The translations under genes were made by a program, and so were the position numbers. 62,246 nucleotides of DNA from a virus (taxonomy: Duplodnaviria > Caudoviricetes). This document shows positions 1-62,246 of the stretch, one piece after another (the first letter of the stretch is position 1; each line of letters opens with the position of its first letter). The notes below the pieces were generated by a model. That model saw only the letters and a list, made by a program, of their open reading frames with translations, was not told the origin of the DNA and did no database searches. The stretch is from the IMG/VR virus record IMGVR_UViG_3300022821_000020, positions 1 to 62,246 of that record; one strand, given 5' to 3'.

Positions 1-104
1 GTTGCATTTTCGACAGTGCGATTTGCAACGACAAGAATGTCGTTTGAGCCAGCGATTGTTTCTGTAACAACGCCTCGTGAATCAATTGTAGTTTTAATAG
101 CCAT
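1..104 (-). CDS. partial hypothetical protein (runs off window start), MAIKTTIDSRGVVTETI...
   Basis: CAT at 102-104, purine-rich SD-like sequence upstream on the minus strand, open to position 1. Confidence 0.5.
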   Translation of the reverse strand, partial: MAIKTTIDSRGVVTETIAGSNDILVVANRTVENA

Positions 105-368
105 TTTTTCCTAACCTTTTTTTGGGTCCCTATTAAATATAAATCAACCCTACCTTTTCTGAAAAAGTGTTCAAATAAATGATAAAGTTTTCACTGCCAG
201 CGCCAGACTTTTGTTGACCTGCTTGCTTTTATGGGCTTTATGTTGTTTGGTTTCACCAAAATGGACTGTGACAGTCAACAAAACTAAAGATTCAATGGTG
301 CCCCACACCACTGTACAACCTGTACAACTTCATTCACCCTGAGCTTCAACCCGTTACCTGATATTCCT

Positions 369-1145
369 ATGAGCAATTTAATACACCTTCATCTCGGCAA
401 TAACTTGGACATCCTCAGTTCTTTTGAGGATAATTCCTTCCCCCTTATTTACCTTGACCCTCCTTACGGTTGCGGTAAATCCTTCAAAAGCCATAACGGG
501 TCCTTCAATGATAAGCTTAAAGGAAAGGCTTTCCTTGACTGGCTGAAGCCTAGAATTGTGGAAGCAAAACGACTCTTGACCAAAGAGGGTTCATTTTTCA
601 TCCATTTGGACTGGCACGAGATTCACTATGTAAAGGTCATGTGTGATGAAATCTTTGGCAGAGCTAGTTTCATGAATGAAATTATTTGGGCCTATGATTA
701 TGGGGGTCGTTCCAAATCAAAATGGTCATCGAAACATGACACCATTCTTTGGTATGTAATTGACCCAAAAAGGTATACTTACAACTATGATGCGATTGAT
801 CGCATCCCTTATATGGCCCCTGGGCTTGTAGGACCCGAGAAGGCAAAAATAGGCAAAACGCCAACTGATGTTTGGTGGAATACAATTGTGCCTACGAACG
901 GAAAAGAACGAACGGGATACCCAACGCAGAAGCCGCTGGCAATCATTGAGAGAATCGTGAAAGTACATTCCAACCCAGGTGATGAATTATTAGATTTTTT
1001 TGCTGGGTCTGGGACCACAGGAGAAGCTGCGGCAAAACATGGACGAAGAGCTACCCTCGTTGACTCAAATAGTGAAGCAATCAAGGTGATGAAACGTCGC
1101 TTAAAAAAATATGGTGTTGTACAGATACAAAATTCTGATAAATGA
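369..1145 (+). CDS. DNA N6-adenine/N4-cytosine methyltransferase (beta-class motif order)
   Basis: YLDPPY catalytic motif, YPTQKP, DFFAGSGTT SAM-binding motif. Confidence 0.93.
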   Translation: MSNLIHLHLGNNLDILSSFEDNSFPLIYLDPPYGCGKSFKSHNGSFNDKLKGKAFLDWLKPRIVEAKRLLTKEGSFFIHLDWHEIHYVKVMCDEIFGRASFMNEIIWAYDYGGRSKSKWSSKHDTILWYVIDPKRYTYNYDAIDRIPYMAPGLVGPEKAKIGKTPTDVWWNTIVPTNGKERTGYPTQKPLAIIERIVKVHSNPGDELLDFFAGSGTTGEAAAKHGRRATLVDSNSEAIKVMKRRLKKYGVVQIQNSDK

Positions 1146-1216
1146 TCCGTTATTAGAGGTTTGTCAGGCGACGAGTTTGAGTACTGCTTCTTTTTATAAG
1201 AAGTGTACGTCAAGTC

Positions 1217-1438
1217 ATGCACAAACACATTATTTATCTAAAGGGTGGGCCAGACGGAACCACCTTTGGATTGAAGAATAAAAACATTTCCAGGAAACAC
1301 AAATTTTCCAACCAAATAGGTTTGGAGATTCGACAAGCTCAAATAGCAGCAGAAGACGAGAGTTACGAGCAGGTCGTTAAAATAACGGCAGAAAGAAACA
1401 TTGTTTCTTTCCGCACACCTCAAAGAGAAACAGTATGA
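1217..1438 (+). CDS. hypothetical protein
   Basis: ORF with ATGA overlap into the next gene. Confidence 0.5.
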   Translation: MHKHIIYLKGGPDGTTFGLKNKNISRKHKFSNQIGLEIRQAQIAAEDESYEQVVKITAERNIVSFRTPQRETV

Positions 1439-2016
1439 CAGATAATATCGACCTCCCCAATGAGGGAACAGGTGCTCGATGGGCAAATCCGCTTCCAGGA
1501 TGTTTTTGGTCCTTGTCAATTGGCAAGTATCACCAATCAGGTTTTGGAGCGAAGCGCAAATATGGTTTTCACACGGGAATTGATTTAAGTTGTGAACATA
1601 ATCAACCTCTCGGTACCGTGGAAGATGGAATCGTAATTGCAATCCGAGATTTTACAAATAATAAGAAGAAGCAAAAACCCGCACCCTGGCTCAATAGAAC
1701 CAGGGTGATTCTAATTGAGGGTGAAACGGGTGTGGTAGCCTATTGCAATGTGAGGGAACGGCCAGGCCTGAGAGTTGGTGACCTTGTAGACGCAGGTGAA
1801 ATCATTGGTAACGTAGTTCGCCTCAATAAGAAAAAGCGGCGAAAAGATAAGTGCATGCTCCATATAGAACTGTATACCAAGGAAACGAAACGCCGAGTTA
1901 GTTGGAGCAACAGTTACCCAAAACCTCCCCAGCTTTTAGACCCGACAGACCACCTTGTTGACATTATTTCACAAACGCATGTCACCAGGCGACGGATGCA
2001 CAAACCCTCTTTATAA
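1435..2016 (+). CDS. M23 family peptidase-like protein
   Basis: FHTGIDL (HxxxD), VGDLVDAGEIIG, LHIE; the HxH motif appears degenerate (MLH). Confidence 0.75.
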   Translation: MTDNIDLPNEGTGARWANPLPGCFWSLSIGKYHQSGFGAKRKYGFHTGIDLSCEHNQPLGTVEDGIVIAIRDFTNNKKKQKPAPWLNRTRVILIEGETGVVAYCNVRERPGLRVGDLVDAGEIIGNVVRLNKKKRRKDKCMLHIELYTKETKRRVSWSNSYPKPPQLLDPTDHLVDIISQTHVTRRRMHKPSL

Positions 2017-2058
2017 ACCCCTAAATCTTTGGTACCTTTTCTGTGGAGACGTATCGAG

Positions 2059-3318
2059 ATGAACAAAAAAGAAATCCACATTATTGGCGGCGGAACAGTA
2101 TTTCATGTTAGGCCTCACTTGGCACTCAGTGCCCCAGCCTACGGAGCAACCGCTCGAAAGATCTCTGAACTACTTTCGGATAGCCACCACGAGGTTCTAG
2201 GCGATTCGGTTCACCTTCACCTGACTAAGATGGCCCAGTCCAGTTCGAGGCTTGAGACAAACGAAGACATTGCTAGACTGGTTGACAGGCTTATAGCTGA
2301 TCCTAAGCCCAAGATCATCTTCATGAATGCAGCTTTGTGCGATTACCAGGGCCAAATTGTTGGCGCTTGTGACGTATTGACACCAGCTGGCAAAGATCAG
2401 CCGAGACTAAAGACCTCAGAGGGTAAGCAGACTATGACGCTTTGGCCTGCTGACAAGGTCCTTGGGCGTATTCGTAAGCACCGCAAGGATATTTTCCTTG
2501 TTGCCTTCAAGACAACAGCTGGAGTAACACCCGACGAGCAATTCAAGGCTGGCATGGGGCTTCTGAAGAAGAATTCCTGCAACCTTGTCCTAGCGAACGA
2601 TGTCCAGACACGCAACAACATGATTCTGACACCTGAGTTGGCTTCTTACGGCAATACCACAAATCGGCATGATGTATTAAAGGAGCTGGTCGACATGGCC
2701 TTGGCACGTAGCAGCAATGAATTTGTACGTACCAAGGTGCTCGGTAACGAACCTGTAAGCTGGTCTAAGGCTCCAAAGGCCCTGAGAGACGTAGTAGAAC
2801 ATTGTGTGGCACAGGGCGCTTATAAGGCTTTCAATGACACTACTGTGGGCCACTTTGGTCACATGTCCAAAGACCCAATTTGGGGCAACTACCTCGATGT
2901 CTTCCTTTCTAGTCGCAGGAAGCAGAATTACAACAAACCTGGGGGACTAGATCTTGCGCAAGTCTACTTTTTGGAAGATGGAGCCGTCCAATCGCAGGGC
3001 GGAAAGCCGTCAGCTGGTGTTAGAAGCCAGTTCGAACTTTTGAAGTCACACAACGAATTTGATTGTGTGATTCACTTCCACTGCCCGAAGAAATCAGAAA
3101 GCAAGGTGCCTGTACGGCCGCAGAGGAATTTTGAATGCGGTTCACTCAATTGTGGGCGTAATACCACAAAGGGCGTTCAGTTGTTTGCTGATGACCAGAT
3201 TGGTGCAGTCATGCTGGACAAACACGGTCCCAACATATTGTTCAAGTCCGACGGCGACGTTCAAGAAGTGATTAGGTTTATCGAAGAAAACTTTGAGCTG
3301 AGCGAACAATCACGCTAG
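2059..3318 (+). CDS. phosphopantothenoylcysteine synthetase (CoaB)-like N-domain fused to a class II aldolase-like C-domain
   Basis: IIGGGT, NAALCDY, LVAFK, LVLAND (CoaB-like); C-terminal IHFHC and KHG metal-binding pattern. Confidence 0.65.
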   Translation: MNKKEIHIIGGGTVFHVRPHLALSAPAYGATARKISELLSDSHHEVLGDSVHLHLTKMAQSSSRLETNEDIARLVDRLIADPKPKIIFMNAALCDYQGQIVGACDVLTPAGKDQPRLKTSEGKQTMTLWPADKVLGRIRKHRKDIFLVAFKTTAGVTPDEQFKAGMGLLKKNSCNLVLANDVQTRNNMILTPELASYGNTTNRHDVLKELVDMALARSSNEFVRTKVLGNEPVSWSKAPKALRDVVEHCVAQGAYKAFNDTTVGHFGHMSKDPIWGNYLDVFLSSRRKQNYNKPGGLDLAQVYFLEDGAVQSQGGKPSAGVRSQFELLKSHNEFDCVIHFHCPKKSESKVPVRPQRNFECGSLNCGRNTTKGVQLFADDQIGAVMLDKHGPNILFKSDGDVQEVIRFIEENFELSEQSR

Positions 3319-3926
3319 GGCTCGTATGTTCCATTTAGTTTCTGGATAGAGGTCAGGATGTCTTCACCATTGACTCCATCGCCAATCGACGTCCAGCCTG
3401 GAACTGGTTTTCTGGAAAACATCTCAAGTTTGTCGTAGGGAGGCTTGAAAGTAGCCTCAATGTGCTCACGAAAGACCTCAGGTTTGGCTGAATGTTTGCC
3501 TCTTGGAGCAAGAATGACCTGTGGGGTGTTGAATTTTTGCAGAGGGATTGGTCGTCCAGCTTTTCTGGTCGTTCCCAGTAGGACAAATTCAGTAGTTGGC
3601 TTTGTGAAGGTCGGTGGAACACCTTGACCGTTGATGATTTTACCATCTTTCCTAGTTTTAACCCAGACAAACGCCACACCCCTGTAGCGCAGCCCCCACT
3701 CCTCTAGAGTTTGAATTGCGAAATTTAGGCGAGGTCCCGTTGCCCACATAAGAACAGCACCAGGCCGTTTGAGAAGTGATTTCACGGGCAGAGCATTAAT
3801 TTCCTCTTGAGACATTAGATTGTAGTGCTTACTGGCATGGTTAGTACCTGTGGCATCCGAATGATATTTCCAAGGCGGATCACAGTATATTAGATCAAAT
3901 TTTGTCAAGTTTCTATACTCTTTCAC
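3315..3926 (-). CDS. MT-A70 family adenine methyltransferase
   Basis: IYCDPPW, LMWAT, FVWVK, HSAKPE, LEMFSR. Confidence 0.92.
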   Translation of the reverse strand: MKEYRNLTKFDLIYCDPPWKYHSDATGTNHASKHYNLMSQEEINALPVKSLLKRPGAVLMWATGPRLNFAIQTLEEWGLRYRGVAFVWVKTRKDGKIINGQGVPPTFTKPTTEFVLLGTTRKAGRPIPLQKFNTPQVILAPRGKHSAKPEVFREHIEATFKPPYDKLEMFSRKPVPGWTSIGDGVNGEDILTSIQKLNGTYEP

Positions 3927-4046
3927 AGGGAGCTTAAGATGAGTTTGTCGAAATGGAAATTGGATTAGTGTTTTACTTCACAACCGCTAGCCTCTTGTCA
4001 TAAAGAGCCCTTTGGACTGTTTGAACCAGAGGACATATTTAGAAAT

Positions 4047-4403
4047 GTGGAACCAAGACTTGTTGCGGGTGATGAGCAAATTCATGAATTTGCGAGAGAG
4101 GTCTGGACGATAGACGATCCTATTATTTGTATCTGGAAGACAGAAAAAAGTCCTGACCTCTTAGATGAAGACCTTGATGGCAAATTCGTGTCCATAGACC
4201 TTGTCAATTTTTACAGTAAAGAACATTTCCATTCTCTGTTCTTTCCATTCGGATTTCAGCTCGGCGTCTACAATTTAGTTCTTGCAGGGATCAAAGATGA
4301 TAATTCCGAAGTGATCCACGTGCCGATGAATGGAATGCTAAAAGGTTGGCTTCTCGGGACAGACATGAAAGAGCTTATGATTAATCTCGACTTGGAAATT
4401 TAG
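4047..4403 (+). CDS. hypothetical protein
   Basis: 118-aa ORF in gene-dense context. Confidence 0.5.
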   Translation: MEPRLVAGDEQIHEFAREVWTIDDPIICIWKTEKSPDLLDEDLDGKFVSIDLVNFYSKEHFHSLFFPFGFQLGVYNLVLAGIKDDNSEVIHVPMNGMLKGWLLGTDMKELMINLDLEI

Positions 4404-4440
4404 CCAATACTCTCTGCCTTAGCTCCACTAAACTAGTGAC

Positions 4441-5292
4441 ATGAACACTAGAGACCCACAGTACAAGCCAACACTCGGTATAATTGGATACGGTATTGTT
4501 GGGCAAGCCGTCGCATACGGTTTCAGTAATCATCAGATTGTATATTACGACAAGTACAAGTCGAGTAAGACTCTGGAAGAGGTAGTCGAAGCCTCAGAAA
4601 TTGTTTTTGTGTGTCTCCCGACACCCTTCAAGGGAAAGAGGATTGACCTTGATATCGTCGAAGAGTCTGTAGCAAACATCACCAAGTATACCGATGGCAC
4701 AAACAAACTACTTGTGATAAAATCTACGATCACACCAGGGACCACACGACGTCTCGCTGCACAATACCCAAAAACTAGATTTGCGTTCAATCCAGAGTTC
4801 CTTACAGAAGCTAACTACCTGGAGGATTTTGCAAATGCAGATCGACATGTTGTTGGCACGGATGACAATAAAACCAGTTTGACACTTTCATCGCTCTACA
4901 AGAATCAATGGCCCCATATTCCAGTCATTCAAACAGACCCAACCACAGCTGAGTTAGGCAAATATGCAGCAAATTGCCTGCTGGCCAGCAAGGTCATGTT
5001 TGCAAACGAAATGAATGAACTTTGTGAATCACTTGGGATCGAGTGGTCCGAAACAAGAAAAATTATCGTTGCAGATGATCGAGTTGGTCCAAGTCATTTG
5101 GACGTAAGTTCCACCAGAGGCTTCGGTGGGAAATGCTTCCCAAAAGACATGATTGCTCTCTTGGGCCTGTATGAAGAACTGGGAGTAGATAGTTCTATGC
5201 TTACTGCGGTTTGGGAAAAGAATCTCCGAATACGCAAAGTCCGTGACTGGGAAGACATCCCATTTGTTAAAACAGACACTGAGGAAATTTAA
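4441..5292 (+). CDS. UDP-glucose/GDP-mannose dehydrogenase family protein (short form without the C-terminal domain)
   Basis: GIIGYGIVG Rossmann motif, KSTITPG, FNPEFL, GFGGKCFPKD. Confidence 0.9.
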   Translation: MNTRDPQYKPTLGIIGYGIVGQAVAYGFSNHQIVYYDKYKSSKTLEEVVEASEIVFVCLPTPFKGKRIDLDIVEESVANITKYTDGTNKLLVIKSTITPGTTRRLAAQYPKTRFAFNPEFLTEANYLEDFANADRHVVGTDDNKTSLTLSSLYKNQWPHIPVIQTDPTTAELGKYAANCLLASKVMFANEMNELCESLGIEWSETRKIIVADDRVGPSHLDVSSTRGFGGKCFPKDMIALLGLYEELGVDSSMLTAVWEKNLRIRKVRDWEDIPFVKTDTEEI

Positions 5293-5327
5293 CAAGGTGG
5301 TCCTAGTTATCCATTTAGAGGCCAAAA

Positions 5328-6602
5328 ATGAAGATACCCCAAATACTGAGTGCAGTCTTAGCACTCCTCTTGGTCGGCTGTTTTGCCGACGGTAGTGTAA
5401 TCACTCAAGATACCCTTGAAATAGAAGGGACAAGACCGCTAATTGTTCTACTGGCTGAATACCCATCCGATGTGGCTGAAACATCGTTACAGCCTGGCTA
5501 TGCATACAATGACCTTTTTGTTAGCGGGCCCAGGGCCAACGTTCAGGATTACTTCACACATAATTCGTACGGGAGGTTCACAATCTCTTTCCAGGGTGTC
5601 TGGGGGCCATACCAGGTCACCAATACCGAAACTATTTCTACAGTGTTCGCAGATGTAATTTTAGAACACGTAGCTGCTGGTAATTCCCTAGGAAGATATG
5701 ACACAAATGGCGACGGGACTCTGACCTCAGATGAGCTAATGATAGTAGTTATTGGTAATGGGGGACCCTGGGGTGGTGCTGTTCGAGGCGTGTCGGTCGA
5801 CACACCAGGAGGGCTAGAAGTCCGTTCTGAAGCTGTGATCGTTGGATCACAGGCGACCTTAGCAACTATCATTCATGAATCACTACACTTGTTAGGCACG
5901 TATGATATTTATGGTTCGGATTGTAACAGCGCCGATCTATCCGTTATGAGCTGCACAGTACATGACAGCCCTGGTGATTTTTCCGTCTGGCTTGATCCTT
6001 GGCACCGAATGCAATTAGGTTGGGTTGAACCACGATTTGTTGAGATTGATCCATCAACCTCATTGTATGAATGCTTTGATTTACACGCCCCGCAATATCG
6101 AGGCAGAGCAATTAGAGACGAACAAAGGCCTCTCTTGCTCTATAATCCTGTGAGGGATCCCGACGAATACTTGATGGTAGAATTTAGAACTCCGTATTTT
6201 GAGGAACCTGGGTACAACTCATATGAGCATGCGGTTCCCGACCAAGGCGTTGTAATCTGGTCGATTCGTCTACAAAACGGGTCAGAGCCCTTTCAAGTCC
6301 CATCAGTGTTCGTTGAAAACAAGACTGATCTCACAATTTGGACGTTTGGCAGCAATGAGTTAGTGTCATATTTCGCACCATTTCCCATCGAAGAATGGGC
6401 CACAAAACCAGGTTTGTCTTTTAGGAGAGTTAACCCTCGGGCGGGAACCATTTGGCAGTCTGGAGCCGTCGACACTGAATGGCAGGATGGCACGCAAACA
6501 GGAGCCCAGATTTTCATCGGTGAACTCTCATTTTCAGGCAACAGTGTAGAAGTTTGTGTGGCACAAGAAGGAGATCCTTACGTACTTGATGGAGGCAGAT
6601 AG
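5328..6602 (+). CDS. M6 (immune inhibitor A-like) zinc metalloprotease, predicted lipoprotein
   Basis: signal peptide with LLVGC lipobox, VQDYF..NSYGRF, HESLHLLG.YDIY, SVMS, LDPWHRMQLGWV, EYLMVEFR. Confidence 0.8.
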   Translation: MKIPQILSAVLALLLVGCFADGSVITQDTLEIEGTRPLIVLLAEYPSDVAETSLQPGYAYNDLFVSGPRANVQDYFTHNSYGRFTISFQGVWGPYQVTNTETISTVFADVILEHVAAGNSLGRYDTNGDGTLTSDELMIVVIGNGGPWGGAVRGVSVDTPGGLEVRSEAVIVGSQATLATIIHESLHLLGTYDIYGSDCNSADLSVMSCTVHDSPGDFSVWLDPWHRMQLGWVEPRFVEIDPSTSLYECFDLHAPQYRGRAIRDEQRPLLLYNPVRDPDEYLMVEFRTPYFEEPGYNSYEHAVPDQGVVIWSIRLQNGSEPFQVPSVFVENKTDLTIWTFGSNELVSYFAPFPIEEWATKPGLSFRRVNPRAGTIWQSGAVDTEWQDGTQTGAQIFIGELSFSGNSVEVCVAQEGDPYVLDGGR

Positions 6603-6832
6603 TGAGCATTTTAGAAGATAAACTTGGTGAGTTGACCACAAATAAAGCCGTCTTTGGTTTCAACATCTTCAACAAGGACGGTGAGTTTACAATTGAAGTC
6701 CACTTGAGAGGCAGGGAAGATTGGCCGACTTTCCATAAAATTGAAATCGGGCCCAAGTCAAACCTTCACCAGGTTGTGGACGAAGCAATAGAAGTTCTAA
6801 GAGAGCACCTCTCAGATTGCTCGCTCTGTTGA
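6602..6832 (+). CDS. hypothetical protein
   Basis: 76-aa ORF abutting both neighbours. Confidence 0.5.
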   Translation: MSILEDKLGELTTNKAVFGFNIFNKDGEFTIEVHLRGREDWPTFHKIEIGPKSNLHQVVDEAIEVLREHLSDCSLC

Positions 6833-7386
6833 TGGCTAAGATTACTTCAACAGCTACAAAAATTGCACGACTGCCTAAGGCCAGTACAGGCAAAAATTTA
6901 GTCAAAAAAAAGACAGCTATTAAAAAGATCATAGCAGGTCAAAAGCGCAAAAAAATACGAGCACTGAGAGTATTTGTCAGGGCGAAAAAACGAAAGCGTT
7001 CCAAGGGGCTTTTTGGTTTCAGGTGGGCCAGGCCATCCAGTACACTTATCGTTGATTACCTTGAATATAATGGTAGGTTGACAAAAGTCGATAGTTTTAC
7101 CAAGCTGCGCCCTGGGGCTCTTGTGAAGGTCATGTACGGCATTGATGCTCGCTCAGCGAGGCCGAGGTCGAGAGATGGGGTCAAGAGTTATAAATACCTG
7201 ATGAAGATTCTTGTTGACCTGCCCCAGGGAACACATCTGATGTTCATGGAAAGACACCCAAAGTTTCCCGAGTGGTACAAGTTCCTTGTTTTTGGAGGCC
7301 GAACGGTCTGGGTTGATATCTCTGATTATGTTGACTTTCTTTCTATAATGAGAAAGCCTAAGGCAGAGAAAAAAAAGCTGCGATAA
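6832..7386 (+). CDS. basic hypothetical protein with SH3-like C-terminal pattern
   Basis: K/R-rich N-terminus; PG.LV...GTHLMF...YKFLV..GRTVWV. Confidence 0.5.
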   Translation: MAKITSTATKIARLPKASTGKNLVKKKTAIKKIIAGQKRKKIRALRVFVRAKKRKRSKGLFGFRWARPSSTLIVDYLEYNGRLTKVDSFTKLRPGALVKVMYGIDARSARPRSRDGVKSYKYLMKILVDLPQGTHLMFMERHPKFPEWYKFLVFGGRTVWVDISDYVDFLSIMRKPKAEKKKLR

Positions 7387-7470
7387 GTTATCTGTTCCTT
7401 GTTGTTGGTGAATTGTAGAACCATTTCTAGTTTCGAGAAATTGAAAGACGAAACTCATATACTTACTCAT

Positions 7471-7797
7471 ATGCTAATAGAACTCACAGAAAATGCAATC
7501 AACAAGGTAAAAGAAGTTGCCCTTTCCGAAAAAATCGCTCCAATTATTCGAGCAGGGATAAAGGGAGGTGGTTGTGCGGGTTATTCTTACGATCTCCACT
7601 ACGAAGAAGAAGAACACATTACTGACACGGACCAAGTGGTTGAATTTAATGAAGTTAAAGTAGTAGTTGACATGATGTCGCTGACTTATATTGAAGGTAC
7701 AACAATCGATTACATCGAAGGGCTTATGGGAGCGGGCTTCAAGTTTATCAACCCATCGGCATCGAATACCTGCGGATGTGGTTCGTCGTTTAGCTAA
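7471..7797 (+). CDS. iron-sulfur cluster assembly A-type carrier (IscA/ErpA/HesB family)
   Basis: IELTENA, GGGCAGYSY, GTTIDY, NPSASNTCGCGSSF. Confidence 0.95.
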   Translation: MLIELTENAINKVKEVALSEKIAPIIRAGIKGGGCAGYSYDLHYEEEEHITDTDQVVEFNEVKVVVDMMSLTYIEGTTIDYIEGLMGAGFKFINPSASNTCGCGSSFS

Positions 7798-9028
7798 GAA
7801 TCCAAATTTCCATAAACGAATTAGAAGTTACTCGTTCGGAGGCGCCTTCCATCCTAATTTGCAAGGAGGCTATTGTTGCTGGGGCTAATGGGTAGTAGGC
7901 CCCGATGCTTTCAACAACAGTTGGTGCAACAGTGGGGCCTGACTGCCCAACAAACCCACCCTTGTACCTTATGGAGTGAATGGCGTTAGTGCTTATTTGA
8001 GCGAACGTCAATTCCCCGAACAAACGCCTGGCACTTGTCAGTAGACCAGTTCCCGTGGCTGTGCCTGTTAGGGAAAATTGATTTACGCTGGTTGCAGACT
8101 GGTTGGTGGTACCTCTTCTTACGGTCCAGGCATATCTCGCTGTAGCATCACCGTTAATTCTTAAGATGATCCTAGAGTTGGCACTGCCAGAAGGGTTGGT
8201 GTTGACTCGAACCAACAAAGTTTTAGCAGTTGCTAGACGTGAATCACTGAATGTCAAAAAACCACTCCCATCTGGTGTCACCAATGCAATTCTCTTCATG
8301 GACAGCGCAGGTGTCAGCCAGTTTGGTGCCGCAGCACCTTTGCCATGAAGGAAAGAGCCCGACACACCTGCGGCCAATGGCTGCCATTTGGTGCCGTTGT
8401 AGTATTGAATATTGCCCACTAACGCCGAGCCAGAAATTAATCGTGGGTCAATGTCAGTGACAAAGCGATTGGCGGTGTCGACAGAACCAGAAGTCCCCAC
8501 AATAGCATTCTTCTCATTTTGTGTCAGAAGTCGGCCTCGTTCAATCGTGGTTATAACCTGGCCAGAACCCTCGTCTGTTATTGCGTCCAAGATTGCTTTA
8601 TTGGAATGCGTATGCCGTGACACGGTATTTGCAGCAACATCAACGTTTCCAGTCACACGATTCTCGGTGTAGTAGAGATTAGAAATACCTTCATTGATGT
8701 TGTCTGTGTCGAGAACAACCACACCTTGGTTGCTGTTTACTGAAATAACCAAATCCGTCCTGGTGACCTGGGCCCAGGAACCCGAGGCAAAAATAGCAGA
8801 ATCCCCAACACTCCAACTAGAAATTCCATCTAGGTTAATGGTTCCTGAGACGGTCACAATGTAATAATCACCCTCAGCTCCCACGCCTGAAACGAGGGCG
8901 AAATCACTCACGTGACGCCCATGTATGTATATTTCCAGACCAAATTTGCAGCGGGCGTAAACGAATCTCATGCCACCTTTCGTTTCAAGCGCAAAGGCAC
9001 AAGTTGGATCGAAGACCACAAGGTTCAC
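7790..9028 (-). CDS. virion structural / tail-fibre-like protein (start uncertain)
   Basis: GDYYIVTVSGTINLDGISSWSVGD and DTDNINEGISNLYYTENRV resemble phage fibre repeat motifs; G/S/T-rich. Confidence 0.6.
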   Translation of the reverse strand: MNLVVFDPTCAFALETKGGMRFVYARCKFGLEIYIHGRHVSDFALVSGVGAEGDYYIVTVSGTINLDGISSWSVGDSAIFASGSWAQVTRTDLVISVNSNQGVVVLDTDNINEGISNLYYTENRVTGNVDVAANTVSRHTHSNKAILDAITDEGSGQVITTIERGRLLTQNEKNAIVGTSGSVDTANRFVTDIDPRLISGSALVGNIQYYNGTKWQPLAAGVSGSFLHGKGAAAPNWLTPALSMKRIALVTPDGSGFLTFSDSRLATAKTLLVRVNTNPSGSANSRIILRINGDATARYAWTVRRGTTNQSATSVNQFSLTGTATGTGLLTSARRLFGELTFAQISTNAIHSIRYKGGFVGQSGPTVAPTVVESIGAYYPLAPATIASLQIRMEGASERVTSNSFMEIWILS

Positions 9029-9137
9029 CTCTATCTGGTGCCCGCTTCAAAGTGAGTAAACGCACACGTGTTGATTATAGGGTTTACAACCACAAGGGTT
9101 AGTGTTAGATTGACACTAGAGACAATTGAATGTTGAA

Positions 9138-9207
9138 GCAGCATTCCAGGAGACAAAATGAAAATCCTACCAAATAGAAGATACCACAAAACTCCGAGAC
9201 CCCTTAG
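9138..9207 (+). repeat. 70-bp direct repeat copy 1 (RBS plus first ~16 codons of nampt)
   Basis: identical to 9940-10009. Confidence 0.97.
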
Positions 9208-9229
9208 GAGTATCCTGCTGACAGCATGA
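9158..9229 (+). pseudogene. truncated duplicate of the NAMPT 5' end (MKILPNRRYHKTPRPLRSILLTA*), translationally coupled to the HNH gene
   Basis: same first 18 aa as NAMPT; its TGA overlaps the HNH ATG (ATGA at 9226-9229). Confidence 0.8.
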
Positions 9230-9963
9230 AAAAGTGTTCTAAATGTAGGAATGAAAAGCCAGCTGAACAGTTTGGTAAAAACAAATCTGCAAAAGACGGT
9301 AGGCAGTTTTGGTGTAAGTGTTGTCGAAAAAAACGATACGAGCAGAATCGATCAAGCATTCTTGCAGAAGCACATGAACGTCGATGGCCCAATGGGAAAC
9401 CAGAAGTAAGTACAAGGATTAAGAATATCACAGGTCAAAGATTTGGCAAACTTATGGCTGTTTCGATGACAAATAACAGGCAGCCTGATGGTTCAGTCGT
9501 TTGGCGGTGCAAGTGTGATTGTGGAAACGAATGTGAAGCTCCTGGAGTATATTTGAGGTCTGGCAAGAAGAAATCATGCGGCTGTTTGTTTCTTGAGTTT
9601 TATGAGAAACAAGGAAAAAGGTACAAGGAAATAAGTGGTGCATTTTGGTGCAGCTATAGAAATCATGCCAAACAACTTGGAAGAGAGTTCTCCATAACCA
9701 TGAAAGAAGCATGGAAAATTTGGGAGAACCAAAATGGGTACTGTGCACTTTCTGGAGTAAGGCTCAGCTTTGCCCAGTGCTCTGCAAAGGGCGGGTTTAA
9801 GCTCCAAACAGCTTCAATGGACCGAATAGATTCAACCCAGGGCTATTTCAAAGAAAATATTCAATGGGTTCATAAGGAGATAAACCTTATGAAGCAAACA
9901 CACACCGACGAAAAATTTATTGAGTGGTGCAACGTAGTTGCAGCATTCCAGGAGACAAAATGA
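9226..9963 (+). mobile_element. free-standing HNH/His-Me finger homing endonuclease
   Basis: CxxC zinc ribbon, ITGQRFGKL...WRCKCDCG...SCGC module, CALSG...SMDRIDSTQGY..ENIQWV...IN.MK nuclease motif; flanked by 70-bp direct repeats. Confidence 0.85.
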
Positions 9964-10009
9964 AAATCCTACCAAATAGAAGATACCACAAAACTCCGAG
10001 ACCCCTTAG
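9940..10009 (+). repeat. 70-bp direct repeat copy 2
   Basis: identical to 9138-9207; encodes the HNH C-terminus and the NAMPT start. Confidence 0.97.
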
Positions 10010-11549
10010 ATCCGACGCCTATACGGTTTGTGGCTATACTTTTGAAAGTGCTGAGGCAACGGAGCAGTCAAAGTATTATGGAATGTTCCGCAAGTTTCCC
10101 CACCGCCACGAGCCAACTTATAGCCCTGCCGACGAACGTATTGTTTTCGCTGGACTACAGCCGCTCGTAGACCAACTTTTCTACGAACCAATCACACATG
10201 AGGAAATCGACGAAACGGTTGCCTTCCTGAAGGGTCGCAAGGTCAAAAACGATGGAACATTTGCAGACTTTGAGTTTCCCGAGGCGTTGTGGCGGCGGGT
10301 GGTTGATGAAAAGGGGGGCTGGCTCCCTCTTCGAGTTGAGGGCATGCCTGAAGGCTCCGTGGTCTACCCACATGAGCCTTTCCTGCGAGTGACAGCGACC
10401 GAGACAGGGTTCGGGCCTCTTGTTCCTTGGTTTGAGTCGACACTTCTTCACGTGTGGGCTGCAACTGAGCGTCTCACGGCTGCAAGACACTTTTTGAAGC
10501 ATACCTTTGAGTTGATTCGTCGGTATGAGCCTGAAACGGTCTCAGACGAGGAATGCCTGTTTTTTGCCCGTGTAATGATTCACGATTTTGGTGATCGTGC
10601 AGGTGCTTCTCCGATGGAGTCGGAACTTGTAAGCCGAGTGCACAACTACGTTTGGTTTGGCACGGATACTTTCCGAGCAGCTTACCAGAACTGGAAAAAC
10701 GGCGCCCCTGCGGCCTTCGGGTCATCCGTAAAGGCCCTTGCTCACCGTATTGTTCAAGGGTATGCTGAGGAAACGGATTGTTACAATACAATGTACCACT
10801 CAGCAGACGGCAACGAGCTACTTAGCATGGTTGGTGATTGTTATGATTACTGGAGCGCCCTGGAGAAGGACCTTATTCCTCTGGCACTCAAGGCTAAAAA
10901 CAGTGCGACCGATAACGCAAATACCATTGTTGCCCGACCCGATTCTGGTGATTCAGTTGACATGGTTCTTGGAACGCTCCAACGAGCGCATGCCGCTGGC
11001 TTGATGGAGGACCACCTGTGTGCAGATGGTATTACTCGTCATGTAGCAACAAACCTTCGTTACATTGTCGGGAACGGCGAGTCGTTTGATTCGGTTCTTC
11101 AAATCACAAACGCCGCCCTCGATGCTGGGTTCGTGCCTTGGCGTTGTGGAATTTATGGTATTGGTGGACACCTGCGAAACAACATCAACCGAGACCATAT
11201 GAGTACAAAGTTTGCTCTTTGTGCCGTCGGTGAAGACGAACGCCCTGTCATCAAGCTGAGCAACACACCTGGGAAACAAACACTCCCTGATTGCCATGTG
11301 CTCCGAGATGACATCGCTCTTACAACTGGTGTTACACTTGTGACTCCAGGTGAAGTAGGGGTGGATGCTTTGGTCACCTACTATGACGGTTCGCTTGAGG
11401 AACCTTTTGGCTCTGGGTTCACAGATGACTTTTTGACTTGCGAAGCTAGAGTTGTTCGTGAATTCGATGAAATGCCGCTGACTGGCGGGAAGCGTTCTGA
11501 ACTGCTTCAGGGCCAGGTTGAACATCTAATCGAACACTATCGAGGATAA
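9960..11549 (+). CDS. nadV: nicotinamide phosphoribosyltransferase (NAMPT/NadV-like)
   Basis: SDAY, F.GLQ, GWLPLRVEGMPEG, FESTLLHVW, HDFGDR, GTDT, VARPDSGD. Confidence 0.88.
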   Translation: MKILPNRRYHKTPRPLRSDAYTVCGYTFESAEATEQSKYYGMFRKFPHRHEPTYSPADERIVFAGLQPLVDQLFYEPITHEEIDETVAFLKGRKVKNDGTFADFEFPEALWRRVVDEKGGWLPLRVEGMPEGSVVYPHEPFLRVTATETGFGPLVPWFESTLLHVWAATERLTAARHFLKHTFELIRRYEPETVSDEECLFFARVMIHDFGDRAGASPMESELVSRVHNYVWFGTDTFRAAYQNWKNGAPAAFGSSVKALAHRIVQGYAEETDCYNTMYHSADGNELLSMVGDCYDYWSALEKDLIPLALKAKNSATDNANTIVARPDSGDSVDMVLGTLQRAHAAGLMEDHLCADGITRHVATNLRYIVGNGESFDSVLQITNAALDAGFVPWRCGIYGIGGHLRNNINRDHMSTKFALCAVGEDERPVIKLSNTPGKQTLPDCHVLRDDIALTTGVTLVTPGEVGVDALVTYYDGSLEEPFGSGFTDDFLTCEARVVREFDEMPLTGGKRSELLQGQVEHLIEHYRG

Positions 11550-11560
11550 TAAGGTTTCTT

Positions 11561-11821
11561 GTGAAAATCAACATTGAACTAGAATTTGAGCTTACTGATG
11601 TGTGGGTTGATGCGACTAAGGCAGAAATTAGCCAGCACCTATGGGATCTAATAGTCAAAGACCCACATGTTACAGTGCTTAACAAGGTTTGTCAGTCAAT
11701 GGCTGACAAGTACCTTGAAGAAACCATGAGGGAAGCTTTAATTGCGTCTTATCGTGATGATGCGAAGCTCTTGAAGTCGGGTAAAATTCTCTCCATTACC
11801 AAGGAAGACGGATCGGGGTGA
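11561..11821 (+). CDS. hypothetical protein
   Basis: 86-aa ORF inside the NAD gene cluster. Confidence 0.5.
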   Translation: MKINIELEFELTDVWVDATKAEISQHLWDLIVKDPHVTVLNKVCQSMADKYLEETMREALIASYRDDAKLLKSGKILSITKEDGSG

Positions 11822-12351
11822 ATATGGATTTTAATGAAGTTGAAAAAAAGGTAGCAGCCTACAAAGGCAACAAGGTTGCTATTATTGTAACAGGTGGAGG
11901 CCAGGGCATCGCCCAGCTTTCAACTATTCCAGGTGTGAGCAAGGTTTTGCATTCAATTATCATTCCATACTCATACGAGGAGTCGGAGCGCCTCATCGAC
12001 GATGAGCTTGGCAAGGGGACAGGAAAGTCTTATACCGAGAAGGCAGTTTCGGAAAGTTCAGCTGAACTACTCTGTCTTAGTGGACTATATCGGTGGGCAA
12101 ACTGTAAGGTGATTGCTTGTACGGCTGCTACGACCACTAACAGATGGCGACGTGGTGTGAATCAGGCATTTATTGCGACTGGTAGAAACTTAGGAGGTGA
12201 AAAGCCAATTGACCATCACCATCTTAAGTTCAGCAAGCTCTTGGAAGAGGACCACAAAACGCCAGGAGGGTATGCCTCTTGGAAGCGTCGTGACGAAGAT
12301 CGTCAGATCACGGAGTACATTTTAAAACTCATTTTTGGTGAAGGACGATGA
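11818..12351 (+). CDS. CinA C-terminal-like protein
   Basis: VTGGGQG...PGVSKVL...PYS...AVS...A pattern. Confidence 0.65.
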   Translation: MNMDFNEVEKKVAAYKGNKVAIIVTGGGQGIAQLSTIPGVSKVLHSIIIPYSYEESERLIDDELGKGTGKSYTEKAVSESSAELLCLSGLYRWANCKVIACTAATTTNRWRRGVNQAFIATGRNLGGEKPIDHHHLKFSKLLEEDHKTPGGYASWKRRDEDRQITEYILKLIFGEGR

Positions 12352-12974
12352 ATCTCGAACAAGCGTACAAGCGGTTGCTGGTTGATAGCAGTTTCAGTTT
12401 TTTGGTTACAAAAGATGGTGAGCATGTTAGTTGGGCAGACTATCCTGATAAAGTTAACCTCACTGAAGCACAGACTAAGGTATGCACCCACGTAGTTCCT
12501 GGCTCGTTTAACCCTCTTCATTCGGGTCACAAAGCAATTTACGAAGCAAGCCATTGGGCTCCAGAACTGACTTTTTTTGAGATCTCAATCCAGCGAGTCG
12601 ACAAGGATATGGTTTCGTTTGAGGAGTTGGTGGAAAGACTTGAGCAATTCAAGGGATATGCACCTGTTATTGTGGGCCGAGCTGGTAGGTTCATAGAAAA
12701 GATTGGCACGTATTTGGAGCACACCAAGGAATTAGTTTTTCATGTGGGCATAGACACAATTACCCGTATGAGGGATGATTATGCTACAACAGGTATCCAG
12801 GGATTAAATGCTAAATTTGTTGTCCATGATCGTATTGTGGATGGTAGGCTGAAATCTTTGAAGACTGAATTTGGCAGGCGAGTCCCTTTCAATTGTGTGT
12901 CTAGCCCAGTAGTACGATCGCCTGAGAATCTATCGATTTCATCATCTAAGATTCGCAGCGAAGAGAAACACTAG
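12348..12974 (+). CDS. HxGH nucleotidyltransferase (NMN adenylyltransferase-like)
   Basis: PGSFNPLHSGH, VGIDT..R, SISSSKIR. Confidence 0.8.
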   Translation: MNLEQAYKRLLVDSSFSFLVTKDGEHVSWADYPDKVNLTEAQTKVCTHVVPGSFNPLHSGHKAIYEASHWAPELTFFEISIQRVDKDMVSFEELVERLEQFKGYAPVIVGRAGRFIEKIGTYLEHTKELVFHVGIDTITRMRDDYATTGIQGLNAKFVVHDRIVDGRLKSLKTEFGRRVPFNCVSSPVVRSPENLSISSSKIRSEEKH

Positions 12975-13027
12975 TCAATCGGTTAAATTAGTCTTGCTCT
13001 CATGGTACAGTGAACTATGAGGAAAAT

Positions 13028-13216
13028 ATGTTTTACGTTCTTATCATGATCGTTGCTCTAATGAACATCGGTCTTCTCGGCTTTTATGGGGCACACATCT
13101 ATTACACAGAACGACTTTTGAAGATGCGAAAGATTTCTGTGGAGCATGCTCCTACATACATGCTCGAAGATGAATTAAATAAAAGAAAAGCCTTGAGAGC
13201 TTCAGCATACCGCTGA
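13028..13216 (+). CDS. small membrane protein
   Basis: GAGG SD; N-terminal hydrophobic helix. Confidence 0.5.
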   Translation: MFYVLIMIVALMNIGLLGFYGAHIYYTERLLKMRKISVEHAPTYMLEDELNKRKALRASAYR

Positions 13217-13228
13217 CATGGAGAAATA

Positions 13229-14206
13229 ATGATTTATATTGCTATCGTCCTTTTTGTATTGGCCATTTGTGCTTTTATTGTGTCCGCCTTCCTAAAGGAA
13301 GGCGTGGGTTTTGTTCGCTTGGGTGGAGTTGGAGGTATTATCTTGACGCTTGTTTTTGGCGGGCTTTCGTCGGCAGCTACAGTGCAACCTGGGCATGTAG
13401 GGGTGCCGATTCTCTTTGGCTCCGTTCAGGAGTACACCTACGATGAAGGTTTCCACTTTGTTAATCCCTTCGCCATCATTGAGGAGATGTCAATTCAAAC
13501 TGAGACAGTGACAATGGCCAACGAGTCTAGTCTCCATGCAATGTCAAGTGACCAGCTGTCTATGACCTTGGATGTATCTGTATTATACCACCTGAATCCT
13601 GCCGAAGCACCTGGCGTTCGTCGTTTCATGCCGACCTATCGAAGTCGTGTTGTTGAACCATCTGTTCGAACCGCCGTCCGTGAGGCGGTCCGAGAGTTTG
13701 ATGCGGTGGCAGCGGTCTCAACTTCACGTGATGAACTCGGCACAGAAATGATTCGACTAGTTCGTTCACGAATTGCGAATGCATTAGAACAGCGTGAATT
13801 AGAGTCGCTTTCTATTCATATTGACGATGTTCAGCTCCGCAATATTTCGCTTCCACCTGAAATCCGTGAGTCGATCGCACAAGTTCAGAGGCAAAGACAG
13901 CTCGGAAATGAGCGGGAGCAGTCAATCCGTACAGCCAACCAGGAAGCCGAGCGTGCAACTGCTGAGGCCGAGGGCCAGCGTCGTGTGGCAATCATCCAAG
14001 CCCAGCGTGATGCCGAATCTCGTCTAATCCGTGTTCACGCCGAAGCGGAAGCCAACCGAGCCTTGAACGCCTCACTCACGCCACTACTTCTTCGTCTTCG
14101 TGCCATTCAGGCCACACAGGCGATCACGACAAACGAGCATACTAGAACTGTTATTCTGGGCAGCGGCGACTCACAGACACCTCTAATCATGAATTTGGGC
14201 CAGTAG
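13229..14206 (+). CDS. SPFH/prohibitin (band 7) membrane protein
   Basis: two TM helices, VQPGHVGV, EGFHFVNPF, AEAE coiled coil. Confidence 0.92.
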   Translation: MIYIAIVLFVLAICAFIVSAFLKEGVGFVRLGGVGGIILTLVFGGLSSAATVQPGHVGVPILFGSVQEYTYDEGFHFVNPFAIIEEMSIQTETVTMANESSLHAMSSDQLSMTLDVSVLYHLNPAEAPGVRRFMPTYRSRVVEPSVRTAVREAVREFDAVAAVSTSRDELGTEMIRLVRSRIANALEQRELESLSIHIDDVQLRNISLPPEIRESIAQVQRQRQLGNEREQSIRTANQEAERATAEAEGQRRVAIIQAQRDAESRLIRVHAEAEANRALNASLTPLLLRLRAIQATQAITTNEHTRTVILGSGDSQTPLIMNLGQ

Positions 14207-14255
14207 TTGAACTGAATTTCAGGCAACGTACCTTGGGCTGAGGAGTTATTTTTGA

Positions 14256-14495
14256 ATGAGTAAGAAAAAGGGACAGGACGTTGAAGTAGCTGAGAAGCTA
14301 ATCCACGAGAAAGCAGTCAGCGAGAAGGAATTCTGGTATACTGCTCCTGATACAGGTCAGAGGGTTTTGACTGCCTATTTTTTATGTCATCGAGGCTATT
14401 GCTGTCGGTCAAATTGCAGGTGGTGCCCTTATGGGTTTGTGAAAGGTGAAGATTGGAATGGGCGGAACGATAGTGAGAAATGTGAAGAGGAATGA
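14256..14495 (+). CDS. small Cys-rich protein (DUF5522-like)
   Basis: LTAYFL..RGYCC.SNCRWCPY. Confidence 0.7.
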   Translation: MSKKKGQDVEVAEKLIHEKAVSEKEFWYTAPDTGQRVLTAYFLCHRGYCCRSNCRWCPYGFVKGEDWNGRNDSEKCEEE

Positions 14496-14757
14496 AATCT
14501 TCACGGTAAAATTGGATGAGCCTGCGGCAGCTGGGTACCAGTGGCGAATGCTTCCACAGAAAAACTTGGAGATTTGTGGAGTGCGTTCAGAGGTCCAAGA
14601 TGAAGAGGCGGTAGGAGGCAACATCACTAAAGTCTTTTTCATCAAAGCAGAAGAGGTTGGGGAGTACGAGTTGATTTTCAACCTAATTCGGCCATGGGAG
14701 AAAAATAATCCTGTGCAGCATTATCATGAACATATAGATGTTTCGGAGGACAGATGA
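14458..14757 (+). CDS. chagasin-like (I42) cysteine protease inhibitor
   Basis: F.V.L.EPAAAGYQW, VGG, F....G...L.F...RPWE. Confidence 0.7.
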   Translation: MGGTIVRNVKRNEIFTVKLDEPAAAGYQWRMLPQKNLEICGVRSEVQDEEAVGGNITKVFFIKAEEVGEYELIFNLIRPWEKNNPVQHYHEHIDVSEDR

Positions 14758-15026
14758 CATTTCAAATTGAACCAATTTACAAGCAGGTAATCCTGCAAGC
14801 AATCGAAGAAGAAGACAACCACGGTTTTATCGTTCCCGAGCAGCTCAAGAAAAAGCGCCTGGCTGAAGTAATCGCAGTGGGTCCCAAAGTAGAGCAAGTA
14901 TCTGCGGGTGACACAGTCGCCTTCAGACCACAGTTGGTTCAGGAACTAGAGCTTGATGGACAGAAATACCTAGTATCTGAGGAACACACCCTTTTATGCA
15001 TTATCAGGGAAAAGGCTGATGAGTGA
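14754..15026 (+). CDS. groES: co-chaperonin GroES
   Basis: IEP...VIL, GFIVP, AEVIAVGP...VSAGDTV, LDGQKYLV. Confidence 0.85.
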   Translation: MTFQIEPIYKQVILQAIEEEDNHGFIVPEQLKKKRLAEVIAVGPKVEQVSAGDTVAFRPQLVQELELDGQKYLVSEEHTLLCIIREKADE

Positions 15027-15423
15027 AAGTGAAACACAGGATCCTAGAAACTTCTTGAAGAAAGGCGACTTGAAGTACGGTGAAGCATACCGTACAACCA
15101 AGGCATGGACCTGGTCTGACTACGACAAAAAAATGGCGAAAGTGATAGTTCCAGCGGACGAACTTCTCATTTATCGTATTTCCGAATCGGTTCGCAAGGA
15201 TGCTGAACATGTCATGTTTGTTTGGCTTTCACAGAGAATTACAATTTGCCTACTAGCAACTGAAACAGCAATCATATATGTTAGGCATAGGGATTGGGAT
15301 GAACGACACAACAGTCTTGACATTACGGAAAGAGAAGATGATACAGGGAAAATCAAACTCATCCCCAGGGGAACCTTTGGGGAAGATTCAGCAACTGCTA
15401 AAAATGAATCCAGGGATTCGTGA
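15019..15423 (+). CDS. hypothetical protein
   Basis: 134-aa ORF overlapping the groES stop. Confidence 0.55.
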   Translation: MSESETQDPRNFLKKGDLKYGEAYRTTKAWTWSDYDKKMAKVIVPADELLIYRISESVRKDAEHVMFVWLSQRITICLLATETAIIYVRHRDWDERHNSLDITEREDDTGKIKLIPRGTFGEDSATAKNESRDS

Positions 15424-15637
15424 ACATAAAGGTTTCCACGCTTTAGGCTTTGGTATTCCGTCCCCATATACAAACACAGATGATGAGCTAGGCCTTGTCG
15501 TATTTGTCCTCACAGTTGAGGACATTAAACCAATTAAGCAGCTCTTCAGAGAGAGGCTTGGTTCGAGCAGCAGGTGGGGAAGTTACCCGATCTACTATGA
15601 CATAGCTGAAACTCCCAAGGCTCTTAAATGAGCAGAA

Positions 15638-15997
15638 ATGAGTAATAAAATGACAACCAAACGTGAGGGAGTGGTGAGGACATACCAGCACCACAATAAT
15701 AGGCTTGCAACACTTGTTGAGGCTTCGTCCGATACAGACTTTGTGGCAATGAACAAGGAATTTCTTTCCTTCGTTGATCAGTTGAATCTGCACATTGCCT
15801 CCGAAGCTCCGAGTTCCGTCGAGGAACTTTTGGAGCAGACTTGGCTCTTTGGTGAGTCACAGACTGTGGGTGAGGTGCTCCTAGAGACACGCAAGAAATT
15901 CGGCGAAGACATCCAAGTGGTTTCTTTTATGCGGTGGTCTATGGACCCACCTGACCTGTCTAAAGGTGAACAATCAACCTCAGAGATAGAGGAATAG
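15638..15997 (+). CDS. tsf: minimal elongation factor Ts core domain
   Basis: EGVVRTYQH...LVE..SDTDFVA...F, LHIA, LLEQ, TVGE...KFGEDIQV..F.R; N-terminal domain absent. Confidence 0.8.
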   Translation: MSNKMTTKREGVVRTYQHHNNRLATLVEASSDTDFVAMNKEFLSFVDQLNLHIASEAPSSVEELLEQTWLFGESQTVGEVLLETRKKFGEDIQVVSFMRWSMDPPDLSKGEQSTSEIEE

Positions 15998-16000
15998 AAA

Positions 16001-16645
16001 TTGGGTCTGGGCATAGGATTTTCAAGCGGTGATGATGGGTGTATTACCTATTCAACTACAACTACCCCTGCCAGAGATGGCAATCCAAACAAATATCGTT
16101 TTGAGTTGGTGCGTCGTTTAGATTTTCCCAAGGCAGATAGGAAAGTTAGTGTAGTTGAAATCAATTACCCAGATTGTTTCAATTACAAGGGTAACAAGAT
16201 CCTTGTCTACGCTGACAGTGCGATAGAGGGCCTGTTGCGCCACGCTGAACAGATGTTCACCCGAGGTGAGCCCGCCCAGACATATGGCTGGGATCTTGGT
16301 ACCAAATTCGCACCAGACAAATCCCCTCCTTACCCTCCAGCACTTTGGCATCACCCGAAGCCTGGGCCAATTGAAGACCCTTTCTTGAGAGAATACTGGC
16401 TTGCGGCGCCCTTTGTGGAGCGTGCGCAGTCGGTATTCGGATTCCCTGATGTGGAAGCAATACAGAATTGGTTTTGTTATAGTGATCAACTCAAGTGGCT
16501 GTCCGAAAATGGGTTTGGAATTGCCGAGTATCGTAGTAAGATGATTAAGCATGGATTGAGGCAATCAGTGATGCTGGTCAACCAACCTTACGAGTTCCTT
16601 GGTTTCAAACCACTTACGGAATACGTAAGGTTAGTCGATTGCTAG
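16001..16645 (+). CDS. hypothetical phage protein (possibly chimeric)
   Basis: 214-aa ORF. Confidence 0.5.
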   Translation: MGLGIGFSSGDDGCITYSTTTTPARDGNPNKYRFELVRRLDFPKADRKVSVVEINYPDCFNYKGNKILVYADSAIEGLLRHAEQMFTRGEPAQTYGWDLGTKFAPDKSPPYPPALWHHPKPGPIEDPFLREYWLAAPFVERAQSVFGFPDVEAIQNWFCYSDQLKWLSENGFGIAEYRSKMIKHGLRQSVMLVNQPYEFLGFKPLTEYVRLVDC

Positions 16646-16681
16646 AGCGCCCAACAGAGAAGCATATAGGAGAATAGTATT

Positions 16682-16891
16682 ATGGCAAGTGGAAATAAAA
16701 AACGTCACTCGTGTGGTCATCGGAACTTTGGCTTGAGCTGCCATCGATGTGAATTCGCAGACAAGCTTGAGAAGCTTGCAGCAGCCAAGAAAAATCTGGT
16801 GACCTGCAAGAAGTTGCCGAAACCAAAAAGGTGGACAATTGAGGAAATGCTCGCCGAGGTCAAGCGCCTTCGTTCAGAAGGCCGAAGGTAA
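16682..16891 (+). CDS. small zinc-binding protein
   Basis: CGH....CHRC; AGGAG SD. Confidence 0.55.
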   Translation: MASGNKKRHSCGHRNFGLSCHRCEFADKLEKLAAAKKNLVTCKKLPKPKRWTIEEMLAEVKRLRSEGRR

Positions 16892-17057
16892 ACGCTTTTC
16901 GCTAAATAGTTCAAATTCCAAGAAGGTCGTGTTAGGATGTTGATAGACAGTTTGCTCGTCGCTGGAACCATCATTACCGTGCTGGCGCCACTGGGCATTT
17001 TCCTGAACATCTGTTTCGGATCCAGGAATTCTAAAAGTAAGGATTAGGTAACACTAA

Positions 17058-17582
17058 ATGAGCAACGAAAACAAGCCAAAGCCGATTAAGTTCTTTCGGC
17101 TGACCCCACAACTGAAAACTTTCAAGCAGGGTGTGGTTTTGAAGACGAAGCAAGACCTTTATTACACTCTTGAGGAGGATATCGTGGATACAGGAGGTGA
17201 AGATTCCTGGAGTCCCTTTGCAAGTCTTCCTCTTCCAGCCCAGGCCGCACCAGGTGTCGCTAACCCTAGCCTCACAGGGCAAGCGCAAAATGCTCCAGGT
17301 GCACTTCCTGCTGGGGCAGTCCCTGTAGTTCCACACCAAAGTTTCAATCAATCGAGTAATTTCATCCACAAAGAAGCCACAGTGATGTTTGTTGAAGCCG
17401 CACAGTTTCGTGCAGCAGACAACAGGGTCTATGTCCGACTTCAGCTTATTGACGGCGAAAAGATTGTTTGGATAAACCTTCTTCGGGTGCCACAGTCAGT
17501 CTGGGGTTACAAGATTCGCTCAGAGCAAAAAAAGATGATCAAGGATGAGATCAGTAAAATGTTTGACTTGCTCATTGAGTGA
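17058..17582 (+). CDS. hypothetical protein with SH3-like pattern and P/A/G-rich insert
   Basis: ATVMFVE...LQLIDGEKIVWI. Confidence 0.55.
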   Translation: MSNENKPKPIKFFRLTPQLKTFKQGVVLKTKQDLYYTLEEDIVDTGGEDSWSPFASLPLPAQAAPGVANPSLTGQAQNAPGALPAGAVPVVPHQSFNQSSNFIHKEATVMFVEAAQFRAADNRVYVRLQLIDGEKIVWINLLRVPQSVWGYKIRSEQKKMIKDEISKMFDLLIE

Positions 17583-17618
17583 TTTACACAGGCAAGCAAA
17601 ACATACATACTTACAAAC

Positions 17619-17972
17619 ATGACTTATGATTCAAACACAAGTGACCTGGATGCCGAGTTCTTCTCTAACTGGCTGAAAAAGATGGACAAGGATGTGGCGG
17701 CGGCTTTCATCCTCTCGGGTCTCGCACTTGACAAAGAGCGGATATTAGAAGCTTTTGATACTGCGTGCCAGGTGATGCATATAAGGTCGCTTGAAAAGTC
17801 GGCACAACTTCAAAAGGAATTGGGGCTCGACAGTGCAGACCTTATTGGAACCTTAGACCCATCAGGCATTTCTGTTGAAGAGGACACAAGAGAGTTTGTT
17901 AAAAAGATCGACGGTCTAATTGCTTCGGTCCTTGAGTCAGGCAAAAAGAAAAAGTCTGACTTGGACAAGTAA
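17619..17972 (+). CDS. hypothetical protein
   Basis: 117-aa ORF preceded by TTTACA-N17-CATACT. Confidence 0.55.
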   Translation: MTYDSNTSDLDAEFFSNWLKKMDKDVAAAFILSGLALDKERILEAFDTACQVMHIRSLEKSAQLQKELGLDSADLIGTLDPSGISVEEDTREFVKKIDGLIASVLESGKKKKSDLDK

Positions 17973-18283
17973 TAACATGAATAAGCCATACAAGGCCAGA
18001 AACTACAAAGAAGTCCTCGAAACAATTGATGGTGAGGTTTCACGTGCGCTGAAAGACGAAAAAGTTTCTGAATACGAGCGTAAGTTCGTAAAATCAAAAA
18101 TGGAAGCGATGGTAGGGGCCAGCCGATGGCCCGAGCGCTATGGACCAACATGGGCATCGCATATTTTTGATATGAATGCATTGTCTCTTCTGGAGACATG
18201 TAGGGAATGGGCCAAGGAAGGCCACACTCCAGATGTCGACGTTCTTAACAAGATGAGAAAAGACGAGTGATAACGATACTTTT

Positions 18284-18367
18284 GCCCAGGTGATGTAATT
18301 GGCAGGCATGGGAGATTCAAAATTTCCTGCTCGAAAGAGCGTGCGGGTTCGAGTCCCGCTCTGGGTA
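18284..18367 (+). tRNA. tRNA-Leu (CAA), long variable arm, CCA not encoded
   Basis: acceptor GCCCAGG/TCTGGGT, anticodon arm GGAGA-TTCAAAA-TTTCC, variable arm GCTC-GAAA-GAGC, T arm GCGGG-TTCGAGT-CCCGC. Confidence 0.93.
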
Positions 18368-18376
18368 TTTGCTCTT

Positions 18377-18450
18377 GGCTCAGTGCGCTAATCGGCAAAG
18401 CGGTTAGACTTAAAATCTGATGAGTGTCGGTTCGAATCCGACCTGAGCTA
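18377..18450 (+). tRNA. tRNA with TAA anticodon (nominally Leu) and short variable loop, CCA not encoded
   Basis: acceptor GGCTCAG/CTGAGCT, D stem CGCT/AGCG, anticodon arm TTAGA-CTTAAAA-TCTGA, T arm GTCGG-TTCGAAT-CCGAC. Confidence 0.9.
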
Positions 18451-18500
18451 CTGCTATAATCTTAATTCAACCTTCAACACTAGATAATTCCCGTAAGTCA

Positions 18501-18529
18501 TTCAAACCTCAGGCTTCGGGTGCTAAGAT
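18501..18529 (+). promoter_or_regulatory. sigma70-like promoter TTCAAA-N17-TAAGAT
   Basis: matches the recurring intergenic consensus. Confidence 0.6.
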
Positions 18530-18551
18530 TAGTGTATAAGGGAAGTTTTTT

Positions 18552-18770
18552 ATGAAAAAGTTACTAGTACTGATTTTTGGCTCGGTGATGATCGTTGGTT
18601 GTGGAGCATCGCTCCATGAGTCCCGTTGGACCGAAAGTTATTGTGTAGAACATCGTATGACCTATAATCACGCAGCTCTACAATGCCGTGATCATGCTCA
18701 CGAGCCTGACTGCCTGTTTCGGGCAGAATGGCGTGCACACTGCCGTATCAGTTCACGAGCTATGCCGTGA
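18552..18770 (+). CDS. small predicted lipoprotein
   Basis: MKKLLVLIFGSVMIVGC lipobox. Confidence 0.6.
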   Translation: MKKLLVLIFGSVMIVGCGASLHESRWTESYCVEHRMTYNHAALQCRDHAHEPDCLFRAEWRAHCRISSRAMP

Positions 18771-19005
18771 TCAATAGGGAGATAAAGGGCGTAGGCTCTA
18801 GCGTTGTTTTGAAGTCACGCAAGGACTTGATTGAAATGATCGGGCGGCTCCGCTCGCAGATTTCTGAGCTTTGCAGTGATGGAATTCGATGTTTTCCAAC
18901 TCTCGAAGAGATTGAATCTCAATTTGTCCATTGGGATGCGGGCGGCACCTCAGATAGCGAGATTCCCATGCTGCACTTGGGCGACACGACCGAAGTTCTA
19001 GAATA

Positions 19006-19584
19006 TTGTTAGAGGAGCTTGGAGAAGAATGTTGGTTTGTCCATTCCCCTGGTGCTTGGGAACACCTTTCAATTGACGATCTCAAAAAGGAAATCGAGTT
19101 GGAACAAAAGACACTCACTTGGTACGGAAAAACCCTCGATCTCCCCAGACTTACTGCCTGGTATGGAGAAAAGGGCTACAACTACAGTGGCGTCTTCAAC
19201 GAACCCAAGGAAATGCCAGAAGCCTTAGACCAAATTCGAAAAGAGTTTAGAAAACTTGAACTGGGTGGCAAACCACTAGAGTTCAATTCGGTGTTGTGCA
19301 ACTATTATCGAGACGGTTCTGATAGTGTGGGATGGCACTCAGACTACGAGACCAGTCTCGGACCGACAAGAGATAATATTCACATTGGTTCTGTGTCATT
19401 TGGGGGCACACGGAAGTTTGTCCTTAGGCACAGGAAAACCAAAGTGAAAGTGGAATTCAAGCTTGCTCATGGAGACGTGTTCATCATGGGGGGCAAACTT
19501 CAAATGCCTTGGGAGCACCAGGTTCCAAAAACCTCTAGGAAAGTTGAGCCGAGACTCAACCTGACATATAGGCACATCATATAA
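19006..19584 (+). CDS. AlkB-like 2OG-Fe(II) dioxygenase
   Basis: PRLTAWYG, NSVLCNYYRDG.DSVGWHSD, W.H.VPK, RLNLTYR. Confidence 0.92.
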   Translation: MLEELGEECWFVHSPGAWEHLSIDDLKKEIELEQKTLTWYGKTLDLPRLTAWYGEKGYNYSGVFNEPKEMPEALDQIRKEFRKLELGGKPLEFNSVLCNYYRDGSDSVGWHSDYETSLGPTRDNIHIGSVSFGGTRKFVLRHRKTKVKVEFKLAHGDVFIMGGKLQMPWEHQVPKTSRKVEPRLNLTYRHII

Positions 19585-20345
19585 TGCACTGGGCAATACA
19601 AACAAACGTCATTTGTGAGGATGACCGTGAGGCCATCCTCCAGGCCCTGAGAGCCCTCGGTTATTCGCATGAGGGCTTCACAGCAATTCCCTTTTCAAAG
19701 GTTTTACCGAATGTCTTAGAGCCGAACACGGTCTTCTACGGCTCAACTAACGTCATCAACGAGATTCACTTGAGTAACAAGTGGGATCCTGGGACATTTT
19801 TTACTGAAAAGTTTGATTACCGTGTTTGGTCCGACAGGTATAAAATTCTCAACGCTAATCACGAGCTTTTAGAGCTTCGTGAGATAGGAGAGAAACACTT
19901 CTATGGCCCCGACAAGCTTGCATTCATTCGCCCCGTCTTAGATTTGAAAGAGTTTGCTGGAGATGTGATTTCCTGGAACCGTTTTGAAACTTGGAAGTCT
20001 CAACTTTTGAATTTGGAGTTGTTACTTGATTGTGTTTGCGTGGTCGCCGAGCCATTTGGCATTGCTAAAGAGTGGCGTACGTTCGTCGTTGATGGCAAGC
20101 TAGTAGCAGCCTCCCAATATCGTGAGTATATGAAGTTGAGCACAACTTCTGGTTGTCCTAATGAAGTGACAGCTTTCGTGGAGGAGCAATCGACATTTTT
20201 TAGCCCACACCCAATTTTCGTAATGGATGTAGGCTTATCTGGGGATGACTTGTATGTGATCGAAGTCGGTTGTTTTAACAGCGCTGGGTTCTATGATAGC
20301 AAACTTATCCCGTTGTTCGAAGCAATCCAAAACTATCACGCTTAG
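19584..20345 (+). CDS. ATP-grasp domain protein (DUF4343/R2K-like)
   Basis: FIRP..D.KEF.G, EWRTFVVDG......SQY, FVMDVG...VIE...FNSAGFY. Confidence 0.8.
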   Translation: MHWAIQTNVICEDDREAILQALRALGYSHEGFTAIPFSKVLPNVLEPNTVFYGSTNVINEIHLSNKWDPGTFFTEKFDYRVWSDRYKILNANHELLELREIGEKHFYGPDKLAFIRPVLDLKEFAGDVISWNRFETWKSQLLNLELLLDCVCVVAEPFGIAKEWRTFVVDGKLVAASQYREYMKLSTTSGCPNEVTAFVEEQSTFFSPHPIFVMDVGLSGDDLYVIEVGCFNSAGFYDSKLIPLFEAIQNYHA

Positions 20346-20579
20346 GGGAAATGTGTATTCAGGGAACAAAAAGAGTAGAGGCGTAACATACAAGAGGTTG
20401 AATCGTTGGCATAAACTCCGATACAACTTTTATCGCACAATGAACGGCTGGGGTTTCGGACGATGTCCTGCGGAGTATTGGGAACCTGTTGGGTCAGAAG
20501 CCCGAAGGCACATGGAAACTTGTGGTTATAAGCTTACCAAACATGGGTGGATCAAGGGCCAGGCTCTGCCAGAATAAGG

Positions 20580-20608
20580 TTCAAACTTGAACACGAATAT
20601 ACTAGAAT
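20580..20608 (+). promoter_or_regulatory. promoter TTCAAA-N17-TAGAAT
   Basis: consensus match in an intergenic gap. Confidence 0.65.
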
Positions 20609-20653
20609 GCATTAGGCCTAAAATATTAGGCTGTGTGAAAGCAAAGGCAGGAA

Positions 20654-20926
20654 ATGGTTTGGATAATAAATCTTTTATGGTTCCTTGTAGGGGGCTGCGT
20701 CGGAGCACTCTTCGTTAAAGCAAAGTTTTCCAAGTGGCGTAAGGAATACGAAGTGAGCCTCGATCAAATCTCTCGGGAGGCCGAGCATAAGTGCGAACAG
20801 ACGTTCATTGATGCACAAAAAAAGCTTGATCAACAGATGATTGCCTATCGTAACGAACTAAACAAGTTGATAATGGAGGAGTTGCTTGTCAAAGCAGAAT
20901 TCCCTGAGAGAGACCAGGCTAACTGA
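20654..20926 (+). CDS. small membrane-anchored coiled-coil protein
   Basis: N-terminal TM followed by a helical region. Confidence 0.55.
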   Translation: MVWIINLLWFLVGGCVGALFVKAKFSKWRKEYEVSLDQISREAEHKCEQTFIDAQKKLDQQMIAYRNELNKLIMEELLVKAEFPERDQAN

Positions 20927-21799
20927 TGTTTAGGACTCATGTAAATTCAATTGTTGGGGTCACCGACGCACTGGGAAAGCTGAAAAATGCTATTGTGAAG
21001 AAGTATCCAAATGCAAGTAAAAGTCGATTTGAAGTCGGCGTTGACCCTTTCAGTGGCCGATATACACTGGTCGTCTTCCTAACAGACCTGTCAGTTGCCA
21101 AGAGACTTCCATCCACTGTTGATGGGTACAAAGTGTGTGATGGCTTCAAACCCTTTGACCTTGAAGAAGGAAGTAATAATGCGTGATCGAAATTCAGATG
21201 ATCTCACTGACTGGGAAAAGTCTTTTGTTGAGCTGAATGAAAAAATGGGCAATGATGTCTGGGGCATTCAATCTGAATCTGATGGATCTGGCGGCATTCG
21301 TTTACGTGTTTATATCAGCCATGAGTCTTTTGAGAGCAAAGTTCTTGAAGAGACAAACGGTATTCTTGATGGCCACTCTATAATGTTCACGGTTTATAGC
21401 CAGTACGATTACGCTCTTTTAGAGTCTGGCCGTGCTATGAGTGAAGACCTAAAGAAAAGGATAGAAGAGTATGCAGAAAACACAAAGGCCGAAGGCCCCA
21501 CATCTAGTATTGATGGAGATGTGCAAGGAGATAGCAGGTGAAGCAGCCTGGGCACTTGGAATGGGTGTCGATGACTTAGGTCAAAGGCAATGGGAGGTGT
21601 ATTGTGAAGATGAAGAGTTGGCCAAACTCTTACCAGAAGAATATGGAGGCAATAATATCCATGTGATAGTCGCCTTTAAACCTGACCGAGCGAAGGTTGA
21701 AGAAGCAAAGCGGCGTGAGAAAGAAGCCGAAGAACAAGAAAACAGGCGATGGTATAAGAAAATCTGGTCGCCCAAAAAGAAGAAGAAACGAAAGTAAAC

Positions 21800-22876
21800 A
21801 TGGCAAAAACAATCAATCGCTTGGGAGAAATCTCCAAATTTCCCAGCTATCGGGAAGGTGAAAAATTCCTTTGTTCGGTTCCTGAAGACCTGTGTAACCT
21901 CAATCTGAGAAAAAATGGTGGGGTCATTCGTGAAAACAGCGAACTCGCATGGGACCCTTGGCCAAAGAGCTTTGGGACTGTCCGCCTTGGTCGCCACCTC
22001 CTAATGATTGATGAGAAATATTCCTGGACAGACCATTATAGCAAAAATAAAAATTATGTTCGAATGATTGCCGAGGCGGACGAACATGGCCAACCAATTG
22101 AGTGGATGCGCTTTGATTTATTTGTACCTGGCAATGTCAAGGCCAGTAAAATTAAATACTACTTGGGTAAGAGGGCTCGGGATATAATTAAGTCGTCGGT
22201 AAAAACCCTTCCAGGAGTAATACTGCGGGTTAAATCCGATATTGAAGATGAAATCCACAAGTGGGTTATTGCCGAGAATTACAAGGTTGGGAGAGAAACT
22301 TACGCTGTAAGTGATAGGGCCTTCCTTTTTAACGAAAGAAATATTCAAACAAGAGTTTTGAAGACACCTGAAGGTGTCGCTCTTGAAGAGGCAAGGTGTC
22401 AGGAGGCCATGAAATTTTTCGACCTGTCTGAAGTAGAAATTCGCACTGCCCTTGGAAATAAAAAAGGTAGCTTATGTTGGCGATTCGGTGAAAATTATTC
22501 GCCGTCTTGGGAGTTTCAATATCGTGAGCATTTTCTTGTAGTTGAAGCTGAGTGGGCTCGGAAACAGCTGATGAAGCTCCAGCGAGCTACCCGTAAGAGA
22601 CTAAAGGAAAAGGAACTTGCCGAGCGTAATATTGATGCTGCAACTTTTGCGGCTGAAAAAGCTGAACAGGTAAGGCTTGAGCGTCGTGTGAAACGCACTG
22701 TAGAGTGGGTAAAGGTTTCCAAGGACGTTCACAACTCAATCGACTGGCTCCAGGAGTTCGCAAGACGAATTGGAGACTCGGACAACATTGATCAAAAATG
22801 GTTTGACGAAAATCGTCGTGAACTTCGGACGCTTGCAACTAAATTGAAACCACTTGGTCGAGTCTTGAATGACTAG
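21800..22876 (+). CDS. hypothetical protein
   Basis: 358-aa ORF. Confidence 0.65.
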   Translation: MAKTINRLGEISKFPSYREGEKFLCSVPEDLCNLNLRKNGGVIRENSELAWDPWPKSFGTVRLGRHLLMIDEKYSWTDHYSKNKNYVRMIAEADEHGQPIEWMRFDLFVPGNVKASKIKYYLGKRARDIIKSSVKTLPGVILRVKSDIEDEIHKWVIAENYKVGRETYAVSDRAFLFNERNIQTRVLKTPEGVALEEARCQEAMKFFDLSEVEIRTALGNKKGSLCWRFGENYSPSWEFQYREHFLVVEAEWARKQLMKLQRATRKRLKEKELAERNIDAATFAAEKAEQVRLERRVKRTVEWVKVSKDVHNSIDWLQEFARRIGDSDNIDQKWFDENRRELRTLATKLKPLGRVLND

Positions 22877-22888
22877 TCTGCTTTTTAG

Positions 22889-23398
22889 ATGTGGGTAACA
22901 ATATATACCGACGCTTCGTACTGCCAATATACCAACGTGGCAACCTGGTCATTCTGGGCGAGGTCGTCCGAAGGTAGGATCGTTGACGATGGACTGAGCC
23001 CTTCATTTGTGAAAGATTCAAATGCCGCAGAAATGATGGCCGTTTACAAGGCAACAGTTGCAGTTTTGCGGGTGTGGGGCGCCAGCGAGATCGAAGGTTT
23101 GTTTTTCAATACGGATTCAATGAATGCTATTCATTATCTGAAGTATAAATCACCTGTCGTAGAAAAGCCGTTGAACAAGAGAAAAGAGTATCTGCGAATT
23201 CGCAGTGAACTATATATCCTGCTTGACAATTTTGAGTGCAAGGTTAAATTCAAACACGTCAAGGGGCATCAACGCAAAGAAAAAAGTGTTAGAACCTGGC
23301 TCAACAACACGGTTGATGAAAAAGCTAGAGCTAGGTTGGAAAAAGGGAGAGCAAGTGTACGACGTAGTCATAAGAAAAAGTCGACCAAGTCGACGTAA
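22889..23398 (+). CDS. ribonuclease H type 1-like protein
   Basis: TIYTDAS, NAAEM.A, NTDS, FKHVKGH, N..VD..A. Confidence 0.88.
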   Translation: MWVTIYTDASYCQYTNVATWSFWARSSEGRIVDDGLSPSFVKDSNAAEMMAVYKATVAVLRVWGASEIEGLFFNTDSMNAIHYLKYKSPVVEKPLNKRKEYLRIRSELYILLDNFECKVKFKHVKGHQRKEKSVRTWLNNTVDEKARARLEKGRASVRRSHKKKSTKST

Positions 23399-23741
23399 AT
23401 TAATCTCCGCAATTAAGTCTTGTTTAACAGATAACCTAAGGTATAAGAAATACCAAGGAAATCCTAATAGGCTGGTTGGCCATTGTTACATCGCATCTGA
23501 ATGTTTCTATCACATGGATAAGTCTAGTGATTGGAAACCCATGTTTATGTATTATGAGGATGAGCCTCATTGGTTTCTGCAACATAGGGCAACTGGAAAG
23601 ATTGTTGACCCAACAGCGGATCAATTTACTACTCCTCCAAATTATGCCTGCGGCAAAGGGAAAGGTTTTTTAACAAAAAAGCCTTCACGACGTTGTCGTG
23701 TGCTTATGAGCAAGGTTAAAGCAAGCTTGCTTGAGGTGTAA
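23205..23741 (+). CDS. hypothetical protein with Cys-His-Asp pattern (true start probably downstream)
   Basis: GHCYIASE, HWFL, VDPTADQF, GKGKGFLT. Confidence 0.55.
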   Translation: MNYISCLTILSARLNSNTSRGINAKKKVLEPGSTTRLMKKLELGWKKGEQVYDVVIRKSRPSRRKLISAIKSCLTDNLRYKKYQGNPNRLVGHCYIASECFYHMDKSSDWKPMFMYYEDEPHWFLQHRATGKIVDPTADQFTTPPNYACGKGKGFLTKKPSRRCRVLMSKVKASLLEV

Positions 23742-23744
23742 GAT

Positions 23745-24269
23745 ATGGTGGGTAGAACTAAAAGAAACGATAAGGTAGGCAAACCCAGGTGCTGCAAAAA
23801 ATCAAATGGAACAAAGTGTTGGTACCTGGATGACAAGTTGCACAGGACCGATGGTCCTGCTCACGTACGTGCTGATGGAACAAAACGTTGGTACCTGAAT
23901 GGTCAGAGACACAGGACCGATGGTCCTGCAATCGTACATGCTGATGGAAGGAAATGCTGGTACCTGGATGACAAGTTGCACAGGACCGATGGTCCTGCTA
24001 TCGAGTGGCCTGATGGAACAAAACATTGGTACCTGGATGACAAGTTGCACAGGACCGACGGTCCTGCTATCGAGTGGCCTGATGGAACGAAATACTGGTA
24101 CCTGGATGACAAGTTGCACAGGACCGATGGTCCTGCAATTGAGCGGGATGATGAAACGAAGAGCTGGTACCTTTTCGGAAGAAGGTACGAAGACTTGGAG
24201 CTTTGGAGGGTAACCTCCGAGATATTCGCTTATTTATTCCCTAAATTTGAAAATGGGTTTAGAAACTAA
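23745..24269 (+). CDS. HRTDGPA 23-aa repeat protein A (5 cores)
   Basis: 69-nt tandem modules; conserved C-cap WYLFG..YEDLELWRVTSE...LFP. Confidence 0.9.
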   Translation: MVGRTKRNDKVGKPRCCKKSNGTKCWYLDDKLHRTDGPAHVRADGTKRWYLNGQRHRTDGPAIVHADGRKCWYLDDKLHRTDGPAIEWPDGTKHWYLDDKLHRTDGPAIEWPDGTKYWYLDDKLHRTDGPAIERDDETKSWYLFGRRYEDLELWRVTSEIFAYLFPKFENGFRN

Positions 24270-24325
24270 CTTGAGTACCATACATTAGGATTGGAGTCTT
24301 TTACGGGCTACTGTTAGGAATTGAT

Positions 24326-24505
24326 ATGACAAAAACAAAAAAGATGCAAGTGACTCTACTTGCACAGATTGAGCTTGATTATGATGAAACCGCAGATGAA
24401 GAATATCAAGAGAAATTAGAGCTTCTAGTTGAAGAACTTGAAGAGTTGGGACTCAAAGTTGATGTTGAGGCTGAAGAGCCTGTCACAGATGAGGAAGAAT
24501 ATTAG
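24326..24505 (+). CDS. small highly acidic protein (59 aa, not in the ORF track)
   Basis: AGGA SD; MTKTKKMQVTLLAQIELDYDETADEEYQEKLELLVEELEELGLKVDVEAEEPVTDEEEY. Confidence 0.7.
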   Translation: MTKTKKMQVTLLAQIELDYDETADEEYQEKLELLVEELEELGLKVDVEAEEPVTDEEEY

Positions 24506-24575
24506 TCTTGCTAGTTTACTTCTACGCAGAAAGCTGCTAGAGTGATTATTAAGTACAGTCAACCAAACGGAGAGA

Positions 24576-25031
24576 ATGATGCTGGGAAAAGCTATTGCCA
24601 TCGCAAGTAAAGTCCACGAAAACCAAAAGGACAAAGGTGGTCACGCTTATATCCTACATCCAATTCGCATCATGATGCGTCTTAGGACCAACGATGAGGA
24701 GTTGATGCAAATTGCCATACTCCACGACGTCGTTGAAGATTCAGACGAATGGACTGTTGACAGGCTTCTTCAGGAAGGTTTCACGGGCCGAGTTCTAAAC
24801 GCCCTCAAGCTTCTAACACATGATTCCAAGGATACCTATGAGACTTACGTCAAACAGCTTTCCACAAACACAGATGCAATTAGGGTGAAGCTAGAGGACT
24901 TGCGGGACAACTCAGACATAACTCGGCTCAAAGGTCTTAGGGGTCAAGATTTGGAGCGTATGGAGAAGTACCACCGAGCGTACCTGTTTCTCAGGAAGAC
25001 ACTCGAAAACTCCCAAGCTTGCGGTTATTAA
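24576..25031 (+). CDS. HD-domain protein (RelA/SpoT hydrolase-like)
   Basis: H..Q.DKGG..YILHP, AILHDVVED, VKLEDLRDN. Confidence 0.88.
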   Translation: MMLGKAIAIASKVHENQKDKGGHAYILHPIRIMMRLRTNDEELMQIAILHDVVEDSDEWTVDRLLQEGFTGRVLNALKLLTHDSKDTYETYVKQLSTNTDAIRVKLEDLRDNSDITRLKGLRGQDLERMEKYHRAYLFLRKTLENSQACGY

Positions 25032-25384
25032 TAAAGCGAAATGACCAAGAAAAAGTTCAATAAGGAACGACACACTGTATCAGCAATTAATCACGTCTTT
25101 GGTGACAAGGAAGCAACCGCAGAGTACCAAAGACGTATGATTTACAACGTATTGAGTCGTAACCTCTCTGGAGGGCAAGGAAACAGTGTTAATAGGCACA
25201 AACGAATTTTTGGGCGCCAAGATTATTGCTACTTCAACGGGGAATTCAGATTTTGGGTCTGGGATTTCCAGGACTGGAGAATCTGGGTCAATAACCAAAA
25301 GGGGGTTTCAATAGAAGTCGACCCTAATTTTGGTTTAACTCAGACCATGTCCATTCTACGTTCCTACTGGGACAGGATGGGGCT

Positions 25385-25726
25385 ATGAGACCTGGAAAAT
25401 TATTCACGCCCACGGAGGCGCCTATCAAGCTCTACCCGACAACTCGTACAGCGAAAGGTCTGCCTGAAAAATCCAGTACAATAGGGATTGGCGGACTTTT
25501 CTTCGTTGTCGCTGTTGACCTTGATAAAAAATTCACGAAAGTTGTGAACTATCACGATCTCAGAAGCCCGTGGCTCGTCCTCTATAAAGAGGAAGTTTGG
25601 CTGGCTGAGTTTTATGGTCGTTCTATTATTGACCTCACCCCCTGGGCTCCCTGGGAAGAGGGTTACAAACACAACTCTGATCTCCTGGAATGCTTTAAGC
25701 AGTATGTGGTGCCTTGTAGTGACTAA
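25385..25726 (+). CDS. hypothetical protein with SH3-like pattern
   Basis: MRPGKLF...GGLFFVV...WLVLYKEEVW. Confidence 0.55.
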   Translation: MRPGKLFTPTEAPIKLYPTTRTAKGLPEKSSTIGIGGLFFVVAVDLDKKFTKVVNYHDLRSPWLVLYKEEVWLAEFYGRSIIDLTPWAPWEEGYKHNSDLLECFKQYVVPCSD

Positions 25727-25730
25727 GAAA

Positions 25731-26189
25731 ATGACCAAAGAACTTTTCGGTCTAAGGAAGTTTGCGTTTTCGGACGAAAACTGCAACCAGGAACGATTGG
25801 ACCTCTATGGCAAGGAGGGTTCTCTTATTCAGCTTATTATTGATTACGAAGGCTGGTATGTGGTATCAGGAAAGTCAGATGCAAACGACAGGCTGAGGCA
25901 CAAAAAAACATCCAACGGGGTTTGTATTTGCTTTTTACCTGGGGATGTTGCGTTGTATCTCGGATCCAAGTGCATAGTAGACAAAAAGTCTGCCTATTAC
26001 GGATACTGGAAACATCGGCTGCTCTGGGGCGAGGCCATCCTGGAGACGACGTTCACCGTACTAGCACCCGACAATCTCTTCAATAAATATGAAGCTATAT
26101 TGCTGCAAACAGGTGATGAACCCTGGGATTGTTCTGAACTCATAGGGCTGGAGGTCGAGTACCGTAAAAGGTTTATCGAAAACGTGTGA
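25731..26189 (+). CDS. hypothetical protein with SH3-like pattern
   Basis: EGSLI...PGDVALYLG...HRLLWGE. Confidence 0.55.
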   Translation: MTKELFGLRKFAFSDENCNQERLDLYGKEGSLIQLIIDYEGWYVVSGKSDANDRLRHKKTSNGVCICFLPGDVALYLGSKCIVDKKSAYYGYWKHRLLWGEAILETTFTVLAPDNLFNKYEAILLQTGDEPWDCSELIGLEVEYRKRFIENV

Positions 26190-26209
26190 CAAGCCTTCCA
26201 TCTGGAGTT

Positions 26210-26244
26210 GCTTTTGTGAATTTTAGGACCTAATTCACAAAAGC
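26210..26244. repeat. 13-bp inverted repeat GCTTTTGTGAATT-N9-AATTCACAAAAGC
   Basis: perfect arms in the intergenic region just upstream of the ligase promoter. Confidence 0.8.
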
Positions 26245-26253
26245 TTAATTGTG

Positions 26254-26282
26254 TTCACAACGTGGTCCAGGTGTGCTATTAT
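26254..26282 (+). promoter_or_regulatory. promoter TTCACA-N17-TATTAT, ATG 5 nt downstream (leaderless)
   Basis: consensus match. Confidence 0.7.
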
Positions 26283-26287
26283 AGGGT

Positions 26288-27082
26288 ATGTCGACATTCA
26301 CAGTAATAGTTGAGCGTGTGCTCATTTACTGCCATCCACAGGCAGATAGGTTGGAAATTGCGCAAGTGGGTGATTACCAGTCGGTCGTTGGAAAGGGGAC
26401 TTTCCAAACAAACGATCTTGTAGCCTATATTCCTGAACAAGCGCTCGTGCCACAAAATCTCCTAGCGGAGATGGGGCTTGAGGGTCGGCTCGCAGGTAAG
26501 GACAAAAATCGTGTGAAGGCTGTTCGTCTTCGTGGCGTCGTGTCCCAAGGCCTCTGCTACCCTGCACGTGAAGAGTGGCAAGAGGGTGCTGATGTCACCG
26601 AGGCGCTCGGCATCACCAAGTGGGAGCCGCCGATCCCCACACATCTTGCTGGGGAGGTGTTCAATGCAGGCCAGAATCGTACTCTCAAGTATGATATCGA
26701 AAACTACCGACGATTTCCCGACGTCCTTCAGGACGGTGAACCCGTCGTTTTCACAGAGAAACTTCATGGGTGTCTTCACGAAAACAGTTTGGTGACGATG
26801 CCAGATGGAAATGAGCGCACAATCGCAGAGGTGGTTGCAGATGAGACTATCGATAGTGTTTGGTCATACAATGAAGACACTGACGGATATGTTGTCAGGC
26901 CAATTACTGGTCGCATGCGACGTGCGAACAGCGAAGAAAAAAAATGGGTTAGGTTGACTATGGAAAATGGACGAGAGCTAGTTCTTACAGAAGATCACCC
27001 AGTTTATTCACGTGATCGCAAAGACTGGGTCAAGGCAGGCGAAGTTCGCCCCGAAGAAGATATTGAAAGCCCGATCATGTAG
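26288..27082 (+). CDS. RNA ligase (DRB0094-like) N-extein plus N-terminal split intein (26771-27079)
   Basis: HPQADRLE, VRLRGVVSQG, motif I TEKLHG followed by intein block A CLHENSLV and block B LTEDHPV. Confidence 0.92.
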   Translation: MSTFTVIVERVLIYCHPQADRLEIAQVGDYQSVVGKGTFQTNDLVAYIPEQALVPQNLLAEMGLEGRLAGKDKNRVKAVRLRGVVSQGLCYPAREEWQEGADVTEALGITKWEPPIPTHLAGEVFNAGQNRTLKYDIENYRRFPDVLQDGEPVVFTEKLHGCLHENSLVTMPDGNERTIAEVVADETIDSVWSYNEDTDGYVVRPITGRMRRANSEEKKWVRLTMENGRELVLTEDHPVYSRDRKDWVKAGEVRPEEDIESPIM

Positions 27083-27090
27083 CACGTTCC

Positions 27091-27894
27091 GTGCAAACGA
27101 ACATGCTTATTTACATGAGTAAATCAACGATAAAAGAGTATAAGTGTGCTGACTGTAAAGTGGCAATGTTTTACCCCTTTCACAGGGTAAGAAAACGTAT
27201 AGAAAATGGCATCTCAATACGGTGTAAATCATGTGCGCAAAAAAGAGCAGCTAGAAATCGTTCGCCAGAAGCGGCAAGGGCCATTCAAGAAGGTAGAAAA
27301 AGAGCTGCAAAAAAAATACACAATGTTCCTAAGTCAGTTCGAATTGAAAGAGCCAGTAAAGCTGGGCAAGGAAACAGAAACAATAACGGGTTAGCTGTTC
27401 GGCGGCAATGGGAAACGATAAAATCAGACGAAAAACGATACAAGCAAGCTTGTGAAAGATTAAAGCAGACAGCACTAAATTTCCATGCGTCGATGAGTGA
27501 GGAAGAAAAAAAGCTTCACTACGCTAAGGTTTTCAAGAATACTGGAAAGTCCAAAGCGTGCGAATTATTTTTGCAGGCAGTCGAAACTAAAACTAAGCGA
27601 AAAATTCTTCGTAAGAAAATGGTTTCTGGTTTCTTTGTAGACGGAATGTTCGACGAACAAGAAATCATACTAGAATTTTATGGAGATATGTTTCATTGTA
27701 ACCCAATAAGGTTTAATGATCCGAATAAATACTGTTCTTGGATTTCCAGGACCGTTGGCCAACAATGGAAAAGAGATGAAAGGCGTATAGTTGCCTTACT
27801 CAAAAACGGATATAAGGTTTTGATTGTTTGGGAATATGATTGGATCAACCAAAGCGAAGAAGTGGTAAAAAGGATAAAGAATGCGTTGTCTTAA
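27091..27894 (+). mobile_element. free-standing Vsr/DUF559-like homing endonuclease between the intein halves
   Basis: FVDG...ILEFYGDMFH...W.RD..R....GYKVLIVWE; basic N-terminus with CxxC pairs. Confidence 0.85.
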
Positions 27895-28609
27895 AGTCGA
27901 ATATATTGAAAGTGACAGTGATTTGTACGATCTTGAGATCGACGGCGGGGGCAATAACTACATTGCTGAAGGTGTTGTGGTTCACAACACCTGGTGCATG
28001 GTCGGGCTTGTGCCCAGGCACATGGGGCACCCCGAGGAGGGTCGACTCATTGTCTCATCCAAAGGTTTGGCAACTCGTGGCCTTGCTATGAAATACGATG
28101 CCGAGGCAAACAAAACAAATCTATATGTTCGTGTTGCTCGACACCATACTTTGGAAAATCGTATCAGTTTCGCTTTCGGTCGTGTTCTCAAGGACGAAGA
28201 GAACCCTCGCCCTGTGTACATCGTGGGCGAGATTTTCGGCGGTGGAGTTCAAGATCTCGCTTATGGTGCGAAGGCTGATAAGGACGTCGATATTGGGTTT
28301 CGTATTTTTGATGTGTATATTGGAGCGCCTGGCCAGGGTCGTTACCTGAACGATGCTGAGTTGGACGACGCTTGCAAAAGGCTTTCGATTCCCCGAGTAC
28401 CTGTTCTTTATCGTGGTCCGTTCTCTAAGGCAGCGATGTTGGAACATACCGACGGCTGTGAGACAATCACTGGCCAAGATACCCACATCCGTGAAGGCAT
28501 TGTTGTTCGTCCACAGGTGGAGCGCAGAAATGAGCAAATTGGACGTGTTCAGCTCAAGAGTGTGAGCGGGGCCTACCTGGTACGAAAAGGCGGGACTGAG
28601 TTTAACTGA
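27881..28609 (+). CDS. C-terminal split intein (36 aa, 27881-27988) plus RNA ligase C-extein
   Basis: LYDLEI..NNYIAEGVVVHN/T; then VSSKG, GEIFG, FRIFDV, VPVLYRG, REGIVV, LKSVS. Confidence 0.92.
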   Translation: MRCLKVEYIESDSDLYDLEIDGGGNNYIAEGVVVHNTWCMVGLVPRHMGHPEEGRLIVSSKGLATRGLAMKYDAEANKTNLYVRVARHHTLENRISFAFGRVLKDEENPRPVYIVGEIFGGGVQDLAYGAKADKDVDIGFRIFDVYIGAPGQGRYLNDAELDDACKRLSIPRVPVLYRGPFSKAAMLEHTDGCETITGQDTHIREGIVVRPQVERRNEQIGRVQLKSVSGAYLVRKGGTEFN

Positions 28610-28612
28610 GAG

Positions 28613-28634
28613 AAGGGACCAATGGTCCTTTTTC
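28613..28634 (+). terminator. intrinsic terminator-like hairpin
   Basis: AAGGGACC-AAT-GGTCCTTT followed by a T-run just after the ligase stop. Confidence 0.65.
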
Positions 28635-29466
28635 GCTTGCTCTAACAGGAGAATAAATGGCACGTATCAAGAAGATTGAAGTAGTCCCTGGAACGAAGTT
28701 GCAGGTCGCTAAGGTTGGCAAATTTCAAGGCTATACCAATACTCGTTTTCACCTGAGTCCAGTTTCCAATAAGTGTCCAGTACCTGACAGAATTAAACAG
28801 GGCATTTGTGATGGGCACCCGTTGGAAGAGAACGTTGGTATTCCACTCCCAATTCAATCAGATCACACAACGTATTGCTGTCCGAATGGTATTCTTCGAG
28901 CCCTTTACTTCCCTATCGGAACAAGTTTTGAAGTTCTCAGTAAGGTAAAAAAGCACCCTGGGGATCGAAGTCCGACTGTGAAACTTCGACTTGCAAAGAA
29001 TGCACAAGCATTTGCGCACCCTCTAGAACCACGGCCAAATCTTGGTGTATTACAGCCTGGCGTGGTTGGATTTGCATACTGGTGTAATGTGTGGACAATG
29101 TGCTAATTCATGCAAACAACACTTTGCAGGAGAAGGCCAAATGGTTGATCCGACATCTTACTCCAGGCCAGCTCATTGAGACCGATTCGAACAATATTCA
29201 CTTGTTTGTTCGAACTCGAAACCTTTCTACAGTACAATTTGTAGACAGTGTTTGGGTCATGTTCTACAGTGGGCAATCTGATACAACTAATTGGATTTCC
29301 GTGCTCTATGACGAATCAATCTATGAGGTTTCTGTATTTGCGTTTATGAAGTGGTTTGATTCCCAGGGAATGATTCCAAAAGCCTGGGATGACATGTTAG
29401 AATGGACATGTTATGAATGACCCACGTGGAAGAACTAAAGTTAGTTCAAAAAGGAATGTTCAATGA

Positions 29467-29961
29467 ATGAGCGGAACGTCTTGGGAACAACTAGTTGGAG
29501 AGGCTGTGTGCGTAATGGACATTGACGTAGTCCCTTATGTCATCCATAATGTGTTGGTTGTTGGTCATAATGAGGACTGGGACCACCTGACTGAAGAGCA
29601 GCAAATGCTCATAGCGCCCGAGAATTGGGCTTCAGGCTGCACACCTGCAACCCGTCGTTTTCGGAGTGAACTTGAAGGCAACCCACGGCTTGAGGCTGTA
29701 CTTCGTGGCTGGACCGTACATCTTTTCACTACAAACCCAAAGCATGAGGACATCGATTTTGGAAAGCACGGTCGGATCTGGGCTCATGTTTGGAGGAAAG
29801 GTGCTAACATGGTTGGCCTCTTGAATGAGAGCGAATATAATGATGTTGGTGAGGTCCGTCTTGCTGTTATCGGAAATGATAAGAAGTCAATCAAAGCCTT
29901 CAAGAAGGATTTTGAGCTTTCTGGTAAGATTGAGAAAAAAGATTCTATAACACAAGCTTAG
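29467..29961 (+). CDS. hypothetical protein, paralog of 31411-31869
   Basis: shared DVVP...GW...G..G....VW.K...NESEY..VGE...ND..SI.AFK.DF.LS.KIE. Confidence 0.7.
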   Translation: MSGTSWEQLVGEAVCVMDIDVVPYVIHNVLVVGHNEDWDHLTEEQQMLIAPENWASGCTPATRRFRSELEGNPRLEAVLRGWTVHLFTTNPKHEDIDFGKHGRIWAHVWRKGANMVGLLNESEYNDVGEVRLAVIGNDKKSIKAFKKDFELSGKIEKKDSITQA

Positions 29962-29990
29962 CCTCACCCTTGATTATGATATAACGAGTT

Positions 29991-30560
29991 ATGAACAACA
30001 AGCCAGATGAACCTGCGTGCAGGGAAGAGAACAATAGGTCCAAACATTGGTACCTGAATGGCAAGAGACACAGGACCGACGGTCCTGCCCTTGAATATCC
30101 TGATGGAGAGAAACGTTGGTTTCTGAATGGTAAGTTGCACAGGACCGATGGTCCTGCTGTTGAAAGACCTGATGGAGTAAAGCATTGGTACCTGGATGAC
30201 AAGTTGCACAGGACCGATGGTCCTGCAATTGAGCGGGATGATGAAACGAAGGAGTGGTGGCTGAATGGTAGTCGACACAGGGCGGACGGCCCTGCTATCG
30301 AGCATGCTGATGGTTCGAAGGAATGGTTCTTGAATGGTAAGATGCACAGGACCGATGGTCCTGCTGCCGAATATGCTGACGGAACGAAACATTGGTGCCT
30401 GAATGGTAAGTTGCACAGGACCGATGGTCCTGCTTGCGAGTATGCTGACGGAACGAAATATTGGTGCCTTTTCGGAGAACGGTACGAAGATTTGGAAGTC
30501 TGGAAGATAACCTCCGAGATGCTTGTCCTCCTGTTCCCTGGAATCGAGAGCGAAGAATGA
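29991..30560 (+). CDS. HRTDGPA repeat protein B (6 cores)
   Basis: 69-nt modules, conserved C-cap. Confidence 0.9.
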   Translation: MNNKPDEPACREENNRSKHWYLNGKRHRTDGPALEYPDGEKRWFLNGKLHRTDGPAVERPDGVKHWYLDDKLHRTDGPAIERDDETKEWWLNGSRHRADGPAIEHADGSKEWFLNGKMHRTDGPAAEYADGTKHWCLNGKLHRTDGPACEYADGTKYWCLFGERYEDLEVWKITSEMLVLLFPGIESEE

Positions 30561-30881
30561 ACAACAGAAATCTAGACATAGAAATGAAAAACATAGAAAT
30601 GGAAAACATGCATAAAAAAGAATTTTTTACTTGGTCCAGGCGACCGTGTTCGCTTCCAGGATGGTGCCTTTACAGAGTGCACGCCAGAAGCACAAAAGAT
30701 TTTCAAGTCTCTCCGAGGTACAATCACAGAAACGGATGAGTCGGGACGGGAGTGTGATTACCACGCAGTAAAGTGGGACAACACCGAAAAACTTGACTTT
30801 GAAGAATTGTTTGAGATGAGCGCTCCAGGCTATATGGAGTTCGACATGGACATCCAGGGCGATTTGTTGGAGCCCGAGTAA
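30557..30881 (+). pseudogene. frameshifted hypothetical gene (PGDRVRF...LRGTITETDESGREC..VKWD)
   Basis: start frame and conserved frame differ across the A6/T6 runs at 30614-30628. Confidence 0.5.
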
Positions 30882-30904
30882 AACCCTCCCGAAAGGGGAT
30901 AAAA

Positions 30905-31146
30905 ATGGCTAGTGAAACTTTTTTGATGATGGTAACAGAGCGAGGTTCTCGAAGGGTTGGTGGTCACGCCGCAAGCACGAAAAAGATTTAATGAAGCTTC
31001 GTGGTGTTATTACAGATGCAAATGATTCTGGACGAGAATGTTGTTATTACTACGTTGAGTGGGATGCAACTGAAGCAGAACTTGTGGCCCTCGGGCTGGA
31101 ACAGAATGGTTCATACCAAAGTGATGCTCTGGCCTTGGCCAGATAA
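30905..31146 (+). pseudogene. frameshifted paralog of the previous gene (GNRARF...LRGVITDANDSGREC..VEWD)
   Basis: ATG frame stops early; conserved frame begins at a T6 run (30919-30924). Confidence 0.5.
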
Positions 31147-31410
31147 TTCCTCAAAACCATTCAAAGCCTGAGCATTCTGTGGTAATGTTTGCATATGGAC
31201 CAAGACCTTAGGATGCCCACCAAGTGGCTCATCATGCTTGCGGACAAGATTAAGTCCGATCAGAATTTCTCTGAGATGAAATTTATCTCAGAAGGTGGAA
31301 ATATAATTTATGCTCGTCGCACAATAGCTACGAGACCCAAGAATGACCCGCAGGGTGGTCAGATAGATGTTTGGGATTTTTACGTAAACCCTGGTGATTG
31401 ATAGGTAGAT

Positions 31411-31869
31411 ATGGGACATAGTGTTTGGGCAGATGTGGTACCTTTTGTGATGCACAGATTTCTGGAAACAAGCCAGAGTGGGATGGAAGACTTCAGCCTA
31501 ACTGAGCAGTTGATGACAATGCCTGATGAATGGGCAGTCGGTGAACTTGAAGAAGACGAAGCCGAATACTTGAAGATTGAAGCCGAGCCACGCAGGGAAG
31601 CCGAAATCAATGGATGGCGTCTGGCTATTGCTACAGACCACCCAGAATATTGCGACGCAAATATTGGCAAGGACGGGACGCTATATGGCTATGTTTGGAA
31701 GAAGGACCAATTTGTTGTTCATGTAGTAAACGAGAGCGAATACAGCAATGTTGGTGAGTATGAGATGTCTGCTTGCTCAAACGACAGAGCCTCAATTGAG
31801 GCTTTCAAGAGTGACTTCGGGCTTTCTTCTAAAATCGAAGAAGTTGATGTTGTAATGCAGGCAGGATGA
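31411..31869 (+). CDS. hypothetical protein, paralog of 29467-29961
   Basis: see paralog motifs. Confidence 0.7.
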   Translation: MGHSVWADVVPFVMHRFLETSQSGMEDFSLTEQLMTMPDEWAVGELEEDEAEYLKIEAEPRREAEINGWRLAIATDHPEYCDANIGKDGTLYGYVWKKDQFVVHVVNESEYSNVGEYEMSACSNDRASIEAFKSDFGLSSKIEEVDVVMQAG

Positions 31870-31893
31870 GAGAACAAACGTGAGGTGTTGTAA

Positions 31894-32385
31894 GTGCTAA
31901 TTCTGTTTCCAAGCGAACTATCCGAATCAAAAAAGGTCGATTCCGCCTTTCTTGAGGAATGTCGTGCTGCCGAATCGGCTGGACACGATGTCGGTCTTAT
32001 CAATCAAGATGAGCTGGATGCGGGCAACTTCCAAAGGGCTGTCGCCCGAGTTTTGGGTGCTGGGGAAGAGGCTGTAAACCTTCTTACGGAGGTCGCCCTT
32101 GAGAATGTCTTGAATATTGTCATGAATAACTTCCCACCCGAGTGCAAGGTGTCTGAATACCTAGATGACATCTTGGTGACTTTGGATAGTTGTCAGAGTG
32201 ATTTCGGTGACTATAAGGTTGTCAAGGAAACTGTTGAGGTCAACACTTTGGAAATGGAAGTCCTCAGGGCGAAGTGGCATGCGCAATTGGCGCAGGATTT
32301 CAAGGACTGGGATCAGTCTGAGCGAGACCAAAAAGAGAAGGAAGAGCGAGCGCAGCTCACCAAGCTGAAGGCCAAATATGAGTAG
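31894..32385 (+). CDS. hypothetical protein; N-terminus resembles ATP-grasp (DUF4343-like) leaders
   Basis: MLILFPS...VD..F.EE..AA..AG. Confidence 0.5.
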   Translation: MLILFPSELSESKKVDSAFLEECRAAESAGHDVGLINQDELDAGNFQRAVARVLGAGEEAVNLLTEVALENVLNIVMNNFPPECKVSEYLDDILVTLDSCQSDFGDYKVVKETVEVNTLEMEVLRAKWHAQLAQDFKDWDQSERDQKEKEERAQLTKLKAKYE

Positions 32386-33425
32386 CACTCCCACAAAGAC
32401 GCTTCCAGAGGGCTGGTATTGGGTGAGCGGTCGCAAGGGTTTCTCTAGTCCCGAATACGCCAGGCATGATGCCGATCTGTATACACCACATGGTTGCCAT
32501 GCTGGTCAAATTCGGCACTCCATGTTTTTTGCGGGCGAGGTAAGGTTCACCACTTTCACGTGGAGCGAAGACTGTTGTGGCGGGGAGAATTCCTCACATG
32601 ATTCTTTTGAAGGCGCCAAAGCTTTTGTAGAGGCAGCCATCGTTCGTCAGGGCTTTCACATGGAATGTGAGTTCAACTGCTCCGACGATGGCGACGTCGA
32701 AGAGGCTGCTGAAATTGCATCTCTTGGCTGGGACAGCCTCAGTGGGGATGCCCAAGACCTAGTCCAGGATATTGTTGAAGCCATGCTCGGCCCCAAGAGG
32801 TTTAGAGCGTGGTGTGAAGAAGGAAAAGGTGAATAAGTGTCAGAACTAAAACGTGACATCGAAGATGTCAAGTGGGCGCTACGAACCTTCAGCGTTGAAG
32901 AGCGGCGACGTAATGCTGGCATGATGCGCCTCTCATTTGGTTCGGGGCGCTGCGTGAATACCGTAGATTCATTTGAACGAATCGTGAAAAGGCTTGAGCT
33001 TCTAGAAGCAAAACTGGGTTTATTGGCCCGTTGAAATTTGTTATACTGATAGAGGAGACATAGATGGCTGATTGGAAAACAGAAGAGTTTAAAGCAGCAA
33101 TTGAGGCGATGCCCTTAGTTTGTAAAGCTGAAGTAGGTGGGTCAGGCGGCGACTTCGACACTAATAACATTACCGTTTCCGTCGAGGGTGCTTACCACCG
33201 CCTTTTTATTAGGGGGTTTGGCTCCACTGAAAAGTCAATTGAAGAGTTAGGAGCAACACATGACTTCGTTCCGAGTTGTGAATTCGTTGAACTAAATTGC
33301 GGTTTGGATTCACGTGGCGGCCTGCGCTCGGATCAGTTGAACGTTGGACTAGTCTATGCACGAATTAACTCATACCTCAGAAAACGTGGGTTCAACGTCA
33401 TTGGACACTATAAACAGGTTTTTTA

Positions 33426-34334
33426 ATGACTAAAGCATTTGTTCCCGAAATCGGTTCCAAACTAAAACTGGAGAAGGATTGGACATTTGATGTCCATGTA
33501 GAACTTAGAAACTCACAGCTTTACAAGGCAGATAGTCGCAAGGTCAAACCCTGGGGTCAAGCTGGTAAGTTATATAAAAGAACCTTACCAGCGGGCTCAA
33601 CTTTTTTGATTGATCAAATATATGTGAGAACTGGCGCTAAAGACTATTCCTCCGTCACTTTGCTCGTGCTCGATACAACCGATCCTGTTCTAGGCAGTCT
33701 CAAGAAGAAGAGGCAGCCTTTCAAGGCCAAAGGTGCCGAATTCCTTGCTCGTTTTTGGGTGAAACTCGTCCAATTCAATGAAGCTGAGTTCATTGTGACA
33801 GATGATGCGACTCGGCCGATGAGGGTCAGAGCAGTTTGCGGTGAGCCAATTACCCTTGGTCGATTCAAAAATCGCAAAAATGCAAATTGGTGGATCAAGT
33901 TTGAACATGGCAACCCTGATTATTGTTTTGAAGGTAATTTGACGGGTCGTGTACAAACGGACAAACGACTCCCCACACAAGATTCCTACTTTGTCGGTCA
34001 GGGTTGGGTAGAAAATGTGGAGGTGGTAAAGGATGTCCAAGGCAAAGTCAGGACATACTATCGATACAACCCGCCTTCCTACCTTCCTACCCTAGTTCCT
34101 GAGTCTTGGCTGGTTTCACATGAGTGTGTGGAAAAGTTCAAGGTGGCTGAGGCAGGGTATAACAACAGAACAATTATCAGAACAAGACACCCGCTCCACA
34201 AACAGCTCCGTATTCCTCGCCAAAAGAGAGACAGAATACCCCTGGGGATTCCCAATGACAAGACGTTGTTGGAAGATATCAAGGTTGCTGGCGGGCTGCT
34301 GACCATCAGCGAAGTCAAAGAAGTGGAAGCATAA
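33426..34334 (+). CDS. hypothetical phage protein
   Basis: PEIG..L.L..DWTF...E.RN, IDQIYVR.G..DYSSVT, RFWVKL. Confidence 0.65.
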   Translation: MTKAFVPEIGSKLKLEKDWTFDVHVELRNSQLYKADSRKVKPWGQAGKLYKRTLPAGSTFLIDQIYVRTGAKDYSSVTLLVLDTTDPVLGSLKKKRQPFKAKGAEFLARFWVKLVQFNEAEFIVTDDATRPMRVRAVCGEPITLGRFKNRKNANWWIKFEHGNPDYCFEGNLTGRVQTDKRLPTQDSYFVGQGWVENVEVVKDVQGKVRTYYRYNPPSYLPTLVPESWLVSHECVEKFKVAEAGYNNRTIIRTRHPLHKQLRIPRQKRDRIPLGIPNDKTLLEDIKVAGGLLTISEVKEVEA

Positions 34335-34335
34335 G

Positions 34336-34800
34336 ATGCCCCAAGAACGTAAATCAATCTACGAAATTCAGAGAATTCTTGCCGACGTCAAGTATAAGGA
34401 CTGGGTTGTTCGTCTTTTGGATAAAGGTGACGGCTTCCTAGCCCAATGGGTTTTTCTGGGTGTGGATGTCGACCACCCAGAAAAGGGCGAGGTACTTCAA
34501 CACTGTCGGAAGTGGTACGTTTCTCCGTATTCAACCACAACAGAAATCGTGGAAACTGCATGGAAGGCATGTTGGATAGCTGTTCAACACGAGACTCGTG
34601 AGGAGTTTACGTACAAGGGCGAACGAGTTTATAGCCCGCACTTTGATATCGAAGCCCGTGTTCAGATGTGTGTCGCCGCCGCCTATGATGTTCGTGACCC
34701 TCTTCAAGAAAAACCCGCAAGACGAATGAGGCCTTGCGCTGAATGTGGTCGGGAAATGCAGCCTGACTACATGTCTGACCTAAGGTCTGATTGCGACTAA
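34336..34800 (+). CDS. hypothetical phage protein
   Basis: RKWYVSP...EIV.TA..A....HE.RE.F.YKG...Y.PH. Confidence 0.65.
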   Translation: MPQERKSIYEIQRILADVKYKDWVVRLLDKGDGFLAQWVFLGVDVDHPEKGEVLQHCRKWYVSPYSTTTEIVETAWKACWIAVQHETREEFTYKGERVYSPHFDIEARVQMCVAAAYDVRDPLQEKPARRMRPCAECGREMQPDYMSDLRSDCD

Positions 34801-34964
34801 AGAAATACGAAGTATGAGAAGTGGGCAAAGTTCCTACGTCGGCTTCTGACGCAGTTAGCTAAGTTACAGCAATATCAGTTAAGTCACATAGGAAAAGAGG
34901 GACTCCGAGGAGACTACCTACTAATAGTAAGTGTAGCCATCACCTGCCCCATAGAACTCCTAAT

Positions 34965-35429
34965 ATGCCTGCAAAAAAACGGAATGACCCTCGATTCAAG
35001 CCGTTCCTCGGTAGAATGTTTACCTTGCGGAAACATAAGGTCATTCCTGGGTATCCATCCACCCTAAATCAAAATAGGACTGAATATACCTCAGAGCAGT
35101 TTGGCGAGGTCGTGCTTGTGTTAGATGAGACGAATACAAGGGTTAGAGTTTGTGATCATGAAGGTTCTGCTATTTGGATCTCAAAGTTTTTCCTGCATAA
35201 AGAAGTCAAAAACAGTACCTTTCAGGACATTGATGCGTTTTCTGAATGTGTTCAGGAACTACTCACTATCGCCGAAGACATAAAAGACCATGATTGTAGG
35301 AATGACGCCGATGTGACGTCATTGGAAATCTATTCTAGTGAACTCGAACGAATCGCCAATTCGATTCGACAATATGCTGACTGTTTCAATCCTGTTATTA
35401 ACCCAAAGTATGACGAGCAAATGAAATGA
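34965..35429 (+). CDS. hypothetical protein, distant paralog of 35964-36410
   Basis: both start K(K/R)...FKP(F/Y)(L/I)GR.F and have a V..E....VR......W(I/V).K barrel followed by helices. Confidence 0.6.
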   Translation: MPAKKRNDPRFKPFLGRMFTLRKHKVIPGYPSTLNQNRTEYTSEQFGEVVLVLDETNTRVRVCDHEGSAIWISKFFLHKEVKNSTFQDIDAFSECVQELLTIAEDIKDHDCRNDADVTSLEIYSSELERIANSIRQYADCFNPVINPKYDEQMK

Positions 35430-35956
35430 ACTGGGACATGAAAACCATAGAAATACTCCTTAAAGAAGGGCAGGAATTGCCTAAGGGCCATCTCGCAATT
35501 GTCTCACACGGCATTGATGGATGGGCTGGTAACCCGAGCCTTTCGTTCTGGAGTCGCACGCCAGTCTATGTGCCTACTGGGGCTGTTGTGCTGATCCTCG
35601 GCTTGCCACTTCCAGCTCGCCTTAGTATCCGTGGAAAGCAGGTATTACAAATTTTTCATGAAGGACAAAAAGTTAATATTTTAGACTTACACCGTTTGGT
35701 TATGATAAACCCTGATAATAAGTTTGGGTCACTAGCGTTTTCGATGACAGGCACGTTGGGAAAAAACCGTCAGTTTTACAGGTCCCTAATTGAATCTAAG
35801 GGTGGCACGTGGAAGAAATCTGTCTCCAACCAGACAAATGTCCTCATTGTTGGAAATTATAGACACAGCACCAGGACAACCAAATACAAGAAGGCAATGA
35901 AGCTCGGGATAAAAATCATTGACGAGGATGGCCTAGGAAAGATGCTCGACAAATAG
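35426..35956 (+). CDS. BRCT domain protein
   Basis: FSMTGTL...R......IESKGG....SVS..TNVLIVG......K..KA.KLGIKIIDE. Confidence 0.8.
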   Translation: MNWDMKTIEILLKEGQELPKGHLAIVSHGIDGWAGNPSLSFWSRTPVYVPTGAVVLILGLPLPARLSIRGKQVLQIFHEGQKVNILDLHRLVMINPDNKFGSLAFSMTGTLGKNRQFYRSLIESKGGTWKKSVSNQTNVLIVGNYRHSTRTTKYKKAMKLGIKIIDEDGLGKMLDK

Positions 35957-35963
35957 GGCTTAT

Positions 35964-36410
35964 ATGTCTAAAAAAAGGGAACTTGAGTTCAAGCCATACA
36001 TAGGACGTTTTTTCCAATTCAGTTCTCGAATTCGTATGTCGCCCGAAAAAGCGATAATTGGGAAAACGCTTTACGGGAACTCGTTGAAACACCTTCTTTG
36101 TCAAACCAAAGAGACACTACCGAATTCCGTCTTCATTATTGCCGAGAAGAGAAACCACGTTAGATTTCTCTCGGGGGATTCGGACCATCTCTGGGTGCCG
36201 AAGACACAACTTGTACCTCTGAAACTACCAACTTTTGAGGGAAATCCTCTGATTTTGCTAGAGGAGTTTCGTAAATTCCTGGTTTATTGTACGGACACGA
36301 AGCTCAAAGATTTCAGCACAGATGAAATGGTTCGCCAGGCCATAAAACTGCTGCCGCAACTAGATGCCCTTATCGATAATCAGAGGGTAAAAATCATACC
36401 TGACGACTAA
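35964..36410 (+). CDS. hypothetical protein, distant paralog of 34965-35429
   Basis: see paralog. Confidence 0.6.
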   Translation: MSKKRELEFKPYIGRFFQFSSRIRMSPEKAIIGKTLYGNSLKHLLCQTKETLPNSVFIIAEKRNHVRFLSGDSDHLWVPKTQLVPLKLPTFEGNPLILLEEFRKFLVYCTDTKLKDFSTDEMVRQAIKLLPQLDALIDNQRVKIIPDD

Positions 36411-36420
36411 ATCAATTAGG

Positions 36421-36449
36421 TTGAAAAATCTCTATAACCGTGGTACAAT
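36421..36449 (+). promoter_or_regulatory. promoter TTGAAA-N17-TACAAT with extended TG
   Basis: consensus match; GGAGG SD downstream. Confidence 0.7.
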
Positions 36450-36477
36450 GAGGTATTACTAATGGAGGTCCCTTACT

Positions 36478-37800
36478 ATGGGCTTTGGATATCAGGTCAC
36501 GCACACGTCTGAAACAGCTCTAGCTGAGTCTGAAGGCGCAGAAGTACAACTGGCAGGTCGGGTCGTTTTTTGGCGAAAGCTGGGGAAGGTGGCGTTCGGA
36601 AAGCTGGCTGATTCAGAGGGTGTCATTCAGTTCTCTTTCAACATGCGAGAGACACCTAACACTTACAAGGAGTGGGTAAAATCTATCAAGATGGGCTCGC
36701 TTATTGCTATTTCAGGACAGATGTGGACTTCAAGCACAGGCGAGTTTACTGTCTTGGTTGATACAGACTTCATGGCGCTGCGCCATTCAATGCACCCTTT
36801 CCCCAACAAGTGGGCTGGGATTGTTGACCCCGAATTGAAGCTCCGTAAGCGCTACCTCGATATCGCCCTTGACCCTGAAGTAAAGCGACGCTTTAGGTTG
36901 CGAAGTCAACTAATTTCGTTCATGCGGCTCTACTTGGACACGCAGAACTTCATGGAAGTGGAGACCCCAGTTCTTTCGCCGAGTGCATCTGGGGCTCAGG
37001 CAAAGACTTTTGTTACACACCACAATGCCTTGGGCGCATACCTGCATATGAGGATTGCACCTGAAACCTATCTCAAGAGGACAGTTGCAGCAGGCTTCGA
37101 CCGAGTTTTTGAGATAGGCAAGCAATTCCGCAACGAAGGCATGGACCCCTCCCATCTCCAGGAGTTTACATCTGTGGAGTGGTATGCGGCCCATTGGGAT
37201 TACAAAGACAATCTACAGTTTTTTAATGGGCTGCTAAAGGGAATTTTTGAATTCTGCCTTCCTAAGGATGGAGCCGACGAAACTACCTACATTCTAAACT
37301 ATCAGGGAGTAGAGCTAGATTTCAGTGACCCCCCTGTCAAAACCTATCAAGAAGTCTGTCTTGAGCTGGGAGGATTTGACCCATTTGAGTTGGATGACTG
37401 GAAGGAGGTTGACGAACGTTTCAAGGCCGAGGTGCGACCGAAGCTCATTCAGCCGATTTACTTGGTTGATTATCCTGCCCACATGAGCCCGTTGGCCCAT
37501 CGCTCAGAAGATGGGAAGACAGTTGAACAGTGGCAGTTTATTGTCAACGGTTGGGAGCTTGTAAAGTGCTACACGGAGCTTACCGACCCCGTTCTTCAGC
37601 GTCAGCTACTTGAGGAACAGATGGAGGCTCGTGGTGCTGGTGATGACGAGGCCATGATGCTTGAGGAAGACTTTCTTGAGTGTATGGAATACGGCATGCC
37701 GAACATGAGTGGTTTAGGAATGGGAATTGACCGCTTGGTCGCTCTTTTGACTAACCAAACGTCGCTGCGTGACGTTGTGCTATTTCCCACCGTTCTATAG
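36478..37800 (+). CDS. lysS: class II lysyl-tRNA synthetase
   Basis: OB fold AGRV..RK.GK..F, RKRYLD, FMEVETP, LHMRIAPE.YLKR, FRNEG, EFT..EWY, YGMP..SG.G.GIDRL, DV.LFP. Confidence 0.95.
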   Translation: MGFGYQVTHTSETALAESEGAEVQLAGRVVFWRKLGKVAFGKLADSEGVIQFSFNMRETPNTYKEWVKSIKMGSLIAISGQMWTSSTGEFTVLVDTDFMALRHSMHPFPNKWAGIVDPELKLRKRYLDIALDPEVKRRFRLRSQLISFMRLYLDTQNFMEVETPVLSPSASGAQAKTFVTHHNALGAYLHMRIAPETYLKRTVAAGFDRVFEIGKQFRNEGMDPSHLQEFTSVEWYAAHWDYKDNLQFFNGLLKGIFEFCLPKDGADETTYILNYQGVELDFSDPPVKTYQEVCLELGGFDPFELDDWKEVDERFKAEVRPKLIQPIYLVDYPAHMSPLAHRSEDGKTVEQWQFIVNGWELVKCYTELTDPVLQRQLLEEQMEARGAGDDEAMMLEEDFLECMEYGMPNMSGLGMGIDRLVALLTNQTSLRDVVLFPTVL

Positions 37801-37819
37801 GAAATTTGGCATAAAACAA

Positions 37820-38233
37820 ATGAAGACAAAGAAGACAATAAGGCGAAAGCAAAAAAAGCTCAAGGCAAGGTATTGGCCACCATCTGCTATCTGGTTGGAG
37901 CCTGGAACACTTGTTCAATTCCGAAAAAGATTTGAGCCCCATAAGCCCAATGAGTGGGTCTATGAAGGGGGTATCCTACGCTGGAACTCTCTTAGCAGCT
38001 ACAAAGACTTTATTATAAGACGCCGACCCCCAAGGAGCGCTCCGCTCGACATCAGGAGGTTAAGGCCGCATGGAGAGACATATTACATGGAAGACAGTTA
38101 TGGGGAACTTTGCCTGGTAGTTGATAGGCACCGTCTAAGTGATAATGCCATTCTCATAAGAGTTGCTTATGAAGACAAGATGTTTTGGGTGGAATCTAGT
38201 GAATTGTGTAAACAAGAAAGGGAAAATGAATGA
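37820..38233 (+). CDS. hypothetical protein with SH3-like pattern
   Basis: EPGTLV...GELCLVVD...IRVAYEDKMFWV. Confidence 0.55.
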   Translation: MKTKKTIRRKQKKLKARYWPPSAIWLEPGTLVQFRKRFEPHKPNEWVYEGGILRWNSLSSYKDFIIRRRPPRSAPLDIRRLRPHGETYYMEDSYGELCLVVDRHRLSDNAILIRVAYEDKMFWVESSELCKQERENE

Positions 38234-38547
38234 CTTGGAAACTGTTTCTTGATGATGTGCGTAACCCTACTGAAGAGGGCTATATTGTGGCCCGTTCTTC
38301 GATTATGGGGGTGGTTGAAATCGCCAACCGAAAGGAACTACCAGATTTTATGAGTTTGGACCATGACCTGGGTGAGGCTGATACAACTATGAAGTTCCTA
38401 AAAGAGCTGTATCAGATTTGGGAGATTCGTGGTGCAGACCCCAAGGAAATTCCTGACTACGTCGTCCATTCAGCTAACCCTTTGGGAACGTTGAATATTA
38501 TCTCGTACATGGAGTCTTGGAAGAAATCGGTAGTAGGTGATTGCTGA
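38230..38547 (+). CDS. cyclic-phosphate-processing receiver-like domain protein
   Basis: LFLDDVRNP, SLDHDLG, VHSANP.G. Confidence 0.8.
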   Translation: MTWKLFLDDVRNPTEEGYIVARSSIMGVVEIANRKELPDFMSLDHDLGEADTTMKFLKELYQIWEIRGADPKEIPDYVVHSANPLGTLNIISYMESWKKSVVGDC

Positions 38548-38550
38548 TTC

Positions 38551-38853
38551 ATGTTCTTGGACGAGCTAAGAGAGACTAAACCGCATTGTATCGAGTACTC
38601 CGACGGAATGAGGCGTTGGCTTTTGGGCTATAAATTGCACAGGTCTGATGGCCCTGCTGTTGAATATCCTGATGGTTCAAAGTTTTGGTACCAAAACGGT
38701 CAATTACACAGGACCGATGGTCCTGCTATCGAGTATATTTGTGGTTATCATGGCTGGTATCTTTTCGGAGAACGGTACGAGGATTTGGAAGTCTGGAAGA
38801 TAACCTCCGAGATGCTAATCCTTCTGTTTCCTGGATTCGGGAGCGAAGAATGA
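38551..38853 (+). CDS. HRTDGPA repeat protein C (2 cores)
   Basis: modules plus C-cap; ATGA overlap with D. Confidence 0.85.
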   Translation: MFLDELRETKPHCIEYSDGMRRWLLGYKLHRSDGPAVEYPDGSKFWYQNGQLHRTDGPAIEYICGYHGWYLFGERYEDLEVWKITSEMLILLFPGFGSEE

Positions 38854-39479
38854 GCAGCAAGTCAGATGAACCTGCGTGCATTGAATATCCTGATGGAACG
38901 AAAGAATGGTGTCAGAATGGTAAATTGCACAGGACCGATGGTCCTGCTATCGAGTGGCCTGATGGAACGAAAGAATGGTGTCAGAATGGTAAATTGCACA
39001 GGACCGATGGTCCTGCTATCGAGTGGCCTGATGAAGAGAAGTCTTGGTACCTGAATGGTAAAAGGCACAGGACCGATGGTCCTGCGATTGAACGTGCCAA
39101 CGGAACCAAACATTGGTACCTGAATGGTCAGAGACACAGGACCGATGGTCCTGCGGTTGAACGTGCCAACGGAACAAAACGTTGGTACCTGAATGGTAAA
39201 AAACACAGGACCGATGGCCCTGCGATTGAATACCCTGATGGAACGAAAAAGTGGTACTTAAATGATAAGAAACACAGGACCGATGGTCCTGCTAACGAGC
39301 TTTCGAATGGAGCAAAGCTTTGGTATCTAAATGGTAAGAGACACAGGACCGATGGTCCTGCAATTGAATATCCTGACGGTTCAAAGCATTGGTATCTTTT
39401 CGACAAAAAGTACGAAGATTTGGAGGTCTGGAGAGTAACCTCGGAGATACTCACTTGCTTGTTTCCAGCCCTGAAGTAA
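38850..39479 (+). CDS. HRTDGPA repeat protein D (7 cores)
   Basis: MSSKSDEPAC start; modules plus C-cap. Confidence 0.9.
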   Translation: MSSKSDEPACIEYPDGTKEWCQNGKLHRTDGPAIEWPDGTKEWCQNGKLHRTDGPAIEWPDEEKSWYLNGKRHRTDGPAIERANGTKHWYLNGQRHRTDGPAVERANGTKRWYLNGKKHRTDGPAIEYPDGTKKWYLNDKKHRTDGPANELSNGAKLWYLNGKRHRTDGPAIEYPDGSKHWYLFDKKYEDLEVWRVTSEILTCLFPALK

Positions 39480-39914
39480 GGAAGAGGAAACATAACAAAC
39501 GGGAGTAAAATTCACCTTGCTTGTGTTACTCTAATCAAGTCAGATGAGAATGAAATACAGGCAAATACAAGTAACCCTTCTTGAAAAAAAGCGAGAGGAG
39601 CAGGTACACAAGGTTCCTTCTGGTGACAGGGCACAAGTCAACCATGTTTTAGCTGCCAAGGTTTGGAAAGCGCCTAATCTAGGTCTCTGGAAAGGGCCAA
39701 AACTCCTTGAGGTTTACTCAGATGACTATCGTGGAGACAGAATCCTCCATTACGTAAAAAAACTGGAAGATGAAAACCAGGAATTGAGAACCATAATGGC
39801 TGGTGAGCGGCGAGTTGAATTTGAGCAAACCATAAACCTTTGGCCAATATTCTTAGTCGCCGTAGTGCTATGGTGTATCTGTACGCTATTTTTCTTTATT
39901 CTATGAGGAGCCCA

Positions 39915-40505
39915 ATGAAGAAGTATTTTTTGTTTGATTGTGAGATGGGTGGAACAAGCCCTAAAACTAGTTTATTGACATTGCATGGCTTGGTTCTTGA
40001 CCAAGGTCTAAATGTAATAGACGATATCTCCCTAATGATTAAGCCCAATAACGGCATTTATTATGTAACAGCTAAAGCAATGGAGGTCAATCAAATTGAT
40101 CTAGCTGCGCACGACAAAGAAGCGATACCTCTTTTTGAGGCCGCAAAGATTTTCGAGAATTTTGTGTGCAAACATTCAATCGGTTGCGACAAAATGATTC
40201 CCGCAGGACACAACTTGTCACTAGACATTCGTTTCTGTAAGCGATACTTCCTAAAGGCCACCAACAACGCAGAGGGCGACGATTGGAATCGCTTCTTCTC
40301 ACACCGTCGAGTCGACACAGCAACGCTGGCTCACGGGCTCATCCTTGCTGGGAAGCTGCCTTCCGTGCTCGAATGTAGCCTTGGCTCGCTTGCAGCTCAT
40401 TTTGAGTTGGACTACAGCGGCGCACACAATGCTAAATTTGATGCTGAGCTGACCCTGGAGGTTCTCAAACGCCTTATCGCTCTAATGAAGGCCTCGCAGT
40501 GCTAA
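39915..40505 (+). CDS. DEDDh 3'-5' exonuclease
   Basis: FDCEMGG, GHN...D, VDT, HNA..D. Confidence 0.85.
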   Translation: MKKYFLFDCEMGGTSPKTSLLTLHGLVLDQGLNVIDDISLMIKPNNGIYYVTAKAMEVNQIDLAAHDKEAIPLFEAAKIFENFVCKHSIGCDKMIPAGHNLSLDIRFCKRYFLKATNNAEGDDWNRFFSHRRVDTATLAHGLILAGKLPSVLECSLGSLAAHFELDYSGAHNAKFDAELTLEVLKRLIALMKASQC

Positions 40506-40581
40506 GAAACTTGAATTAAGCCCGATTCCCGTTGTTCTTCTCGGCCCCCGTTTTCTATACTCATATTACAAGGGAGTCCGC

Positions 40582-41223
40582 ATGAAGTATCTCGTAGATA
40601 TTGATCCAAGAATTAAGTTGTCCGAGCCTGACAAGGCTTTAGATGTTCCAGCCCACGTGACATTCACTGGGGCGTTTACAGAGGCTAGCGCTAAAAAGTT
40701 CCGAGATGAACTTGAAGCAGTTGAGTCTCATTGCCTACGTTCCCAGCAGGACATCATTCCAATTGTTATCGACTCATATGGTGGCTCAGTATATGCTTTG
40801 CTGTCAATGGTAGATACAATTGAAAACTGCAAGGTTCCAGTCGCAACAATTGTTGAAAGCAAAGCCATGTCATGTGGCGCTGTATTGTTTTCTTGCGGTG
40901 CCGAAGGCCACAGGTACATGGGCCCTAGAGCGACTGTCCTAATCCACGATGTTTCTTCACATGCTTTCGGAAAAGAGCCCGAGCTAAAAGTTGGCGCCGA
41001 TGAGGCAAGTAGGCTCAATCAGATCATCTATGAAATGATGGCCGAGAATTGTGGTCATAAAAACAAGAACTATTTCTATGACAAGGTAACAGAAAAGCGT
41101 GGTGCAGACTGGTTTTTGACGCCCGAAGAAAGCCTAGAGCATAACCTGGCCAACCACATCGCCATTCCAGAAATGAAGATCAAGCTGTCTTTGGACTGGT
41201 CTTTCGGTCTCTCAAAGGACTGA
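40582..41223 (+). CDS. clpP: ClpP-like protease subunit
   Basis: IDSYGGSV, AMSCGA, R......VLIH, DWFLTPEE. Confidence 0.85.
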   Translation: MKYLVDIDPRIKLSEPDKALDVPAHVTFTGAFTEASAKKFRDELEAVESHCLRSQQDIIPIVIDSYGGSVYALLSMVDTIENCKVPVATIVESKAMSCGAVLFSCGAEGHRYMGPRATVLIHDVSSHAFGKEPELKVGADEASRLNQIIYEMMAENCGHKNKNYFYDKVTEKRGADWFLTPEESLEHNLANHIAIPEMKIKLSLDWSFGLSKD

Positions 41224-41364
41224 ACTAGGAAGAGCGTTACCCAAGGAGGTAAACACTCCACACCTGCTTATGTTTAAGGTATTATAAGGCCTGGTGACTA
41301 ACTGAAAGTAGCAAATCACCTAGCCCTTCTTCGAATATGCGGAAAGAAAACACAGGTGTGAAGC

Positions 41365-42126
41365 ATGAGAAAACGAACGATAATTTGTGGTGATATTCAT
41401 GGTATGCTTGATGAGTTCAAGGAACTCTTAGAAGTGTGTGAGTATGACATTGAGGAAGACCGACTGATATCTGCTGGCGACCTTGTGGACCGTGGTCCTA
41501 AATCTGCGGAATGTATTCGCCATGTCAAGGAAGTCGGTGCAGAATTGTGTATCGGTAACCACGATGACAAGTATTTACGTTATTGGCGACACGAACAGAA
41601 GAAGACGCACACGGGTCGCAAACATTATCGCAACCCGATGAGACTCCCTTCAGAAAAAATGGAGATCTGGGAGTCACTTACAGAAGAAGACATTACCTTC
41701 ATTCATGAAGGGAAGTACTGCATTCCTCTTTGGGAGTACAACGCTCTGGTAGTTCATGCGGGAGTCCTCCCTGGGAATAGTGACGTCCCATTTGACAAGC
41801 GTGGCCGAGAAGAATATATCTTTACTCGATATATCCATAAAGACACATATAAACACATGAGATTGGGACCGAACTATTCTCAACCCGAGAACTCCGTTCA
41901 CTGGACTGAGGTTTATGATGGCTCTGCAACTATTGTTTACGGACATGACGTGCAGTCTTTTACTGAGCCCGTCATTGTAACCAATGATAGAGGTGGCCGT
42001 ACTGTTGGAATCGATACAGGAGCGTGTTTCGGCGGACTACTTACTGCTATGATTTTTAACACAGACGGGACAGAGGAGTTTCGTTCGGTGAAGGCCAAGA
42101 AGGCTTGGAAAAAGTTCAAGGACTAG
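41365..42126 (+). CDS. calcineurin-like metallophosphoesterase (ApaH/PrpE-like)
   Basis: GDIHG, GDLVDRG, GNHD, VHAG, YGH, IDTGA.FGG.LTA. Confidence 0.92.
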   Translation: MRKRTIICGDIHGMLDEFKELLEVCEYDIEEDRLISAGDLVDRGPKSAECIRHVKEVGAELCIGNHDDKYLRYWRHEQKKTHTGRKHYRNPMRLPSEKMEIWESLTEEDITFIHEGKYCIPLWEYNALVVHAGVLPGNSDVPFDKRGREEYIFTRYIHKDTYKHMRLGPNYSQPENSVHWTEVYDGSATIVYGHDVQSFTEPVIVTNDRGGRTVGIDTGACFGGLLTAMIFNTDGTEEFRSVKAKKAWKKFKD

Positions 42127-42130
42127 AACA

Positions 42131-42445
42131 GTGTTCCATTGTAATGCTGGTAACATCCTTATTGTCAATGCTTTCTATGAAGAGGACAGAGACTATTTCT
42201 TTGACACATTAGGCCTAAACCCTTACGTGCGTGCTCGGATTGCAGACAACTCAGGGCGTATGATTAACATACCGCATGGTGAACTTGTAATGGCTCTTGA
42301 AAAATCAGTGCCACCATGGTATAAATCAGATAGGATTCGTTGCCTCTGGTTTACCAGAGAAGTACACATCCTTAGATTGGCGTTGGTATACCATGAGCGA
42401 AACTACAAAGTCGCAACTGAGATTCTTCCAAAAGGATCTGTTTGA
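42131..42445 (+). CDS. hypothetical protein with SH3-like pattern
   Basis: HGELVMALE...IRCLW. Confidence 0.5.
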   Translation: MFHCNAGNILIVNAFYEEDRDYFFDTLGLNPYVRARIADNSGRMINIPHGELVMALEKSVPPWYKSDRIRCLWFTREVHILRLALVYHERNYKVATEILPKGSV

Positions 42446-42902
42446 GCATTTGACACAAGGGACCTACTTGGCTCATGGTGTGAATTGTATGGGAGCAATG
42501 GGTCGTGGCATAGCGGTTGAGTTCAAAGAACGTTGGCCGAGGATGTATGAAGAATACCGTGCTAAGTGCAAGGAAGGCAGATTAATACTCGGAGATTTCC
42601 ATACATGGCAGCCAGGGTTACGCTACTTTAGGCAGCAAGAATTCTTGTCCATTAAGATATACAACCTTGCGATAAAGTCCCACTGGAGAAATCCAGCTAG
42701 TTACCTGGCTATTGAGTCTTCTGTAAACCTAATGCTTGATGATATGTCTGAGAATGGAGGGGCTGTAGTTACTATGCCATGGATTGGTTGTGGGCTTGGT
42801 GGGCTTGATAAGAAGCACAGTGCCAAAATCTTGAAACGGTGCCTCGCTAAAGAAAGGCCTAATGGCCGAGAGCAGCAAATCTGGGTATACGAAGGAAAGT
42901 AG
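42393..42902 (+). CDS. macro domain (ADP-ribose hydrolase, Poa1p/TARG1-like)
   Basis: DLF, AHGVNCMGAMGRGIA.EFK, MPWIGCGLGGL. Confidence 0.88.
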   Translation: MSETTKSQLRFFQKDLFEHLTQGTYLAHGVNCMGAMGRGIAVEFKERWPRMYEEYRAKCKEGRLILGDFHTWQPGLRYFRQQEFLSIKIYNLAIKSHWRNPASYLAIESSVNLMLDDMSENGGAVVTMPWIGCGLGGLDKKHSAKILKRCLAKERPNGREQQIWVYEGK

Positions 42903-42933
42903 GCAAACATAAGGAAATGGCCTGTTTAAACGG

Positions 42934-42962
42934 TTCACATCCCCTTCCGAATAAACTATAAT
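42934..42962 (+). promoter_or_regulatory. promoter TTCACA-N17-TATAAT, ATG 5 nt downstream
   Basis: consensus match. Confidence 0.7.
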
Positions 42963-42967
42963 GAAAC

Positions 42968-43363
42968 ATGGGCAATTGTCGAGAAATGAGTTATGTGGAG
43001 CCACAATTTGGGAAATTGTACCGAACCACGAGAGCCTTCCGAGTTCAAATAGACAGCCATCGCCAGCGGGTCGGTGCCTGGAGAGGCTATAAGTTCCCAA
43101 AGGGTGCCGTATTTATGCTGGTAGGCAGAGGGAACGACCAAAGGCTAGTGGCGTTCAGAAAACGACGCATCTGGACTGATGGGCACAATCGTGATAGCTC
43201 CGAGCTTCGTGGAACCGACATTGTCGAAAGTTACAACATTATTTATGGGGATAGGGTGTTTGAGGTTGGGTTTCGGAAATCTGATTGGGGTGATGCTTTG
43301 GTGCCCTGTAAAACAGATGGTGAGGCCCTCACGGACTGCTTGAGCGGCGAGGAAAGATGTTGA
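42968..43363 (+). CDS. hypothetical protein with SH3-like pattern
   Basis: GKLY...KGAVFMLVG...YNIIYGDRVFEV. Confidence 0.55.
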   Translation: MGNCREMSYVEPQFGKLYRTTRAFRVQIDSHRQRVGAWRGYKFPKGAVFMLVGRGNDQRLVAFRKRRIWTDGHNRDSSELRGTDIVESYNIIYGDRVFEVGFRKSDWGDALVPCKTDGEALTDCLSGEERC

Positions 43364-43800
43364 AGCACTTGAAGACAGCGGAAAAACTTGCTCTCGACCA
43401 TGAATATGACGAAGGCCTAGAGTACTTTTTGTGTGCCCTTATTGTAAAGGGTGGCAGCATTCTCAGCGTTGGATTCAACAAGAAGTCAACAAATGGGTTC
43501 GTCGAACACTTCGCAGATGTAGCTCGTGGCCAACGAGACTATTGCTTGTCCACACATGCCGAGATGGATTGCATTCTTCAGGTACGATCGAAGATCGACC
43601 TTAGAGGTACAAAGCTATACGTGGTCCGTAGCAAGGCTTCTGGGGGGCTGGGCATGGCTAAGCCGTGTGAAATTTGTGAGCATGTACTCTACAACTACGG
43701 CATTCGTCGTGCCTATTACTCAATTGATGATGGGGAATATGGTGTGATGAAAGTGACGAACCCTGCAAAGAAGTTCAGGAAGCTAGGAAACAGCTCATGA
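43357..43800 (+). CDS. zinc-dependent deaminase (cytidine/dCMP deaminase superfamily)
   Basis: HAE, LYVVR, AKPCEIC. Confidence 0.88.
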   Translation: MLKHLKTAEKLALDHEYDEGLEYFLCALIVKGGSILSVGFNKKSTNGFVEHFADVARGQRDYCLSTHAEMDCILQVRSKIDLRGTKLYVVRSKASGGLGMAKPCEICEHVLYNYGIRRAYYSIDDGEYGVMKVTNPAKKFRKLGNSS

Positions 43801-45623
43801 CCTGGGATGTTCCAAGAGAAGAACAGGCAGAACTCGGTTATATCGAGGAAGACAAGCGACTCGGGAAGTTCGCCATCGAGTTTCTCAAGGTGGCAAAACC
43901 TGGGGCTCTTTATACATTTAGACTTGGTACAATGGACTTTTACTCCCCTATCTTGAGGAAGGATTTTGAACATTACTCAAGACCATTTACAGCAGACCCA
44001 ACCTTGGCCATGATTTTTCTTGGTCGTCCTCGCCGCAGGTGGAAGAAAGGTCCAAGGAGTATACAATTCCTGGCGACGAACGTCGATGGCGACGTCGCTA
44101 CTGTTTGGATGGATGAAGAAGCTCTCGGTGCTCTCTGCGAATTCAAAAGGTAAAGACTTTTTTGCTAAGGGGATATCATTTGCTAGTGTTTGTCGGAATG
44201 CTATGCTTAGCGACAGGTTCGTGTTTGCTTTCCTTATAGCATGAAAAATGAAGAACACAGCGAAACAGAGGCTTCCGAGACTCTCTTGGAAATCATTGAG
44301 AGAGGTCGGCTTATATCCCAAGGCCGTGAAGAGAAACGCATAAGACAGGAAAAAAAGGCTGAGATAGCTGAACTGTTAATGCTTTTTGTCTTGTTGACAG
44401 CCCTACTACTTTCACTACTGTTCTGGCGTTAAGACACGTACCATTTTACTCCACTGATACCTTTCCCTAGAAGAGTTTTGGGTTCATACTCAAAGCCAGG
44501 AATGGTACAACATGTAGTGTTAGTGTCGAGTAAGTGAGGGACAATGAAAGTAATGAAAAAAAATGCCTTAGGCAGTTTGCGACAAACCATGCGGCTCGAA
44601 GCTGACGAGAACGTGGAGCAAGCAACTAAGTTCAGGGAGGCCTACGTTGCTCAGCAACGCTCGTCTATTTCTGGTGTTCGAAAAAAGAATCGGCTGCCGT
44701 CTTCACCTGTTGAGTTTGAACCATACGTAATTGTGCCTAAACAGTTCTTGGTAGTAGTTCACTATCATTACCCGCTTGTCGTATTCCCCAGGGGACTTAA
44801 AGAAGAATTGAATGAGCTGGAAGAGTTTTTCAGTATTCGACTAAATCAGCGAGGCGAAGGCACCCTTATTCAAGGGGGGCGACTTCTTGCCACTATGACT
44901 TATAGGACCAATATGAAACCAGTCAATGTGCTGGGCTTCCGCAAGACTCTCTGTGAACTGCTCGACCGATATGGCGTTGAGATTATTAATTACAAAATCA
45001 CCCGTATATGAACAAAAAGCCGAATAAGAAGAACAAGCGGACGGCGGGTAAAAGTCTGACCGAACGTGTTTATGACCGAAAGATAAGGAAGGCCACCAAG
45101 CGAGGCGGCAAGCTTTTTGTTTGTGAATCACACGCACACAACCCAAACGCCTGTGGCGTGAAATTTGTAAGTAGCCATGGGTGGGTTGCGTGTCCGAGTT
45201 GTGGTAACGAATATTGCCGCTGGCTTAACTACAAGGAGCCTAAGGAGCCATTTGTGTCATGAATACCGTAATAGAAGTCGGAAAACTAGACCCGTATCAC
45301 CTGCTTATACCTGGGCAGGTGATTTGGTCAAAGAGCGATTGGGTTGCATTGTATAGGCCATGGCCCCTTTCAGAAAACATAGAAGAGTCGTTCACACACC
45401 AGAGTCACTTAGGCCCTAAAAAACCAGTCTTGCTTATTGAGAGAGTAAAGAACGAAAGTGGCCCACTAAGAGGCCTTATCATTTTTTACGAAGATCAACA
45501 GTGGTATGTAGAGTGCAAATACCACTGGAAATTGGATGAACGCAGCAAGCGACGCTACCAGGTTTTGGGCCCTCCTCATTTTGAGGTTATTGGGGCAGTT
45601 GAAAGTGGGTGTGGGTGAGTAAA

Positions 45624-46043
45624 ATGAAGTCATCAATAATTTGTCTGTCGGGAGGCTTCGATTGTATTCACGCTGGCCATGTGAGAATGTTGCAAGGCGC
45701 AGTTCACTTTGGAAGGGTTGTGGTCATTCTTAATTCGGATGAGTGGCTAATAAGACGCAAGGGATACTGCCTTCAGCCGTGGCATGAGCGCAAAGAGATA
45801 CTCTTAGCCATCAAAGGTGTTTCTGAAGTCGTTTCTGTTGATGATTCGGATGACACTGTTTGTGAAGCTCTGAGCCGCATTAAGCCTAACGTTTTTGGCA
45901 ATGGGGGTCTGAGGGTCAAGGGCAATACACCCGAGCGTGAGCTATGTCAAAAACTTGATATTGCCCTGGTTTATGGCATTGGTGGTGGTGAGGGTGACGC
46001 TAAAACACTTGATCTCTTAGAGAAGATTAAGGCGGTGAAGTGA
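45624..46043 (+). CDS. cytidylyltransferase-like nucleotidyltransferase
   Basis: SGGFDCIHAGH, LNSD.WL.RRKG, ERKEIL, NTPE. Confidence 0.88.
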   Translation: MKSSIICLSGGFDCIHAGHVRMLQGAVHFGRVVVILNSDEWLIRRKGYCLQPWHERKEILLAIKGVSEVVSVDDSDDTVCEALSRIKPNVFGNGGLRVKGNTPERELCQKLDIALVYGIGGGEGDAKTLDLLEKIKAVK

Positions 46044-46427
46044 TGGCTTTTAGCTTAGGCAAAATCAAGAAAATTAGTGCCAACTCATTGGCCCACGATG
46101 ATTACTGTATGATTGACCCACAAATAACCAAACGAAACCATTGTAGAAGGTATAAGGGCAAGCTTTACAAGATCAGCATGTGCAAAGCCATCAGGGATTG
46201 GATTGCTGATAGTGATTTGGAAGACATACTTCAGGAGTATGGCACTATTGGCCTTCGCCAGAACTCCAAGTCTGATGGTTGGACCCAATCAAGGCCTATC
46301 CCTGAAGGGGAAATAGTGTTATACCTCCAAACAATTTCAAAAGGTCGAGCAAAAGTACTCTGGGGCGAGCGAATCTTCACAGTACCGAGACATGATCTCG
46401 AAGCTACGCCGATTTCTTCTTAAACGG

Positions 46428-46456
46428 TTCAAAAGAACCAACACAAAGGCTATTAT
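46428..46456 (+). promoter_or_regulatory. promoter TTCAAA-N17-TATTAT, infA ATG 6 nt downstream
   Basis: consensus match. Confidence 0.72.
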
Positions 46457-46462
46457 CACCAT

Positions 46463-46741
46463 ATGAGCGATACACACATTGAGCTAGAGGGCGACATCGT
46501 CCACTCAACCAAGGGCATTTTCAAGGTTCAGCCGCTGGATAGCGAAGGCGACTATCTAACTGACCCGCTAGGAAAGGTGCAGGTAATTGTCTGCACAATT
46601 GCGGGAAAGCTGCGGAAGAACAGGATTCAACTACTCGTTGGCGATCGAGTAAAGATTGAGGTGAGCCCCTACGACCTGACTCGTGGTCGTATTACCTATC
46701 GCCTGAAGAAGCCAAGGGTTTACCAGGGTTATAACGACTAG
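46463..46741 (+). CDS. infA: translation initiation factor IF-1
   Basis: [40 protein letters not shown]. Confidence 0.95.
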
Positions 46742-46758
46742 GCCACAGGTCAAATAAG

Positions 46759-47265
46759 ATGACAACCCCTCCAGATATAAGCGACTTCTCTATTGAAGAG
46801 ATTCGCACTGCACTTGATGATGTTCGACATCCCTTTGAAGTTGCAGTATATAGCTCGGAAAACTACTACAACATGGGCTCAGTCCTGCGTGTAGCTCACA
46901 ACTTCCTGGCCAAGAAGGTCTGGATGGTAGATTTCACCAGTTTTTACAAAAAGGCAGGAATGGGCACCCACAAATGGGAGTCAATTGAAGAGGCGACTCT
47001 CACTGAGTTCCTCACGAGGAACAAGGATCGTAACATTATTGCTTTCGAGCGGAGACACAATCTTACAACAAAGGACATTCGAAACTTTGAGTATCCCGAG
47101 AACCCAATTTTATTCTTCGGTTCTGAGAAATTTGGTGTTCCCGACCGTGTAATTGAGCAGGCGCATTCCGTAGTCACTATTCCTGTGTTCGGTGTACACA
47201 ACGATTACAACCAAGCAGTTGCCGCAGGCATAGCAATCTACGATTTTGTTTCTAAGTTGCAGTAA
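46759..47265 (+). CDS. SpoU/TrmH family RNA methyltransferase
   Basis: NMGSVLR, FGSEKFGVP, IPVFG...YN.AVAAGI. Confidence 0.9.
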   Translation: MTTPPDISDFSIEEIRTALDDVRHPFEVAVYSSENYYNMGSVLRVAHNFLAKKVWMVDFTSFYKKAGMGTHKWESIEEATLTEFLTRNKDRNIIAFERRHNLTTKDIRNFEYPENPILFFGSEKFGVPDRVIEQAHSVVTIPVFGVHNDYNQAVAAGIAIYDFVSKLQ

Positions 47266-47885
47266 TGTCTAGGCACCTGACCAAGGAGCCACGAGAAATT
47301 CTTGTGGGTGATATTCTTATCCACAGTGATTTCTCAAGAATCTACCATTTCTTGGTGGTAGGTACTTGCACAAAGGGAGTAGGGGTAGAAACAAGGACCG
47401 TTCTTATGCTGGCGCTGGTTTGGGCTAATGAAGCTGGCACATATTATGGTTGTGGTGTTGGGTATAGAGAACAATTTACATTTTACAATTCGAGCAAAGT
47501 TAGGTTCAAAATCTTAAAGCCAGCCTGGCGTGGCCATTGTAGGGCTTGCTCAGGTGAGCTTTTCTGTGTCGGGTTTGCAGTAAAGTGTGTTGTTTGTGAC
47601 AAATTTTACTGTGATATTTAAGTCTGGTGGATGCCCACCTGCCTTGGAAACATTTTACTGATATGGCTGAACAAGTATTTCGTATTACCTTCTGGACTCG
47701 CCTGGCTAATAGTAACTGGCGTCAAAAAAAGAAAAACCTCTATGACTCTGAATTTGACTTCAAAAGAGGCATGAAGTCTTACAGACGCATGGTGGATAGA
47801 AAACAGGGCGGCATGCTGCTTGTTCGTGTTATTTTTGAAGAGTTCCTCGGCGGGGACTGGGCTGAGCTGGAACGGTACCCAGAAG

Positions 47886-48311
47886 ATGAATAAGGCATCA
47901 GGCATTCTCTTGATCCGCAAATCGGATGGCAAGGTTCTCACAGCTTCACGCAGGAACTCGTTTGATAGGATTGGTATCCCAGGTGGCAAGGTCGACCCAG
48001 GGGAGACAAATATAGAAGCCTGTATTCGTGAAGTGTTTGAAGAAACAGGTATCGGGCTTGAGGTAGAAGAGATAGAACTAGTTTATATTCGTCCGTGCAA
48101 AGGTGACGTGCCATATGAAATGCATGTTTACTTTTGTTATGCGGAAGACATTAGCCCCAGGGCCGATTTCAACGAACCTTTTCAAAAGGAAGCGGGGATA
48201 CAGATTCGCTGGGCAACGTGGGAAGAGCTGGTAGCAGAGCACAACCCCTTTTCCAAATATAACACTGGCTTATATGAGCACATGAAAAGCAAGCTTGGAA
48301 ACGAACAATGA
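47886..48311 (+). CDS. NUDIX hydrolase
   Basis: PGGKVDPGETNIEACIREVFEETG. Confidence 0.92.
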   Translation: MNKASGILLIRKSDGKVLTASRRNSFDRIGIPGGKVDPGETNIEACIREVFEETGIGLEVEEIELVYIRPCKGDVPYEMHVYFCYAEDISPRADFNEPFQKEAGIQIRWATWEELVAEHNPFSKYNTGLYEHMKSKLGNEQ

Positions 48312-49381
48312 AGAATTACTATAAAGCTCTAGATGTTTCTGAGGATGCAGACGAAACGACTATCAAAAAAGCTTACAGGAAGCTTGCGATGGAACATCAC
48401 CCTGACCGTAATCAGGGCAATGCCGAGTCTGAAGAGAGGTTCAAAGAAATCTCTGAAGCCTACGCTGTACTTCAAGACGTTGATAAACGCCGAGAATACG
48501 ACATGAAACGTAAGATGCCCGAGGGTTTTGGTTACAGCGGTCCGAATATTGGCGGGATCAACTTAGACGATTTCCTCAGGGAGATGGGTTTTGCAGGCAA
48601 TCCCCACCAAAGGGCCCAACGTCGACCAGCACCTCCCCAACGTGGCCAGTCCGTTCGTGCTTCCTTCACCCTGGATCTTGAGGATGTGCTTGATGCAACA
48701 ATTAAGAAAATCAATCTGGGTCGGATGAAGCGCTGTGTGGATTGTGGTGGGAGTGGAGCTGGTGATGGTCCCAACGCTGTAAAAACTTGTGATACTTGTA
48801 ATGGGCTAGGCGTGAATACACAAACCCGAGGTGGGTTTAGGATGCAAAGCACCTGTGAAGGCTGCTTAGGGGAAGGAAAGGTAATCCAAGAGGTTTGCAA
48901 GACATGCTCCCGCTCAGGGTTTCAAAAGGTCACAGAAGAGGTCACAGTCAGAGTTCCCGCTGGCGTAAAGACTGGGGACTTACTCAGAGTCCCAGGCAAG
49001 GGTCATGAAAGTAGGAGCATACACGGAATGCCTGGAGACCTCCACATCCAAATCAAAATTTCAGACCACCAAATATTTGAGCGTGATGAGGTAGAGATAT
49101 ATCAAAAGGTTCAACTTCCATACACCCTGTGCGTACTCGGTGGGAAAGTAGAAATACCTATTCTATCAAATAGTGATGTAAAGAAGCGTGAGGTAATTGT
49201 TGAACCAGGTTTGTCGACAGGTAGAGTTCAACGATTTTCAGAAATGGGCTTGCCTCATCCACGTTCTCAACAACGTGGTGACATGGTAGTGGAATATGAA
49301 GTCCAGGTGCCAAAAGCGGTTGACCTGACAGAAGAACAGCGTGACTTAGTGGAGAAGCTCCAGTGGGCATTTAATGACTAA
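48308..49381 (+). CDS. dnaJ: chaperone DnaJ
   Basis: J domain HPD, four CxxCxGxG-type motifs, C-terminal domain. Confidence 0.95.
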   Translation: MKNYYKALDVSEDADETTIKKAYRKLAMEHHPDRNQGNAESEERFKEISEAYAVLQDVDKRREYDMKRKMPEGFGYSGPNIGGINLDDFLREMGFAGNPHQRAQRRPAPPQRGQSVRASFTLDLEDVLDATIKKINLGRMKRCVDCGGSGAGDGPNAVKTCDTCNGLGVNTQTRGGFRMQSTCEGCLGEGKVIQEVCKTCSRSGFQKVTEEVTVRVPAGVKTGDLLRVPGKGHESRSIHGMPGDLHIQIKISDHQIFERDEVEIYQKVQLPYTLCVLGGKVEIPILSNSDVKKREVIVEPGLSTGRVQRFSEMGLPHPRSQQRGDMVVEYEVQVPKAVDLTEEQRDLVEKLQWAFND

Positions 49382-49573
49382 TATTGGACCCTATCGAACA
49401 AACGCTAAATTGCCACTACGACCTAAGACGTGCGGCTACACCGATGACTACAAGACCTGTGAAGACGAAGTTCAGGCCAATCAGGAATATTGCTGTTGGC
49501 ATCTACATGAGATGTACGGCTGGCATGACATTCCTTTTCAAGGCTGCGGAAACCCAGGTTGCGACTGCTGGCC

Positions 49574-50191
49574 ATGAAACAATACCCAACAATCCCTAAA
49601 AAGCCCAAGAAGGGCCCAACTAAATTCTACGTGTTCGACAAGCTGGATGGTTCCAACGTCCGTGCTAAGTGGTCTATGAAGCGAGGATTCCATAAGTTTG
49701 GAACTCGTAAGAGACTCCTTGGTAGCGACCAGGGGCTTTTGTACTTGGCACAAGGGCTGATTGAGGCTACGGACGGTAAATTCCGCAAGGTCTTTAGCGG
49801 CGCAAAAATTGAGCAGGCCACCTGTTTCTTTGAATTCTGGGGTGACAAGTCCTTCGCTGGAAGTCATGTGGCAGACGATGTTCACAGGGTGACTCTGTTT
49901 GACGTCAGTATTTCTGGGCGGGACTATCTTTCTCCGAAGGAATTTGTTGGCCTATTTGAGCAGGCACCTATCGAAACAGCTGACTTGCTATATCACGGTC
50001 CTATAGATGAACTTTTTAGAAGCCAGGTTGTTGATGGCACACTTCCTGGGATGACTGATGAGGGCGTGATTTGCAAAGCGAATCCCACCAAACGGTTTAA
50101 TCAGCCAAATATGTTTAAGATCAAGTCTCAGGATTGGATTGATCGTGTAAAGGCTAAATTTGACAAATCACGCTGGGAAGACCTGTTGTAG
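49574..50191 (+). CDS. second RNA ligase-like nucleotidyltransferase
   Basis: KLDGSN, FFEF.G, LFDV, EGVICK, FKIK. Confidence 0.78.
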   Translation: MKQYPTIPKKPKKGPTKFYVFDKLDGSNVRAKWSMKRGFHKFGTRKRLLGSDQGLLYLAQGLIEATDGKFRKVFSGAKIEQATCFFEFWGDKSFAGSHVADDVHRVTLFDVSISGRDYLSPKEFVGLFEQAPIETADLLYHGPIDELFRSQVVDGTLPGMTDEGVICKANPTKRFNQPNMFKIKSQDWIDRVKAKFDKSRWEDLL

Positions 50192-50208
50192 CTAAAGCTA
50201 GATTGTAG

Positions 50209-50237
50209 TTCAAATTTACCTCCCGAGGTGATGTAAT
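50209..50237 (+). promoter_or_regulatory. promoter TTCAAA-N17-TGTAAT, ATG 6 nt downstream
   Basis: consensus match. Confidence 0.55.
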
Positions 50238-51466
50238 ATAAGCATGTCAACTAAAAGGCGCTGCAAGGTTTGTCGGAAACTCCGTGAGTCGAGGGCAATG
50301 CATGTTTCCACAAAGATTTGTCGCCCATGCGGGCAAGGCACGTCTGAAGAAGGCGCAAAACGTGCGAAGTATTGGAACCTTCGAGACACCAATTTTATGT
50401 ATGAATGGGACCTCAGAGGCCAGACGAGGGCAGCGGCCTTCAAAGACCCGCAGCGAGGCGAGCTTCGGCATTCTATGCTCCGACTTGTTCCTATCCCTGA
50501 TGGCGACAGTATACGAGCACAGGATGTCCGTTTGCGCCTGAACTACCATCGGCATGAGTCTTCGCCCTGTTAGTTTGAGGCGTCCAGGAATTAGGGCACA
50601 TAGTTACCTTATGTGACACCAGCTCCAGGGACCCTGCTTCGTTCTAGAACCGATCTTATTGGTACGGGTTTCCCGCATGGTGATAACGTGATCATGAAAG
50701 ATCGGATTTGCATGTTTGTGAAGGTGCGACCCTTTAATGATGTATATTTGCATTATCAGGTCTTAGTGCTGAATTATCATGAACACCCAATCGTAGACGA
50801 TATAATCGTGACTCCAGCCGAGTTTGGTGAGTATTTTCAGGTTTTGGACTTGTCCGAGCACAACTAGGCAGTTAATACTTCGCTCGAATTGCGCTACACT
50901 AATCTTGGAGGTTCGGATGAACAACAAGACGGCAACAAAAACTTTGGAAAAGACAGCGGAAGCATCAGAGATGCTTGGGGAGCTATCTAAGCTCTACGAG
51001 CAGGCAGTTGTAGACAAAAATTACCAGCTGTGTGACATTATTCGCCTAGAAATTCAGCGGTGTATTTTGCAAAAGCCACTTCTGATTCCAGCGGGTCAAA
51101 TTGAGGGGTTTGTTTTAGATCTGTGAACGCTTTTAGTTTGGCGGTATCACGATGGCACAGAAAACACTGAAGCTCAATATCCGTAAAAAGTGGTGTAAAG
51201 ACCATGGCATGTTAGGAGCTTCCTTGGAACGTCTAATGACGTTCTACGATCAGAAAGCCAACAGCCTGCTTGTGAGGTCCGATGGCGATTTTTTGACTAA
51301 ACCTAGGCCCCAAGATAAAGAATATTACGATTATTGCAAAGGGGTGGTTGTGGGCCTCAATATGGCCTGGAAACTAATCTTCGGCACCGATTCAGAAAAG
51401 AACCTAAAACAATAGAAGAAAGGCTTCTTAGACCTAGGTTTAGAGGGCGACATATAGCAAATACGG

Positions 51467-51495
51467 TTCAAATTGTTGGCTCAGTGTGGTATTAT
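51467..51495 (+). promoter_or_regulatory. promoter TTCAAA-N17-TATTAT, ATG 6 nt downstream
   Basis: consensus match. Confidence 0.72.
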
Positions 51496-51501
51496 TAGGG
51501 T

Positions 51502-51654
51502 ATGGATGAAGTACTCATCAACCGTATTCGTGGGGCTCTTGGCCTGGGAATGTCCTTGGACGAGATCGTTCGTCATTTTGTCGACACACCCATGAACCTT
51601 GTTTTCCTGGCATATCACGCTGCAATTATCCTGGAGAACGATATCAATGTCTGA
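51502..51654 (+). CDS. 50-aa hypothetical protein (MDEVLINRIRG...), not in the ORF track
   Basis: ATG at the leaderless position; stop overlaps the next start at 51647. Confidence 0.6.
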   Translation: MDEVLINRIRGALGLGMSLDEIVRHFVDTPMNLVFLAYHAAIILENDINV

Positions 51655-52120
51655 ATCCGTCCACTACCTTATCCTCAGGTGCAAGGACACTGCGGTCAGC
51701 GCAGCCTTTGCCTTCGCAGTTGTCAACAGTGAACATGTGACTGTTTACACCTTGGACCAGGCAGCTAAGTCGCCGTCAGTGGAAGACCGTGTGTCTAAAA
51801 CCACGATGAGTACCGAGGCTGCCCGTGAGGTTTACATTGAATGTTTACGGCAAGGTGCTGTCAGGCGCAATGGTGCAGTGGCAGTGGGCTCCGCTAATGG
51901 CTTCGGAGTCTCTGGAGTCGGCCTAGCTTCGCTTGTTGATGCTGAGACCTGGCGAGATGAGTACTACAAGAGTTATCATCCTGCTGGTTATGGCACTCGG
52001 GTGCACTTTGTTGATCTAGGTGATAGTATGGTGGCATTTCGCTATCAGCGTGCCAACTCTTGTGACTGATGCCGAGACTTTAGGGAATACAGTGTCTGCT
52101 CTCTAAGTTTGTAGGTGAAA

Positions 52121-52675
52121 ATGAACAACAAGTCAAATAAACCTGTGTGCCTCGAAGACAACACTGGAACCAAGCGTTGGTACCTAGGTACCAACTTGCA
52201 CAGGACCGATGGTCCTGCCCTTGAATATGTTAATGGCTTGAAAAAATGGTTTCAGAATGGTAGGTTGCACAGGACCGATGGTCCTGCAATTGAAAAAGCT
52301 GATGGAACCAAACATTGGTATCTGGATGACAAGTTGCACAGGACCGATGGTCCTGCAATTGAAAAAGCTGATGGAACCAAACATTGGTATCTGGATGGTC
52401 AGAGACACAGGACCGATGGCCCTGCTACCGAGCTTTCGGATGGTTCGAAGGAATGGTTTCTGGATGATAAAAGACACAGGACCGATGGTCCTGCGGTTGA
52501 ATGTTTTGATGGAACCAAACATTGGTATCTAAATGGTAAGAAACACAGGACCGATGGTCCTGCTGTTGAATATCGTGGTGGAACAAAGTGTTGGTACCTT
52601 TTCGGAGAAAAGTACGAAGACCTGGAACTTTGGAGAGTAACCTCGGAGATGTTCACTCAACTGTTTCCTGAATAA
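52121..52675 (+). CDS. HRTDGPA repeat protein E (6 cores)
   Basis: modules plus C-cap. Confidence 0.9.
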   Translation: MNNKSNKPVCLEDNTGTKRWYLGTNLHRTDGPALEYVNGLKKWFQNGRLHRTDGPAIEKADGTKHWYLDDKLHRTDGPAIEKADGTKHWYLDGQRHRTDGPATELSDGSKEWFLDDKRHRTDGPAVECFDGTKHWYLNGKKHRTDGPAVEYRGGTKCWYLFGEKYEDLELWRVTSEMFTQLFPE

Positions 52676-52685
52676 CATAAAATAG

Positions 52686-52714
52686 TTCAAAGCCATCTCC
52701 AAATGTGGTAGAAT
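52686..52714 (+). promoter_or_regulatory. promoter TTCAAA-N17-TAGAAT, ATG 6 nt downstream
   Basis: consensus match. Confidence 0.72.
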
Positions 52715-52926
52715 AAAACAATGGGCAGCAGCTTCAAAGCAGGGTACGGTCAGGCCAAGGCCGATACATTGATGGCAATTACCGAGGCAATAAAGCTGTT
52801 GCACCGTGAGATGCACTCGTCCGAGCCTGGTTTCAAGCCGACCTCGGAGCAGAAAAAAGAGCTTCGGCGCAAAATTGATGTCATGCGATGGGTAAGGTCC
52901 ATCGTCAAGGCACAGAGGAGTCCAAG

Positions 52927-53472
52927 ATGAATGAAGTCAAGTATGATCCTGAGTGTGCGATCTCTCAGTCCTACCTCGCAGGCGAGGTTCTCGTTCGCCT
53001 GGTCAGGTGTGGGTTCAAGGAAATCGACCCAGGTCCCAAGTGCATGGAGCGGGTTTTTGAGCGTCCCCGTAACGACGATGCGGACATCCGAGTGGTGGTA
53101 TTCACCAGCATTCACAAGACCAAGGGTCTAGTCCGAGGCAAGGGGCACGACGCCATTCGTGTCTGTCTCGTTCGACGTACCAAGAATGGTACCGATCGTG
53201 GCCTTGTCAAGGCCAAGCGAGTCAACCGTGTCGGTCTGGTCAGCGCCATTTGTGATCGTATGCACGAGCGCATGCGTGACTGCTGGCGTGCACTCAGGGA
53301 TGTCAAGTCCTGTCACAACTGTGATTCTCCCATGTTTATTACGAAAAAGGGTAAGCCGTGTTGCTCAGAACTTTGCTTCAAAAACAAGTCGGCTTATAAG
53401 GCAAAGCCTTCTAGAGCGGGCCACGGACGTCGTCACCAAACTTCAGCAACAATGCAGAATCGGAATTACTAA
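52927..53472 (+). CDS. hypothetical phage protein with C-terminal zinc finger
   Basis: TSI...RG.G.DAIRV...KRVNR; CHNC...CCSELC. Confidence 0.6.
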   Translation: MNEVKYDPECAISQSYLAGEVLVRLVRCGFKEIDPGPKCMERVFERPRNDDADIRVVVFTSIHKTKGLVRGKGHDAIRVCLVRRTKNGTDRGLVKAKRVNRVGLVSAICDRMHERMRDCWRALRDVKSCHNCDSPMFITKKGKPCCSELCFKNKSAYKAKPSRAGHGRRHQTSATMQNRNY

Positions 53473-54848
53473 TGAATTTTCGTGAAACACTCAAGCCTGG
53501 AACAGCAGCCTTTACGAGTCGTGAACTTGTCTTTTATAAGAAACACGACTCCTGGGTGACTACAGAGTTTCCAGCAGATACCACCATGATGATCTGGGGA
53601 TTTAGACGCTTCACGGACGAAATTGATCCTGCAACCATGATTGAGATTGAGTTTCTACACAACTCAGATTTGTGGTGTCTCGCTATCCCGCATGGCGATG
53701 TCCTCGAAAATTACTTTACCTTTGCCTGAAAGGCATAATACATGCATACGCTAAATATCGCCTACTATGAGAGCCTTCAGGCAAGGGAACTCCATGTCCA
53801 GATTTCCAAAAATGAGGGAAGGTGCTGTCACCGTCCATTTGGATTTTTCTGTGAGGTGACGCTGCCGATCGTTCCTCATGCAGGAGACAGAATCTTTCTC
53901 CACCTCCCAACTGAATATGCGTCCTTCTTCCGCCAAAGCAGAATCAGTGATGACGGTCGAGTTGAAGTTGTTGGCGAAGTCAAATTTATTGAGCTTCAGG
54001 ACGGACAAAAGGAAATGACAGTTCACGTAACCGAACCTGGGTGCGGGCCTTACGGCTCCCCAGATTATTTGTCCGAGTAATTGTTGGTGATTCAACACCA
54101 ATGACCTGAAATATTTGCCAGGCATCGTTTACATGCCTTGAAATACTTACTGACATGGAAGATATGACCGAACCTGATACAGAAACAACAGCGGATGAGG
54201 CACCGCATACGACGGCAGGGACCTCAGCGACGCCCGAGGCAGCTTTGACACAAGTTAGTTTTTTCGATAAAGCTAAATACGCTGACCAACGTCAAAAGGG
54301 TGGTCGTTGGGCACCTGCGTTTCCAGAAACGAATACCGACAAACAAGAGGCGTATTTCCTGCGAATGCTGAAGCGGGACGAAGAGCTGAATTTGGGCTAA
54401 ACCAGTTCAGATAACCAAAAACTAGTGTTACGCTCACATGAAGGTAGAGCTGCATGAGTGGACCATACGACCCATATCCGATCGATCATTCTATAGCGTA
54501 TTCAGACGTCTGCTCCTGGGCTAATGATGAGCCTTATGCGAGCAGACCAAAGCTTGCTACGCTTGACAAGGCCCTGAAACACGCCCAATTTCTGGAGGAT
54601 TACTACATCGTCCGAAAGATCAGAGAGGCTTACGCAATCTGGGAGGACATAGAAATAACTCCCACACCCCGTGACTGCCATCCACCACCAAGCCCAGAGG
54701 CCTTGGCTATGGAAAGCGAGCTTACAAGGCGCTTTCAGGTTTTTCGACGGCCAGGCAGTGAAGTCCAAGTGTTTGAAACGGATTTGTTGGGTGTGAGTAC
54801 CAAGGTCTATTCGCCTCTCATGGACGAGAACAACTAAATTGAAAATGG

Positions 54849-54877
54849 TTTAAATCCCTAAAATATGCGTGTAGGAT
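54849..54877 (+). promoter_or_regulatory. promoter TTTAAA-N17-TAGGAT
   Basis: variant of the consensus. Confidence 0.55.
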
Positions 54878-54885
54878 ACTGCTAT

Positions 54886-54907
54886 CACACACACACACAC
54901 ACACACA
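54886..54907 (+). repeat. (CA)11 dinucleotide tract in the predicted 5' UTR of ORF 54928
   Basis: direct reading. Confidence 0.95.
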
Positions 54908-55855
54908 GACAGAAAGAGTGAGAGAAAATGTCAAACAAGCTAACCACAGACCAAGAAATGTTTATCCGTGAGGCTGAACTGGAGAGTCTTACAGTTGACA
55001 AGAAATTTAGCGGGCCTTTCATGGAAACCGTAACATGCCCCGCAGTTCGTGTTGCATCCCTGAAAACATTCAAGACAAATGCTCGGGGCGCACAGTGGAC
55101 AAAGGACGGGGACACCTACATCATATACTGTCCACCCACCTATTGGGGTTGAAATTTGCTAAAAAACAGTTGATCGCCCGAAGTATTTTTGCAAGGGTGG
55201 ATATTGCGTTACCGAACAGGCCTTAATCGGTCTATACCGCTTCATCACGCCTTTTCCTTTGTTTGATGAGCCTGAACATTATTCGCACGCCCAGGTGAAT
55301 AATGCACCTGGGCGTGAGCAATATGCAATAATGACTGGAAGGTCTCTTTTGTCAAATGGCGTCAGGGTGGCAGTTGAAATTATTGCCACACACAAAGGCC
55401 ACACGAGGGTATGTTGGACAGTTGAAGGTGCACTTAGCCCAGTGACTACTGAGGAGTTATCGGCAGGATCCTTGTGATGGTAGCGATAATATCTCTTGCG
55501 CCGACCACATGATTCCTGACCAGACCCTTGTCAAGCCTTCCTTCGTTCTTTAGGCACAGCAGAAAAGTCTGCTCAGCCCAATCATGGTAATTTTCCAAGA
55601 CCTTCAGAAGGCTAAGACTTTGTGTTTTGTCATGGTTTTGGTAAACTCAGTTTTGATCTTAAAGTCTACATGGATGACATTTTGAGGCGTTTGTGCCGAA
55701 CCCTTCTCTTCATTGGAAAGATAGCGGTCGATAGCGTTGAGTAGATCTCCAACCGCCTCAGCTTCTTTGCTCATGGCCTGTAGATCTTCGTCTGTATAAA
55801 GTGTTGTAGTCATGATAAAATCAGTATCGGCTCATTTATGAACAATGGCTGAAAC

Positions 55856-55884
55856 AAGAAAACCTGGCTAAGCCAGGTTTTCTT
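55856..55884. terminator. bidirectional terminator-like hairpin
   Basis: AAGAAAACCTGGC-TAA-GCCAGGTTTTCTT just downstream of the minus-strand ORF ending at 55901. Confidence 0.75.
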
Positions 55885-56547
55885 TTTGTCTTTACTCAAC
55901 TTAGAGTTCAAATATCACACATTTATCGTCGTCGACGTCTTCATTGTGTTCAGGAGGTTTTTCCTGGTGTTGTTCTTGTTCAATTGGTTTCCACTTCCGT
56001 GGACGAATCGGAAGCTCCAAGACCAATGGCTTGTAGGTTACTTTACGTTCATTCTGGTGCTTCTGCTGTTCAATCAGCCACTTCCAGAATCCAGGGTCGT
56101 TATCGTATTCCATTGACCTCTCAAGTAAGTATGGCTTATGCAACCCCGAATCCCCAAGACAACAAATCATCCTTAGAGGTAAAGTTTGAAATACGCTTAA
56201 ACCACATTTCACCTTGTTGCCGTGTTTCTAAGTCAAGTTCCATCCCACAGTCGTCCGCACCTCAAACACAAACACGCCAGCCAGTAAACTCCATCTGTTT
56301 TGTCTTTTTACTGTATCGCCCCATATGGATTAGCGAGACTTTGACCATTTCACCATCCTGACTAGGTTCACCAGAGGTATTGTAGTTAGGGTGCCAGTCG
56401 TCTACTGTGAAAATCCATTTTTCCTGTCGAAAGGCCCTCATCCTAAAGAGGGCTTCTCTCGGGTAAACAGTCATATCTGGCTTCCGAGTTCGCCGCCGTA
56501 CGTTAGCTAATATTTTATTTTCATGTGACATGTTTAGCCCTTACTAC

Positions 56548-57117
56548 TCATTCTTCGCCCTCAAACCTAGGGAACAGAAGGACAAACATCTCGGAGGCAA
56601 CTCTCCAAAGTTCCAGGTCTTCGTACTTTTCTCCGAAAAGGTACCAACACTTTGTTCCACCACGATATTCAACAGCAGGACCATCGGTCCTGTGTCTCTT
56701 ATCATTCAGAAACCAATGTTTCTCTCCATCAGGATATTCAAGGGCAGGGCCATCGGTCCTGTGTCTCTTATCATTCAGAAACCAATGTTTCTCTCCATCA
56801 GGTCTTTCAAGGGCAGGGCCATCGGTCCTGTGTCTCTGACCATCCAGAAACCAATGTTTGGTTCCATCAGGATATTCAACCGCAGGACCATCGGTCCTGT
56901 GCAACTTACCATCCAGAAACCAATGTTTCTCTCCATCAGGTCTTTCAACAGCAGGACCATCGGTCCTGTGAAGAACACCATTCAGGTGCCAATGCTTGGT
57001 TCCATCAGAATATTCAATTGCAGGACCATCGGCCCTGTGTCTTTTACCATTCAAGAACCACTCCTTCGAACCATCAGAATGCTCCCTGCACTCAGGCTTC
57101 TCAGATTTACTGTTCAT
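56548..57117 (-). CDS. HRTDGPA repeat protein F (6 cores)
   Basis: modules plus C-cap. Confidence 0.9.
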   Translation of the reverse strand: MNSKSEKPECREHSDGSKEWFLNGKRHRADGPAIEYSDGTKHWHLNGVLHRTDGPAVERPDGEKHWFLDGKLHRTDGPAVEYPDGTKHWFLDGQRHRTDGPALERPDGEKHWFLNDKRHRTDGPALEYPDGEKHWFLNDKRHRTDGPAVEYRGGTKCWYLFGEKYEDLELWRVASEMFVLLFPRFEGEE

Positions 57118-57614
57118 TCTTCACCCTCAAACCTAGGGAACAGAAGGACAAACATTTCGGAGGTCACCCTCCAAAGTTCCAGGTCTTCGTACTTTTCTCC
57201 GAAAAGGTACCAACAATTTGTTCTATAAGGATATTCACAAGCAGGACCATCGGCCCTGTGTCTTTTACCATCCAGAAACCAATGTTTGGTTCCATCAGGA
57301 TATTCAATTGCAGGACCATCGGTCCTGTGCAACTTGTCATCCAGGTACCAATGTTTGGTTCCATCAGGATATTCAATTGCAGGACCATCGGTCCTGTGCA
57401 ACTTGTCATCCAGATACCAATGTTTGGTTCCATCAGCATACTCGACAGCAGGACCATCGGTCCTGTGGAACTTACCATTCTGACACCATTCTTTCGTTCC
57501 ATCAGGATATTCAACCGCAGGACCATCGGTCCTGTGTCTCTTATCATTCAGGCACCAATATTTCCTTCCATCGGCATGCTCGTAATACATGGACTTGCCC
57601 GACTTAGCGCTCAT
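57114..57614 (-). CDS. HRTDGPA repeat protein G (5 cores)
   Basis: MSAKSG start with ATGA overlap; modules plus C-cap. Confidence 0.9.
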   Translation of the reverse strand: MSAKSGKSMYYEHADGRKYWCLNDKRHRTDGPAVEYPDGTKEWCQNGKFHRTDGPAVEYADGTKHWYLDDKLHRTDGPAIEYPDGTKHWYLDDKLHRTDGPAIEYPDGTKHWFLDGKRHRADGPACEYPYRTNCWYLFGEKYEDLELWRVTSEMFVLLFPRFEGEE

Positions 57615-57905
57615 CCCTGTATCTTCCCGCCTTCTGGCTGAACCATTGCCCATTCCCATGTGCCATAGTTCCAACAAGTTTTTTCCCAACGTAGCCGCTT
57701 GACATGCTTTTCTTCATCCTTGCGAAATTCTTTGAACATGGTCACGAGTTCCTGGTCTTTGTTTTTGTACGCCTGTCCAACTGCCTTTTTATAATAGGCA
57801 ACTCTTTGCTCAGTTGCATGAATCATACGACCCAGCACCTTGGGCCAAGGGTCATAGACTACAATGGTTTTACGAACAACAACCGTTTTATCGAGGTTTG
57901 CCACT

Positions 57906-58607
57906 TTATACTACTCCTGGGTTCACAATTGAGATTTTGGAGGCGCACTTTTTACAACGATAAATCTTGCCTTCGCTGATTTTACCATGCATTTTCTTCG
58001 TTACGTGGTGTGTCTTACAACGACACCAGACCTCAACACGGCCCACTGGAGCCACTGAATGACATCGCTTGGGCACGGTGCCTGAACGACGCATAATACG
58101 TTTCCAGGAAGGTCCGTGCGCCGCACCCTTTGTGTAAGTACCATTATGGTAGTCTACAATGTGGGCACACTCGTGAAAAACTGTCTGGCGCTGCTGCTCA
58201 GGTGTAGCTCGCTTGAAAAGTCGTGGAGCAAACTCCATCTTGGTGGGTTTGGTCACACCGTTAAAAATACGATAGTGAGCCAGGCCCATTGTGGCGGTCA
58301 GTCTCGAATTCCAGTGCCACGGGACTTTTCCAATCAGTTCTGGGCTGCCCATTTTTGTAAATGCCTCTGAAATCCAAGCCGACATTTGCCCGTGAAGGCC
58401 CTGAATAGCTCGTGGAGCGGCGCCACCCTTTTGCTTTGGTGAGCGCCCACCAAGAAGTGCAGGCATCTCTCTGAGGCCCTCAGCTCGCTCCACAGGTTCT
58501 TCTATGGCGGCGAGAGTGCGTGGGGGGAGTGGGAGACGGCGTCCGACTCGACCTTTTCCTTTGCGCTTGGGGAGCCTTTGAATTCTTTTTGGAGGAGGAA
58601 TAGCCAT
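57906..58607 (-). CDS. SprT-like zinc metalloprotease domain protein
   Basis: WNSRL..T.G.A, TVFHECAH, HGPSWK, YRC..C. Confidence 0.85.
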   Translation of the reverse strand: MAIPPPKRIQRLPKRKGKGRVGRRLPLPPRTLAAIEEPVERAEGLREMPALLGGRSPKQKGGAAPRAIQGLHGQMSAWISEAFTKMGSPELIGKVPWHWNSRLTATMGLAHYRIFNGVTKPTKMEFAPRLFKRATPEQQRQTVFHECAHIVDYHNGTYTKGAAHGPSWKRIMRRSGTVPKRCHSVAPVGRVEVWCRCKTHHVTKKMHGKISEGKIYRCKKCASKISIVNPGVV

Positions 58608-58626
58608 TGTCTCGCCTTTCCTCCCA

Positions 58627-58655
58627 ATAGTACCACGTCGGCCCAAGAATTTGAA
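58627..58655 (-). promoter_or_regulatory. promoter TTCAAA-N17-TACTAT driving the SprT-like gene cluster
   Basis: minus-strand consensus match, GGAGG downstream. Confidence 0.7.
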
Positions 58656-58680
58656 CCCAATATTGAAAATAGGAATTAGG

Positions 58681-58709
58681 TTCAAAACTAGCCTTGGTTG
58701 AGGTATAAT
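58681..58709 (+). promoter_or_regulatory. promoter TTCAAA-N17-TATAAT, ATG 6 nt downstream (58716)
   Basis: consensus match; divergent from the previous promoter. Confidence 0.75.
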
Positions 58710-58946
58710 GTAGGTATGACAAGCGGCGAACAGAACACCTTGGCAAACCTCAAAAATGCCCTTGGAAGGGCGCAAGAGGACTTGCGACGAGTTGAAATTG
58801 CCGAGCAGGATCAAGCATCTCAGCGTTGCAAGACAAACGCAAATGGTGAGCTGACGTATGCACTAGCACTTCTAAGGCTCCTGGAGGACTGACAGCGTTG
58901 GTAACGTTGGGCATGTTCCTAAACCAAACTAATCTTGGTTACTAAT

Positions 58947-59104
58947 ATGAGTAAAAATTTCGACAAGCTTGTGTGTCTCAAAGACGGCAATGGAACGAAG
59001 CGTTGGTACCTGAATGGTATGAAGACCTGGAACTTTGGAGGGTGACCTCTGAGATGTTTAGTTCCCTGTTTCCGTCCACAGAAGATATACACCTGGAAGA
59101 ATAA
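58947..59104 (+). pseudogene. collapsed HRTDGPA-family gene H (N-cap fused out of frame to C-cap, zero repeats)
   Basis: MSKNFDKLVCLKDGNGTKRWYLNG, then in another frame YEDLELWRVTSEMFSSLFP...EE*. Confidence 0.88.
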
Positions 59105-59105
59105 G

Positions 59106-59798
59106 ATGGTAGTCTCAATTTACAACTGTTGGTTTTGCGAAAAACCATTGGCACAATCTAAACCTAAACTGAAAGGGAAGAAAAGGGCAAAAACTCCTTT
59201 TTCAGTTACCACCTTTTATTGTGATACTAGCTGCAAAAGCAAGTACGACAAAGCCTTGGAGGAAGTCCAGCGGCCATATCGCCAATGGTCAGACTACATG
59301 TGTGGTGAACGGGAGAAGCCTCCGAGAAAGCTCAAAGAGCTAGCTAAGAAGATTGGCTGGCCAAAAGACTTGGTTACTGAGGAAGATACGGAAGACACCC
59401 CTGTTGTCAAGTCATCAGGCCGTAAGTGCGGCAAGTGTGGTGAACGTGGGCACAATGCCCGCACATGCGGGACACAAAAGCAAACTCCAGAGAAGAAGGC
59501 GGTCGCCAAGGCCATTTCGGCTCCCCCTAAAAGGGTTATGAAAAAGAGCAGGGGCAAAAAGGCGCAGCCAAAAAGAAGGGTTATCAGTAAAAAGAAGGCA
59601 GCAAAGCAGCGCCAGTACCGCTGTGGCCTCTGTGACAGAGCAGGACACAATGCACGTAGCTGTGACCGCCGACCATTAGAACCAGGTGAATTTGAACCAA
59701 AGCTTCTGAAGGCAAGCAAGGTCGGAAAATACAAGTGTGGCAAGTGCCACCAAATCGGACACAATGCACGTACGTGTGTAGAAAGCAACAGGAAGTAA
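59106..59798 (+). CDS. basic protein with three CCHC zinc knuckles
   Basis: CxxCxxxGHNAR(T/S)C three times plus an N-terminal Cys cluster. Confidence 0.85.
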   Translation: MVVSIYNCWFCEKPLAQSKPKLKGKKRAKTPFSVTTFYCDTSCKSKYDKALEEVQRPYRQWSDYMCGEREKPPRKLKELAKKIGWPKDLVTEEDTEDTPVVKSSGRKCGKCGERGHNARTCGTQKQTPEKKAVAKAISAPPKRVMKKSRGKKAQPKRRVISKKKAAKQRQYRCGLCDRAGHNARSCDRRPLEPGEFEPKLLKASKVGKYKCGKCHQIGHNARTCVESNRK

Positions 59799-59801
59799 AA
59801 T

Positions 59802-61934
59802 ATGTTTAAAGCAGGTGACAAGGCTCTCACAAACAAGGGAAACAGGATTGTTGAAATTCGACGAACTCTCCAGGCTGACAACTCACCAGGGTGGGGGCAG
59901 GTCGAAACAGAAGACGGCGTTTACTGGGAGCGGGAACTTCACCAGGCTCACCAGACAGTCTTGGACACTATCGAGGCTAAGGAGCAGGACTTTATAGGTG
60001 AGATGAGCGAAGCGATGGCGGAAGTTTTCGATGAAGTTCCTTGGAAGCTGACTGGCAAACTCAACAAACTTCTTAATGAGGCCAATCTAAAAGTCGATTT
60101 CCGAGGACACTGGAAAAATGGTTCTGCACTTTATGACTCGGCGCACTTCACTAAGAAGATGATGAGACATCAACTTTTCTTGGGCGTTGAGAGAAAGAAC
60201 ATTGAAGACCTAATTGAAGTTCTTGTGCACAACAAGAAGAAGCAAGCCCTCAAGAAGCTCGATAGGTGGATTGGACTTGGGCAGTCTGTAGGTTTAGGCT
60301 CATCAGCCTGCACTTACTGTGCCAAAGACAACTTCCAGCTTGAAACGGATGGCATTACTGTTCGATTACTTGGGGATACCTGCCCAGTGCCTGAAGGCTT
60401 CGAGCCTAATGTGTGGGAGTTGAACGTGCCCAGCGGAAAACTGGTCATTGAGAACGGCCTTAGCAATTGGTTTCCGCTTCCTGAAGGAGACCTCGATTGC
60501 GATATCAATACGATTATTGGCTGCCGTGAATATTCACAACTTCATGCTGCCATTGGTCTGTCTTTTGGGTTTGTTGGCAATACTTGCCCAAGTGTAGTAG
60601 AAGGTGAAAAGAAGGACTCCTACAGAATCGCCAATGGCAGCTCAGAAAAGGAGCTGGCGAACATCTGCACCGACCTTTGGTGGTATTCAATTTGTGATTA
60701 CGAAGAACTCGAACGCCGACTGGAAAAGTTCGGTGACCACGGTGACAGAGGAATGTCGCAATTCACTGTTATCGATGTGAAACCTGGGGTATACCAATTC
60801 AATCACTATGACGAAGCAGATTGCCATGCTACAGAAGTGCTTTTTGCAGACTTCGCATGGGTCCGTGAGCCAGGCCCCGTGAAGGATTTTCTCGGCGAAT
60901 GCTCTGAGTTGCCCGAAGTCAATCCACACGCATACGTACAACGTCAGTGTCAGCAGTGGCCAACCCTTTATGGCAAGACGGGAAGTTATCCTTATGACGA
61001 AGTGCCAGTGCCCTGGGAGCAAATGTCAGAAGAGGATCAACATCATTCCTGGGAACGTGTAGCCAACCAAATTTTCTTCACCCTCGGAGGCGGGACCTCG
61101 TGGCACGAAAATGGTTTTCCAGCTGAAAAGGTCGCCAAGGACGTTGTCGATATTGAACCCCCAAGCTTTCGTTACCAGGTTAACTGGTACCCTTTTTCGA
61201 AGGGTTACGGCGGGCTTTTTGGCGATGTCAAACTAAGCAACAGTTTTGCTAGGCTCGCATTCCGTTGTCTTGAGTCGATTATTTCTTTTGGGATGAAAGT
61301 TAGTGATAGTGAAAGATGCCGCCACACTTACCAGGCCCGTAGTAGAATGAGCATGGCGGTAACCAAGTACCGAGAAATGGCACAACTTTACCCAGAAGCA
61401 GCCGATCCTGAATATGTTTGGTGGCTTTCTGAGAAGGGGCGAGCAGAAGCCTGGGTGGAACGATTTGATCTTGGTCCGAAGTACACTGAAAAACACCGCA
61501 AATACGTCCAGGCTCAGCGTTGGGTTCCCGATGATGCTTATGCAATTGAGTTTGACACACGAAAGATATCGGATGGGCAGTTTACTGGAAAAAATGGCTG
61601 TTGGTCATCAAAAGCCTCGGCTGATGGTTTTGCTATCCTAGAATGGGGTGACTTTGAGCCAGGTGAGAACCCTGAAGACAACTGTTTTTGGGCGAGTCAC
61701 GCAGAAAGAACGGCAGTACCTCTTTATTCGGTGGCCAGAGTTGTGAAAGTCGGAGAAGTCTCACATATGGGTCGGACACTTGTAGAGCTTTCATATGACT
61801 ATGGGACCGAATGGATGCGTTCAGCAACAACCCGCAAGGCAGTTGAAGAAAAGGTGCATAAACAAGGCATTCGTGTTCTCTCTAAAGAGGAATATAATGA
61901 GCTTTTGCCAACAGCAAGAAACTTTTCATCATAA
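59802..61934 (+). CDS. large hypothetical phage protein (710 aa)
   Basis: long ORF; VPSGKLVI, FVGNTCP, ICTDLWW motifs. Confidence 0.75.
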   Translation: MFKAGDKALTNKGNRIVEIRRTLQADNSPGWGQVETEDGVYWERELHQAHQTVLDTIEAKEQDFIGEMSEAMAEVFDEVPWKLTGKLNKLLNEANLKVDFRGHWKNGSALYDSAHFTKKMMRHQLFLGVERKNIEDLIEVLVHNKKKQALKKLDRWIGLGQSVGLGSSACTYCAKDNFQLETDGITVRLLGDTCPVPEGFEPNVWELNVPSGKLVIENGLSNWFPLPEGDLDCDINTIIGCREYSQLHAAIGLSFGFVGNTCPSVVEGEKKDSYRIANGSSEKELANICTDLWWYSICDYEELERRLEKFGDHGDRGMSQFTVIDVKPGVYQFNHYDEADCHATEVLFADFAWVREPGPVKDFLGECSELPEVNPHAYVQRQCQQWPTLYGKTGSYPYDEVPVPWEQMSEEDQHHSWERVANQIFFTLGGGTSWHENGFPAEKVAKDVVDIEPPSFRYQVNWYPFSKGYGGLFGDVKLSNSFARLAFRCLESIISFGMKVSDSERCRHTYQARSRMSMAVTKYREMAQLYPEAADPEYVWWLSEKGRAEAWVERFDLGPKYTEKHRKYVQAQRWVPDDAYAIEFDTRKISDGQFTGKNGCWSSKASADGFAILEWGDFEPGENPEDNCFWASHAERTAVPLYSVARVVKVGEVSHMGRTLVELSYDYGTEWMRSATTRKAVEEKVHKQGIRVLSKEEYNELLPTARNFSS

Positions 61935-62092
61935 AATTACTGAATGACAAACAAGGGCAAAATTAGCAAAGTCGTTTATCCAGGTGGCGGAATAAAGCTA
62001 AATATCAATGCCAAGAGTAACGTGAAGTTTCGTCTTGGTGTCGGCCTTATTGTTATCGCCTCGTTGCTCATTCTTCTACTTGCGAGCGAAGA

Positions 62093-62246
62093 ATGAGCAA
62101 TGAATCGCCCAAGCTTGTGTGTCTCAAAGACAACAATGGAACGAAGCGTTGGTATCTAAATGGTAAGAAACACAGGACCGATGGTCCTGCGGTTGAACGT
62201 GCCAACGGAACCAAATATTGGTACCTGAATGGTCAGAGACACAGGA
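62093..62246 (+). CDS. HRTDGPA repeat protein I (partial, runs off window end)
   Basis: MSNESPKLVCLKDNNGTKRWYLNGKKHRTDGPAVERANGTKYWYLNGQRHR. Confidence 0.88.
   Translation, partial: MSNESPKLVCLKDNNGTKRWYLNGKKHRTDGPAVERANGTKYWYLNGQRHR

Follow-up and report, generated by a model that had tools for sequence, protein, structure and literature searches.

The window, i.e. the whole 62,246-nt stretch analysed here, is a 62 kb piece of the genome of a salt-lake phage of very large size, with phage-like gene content and a completeness of 14 % assigned to the IMG/VR record by CheckV. Dispersed along it is a family of repeat proteins for which the original prediction had counted eight genes, one remnant and about 38 cores; ORF and module mapping arrives at the same eight genes and one frameshifted remnant and at 38 in-frame W-x6-HRxDGPA modules of 69 nt each. 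The individual members are:

g1, 23745-24269, plus strand: 174 aa, 5 modules, with a distinct N-cap (MVGRTKRNDKVGKPRCC...)
g2, 29991-30560, plus strand: 189 aa, 6 modules, carrying the diverged core CAGGGC-GGACG-GCCCTG at 30278-30294
g3, 38551-38853, plus strand: short gene, 100 aa, 2 modules; the core of module 1 is HRSDGPA and can form just 4 of the 7 stem pairs; the stop of g3 and the start of g4 share 4 nt
g4, 38850-39479, plus strand: 209 aa, 7 modules; the protein used for the structure model
g5, 52121-52675, plus strand: 184 aa, 6 modules
g6, 56548-57117, minus strand: 189 aa, 6 modules
g7, 57114-57614, minus strand: 166 aa counted from the ATG at 57614, a start picked on the resemblance of MSAKSGKS... 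to other family N-caps; 5 modules
remnant, 58947-59104, plus strand: N-cap plus WYLNG fused out of frame to a C-cap (YEDLELWRVTSEMF, beginning YEDLELWRVTSEMFSSLFP...); no core remains
g8, 62093-62246, plus strand: truncated by the record end, with one full module and the beginning of a second

In Pfam scans the flanking genes of family members include RNase H, cREC_REC, an exonuclease and hypotheticals.

The HRTDGPA peptide at the core of the modules is encoded as CAC AGG ACC GAT GGT CCT GC, and the predicted hairpin spelling, a 7-bp stem closed by a 3-nt loop, is indeed present: the 17-mer CAGGACCGATGGTCCTG occurs at 36 sites in the window (28 exact and 8 with one mismatch; 25 on the plus and 11 on the minus strand) against an expectation of 0.01 in shuffled sequence, while two further diverged cores (30278-30294 and 38640-38656) raise the total to 38. 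Among the window modules His is always CAC, Arg always AGG and Pro always CCT (38/38 each), Thr is ACC in 34/34, and the Asp and Gly codons are less fixed (GAT in 35/38, GGT in 32/38); Ala13, on the other hand, is spelled in four ways (18/9/7/4) and Thr20 in three. Folded as DNA, the consensus hairpin has a dG of -6.7 kcal/mol (z -4.8). In g2 the core at 30278-30294 is changed in both arms and retains a 6-bp stem with a 5-nt loop (DNA dG -7.0 vs. -6.7 for the consensus). This two-arm variant, to which the original prediction drew attention, is real, but it is the single compensated case among 89 distinct cores of the lineage, and covariation at positions 5/13 across these cores is not significant (A/T 75, A/C 7, G/T 4, and one each of G/C, T/C and T/T). 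Simple arithmetic from window codon usage puts the chance of a palindromic spelling at ~0.003 per lineage.

The proteins themselves are predicted to be MORN-type β-hairpin arrays, in keeping with the fold proposed at the outset. An AF2 model of g4 (pLDDT 88.7, pTM 0.71) finds its best Foldseek matches in MORN1 of T. brucei, Toxoplasma and Plasmodium (E 5e-9 to 1e-7, TM about 0.5, match probability 1.0), with junctophilins next in the list at E 1e-6. In profile searches, the Pfam MORN_2 profile gives 12.5 bits for g4 (cut-off 29.6) and no match at E<=1 in the other six of the 7 window proteins, and 6 of the 7 match DUF6745 (PF20530) at 29.8-43.2 bits (cut-off 27), g1 scoring 29.8 and g3 falling under the cut-off at 21.3, in a match that spans only ~17-24 of 206 profile positions and has its best stretch at positions ~57-81, i.e. 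the repeat motif itself. Judged by sequence comparison, the family is very large, mostly phage-borne and without known function: 7406 of 8000 scored candidates are related at E<=0.001, the closest Atlas clusters are 93-100 % viral, and relatives lie on 200-450 kb contigs at 43-63 % identity. Relatives are present in only 5 of 50,697 phage records, one being the jumbo phage Atu_ph07, where 9 places with relatives are all annotated as hypothetical. The C-cap helix YEDLExW..SE..LFP is present in some aligned relatives and missing in others.

The palindrome does not travel with this family. Homologs use non-palindromic codons, an outcome that the original prediction itself had named as counting against it: the 1002 distinct modules collected from homologs on other viral contigs include none with a 7-bp stem, average 2.35 pairs vs. 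2.40 in column shuffles and contain one module with at least 6 pairs where 4.6 are expected. Likewise, of 725 homolog cores none forms 7/7 pairs and a single one forms 6/7, the variable residue of HRxDGPA being T in 277, E in 198, I in 92 and V in 60. The exact 20-mer has no match in any other IMG/VR contig. The identical 20-mer does turn up in L165, an unrelated contig, within a single module of another repeat protein. The hairpin core is a lineage-specific spelling; as a signal it is not conserved across the protein family. A conserved functional DNA or RNA hairpin was considered and rejected, with pairing at the shuffled level in the 1002 homolog modules and one compensated core in the lineage.

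Within the lineage, on the other hand, synonymous uniformity of the core is unusual for the family and incompletely explained. Non-majority synonymous codons make up 9/224 in the core vs. 85/305 elsewhere in the window modules (Mann-Whitney by site: p=0.009 within the 38 modules of the window, p=0.003 once metagenome relatives bring the set to 89 distinct modules), and with pS at 0.09-0.12 for core columns as opposed to 0.55-0.62 for the others, core synonymous diversity is ~5-6x below that of the rest of the module. The low core variation noted in the original prediction is supported, with the caveat that matched residues elsewhere in the module, P17 (CCT 17/17), H22 (CAT 16/16), D18 (26/29) and G4 (22/23), are equally uniform in the window, as are N3 and Y16. 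The uniform block has sharp edges that match the palindrome ends; His7 has C as its third base in 87/88 despite adjoining the hypervariable codon 6, and the third base of Ala13, two bases beyond the palindrome, is second only to Thr20 in synonymous variability (H 0.58 and 0.65, respectively). Plain gene conversion would be expected to leave softer edges, an observation that speaks against an incidental palindrome, as does a core 5-6x less diverse synonymously, unlike the family norm. Elsewhere in the family the picture differs, with non-majority codons at 22 % in the core and 20 % outside in 50 other loci pooled, and core diversity equal to or above non-core diversity in most of the 22 closer loci analysed. 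Non-palindromic cores are nevertheless homogenised in places: 17/33 are identical in L131, the 23 cores of L141 share just 4 spellings, and 12/18 are identical in L152, where non-majority codons amount to 7 % in the core vs. 17 % outside.

Modules are gained, lost and reordered between related populations, as the original prediction had anticipated. In short-read metagenome assemblies, alleles with flanks 95-99.95 % identical differ in the number and order of modules in the array: g6 has 6 modules vs. 5 in L167 and 4 in L175, the L167 allele being g6 less exactly one 69-nt unit, and g1 has 5 vs. 3 different ones in L162 behind the same N-cap and next to a flank 97 % identical. Further array alleles hold 6 modules (L161 and L172), 4 (L170) or at least 7 (L174), and L173 and L160 present other module orders. 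Other alleles are unchanged, with the same 6 modules for g5 in L164 (99.8 % identity across 4.5 kb), the same 5 for g7 in L167, and a 12-module array assembled identically in 4 samples (99.7-99.95 % identity over 6.2-7.1 kb). Such whole-unit allele differences and mosaic sharing of segments, as seen in these short-read assemblies, are the hallmarks of concerted evolution by unequal recombination. Two more specific expectations were not borne out. The core shows no excess of junctions: they fall within it in g6 vs. L167 and in the first deletion of L170, but outside it in L175 (W codon), the second deletion of L170 (right flank), the converted patch of L174 and the remnant, for ~2/6 inspected events in a core that makes up 29 % of the module. 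Nor do inter-core stretches behave as cassettes, since past a distance of ~10-20 nt r2 has dropped to the value of unlinked sites, with pairs that span the core (0.029-0.032) no different from pairs inside one spacer (0.030-0.033).

In light of these results, we consider it probable that the locus holds an ordinary MORN-like repeat family evolving by homology-driven recombination, in which the palindrome is incidental. Each 23-residue module would form one hairpin unit of an elongated sheet, with the invariant W, HRTDGPA, E, G and K residues likely building the scaffold, whereas the freely varying module positions (1, 3-6, 14, 16, 17, 20 and 22) may provide a binding surface directed toward host or competitor proteins; the anti-defence role put forward in the original prediction is hypothetical. 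Recombination among the many module copies, presumably by unequal crossover or slippage together with short-tract gene conversion, would then add, remove and reshuffle modules between related populations. The 20-nt core would do no more than encode the one long peptide stretch that does not vary, for which the codons of this lineage, AGG/CCT and ACC/GGT, happen to be self-complementary; homogenisation through concerted evolution would keep it uniform, and no dedicated machine would read the palindrome as a signal. It is important to note that non-core pS near 0.6 makes very recent amplification unlikely as the sole cause of core identity.

We regard as unlikely, albeit worth weighing at some length, that the palindrome is instead held perfect by a pairing-dependent force which in turn promotes shuffling. 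This could happen through hairpin-templated (quasi-palindrome) correction during replication, where a synonymous change in one arm would be undone, its complement in the opposite arm being barred by an invariant residue, or through selection for a hairpin or cruciform at which replication stalls or breaks, with repair then drawing on other modules; in either form the element would be a self-maintaining, recombinogenic, in-frame motif with no need for a dedicated enzyme. Short quasi-palindromes do template mutations in bacteria, and synonymous third positions in one arm of the core face protein-constrained first positions in the other. The depression of core pS is found here and not in most of ~70 other loci analysed, which would suit such a force, but the 1002 homologous modules display no family-wide pairing tendency, and non-palindromic cores are also homogenised in other phages. 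The block ends where the palindrome ends, yet the loop site D10 is as uniform (85/89) as the stem sites, as are the P17, H22, N3 and Y16 codons outside the core. The one stem pair free on both sides at the protein level, 5/13, is also the only one that varies appreciably across the 89 cores, but with a single compensated case and no significant covariation. The hairpin is stable as DNA, yet the commonest core variant, GGT->GGC in 7/89 distinct cores, breaks the stem with an A.C mismatch (dG -2.7). Finally, some indel junctions do lie within the core, but without enrichment over its share of the module and with linkage across it equal to linkage within spacers. The stronger proposition, that this self-correcting palindrome is an in-frame recombination hot spot at which modules are shuffled faster than in non-palindromic relatives, strikes us as distinctly improbable.

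Still harder to sustain, and in our view very improbable, is a role at the RNA level, with mRNA stem-loops pacing the ribosome once per module, protecting transcripts or acting as a shared operator. The uniform block coincides with the stem-loop and the whole g4 mRNA folds better than shuffled versions (z -4.2, 20 shuffles), but in that full-length fold the cores mostly pair with each other and not locally; moreover, homologs have the same protein repeat without the hairpin, and a single operator per mRNA would suffice. The listed sequencing runs are all DNA (24/24), with none recorded as RNA. Least credible of all is a dedicated combinatorial system in which the 17-mer is the target of an enzyme encoded elsewhere (nuclease, recombinase, transposase-like protein or reverse transcriptase) that would shuffle the cassettes between cores into a binder library: the large number of identical palindromic sites, spaced at a constant 69 nt, the variation of populations in module number and order, and the ~86 % of the genome that lies outside the window would accommodate it, but the 62 kb examined (~14 % of the genome) contain no match to integrase, resolvase or Y1 transposase (PF00589, PF00239, PF01797) and no RVT_1 match above cut-off (best 14.6 bits vs. 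29.6, unconfirmed on the ORF, to which no Pfam family is assigned), so that the search for a recombinase or reverse transcriptase called for by the original prediction found none in the window; nor is such an enzyme present among 9 ORFs scanned from the related loci L172 and L168, while the stretches between cores are not passed on as intact cassettes, junctions occur outside the core too, and homologs in other phages do without the site.

Few protein types are commoner in large phages than these repeat proteins, which have no known function, and module turnover between natural populations of one phage is as expected of arms-race proteins. Should the palindrome raise shuffling, it would amount to a mutator motif embedded in coding sequence that builds combinatorial binder libraries, a self-programmed diversification that dispenses with a dedicated enzyme; should it have no such effect, the locus is a warning, since a chance in-frame palindrome can mimic a signal.

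Dispersed families of repeat-protein paralogs (ankyrin, MORN, FNIP and others) are known from giant viruses, where they are thought to mediate protein-protein interactions (PMC5753266), and for marine viruses MORN-repeat proteins were reported to be 37 times commoner in long-read data than in assemblies (PMC9238414); the portions of these two papers drawn on here make no mention of an in-frame palindromic core with low synonymous diversity. Giant viruses infect eukaryotes, whereas the gene content of the window is phage-like. Many homologs of the window proteins bear the DUF6745 label or fall into unnamed phage clusters, and the Agrobacterium jumbo phage Atu_ph07 has a multicopy set as the window does, yet at an identity of only 33.5 %; there is no known function for any DUF6745 member or Atu_ph07 paralog. 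Diversity-generating retroelements and CRISPR-like arrays offer a superficial likeness, in that variable stretches of uniform length are separated by a short, invariant palindromic repeat and a few residues carry most of the variability, but the 'spacers' of the window, unlike those of CRISPR-like arrays, are coding, in frame and mutually homologous. A diversity-generating retroelement was rejected, the 62 kb having yielded neither a reverse transcriptase nor a template/variable pair, and so was site-specific recombination or IS200/IS605-type Y1 transposition, with no cognate enzyme gene in the same window. YwqK-type immunity proteins of Bacillus LXG toxins are also repeat-built binders, which neutralise a partner protein; YwqK carries MORN_2 repeats, and one homolog cluster is labelled 'antitoxin component YwqK' by its source. 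This assignment was likewise set aside, as Pfam scans detect no toxin domain in the ORFs flanking the window genes; the Imm31 match lies below cut-off. With the MORN repeat proteins (MORN1 and junctophilins; Pfam MORN and MORN_2) the window family shares the 23-residue repeat and the elongated β-hairpin array, whereas its motif, W-x6-HRxDGPA-x-E-x2-DG-x-K, differs from the MORN consensus.

The eight MORN-like repeat genes of the window (g1 to g8, the last truncated by the record end) together hold 38 in-frame 69-nt modules of the form W-x6-HRxDGPA-x9, two diverged cores included, where the core is the 20-nt coding sequence of the HRTDGPA motif with its 7-bp, 3-nt-loop hairpin and the spacer is the rest of the module. 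From g1 to g7 the genes contain 5, 6, 2, 7, 6, 6 and 5 modules, and of a ninth locus (58947-59104) only a remnant survives, an N-cap and WYLNG fused out of frame to the C-cap, with zero cores. The 17-mer CAGGACCGATGGTCCTG is found at 36 sites (28 exact and 8 with one mismatch), against 0.01 expected from shuffles. Core codons are near-fixed (CAC 38/38, AGG 38/38, ACC 34/34, GAT 35/38, GGT 32/38, CCT 38/38), Ala13 directly behind the core uses four codons and Thr20 three, and the variant core at 30278-30294 has both arms changed and still folds; the original prediction therefore described the modules, their core spelling and this two-arm variant correctly. The tetranucleotide GATC is absent from the ~3.9 kb of g1-g8 and present in 141 copies in the other 58.4 kb, an absence that may mean nothing, since the modules are all copies of each other.

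The claimed uniformity of the core at synonymous sites is likewise confirmed, with pooled non-majority synonymous codons at 9/224 (4 %) in the core versus 85/305 (28 %) outside. A metagenome scan with the 20-mer returned 18 stretches, 16 of them from this phage lineage, and since these loci were retrieved via the exact 20-mer the sample is biased towards it. The window and its relatives give 89 distinct modules, 69 with the exact core, the remaining core variants being rare and including single CAT, AGA and CCA codons; mean synonymous heterozygosity, averaged from per-site values, comes to about 0.06 for core sites and about 0.32 for the others (Mann-Whitney p 0.003), and pS is 0.09 and 0.55, respectively. 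Such low synonymous diversity of the core is unusual for the family: 50 other loci, pooled, have 22 % non-majority codons in the core versus 20 % outside, and in most of 22 closer loci the core equals or exceeds the non-core, only one contig (L152) going the same way as the window (7 % vs 17 %). Several codons outside the core are no less fixed than its own (P17 17/17, H22 16/16, N3 22/23, G4 22/23, Y16 17/18). The edges of the uniform block are sharp and coincide with the palindrome, which plain gene conversion does not fully explain.

Relatives of the family spell the motif differently. Retrieval from other viral contigs with a degenerate W-x6-HRTDGPA pattern gave at least 119 stretches and, among the matches listed, 725 homolog cores, none of which has the 7-bp stem or the exact window spelling and one of which forms 6 of the 7 pairs; their middle residue, again among the matches listed, is most often T (277 cores), then E (198), I (92) and V (60). 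Across 1002 distinct modules, comprising the retrieved stretches among the matches listed and 31 closer loci, mean pairing is 2.35 of 7 versus 2.40 with codon columns shuffled, and a single module has at least six pairs versus 4.6 expected. The exact 20-mer occurs in no other IMG/VR contig, and simple arithmetic on window codon usage puts the chance of a palindromic spelling of R-T/G-P plus His-C/Ala-G at ~0.003. In an unrelated metagenome contig (L165 5451-6368), a different repeat protein of HRxGGPA/HRTDGPA type has one module with the exact 20-mer, a palindromic spelling arisen by chance. The palindrome had been proposed as a possible recombination or DNA-binding site used to reshuffle binder modules. 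Homologs spell the motif in codons that do not form the palindrome, one of the outcomes that the original prediction had listed as counting against it, and the comparison does not demonstrate that the palindrome, which relatives lack, acts as a signal.

The other half of that interpretation, module shuffling, is real: arrays differ in module number and order although their flanks are 95-99.95 % identical, as judged from short-read assemblies in which contigs of other samples were compared with the window or with one another. The six-module g6 (56548-57117, minus strand) has an otherwise identical counterpart in contig L167 with a clean 69-nt loss, joined within core bases 1-6, and a four-module allele in L175 that is divergent from the W codon onward. 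Where g1 (23745-24269, plus strand) has five modules, L162 has three different ones. Another family gene has six modules in L161, L172 and L177, four in L170, with one deletion running core-to-core and the other in the right flank, and at least seven in L174, with a two-unit tandem duplication and a converted patch in the left flank. Outside the window, a 12-module, 328-aa family gene has the same assembly in four samples of the phage lineage, and in one of them it lies near a second N6_N4 DNA methylase (L172 1584-2345); other module orders appear in L173 and L160, some combinations being recombinant across the core and others within the spacer.

Positions of the 12-module family gene
L166, 935-1921
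L168, 7066-8052
L172, 45-1031
L174, 11507-12493

Over 36400-41400, Logan contigs from four salt-lake runs break inside the repeats, where depth sums over paralogs, and a joint from 38880 to 39106, whose sides are separated by 18 other letters, probably stems from paralogs. Comparison of L164 1-65 with window 52653-52675 further reveals a g5 (52121-52675, plus strand) allele ending with the g6/g7 C-cap FVLLFPRFEGEE and not FTQLFPE, which reflects either conversion of the gene's 3' end or a chimera at the end of the contig.

Neither the core as a special breakpoint nor the inter-core stretches as shuffled cassettes withstands closer inspection. By tally, about 2 of the 6 junctions inspected fall inside the core, which makes up 29 % of the module, and hence amount to no enrichment. 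Beyond 10-20 nt, linkage between polymorphic sites in the window has dropped to the value for unlinked sites (about 1/n), and at matched distances of 21-48 nt r2 is the same across the core (0.029-0.032) and within the spacer (0.030-0.033). A Mantel-type test gave r 0.16 (p 0.04) across the core and r 0.03 (p 0.40) within the spacer, and a pair-count test on 25 arrays (z -18.9 and -15.4) agrees with the linkage result. On these short-read assemblies, the inter-core stretches are thus not cassettes and the core is not a privileged breakpoint.

In light of these results, an ordinary reading has the best support, namely that a very large phage holds a multigene family of MORN-like repeat proteins whose modules would be gained, lost and exchanged by homology-driven recombination and whose variable positions probably make up a binding surface, with the core as the coding sequence of the one long invariant peptide that concerted evolution would keep uniform and whose palindromic spelling may be a lineage accident. 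This leaves the core's excess uniformity in the lineage and the sharp edges of the uniform block unaccounted for. Both features, together with the pattern of which stem pair varies, fit the main rival explanation, that pairing itself maintains the core through hairpin-templated correction or selection for a recombinogenic hairpin, yet the common GGC variant breaks the stem, covariation is lacking, the loop site is uniform too, and junctions show no preference for the core. A dedicated enzyme-driven shuffling system has little support: the recombinase or reverse transcriptase suggested as a target for searching did not appear, with no reverse transcriptase, tyrosine integrase, serine resolvase or Y1 transposase above cut-off in the window's 62 kb (~14 % of the genome) and no recombinase- or reverse-transcriptase-type enzyme beside family genes in two related loci. 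An RNA-level role of the hairpin has equally little support. A weak RVT_1 match at 32035-32241 fell below cut-off and was unconfirmed on an ORF. Restriction-site avoidance was also discarded, since GGWCC half-sites elsewhere than in the repeats show no avoidance (41 GGACC sites against an expected 44.1, and 34 GGTCC sites against 38.1).

The 62,246 bases of the window make up one complete IMG/VR virus record; its CheckV completeness is 14 %, so it represents only part of the genome of a very large phage. Among the matches listed, at least 24 runs hold it, labelled salt-lake or lake-water metagenome, and in 13 of 24 no fewer than half of the sampled words are present. When 20 kb of the window was compared with the phage collection by megablast, there were zero matches. 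The genes of the window are accessory cargo of the kind typical for a large phage, including a DNA methylase, NAPRTase, SPFH protein, R2K ATP-grasp protein, RNase H, metallophosphatase and SprT-like protein in addition to the following.

Selected features of the window
18283-18451: two tRNA-Leu genes (CAA, TAA)
26288-27082: ORF with PHA02142 OB-fold and the N-part of a Hint/intein
27091-27894: ORF without family, between the intein ORF and the RNA_ligase ORF
27881-28609: RNA_ligase ORF
36478-37800: class II aminoacyl-tRNA synthetase (D/K/N type)
38230-38547: cREC_REC (cyclic-phosphate processing receiver) domain protein, directly upstream of g3/g4
39840-40505: DEDDh exonuclease, directly downstream of g3/g4
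40582-41223: ClpP protease
48308-49381: full DnaJ
49559-50191: second RNA_ligase ORF

The synthetase, DnaJ, ClpP and tRNA-Leu genes are cargo for translation and proteostasis, as is typical in very large phages. One of the two RNA-ligase ORFs adjoins the Hint/intein ORF, and 26288-28609 looks like an RNA-ligase gene split by an intein-like element; the cREC_REC protein, DEDDh exonuclease, RNA ligases, an HD protein and the metallophosphatase suggest an RNA-repair theme around the family genes.

By sequence, the g4 protein falls outside Pfam MORN. MORN_2 matches just one of the repeat proteins, at 12.5 bits where the cut-off is 29.6; the DUF6745 cut-off is exceeded by six of the seven, but solely via a ~20-residue match to the repeat motif; PHROGs and NCBIfam yield only short sub-motif matches to families of unknown or unrelated function; and the PDB gives only weak CPAP G-box matches (E 0.26-0.42). 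Our literature search found no paper naming an HRxDGPA-type motif or DUF6745, and a term search of the available text of a jumbo-phage comparative paper (PMC7824862) found neither MORN nor YwqK. This is a very large family, with E<=0.001 in 7406 of 8000 scored candidates; its nearest Atlas clusters are 93-100 % viral, and its closest viral relatives, at 43-63 % identity, often lie on 200-450 kb contigs. Only 5 of 50,697 records in the GenBank phage collection have a relative, one being jumbo phage Atu_ph07, with nine places all annotated hypothetical.

The AlphaFold model of g4 (38850-39479, plus strand; mean pLDDT 88.7 from an alignment of 26 sequences) is built of short strands repeating every 23 residues, with a helix at the C-terminus. 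Conserved and variable residues alternate along the strands, which suggests that the variable ones may share one face of the sheet. In the five most variable columns, where synonymous sites are near saturation, pN/pS is 1.06-1.07, compatible with neutrality or mixed selection and not a demonstration of positive selection. Foldseek matches to this model include crystal structures of MORN1 from T. brucei, Toxoplasma and Plasmodium (E 5e-9 to 1e-7, TM about 0.5), as well as junctophilins. Long-read marine viral data are strongly enriched for MORN-repeat proteins according to the available text of PMC9238414, and multigene families of repeat-domain proteins are typical of giant viruses according to that of PMC5753266.
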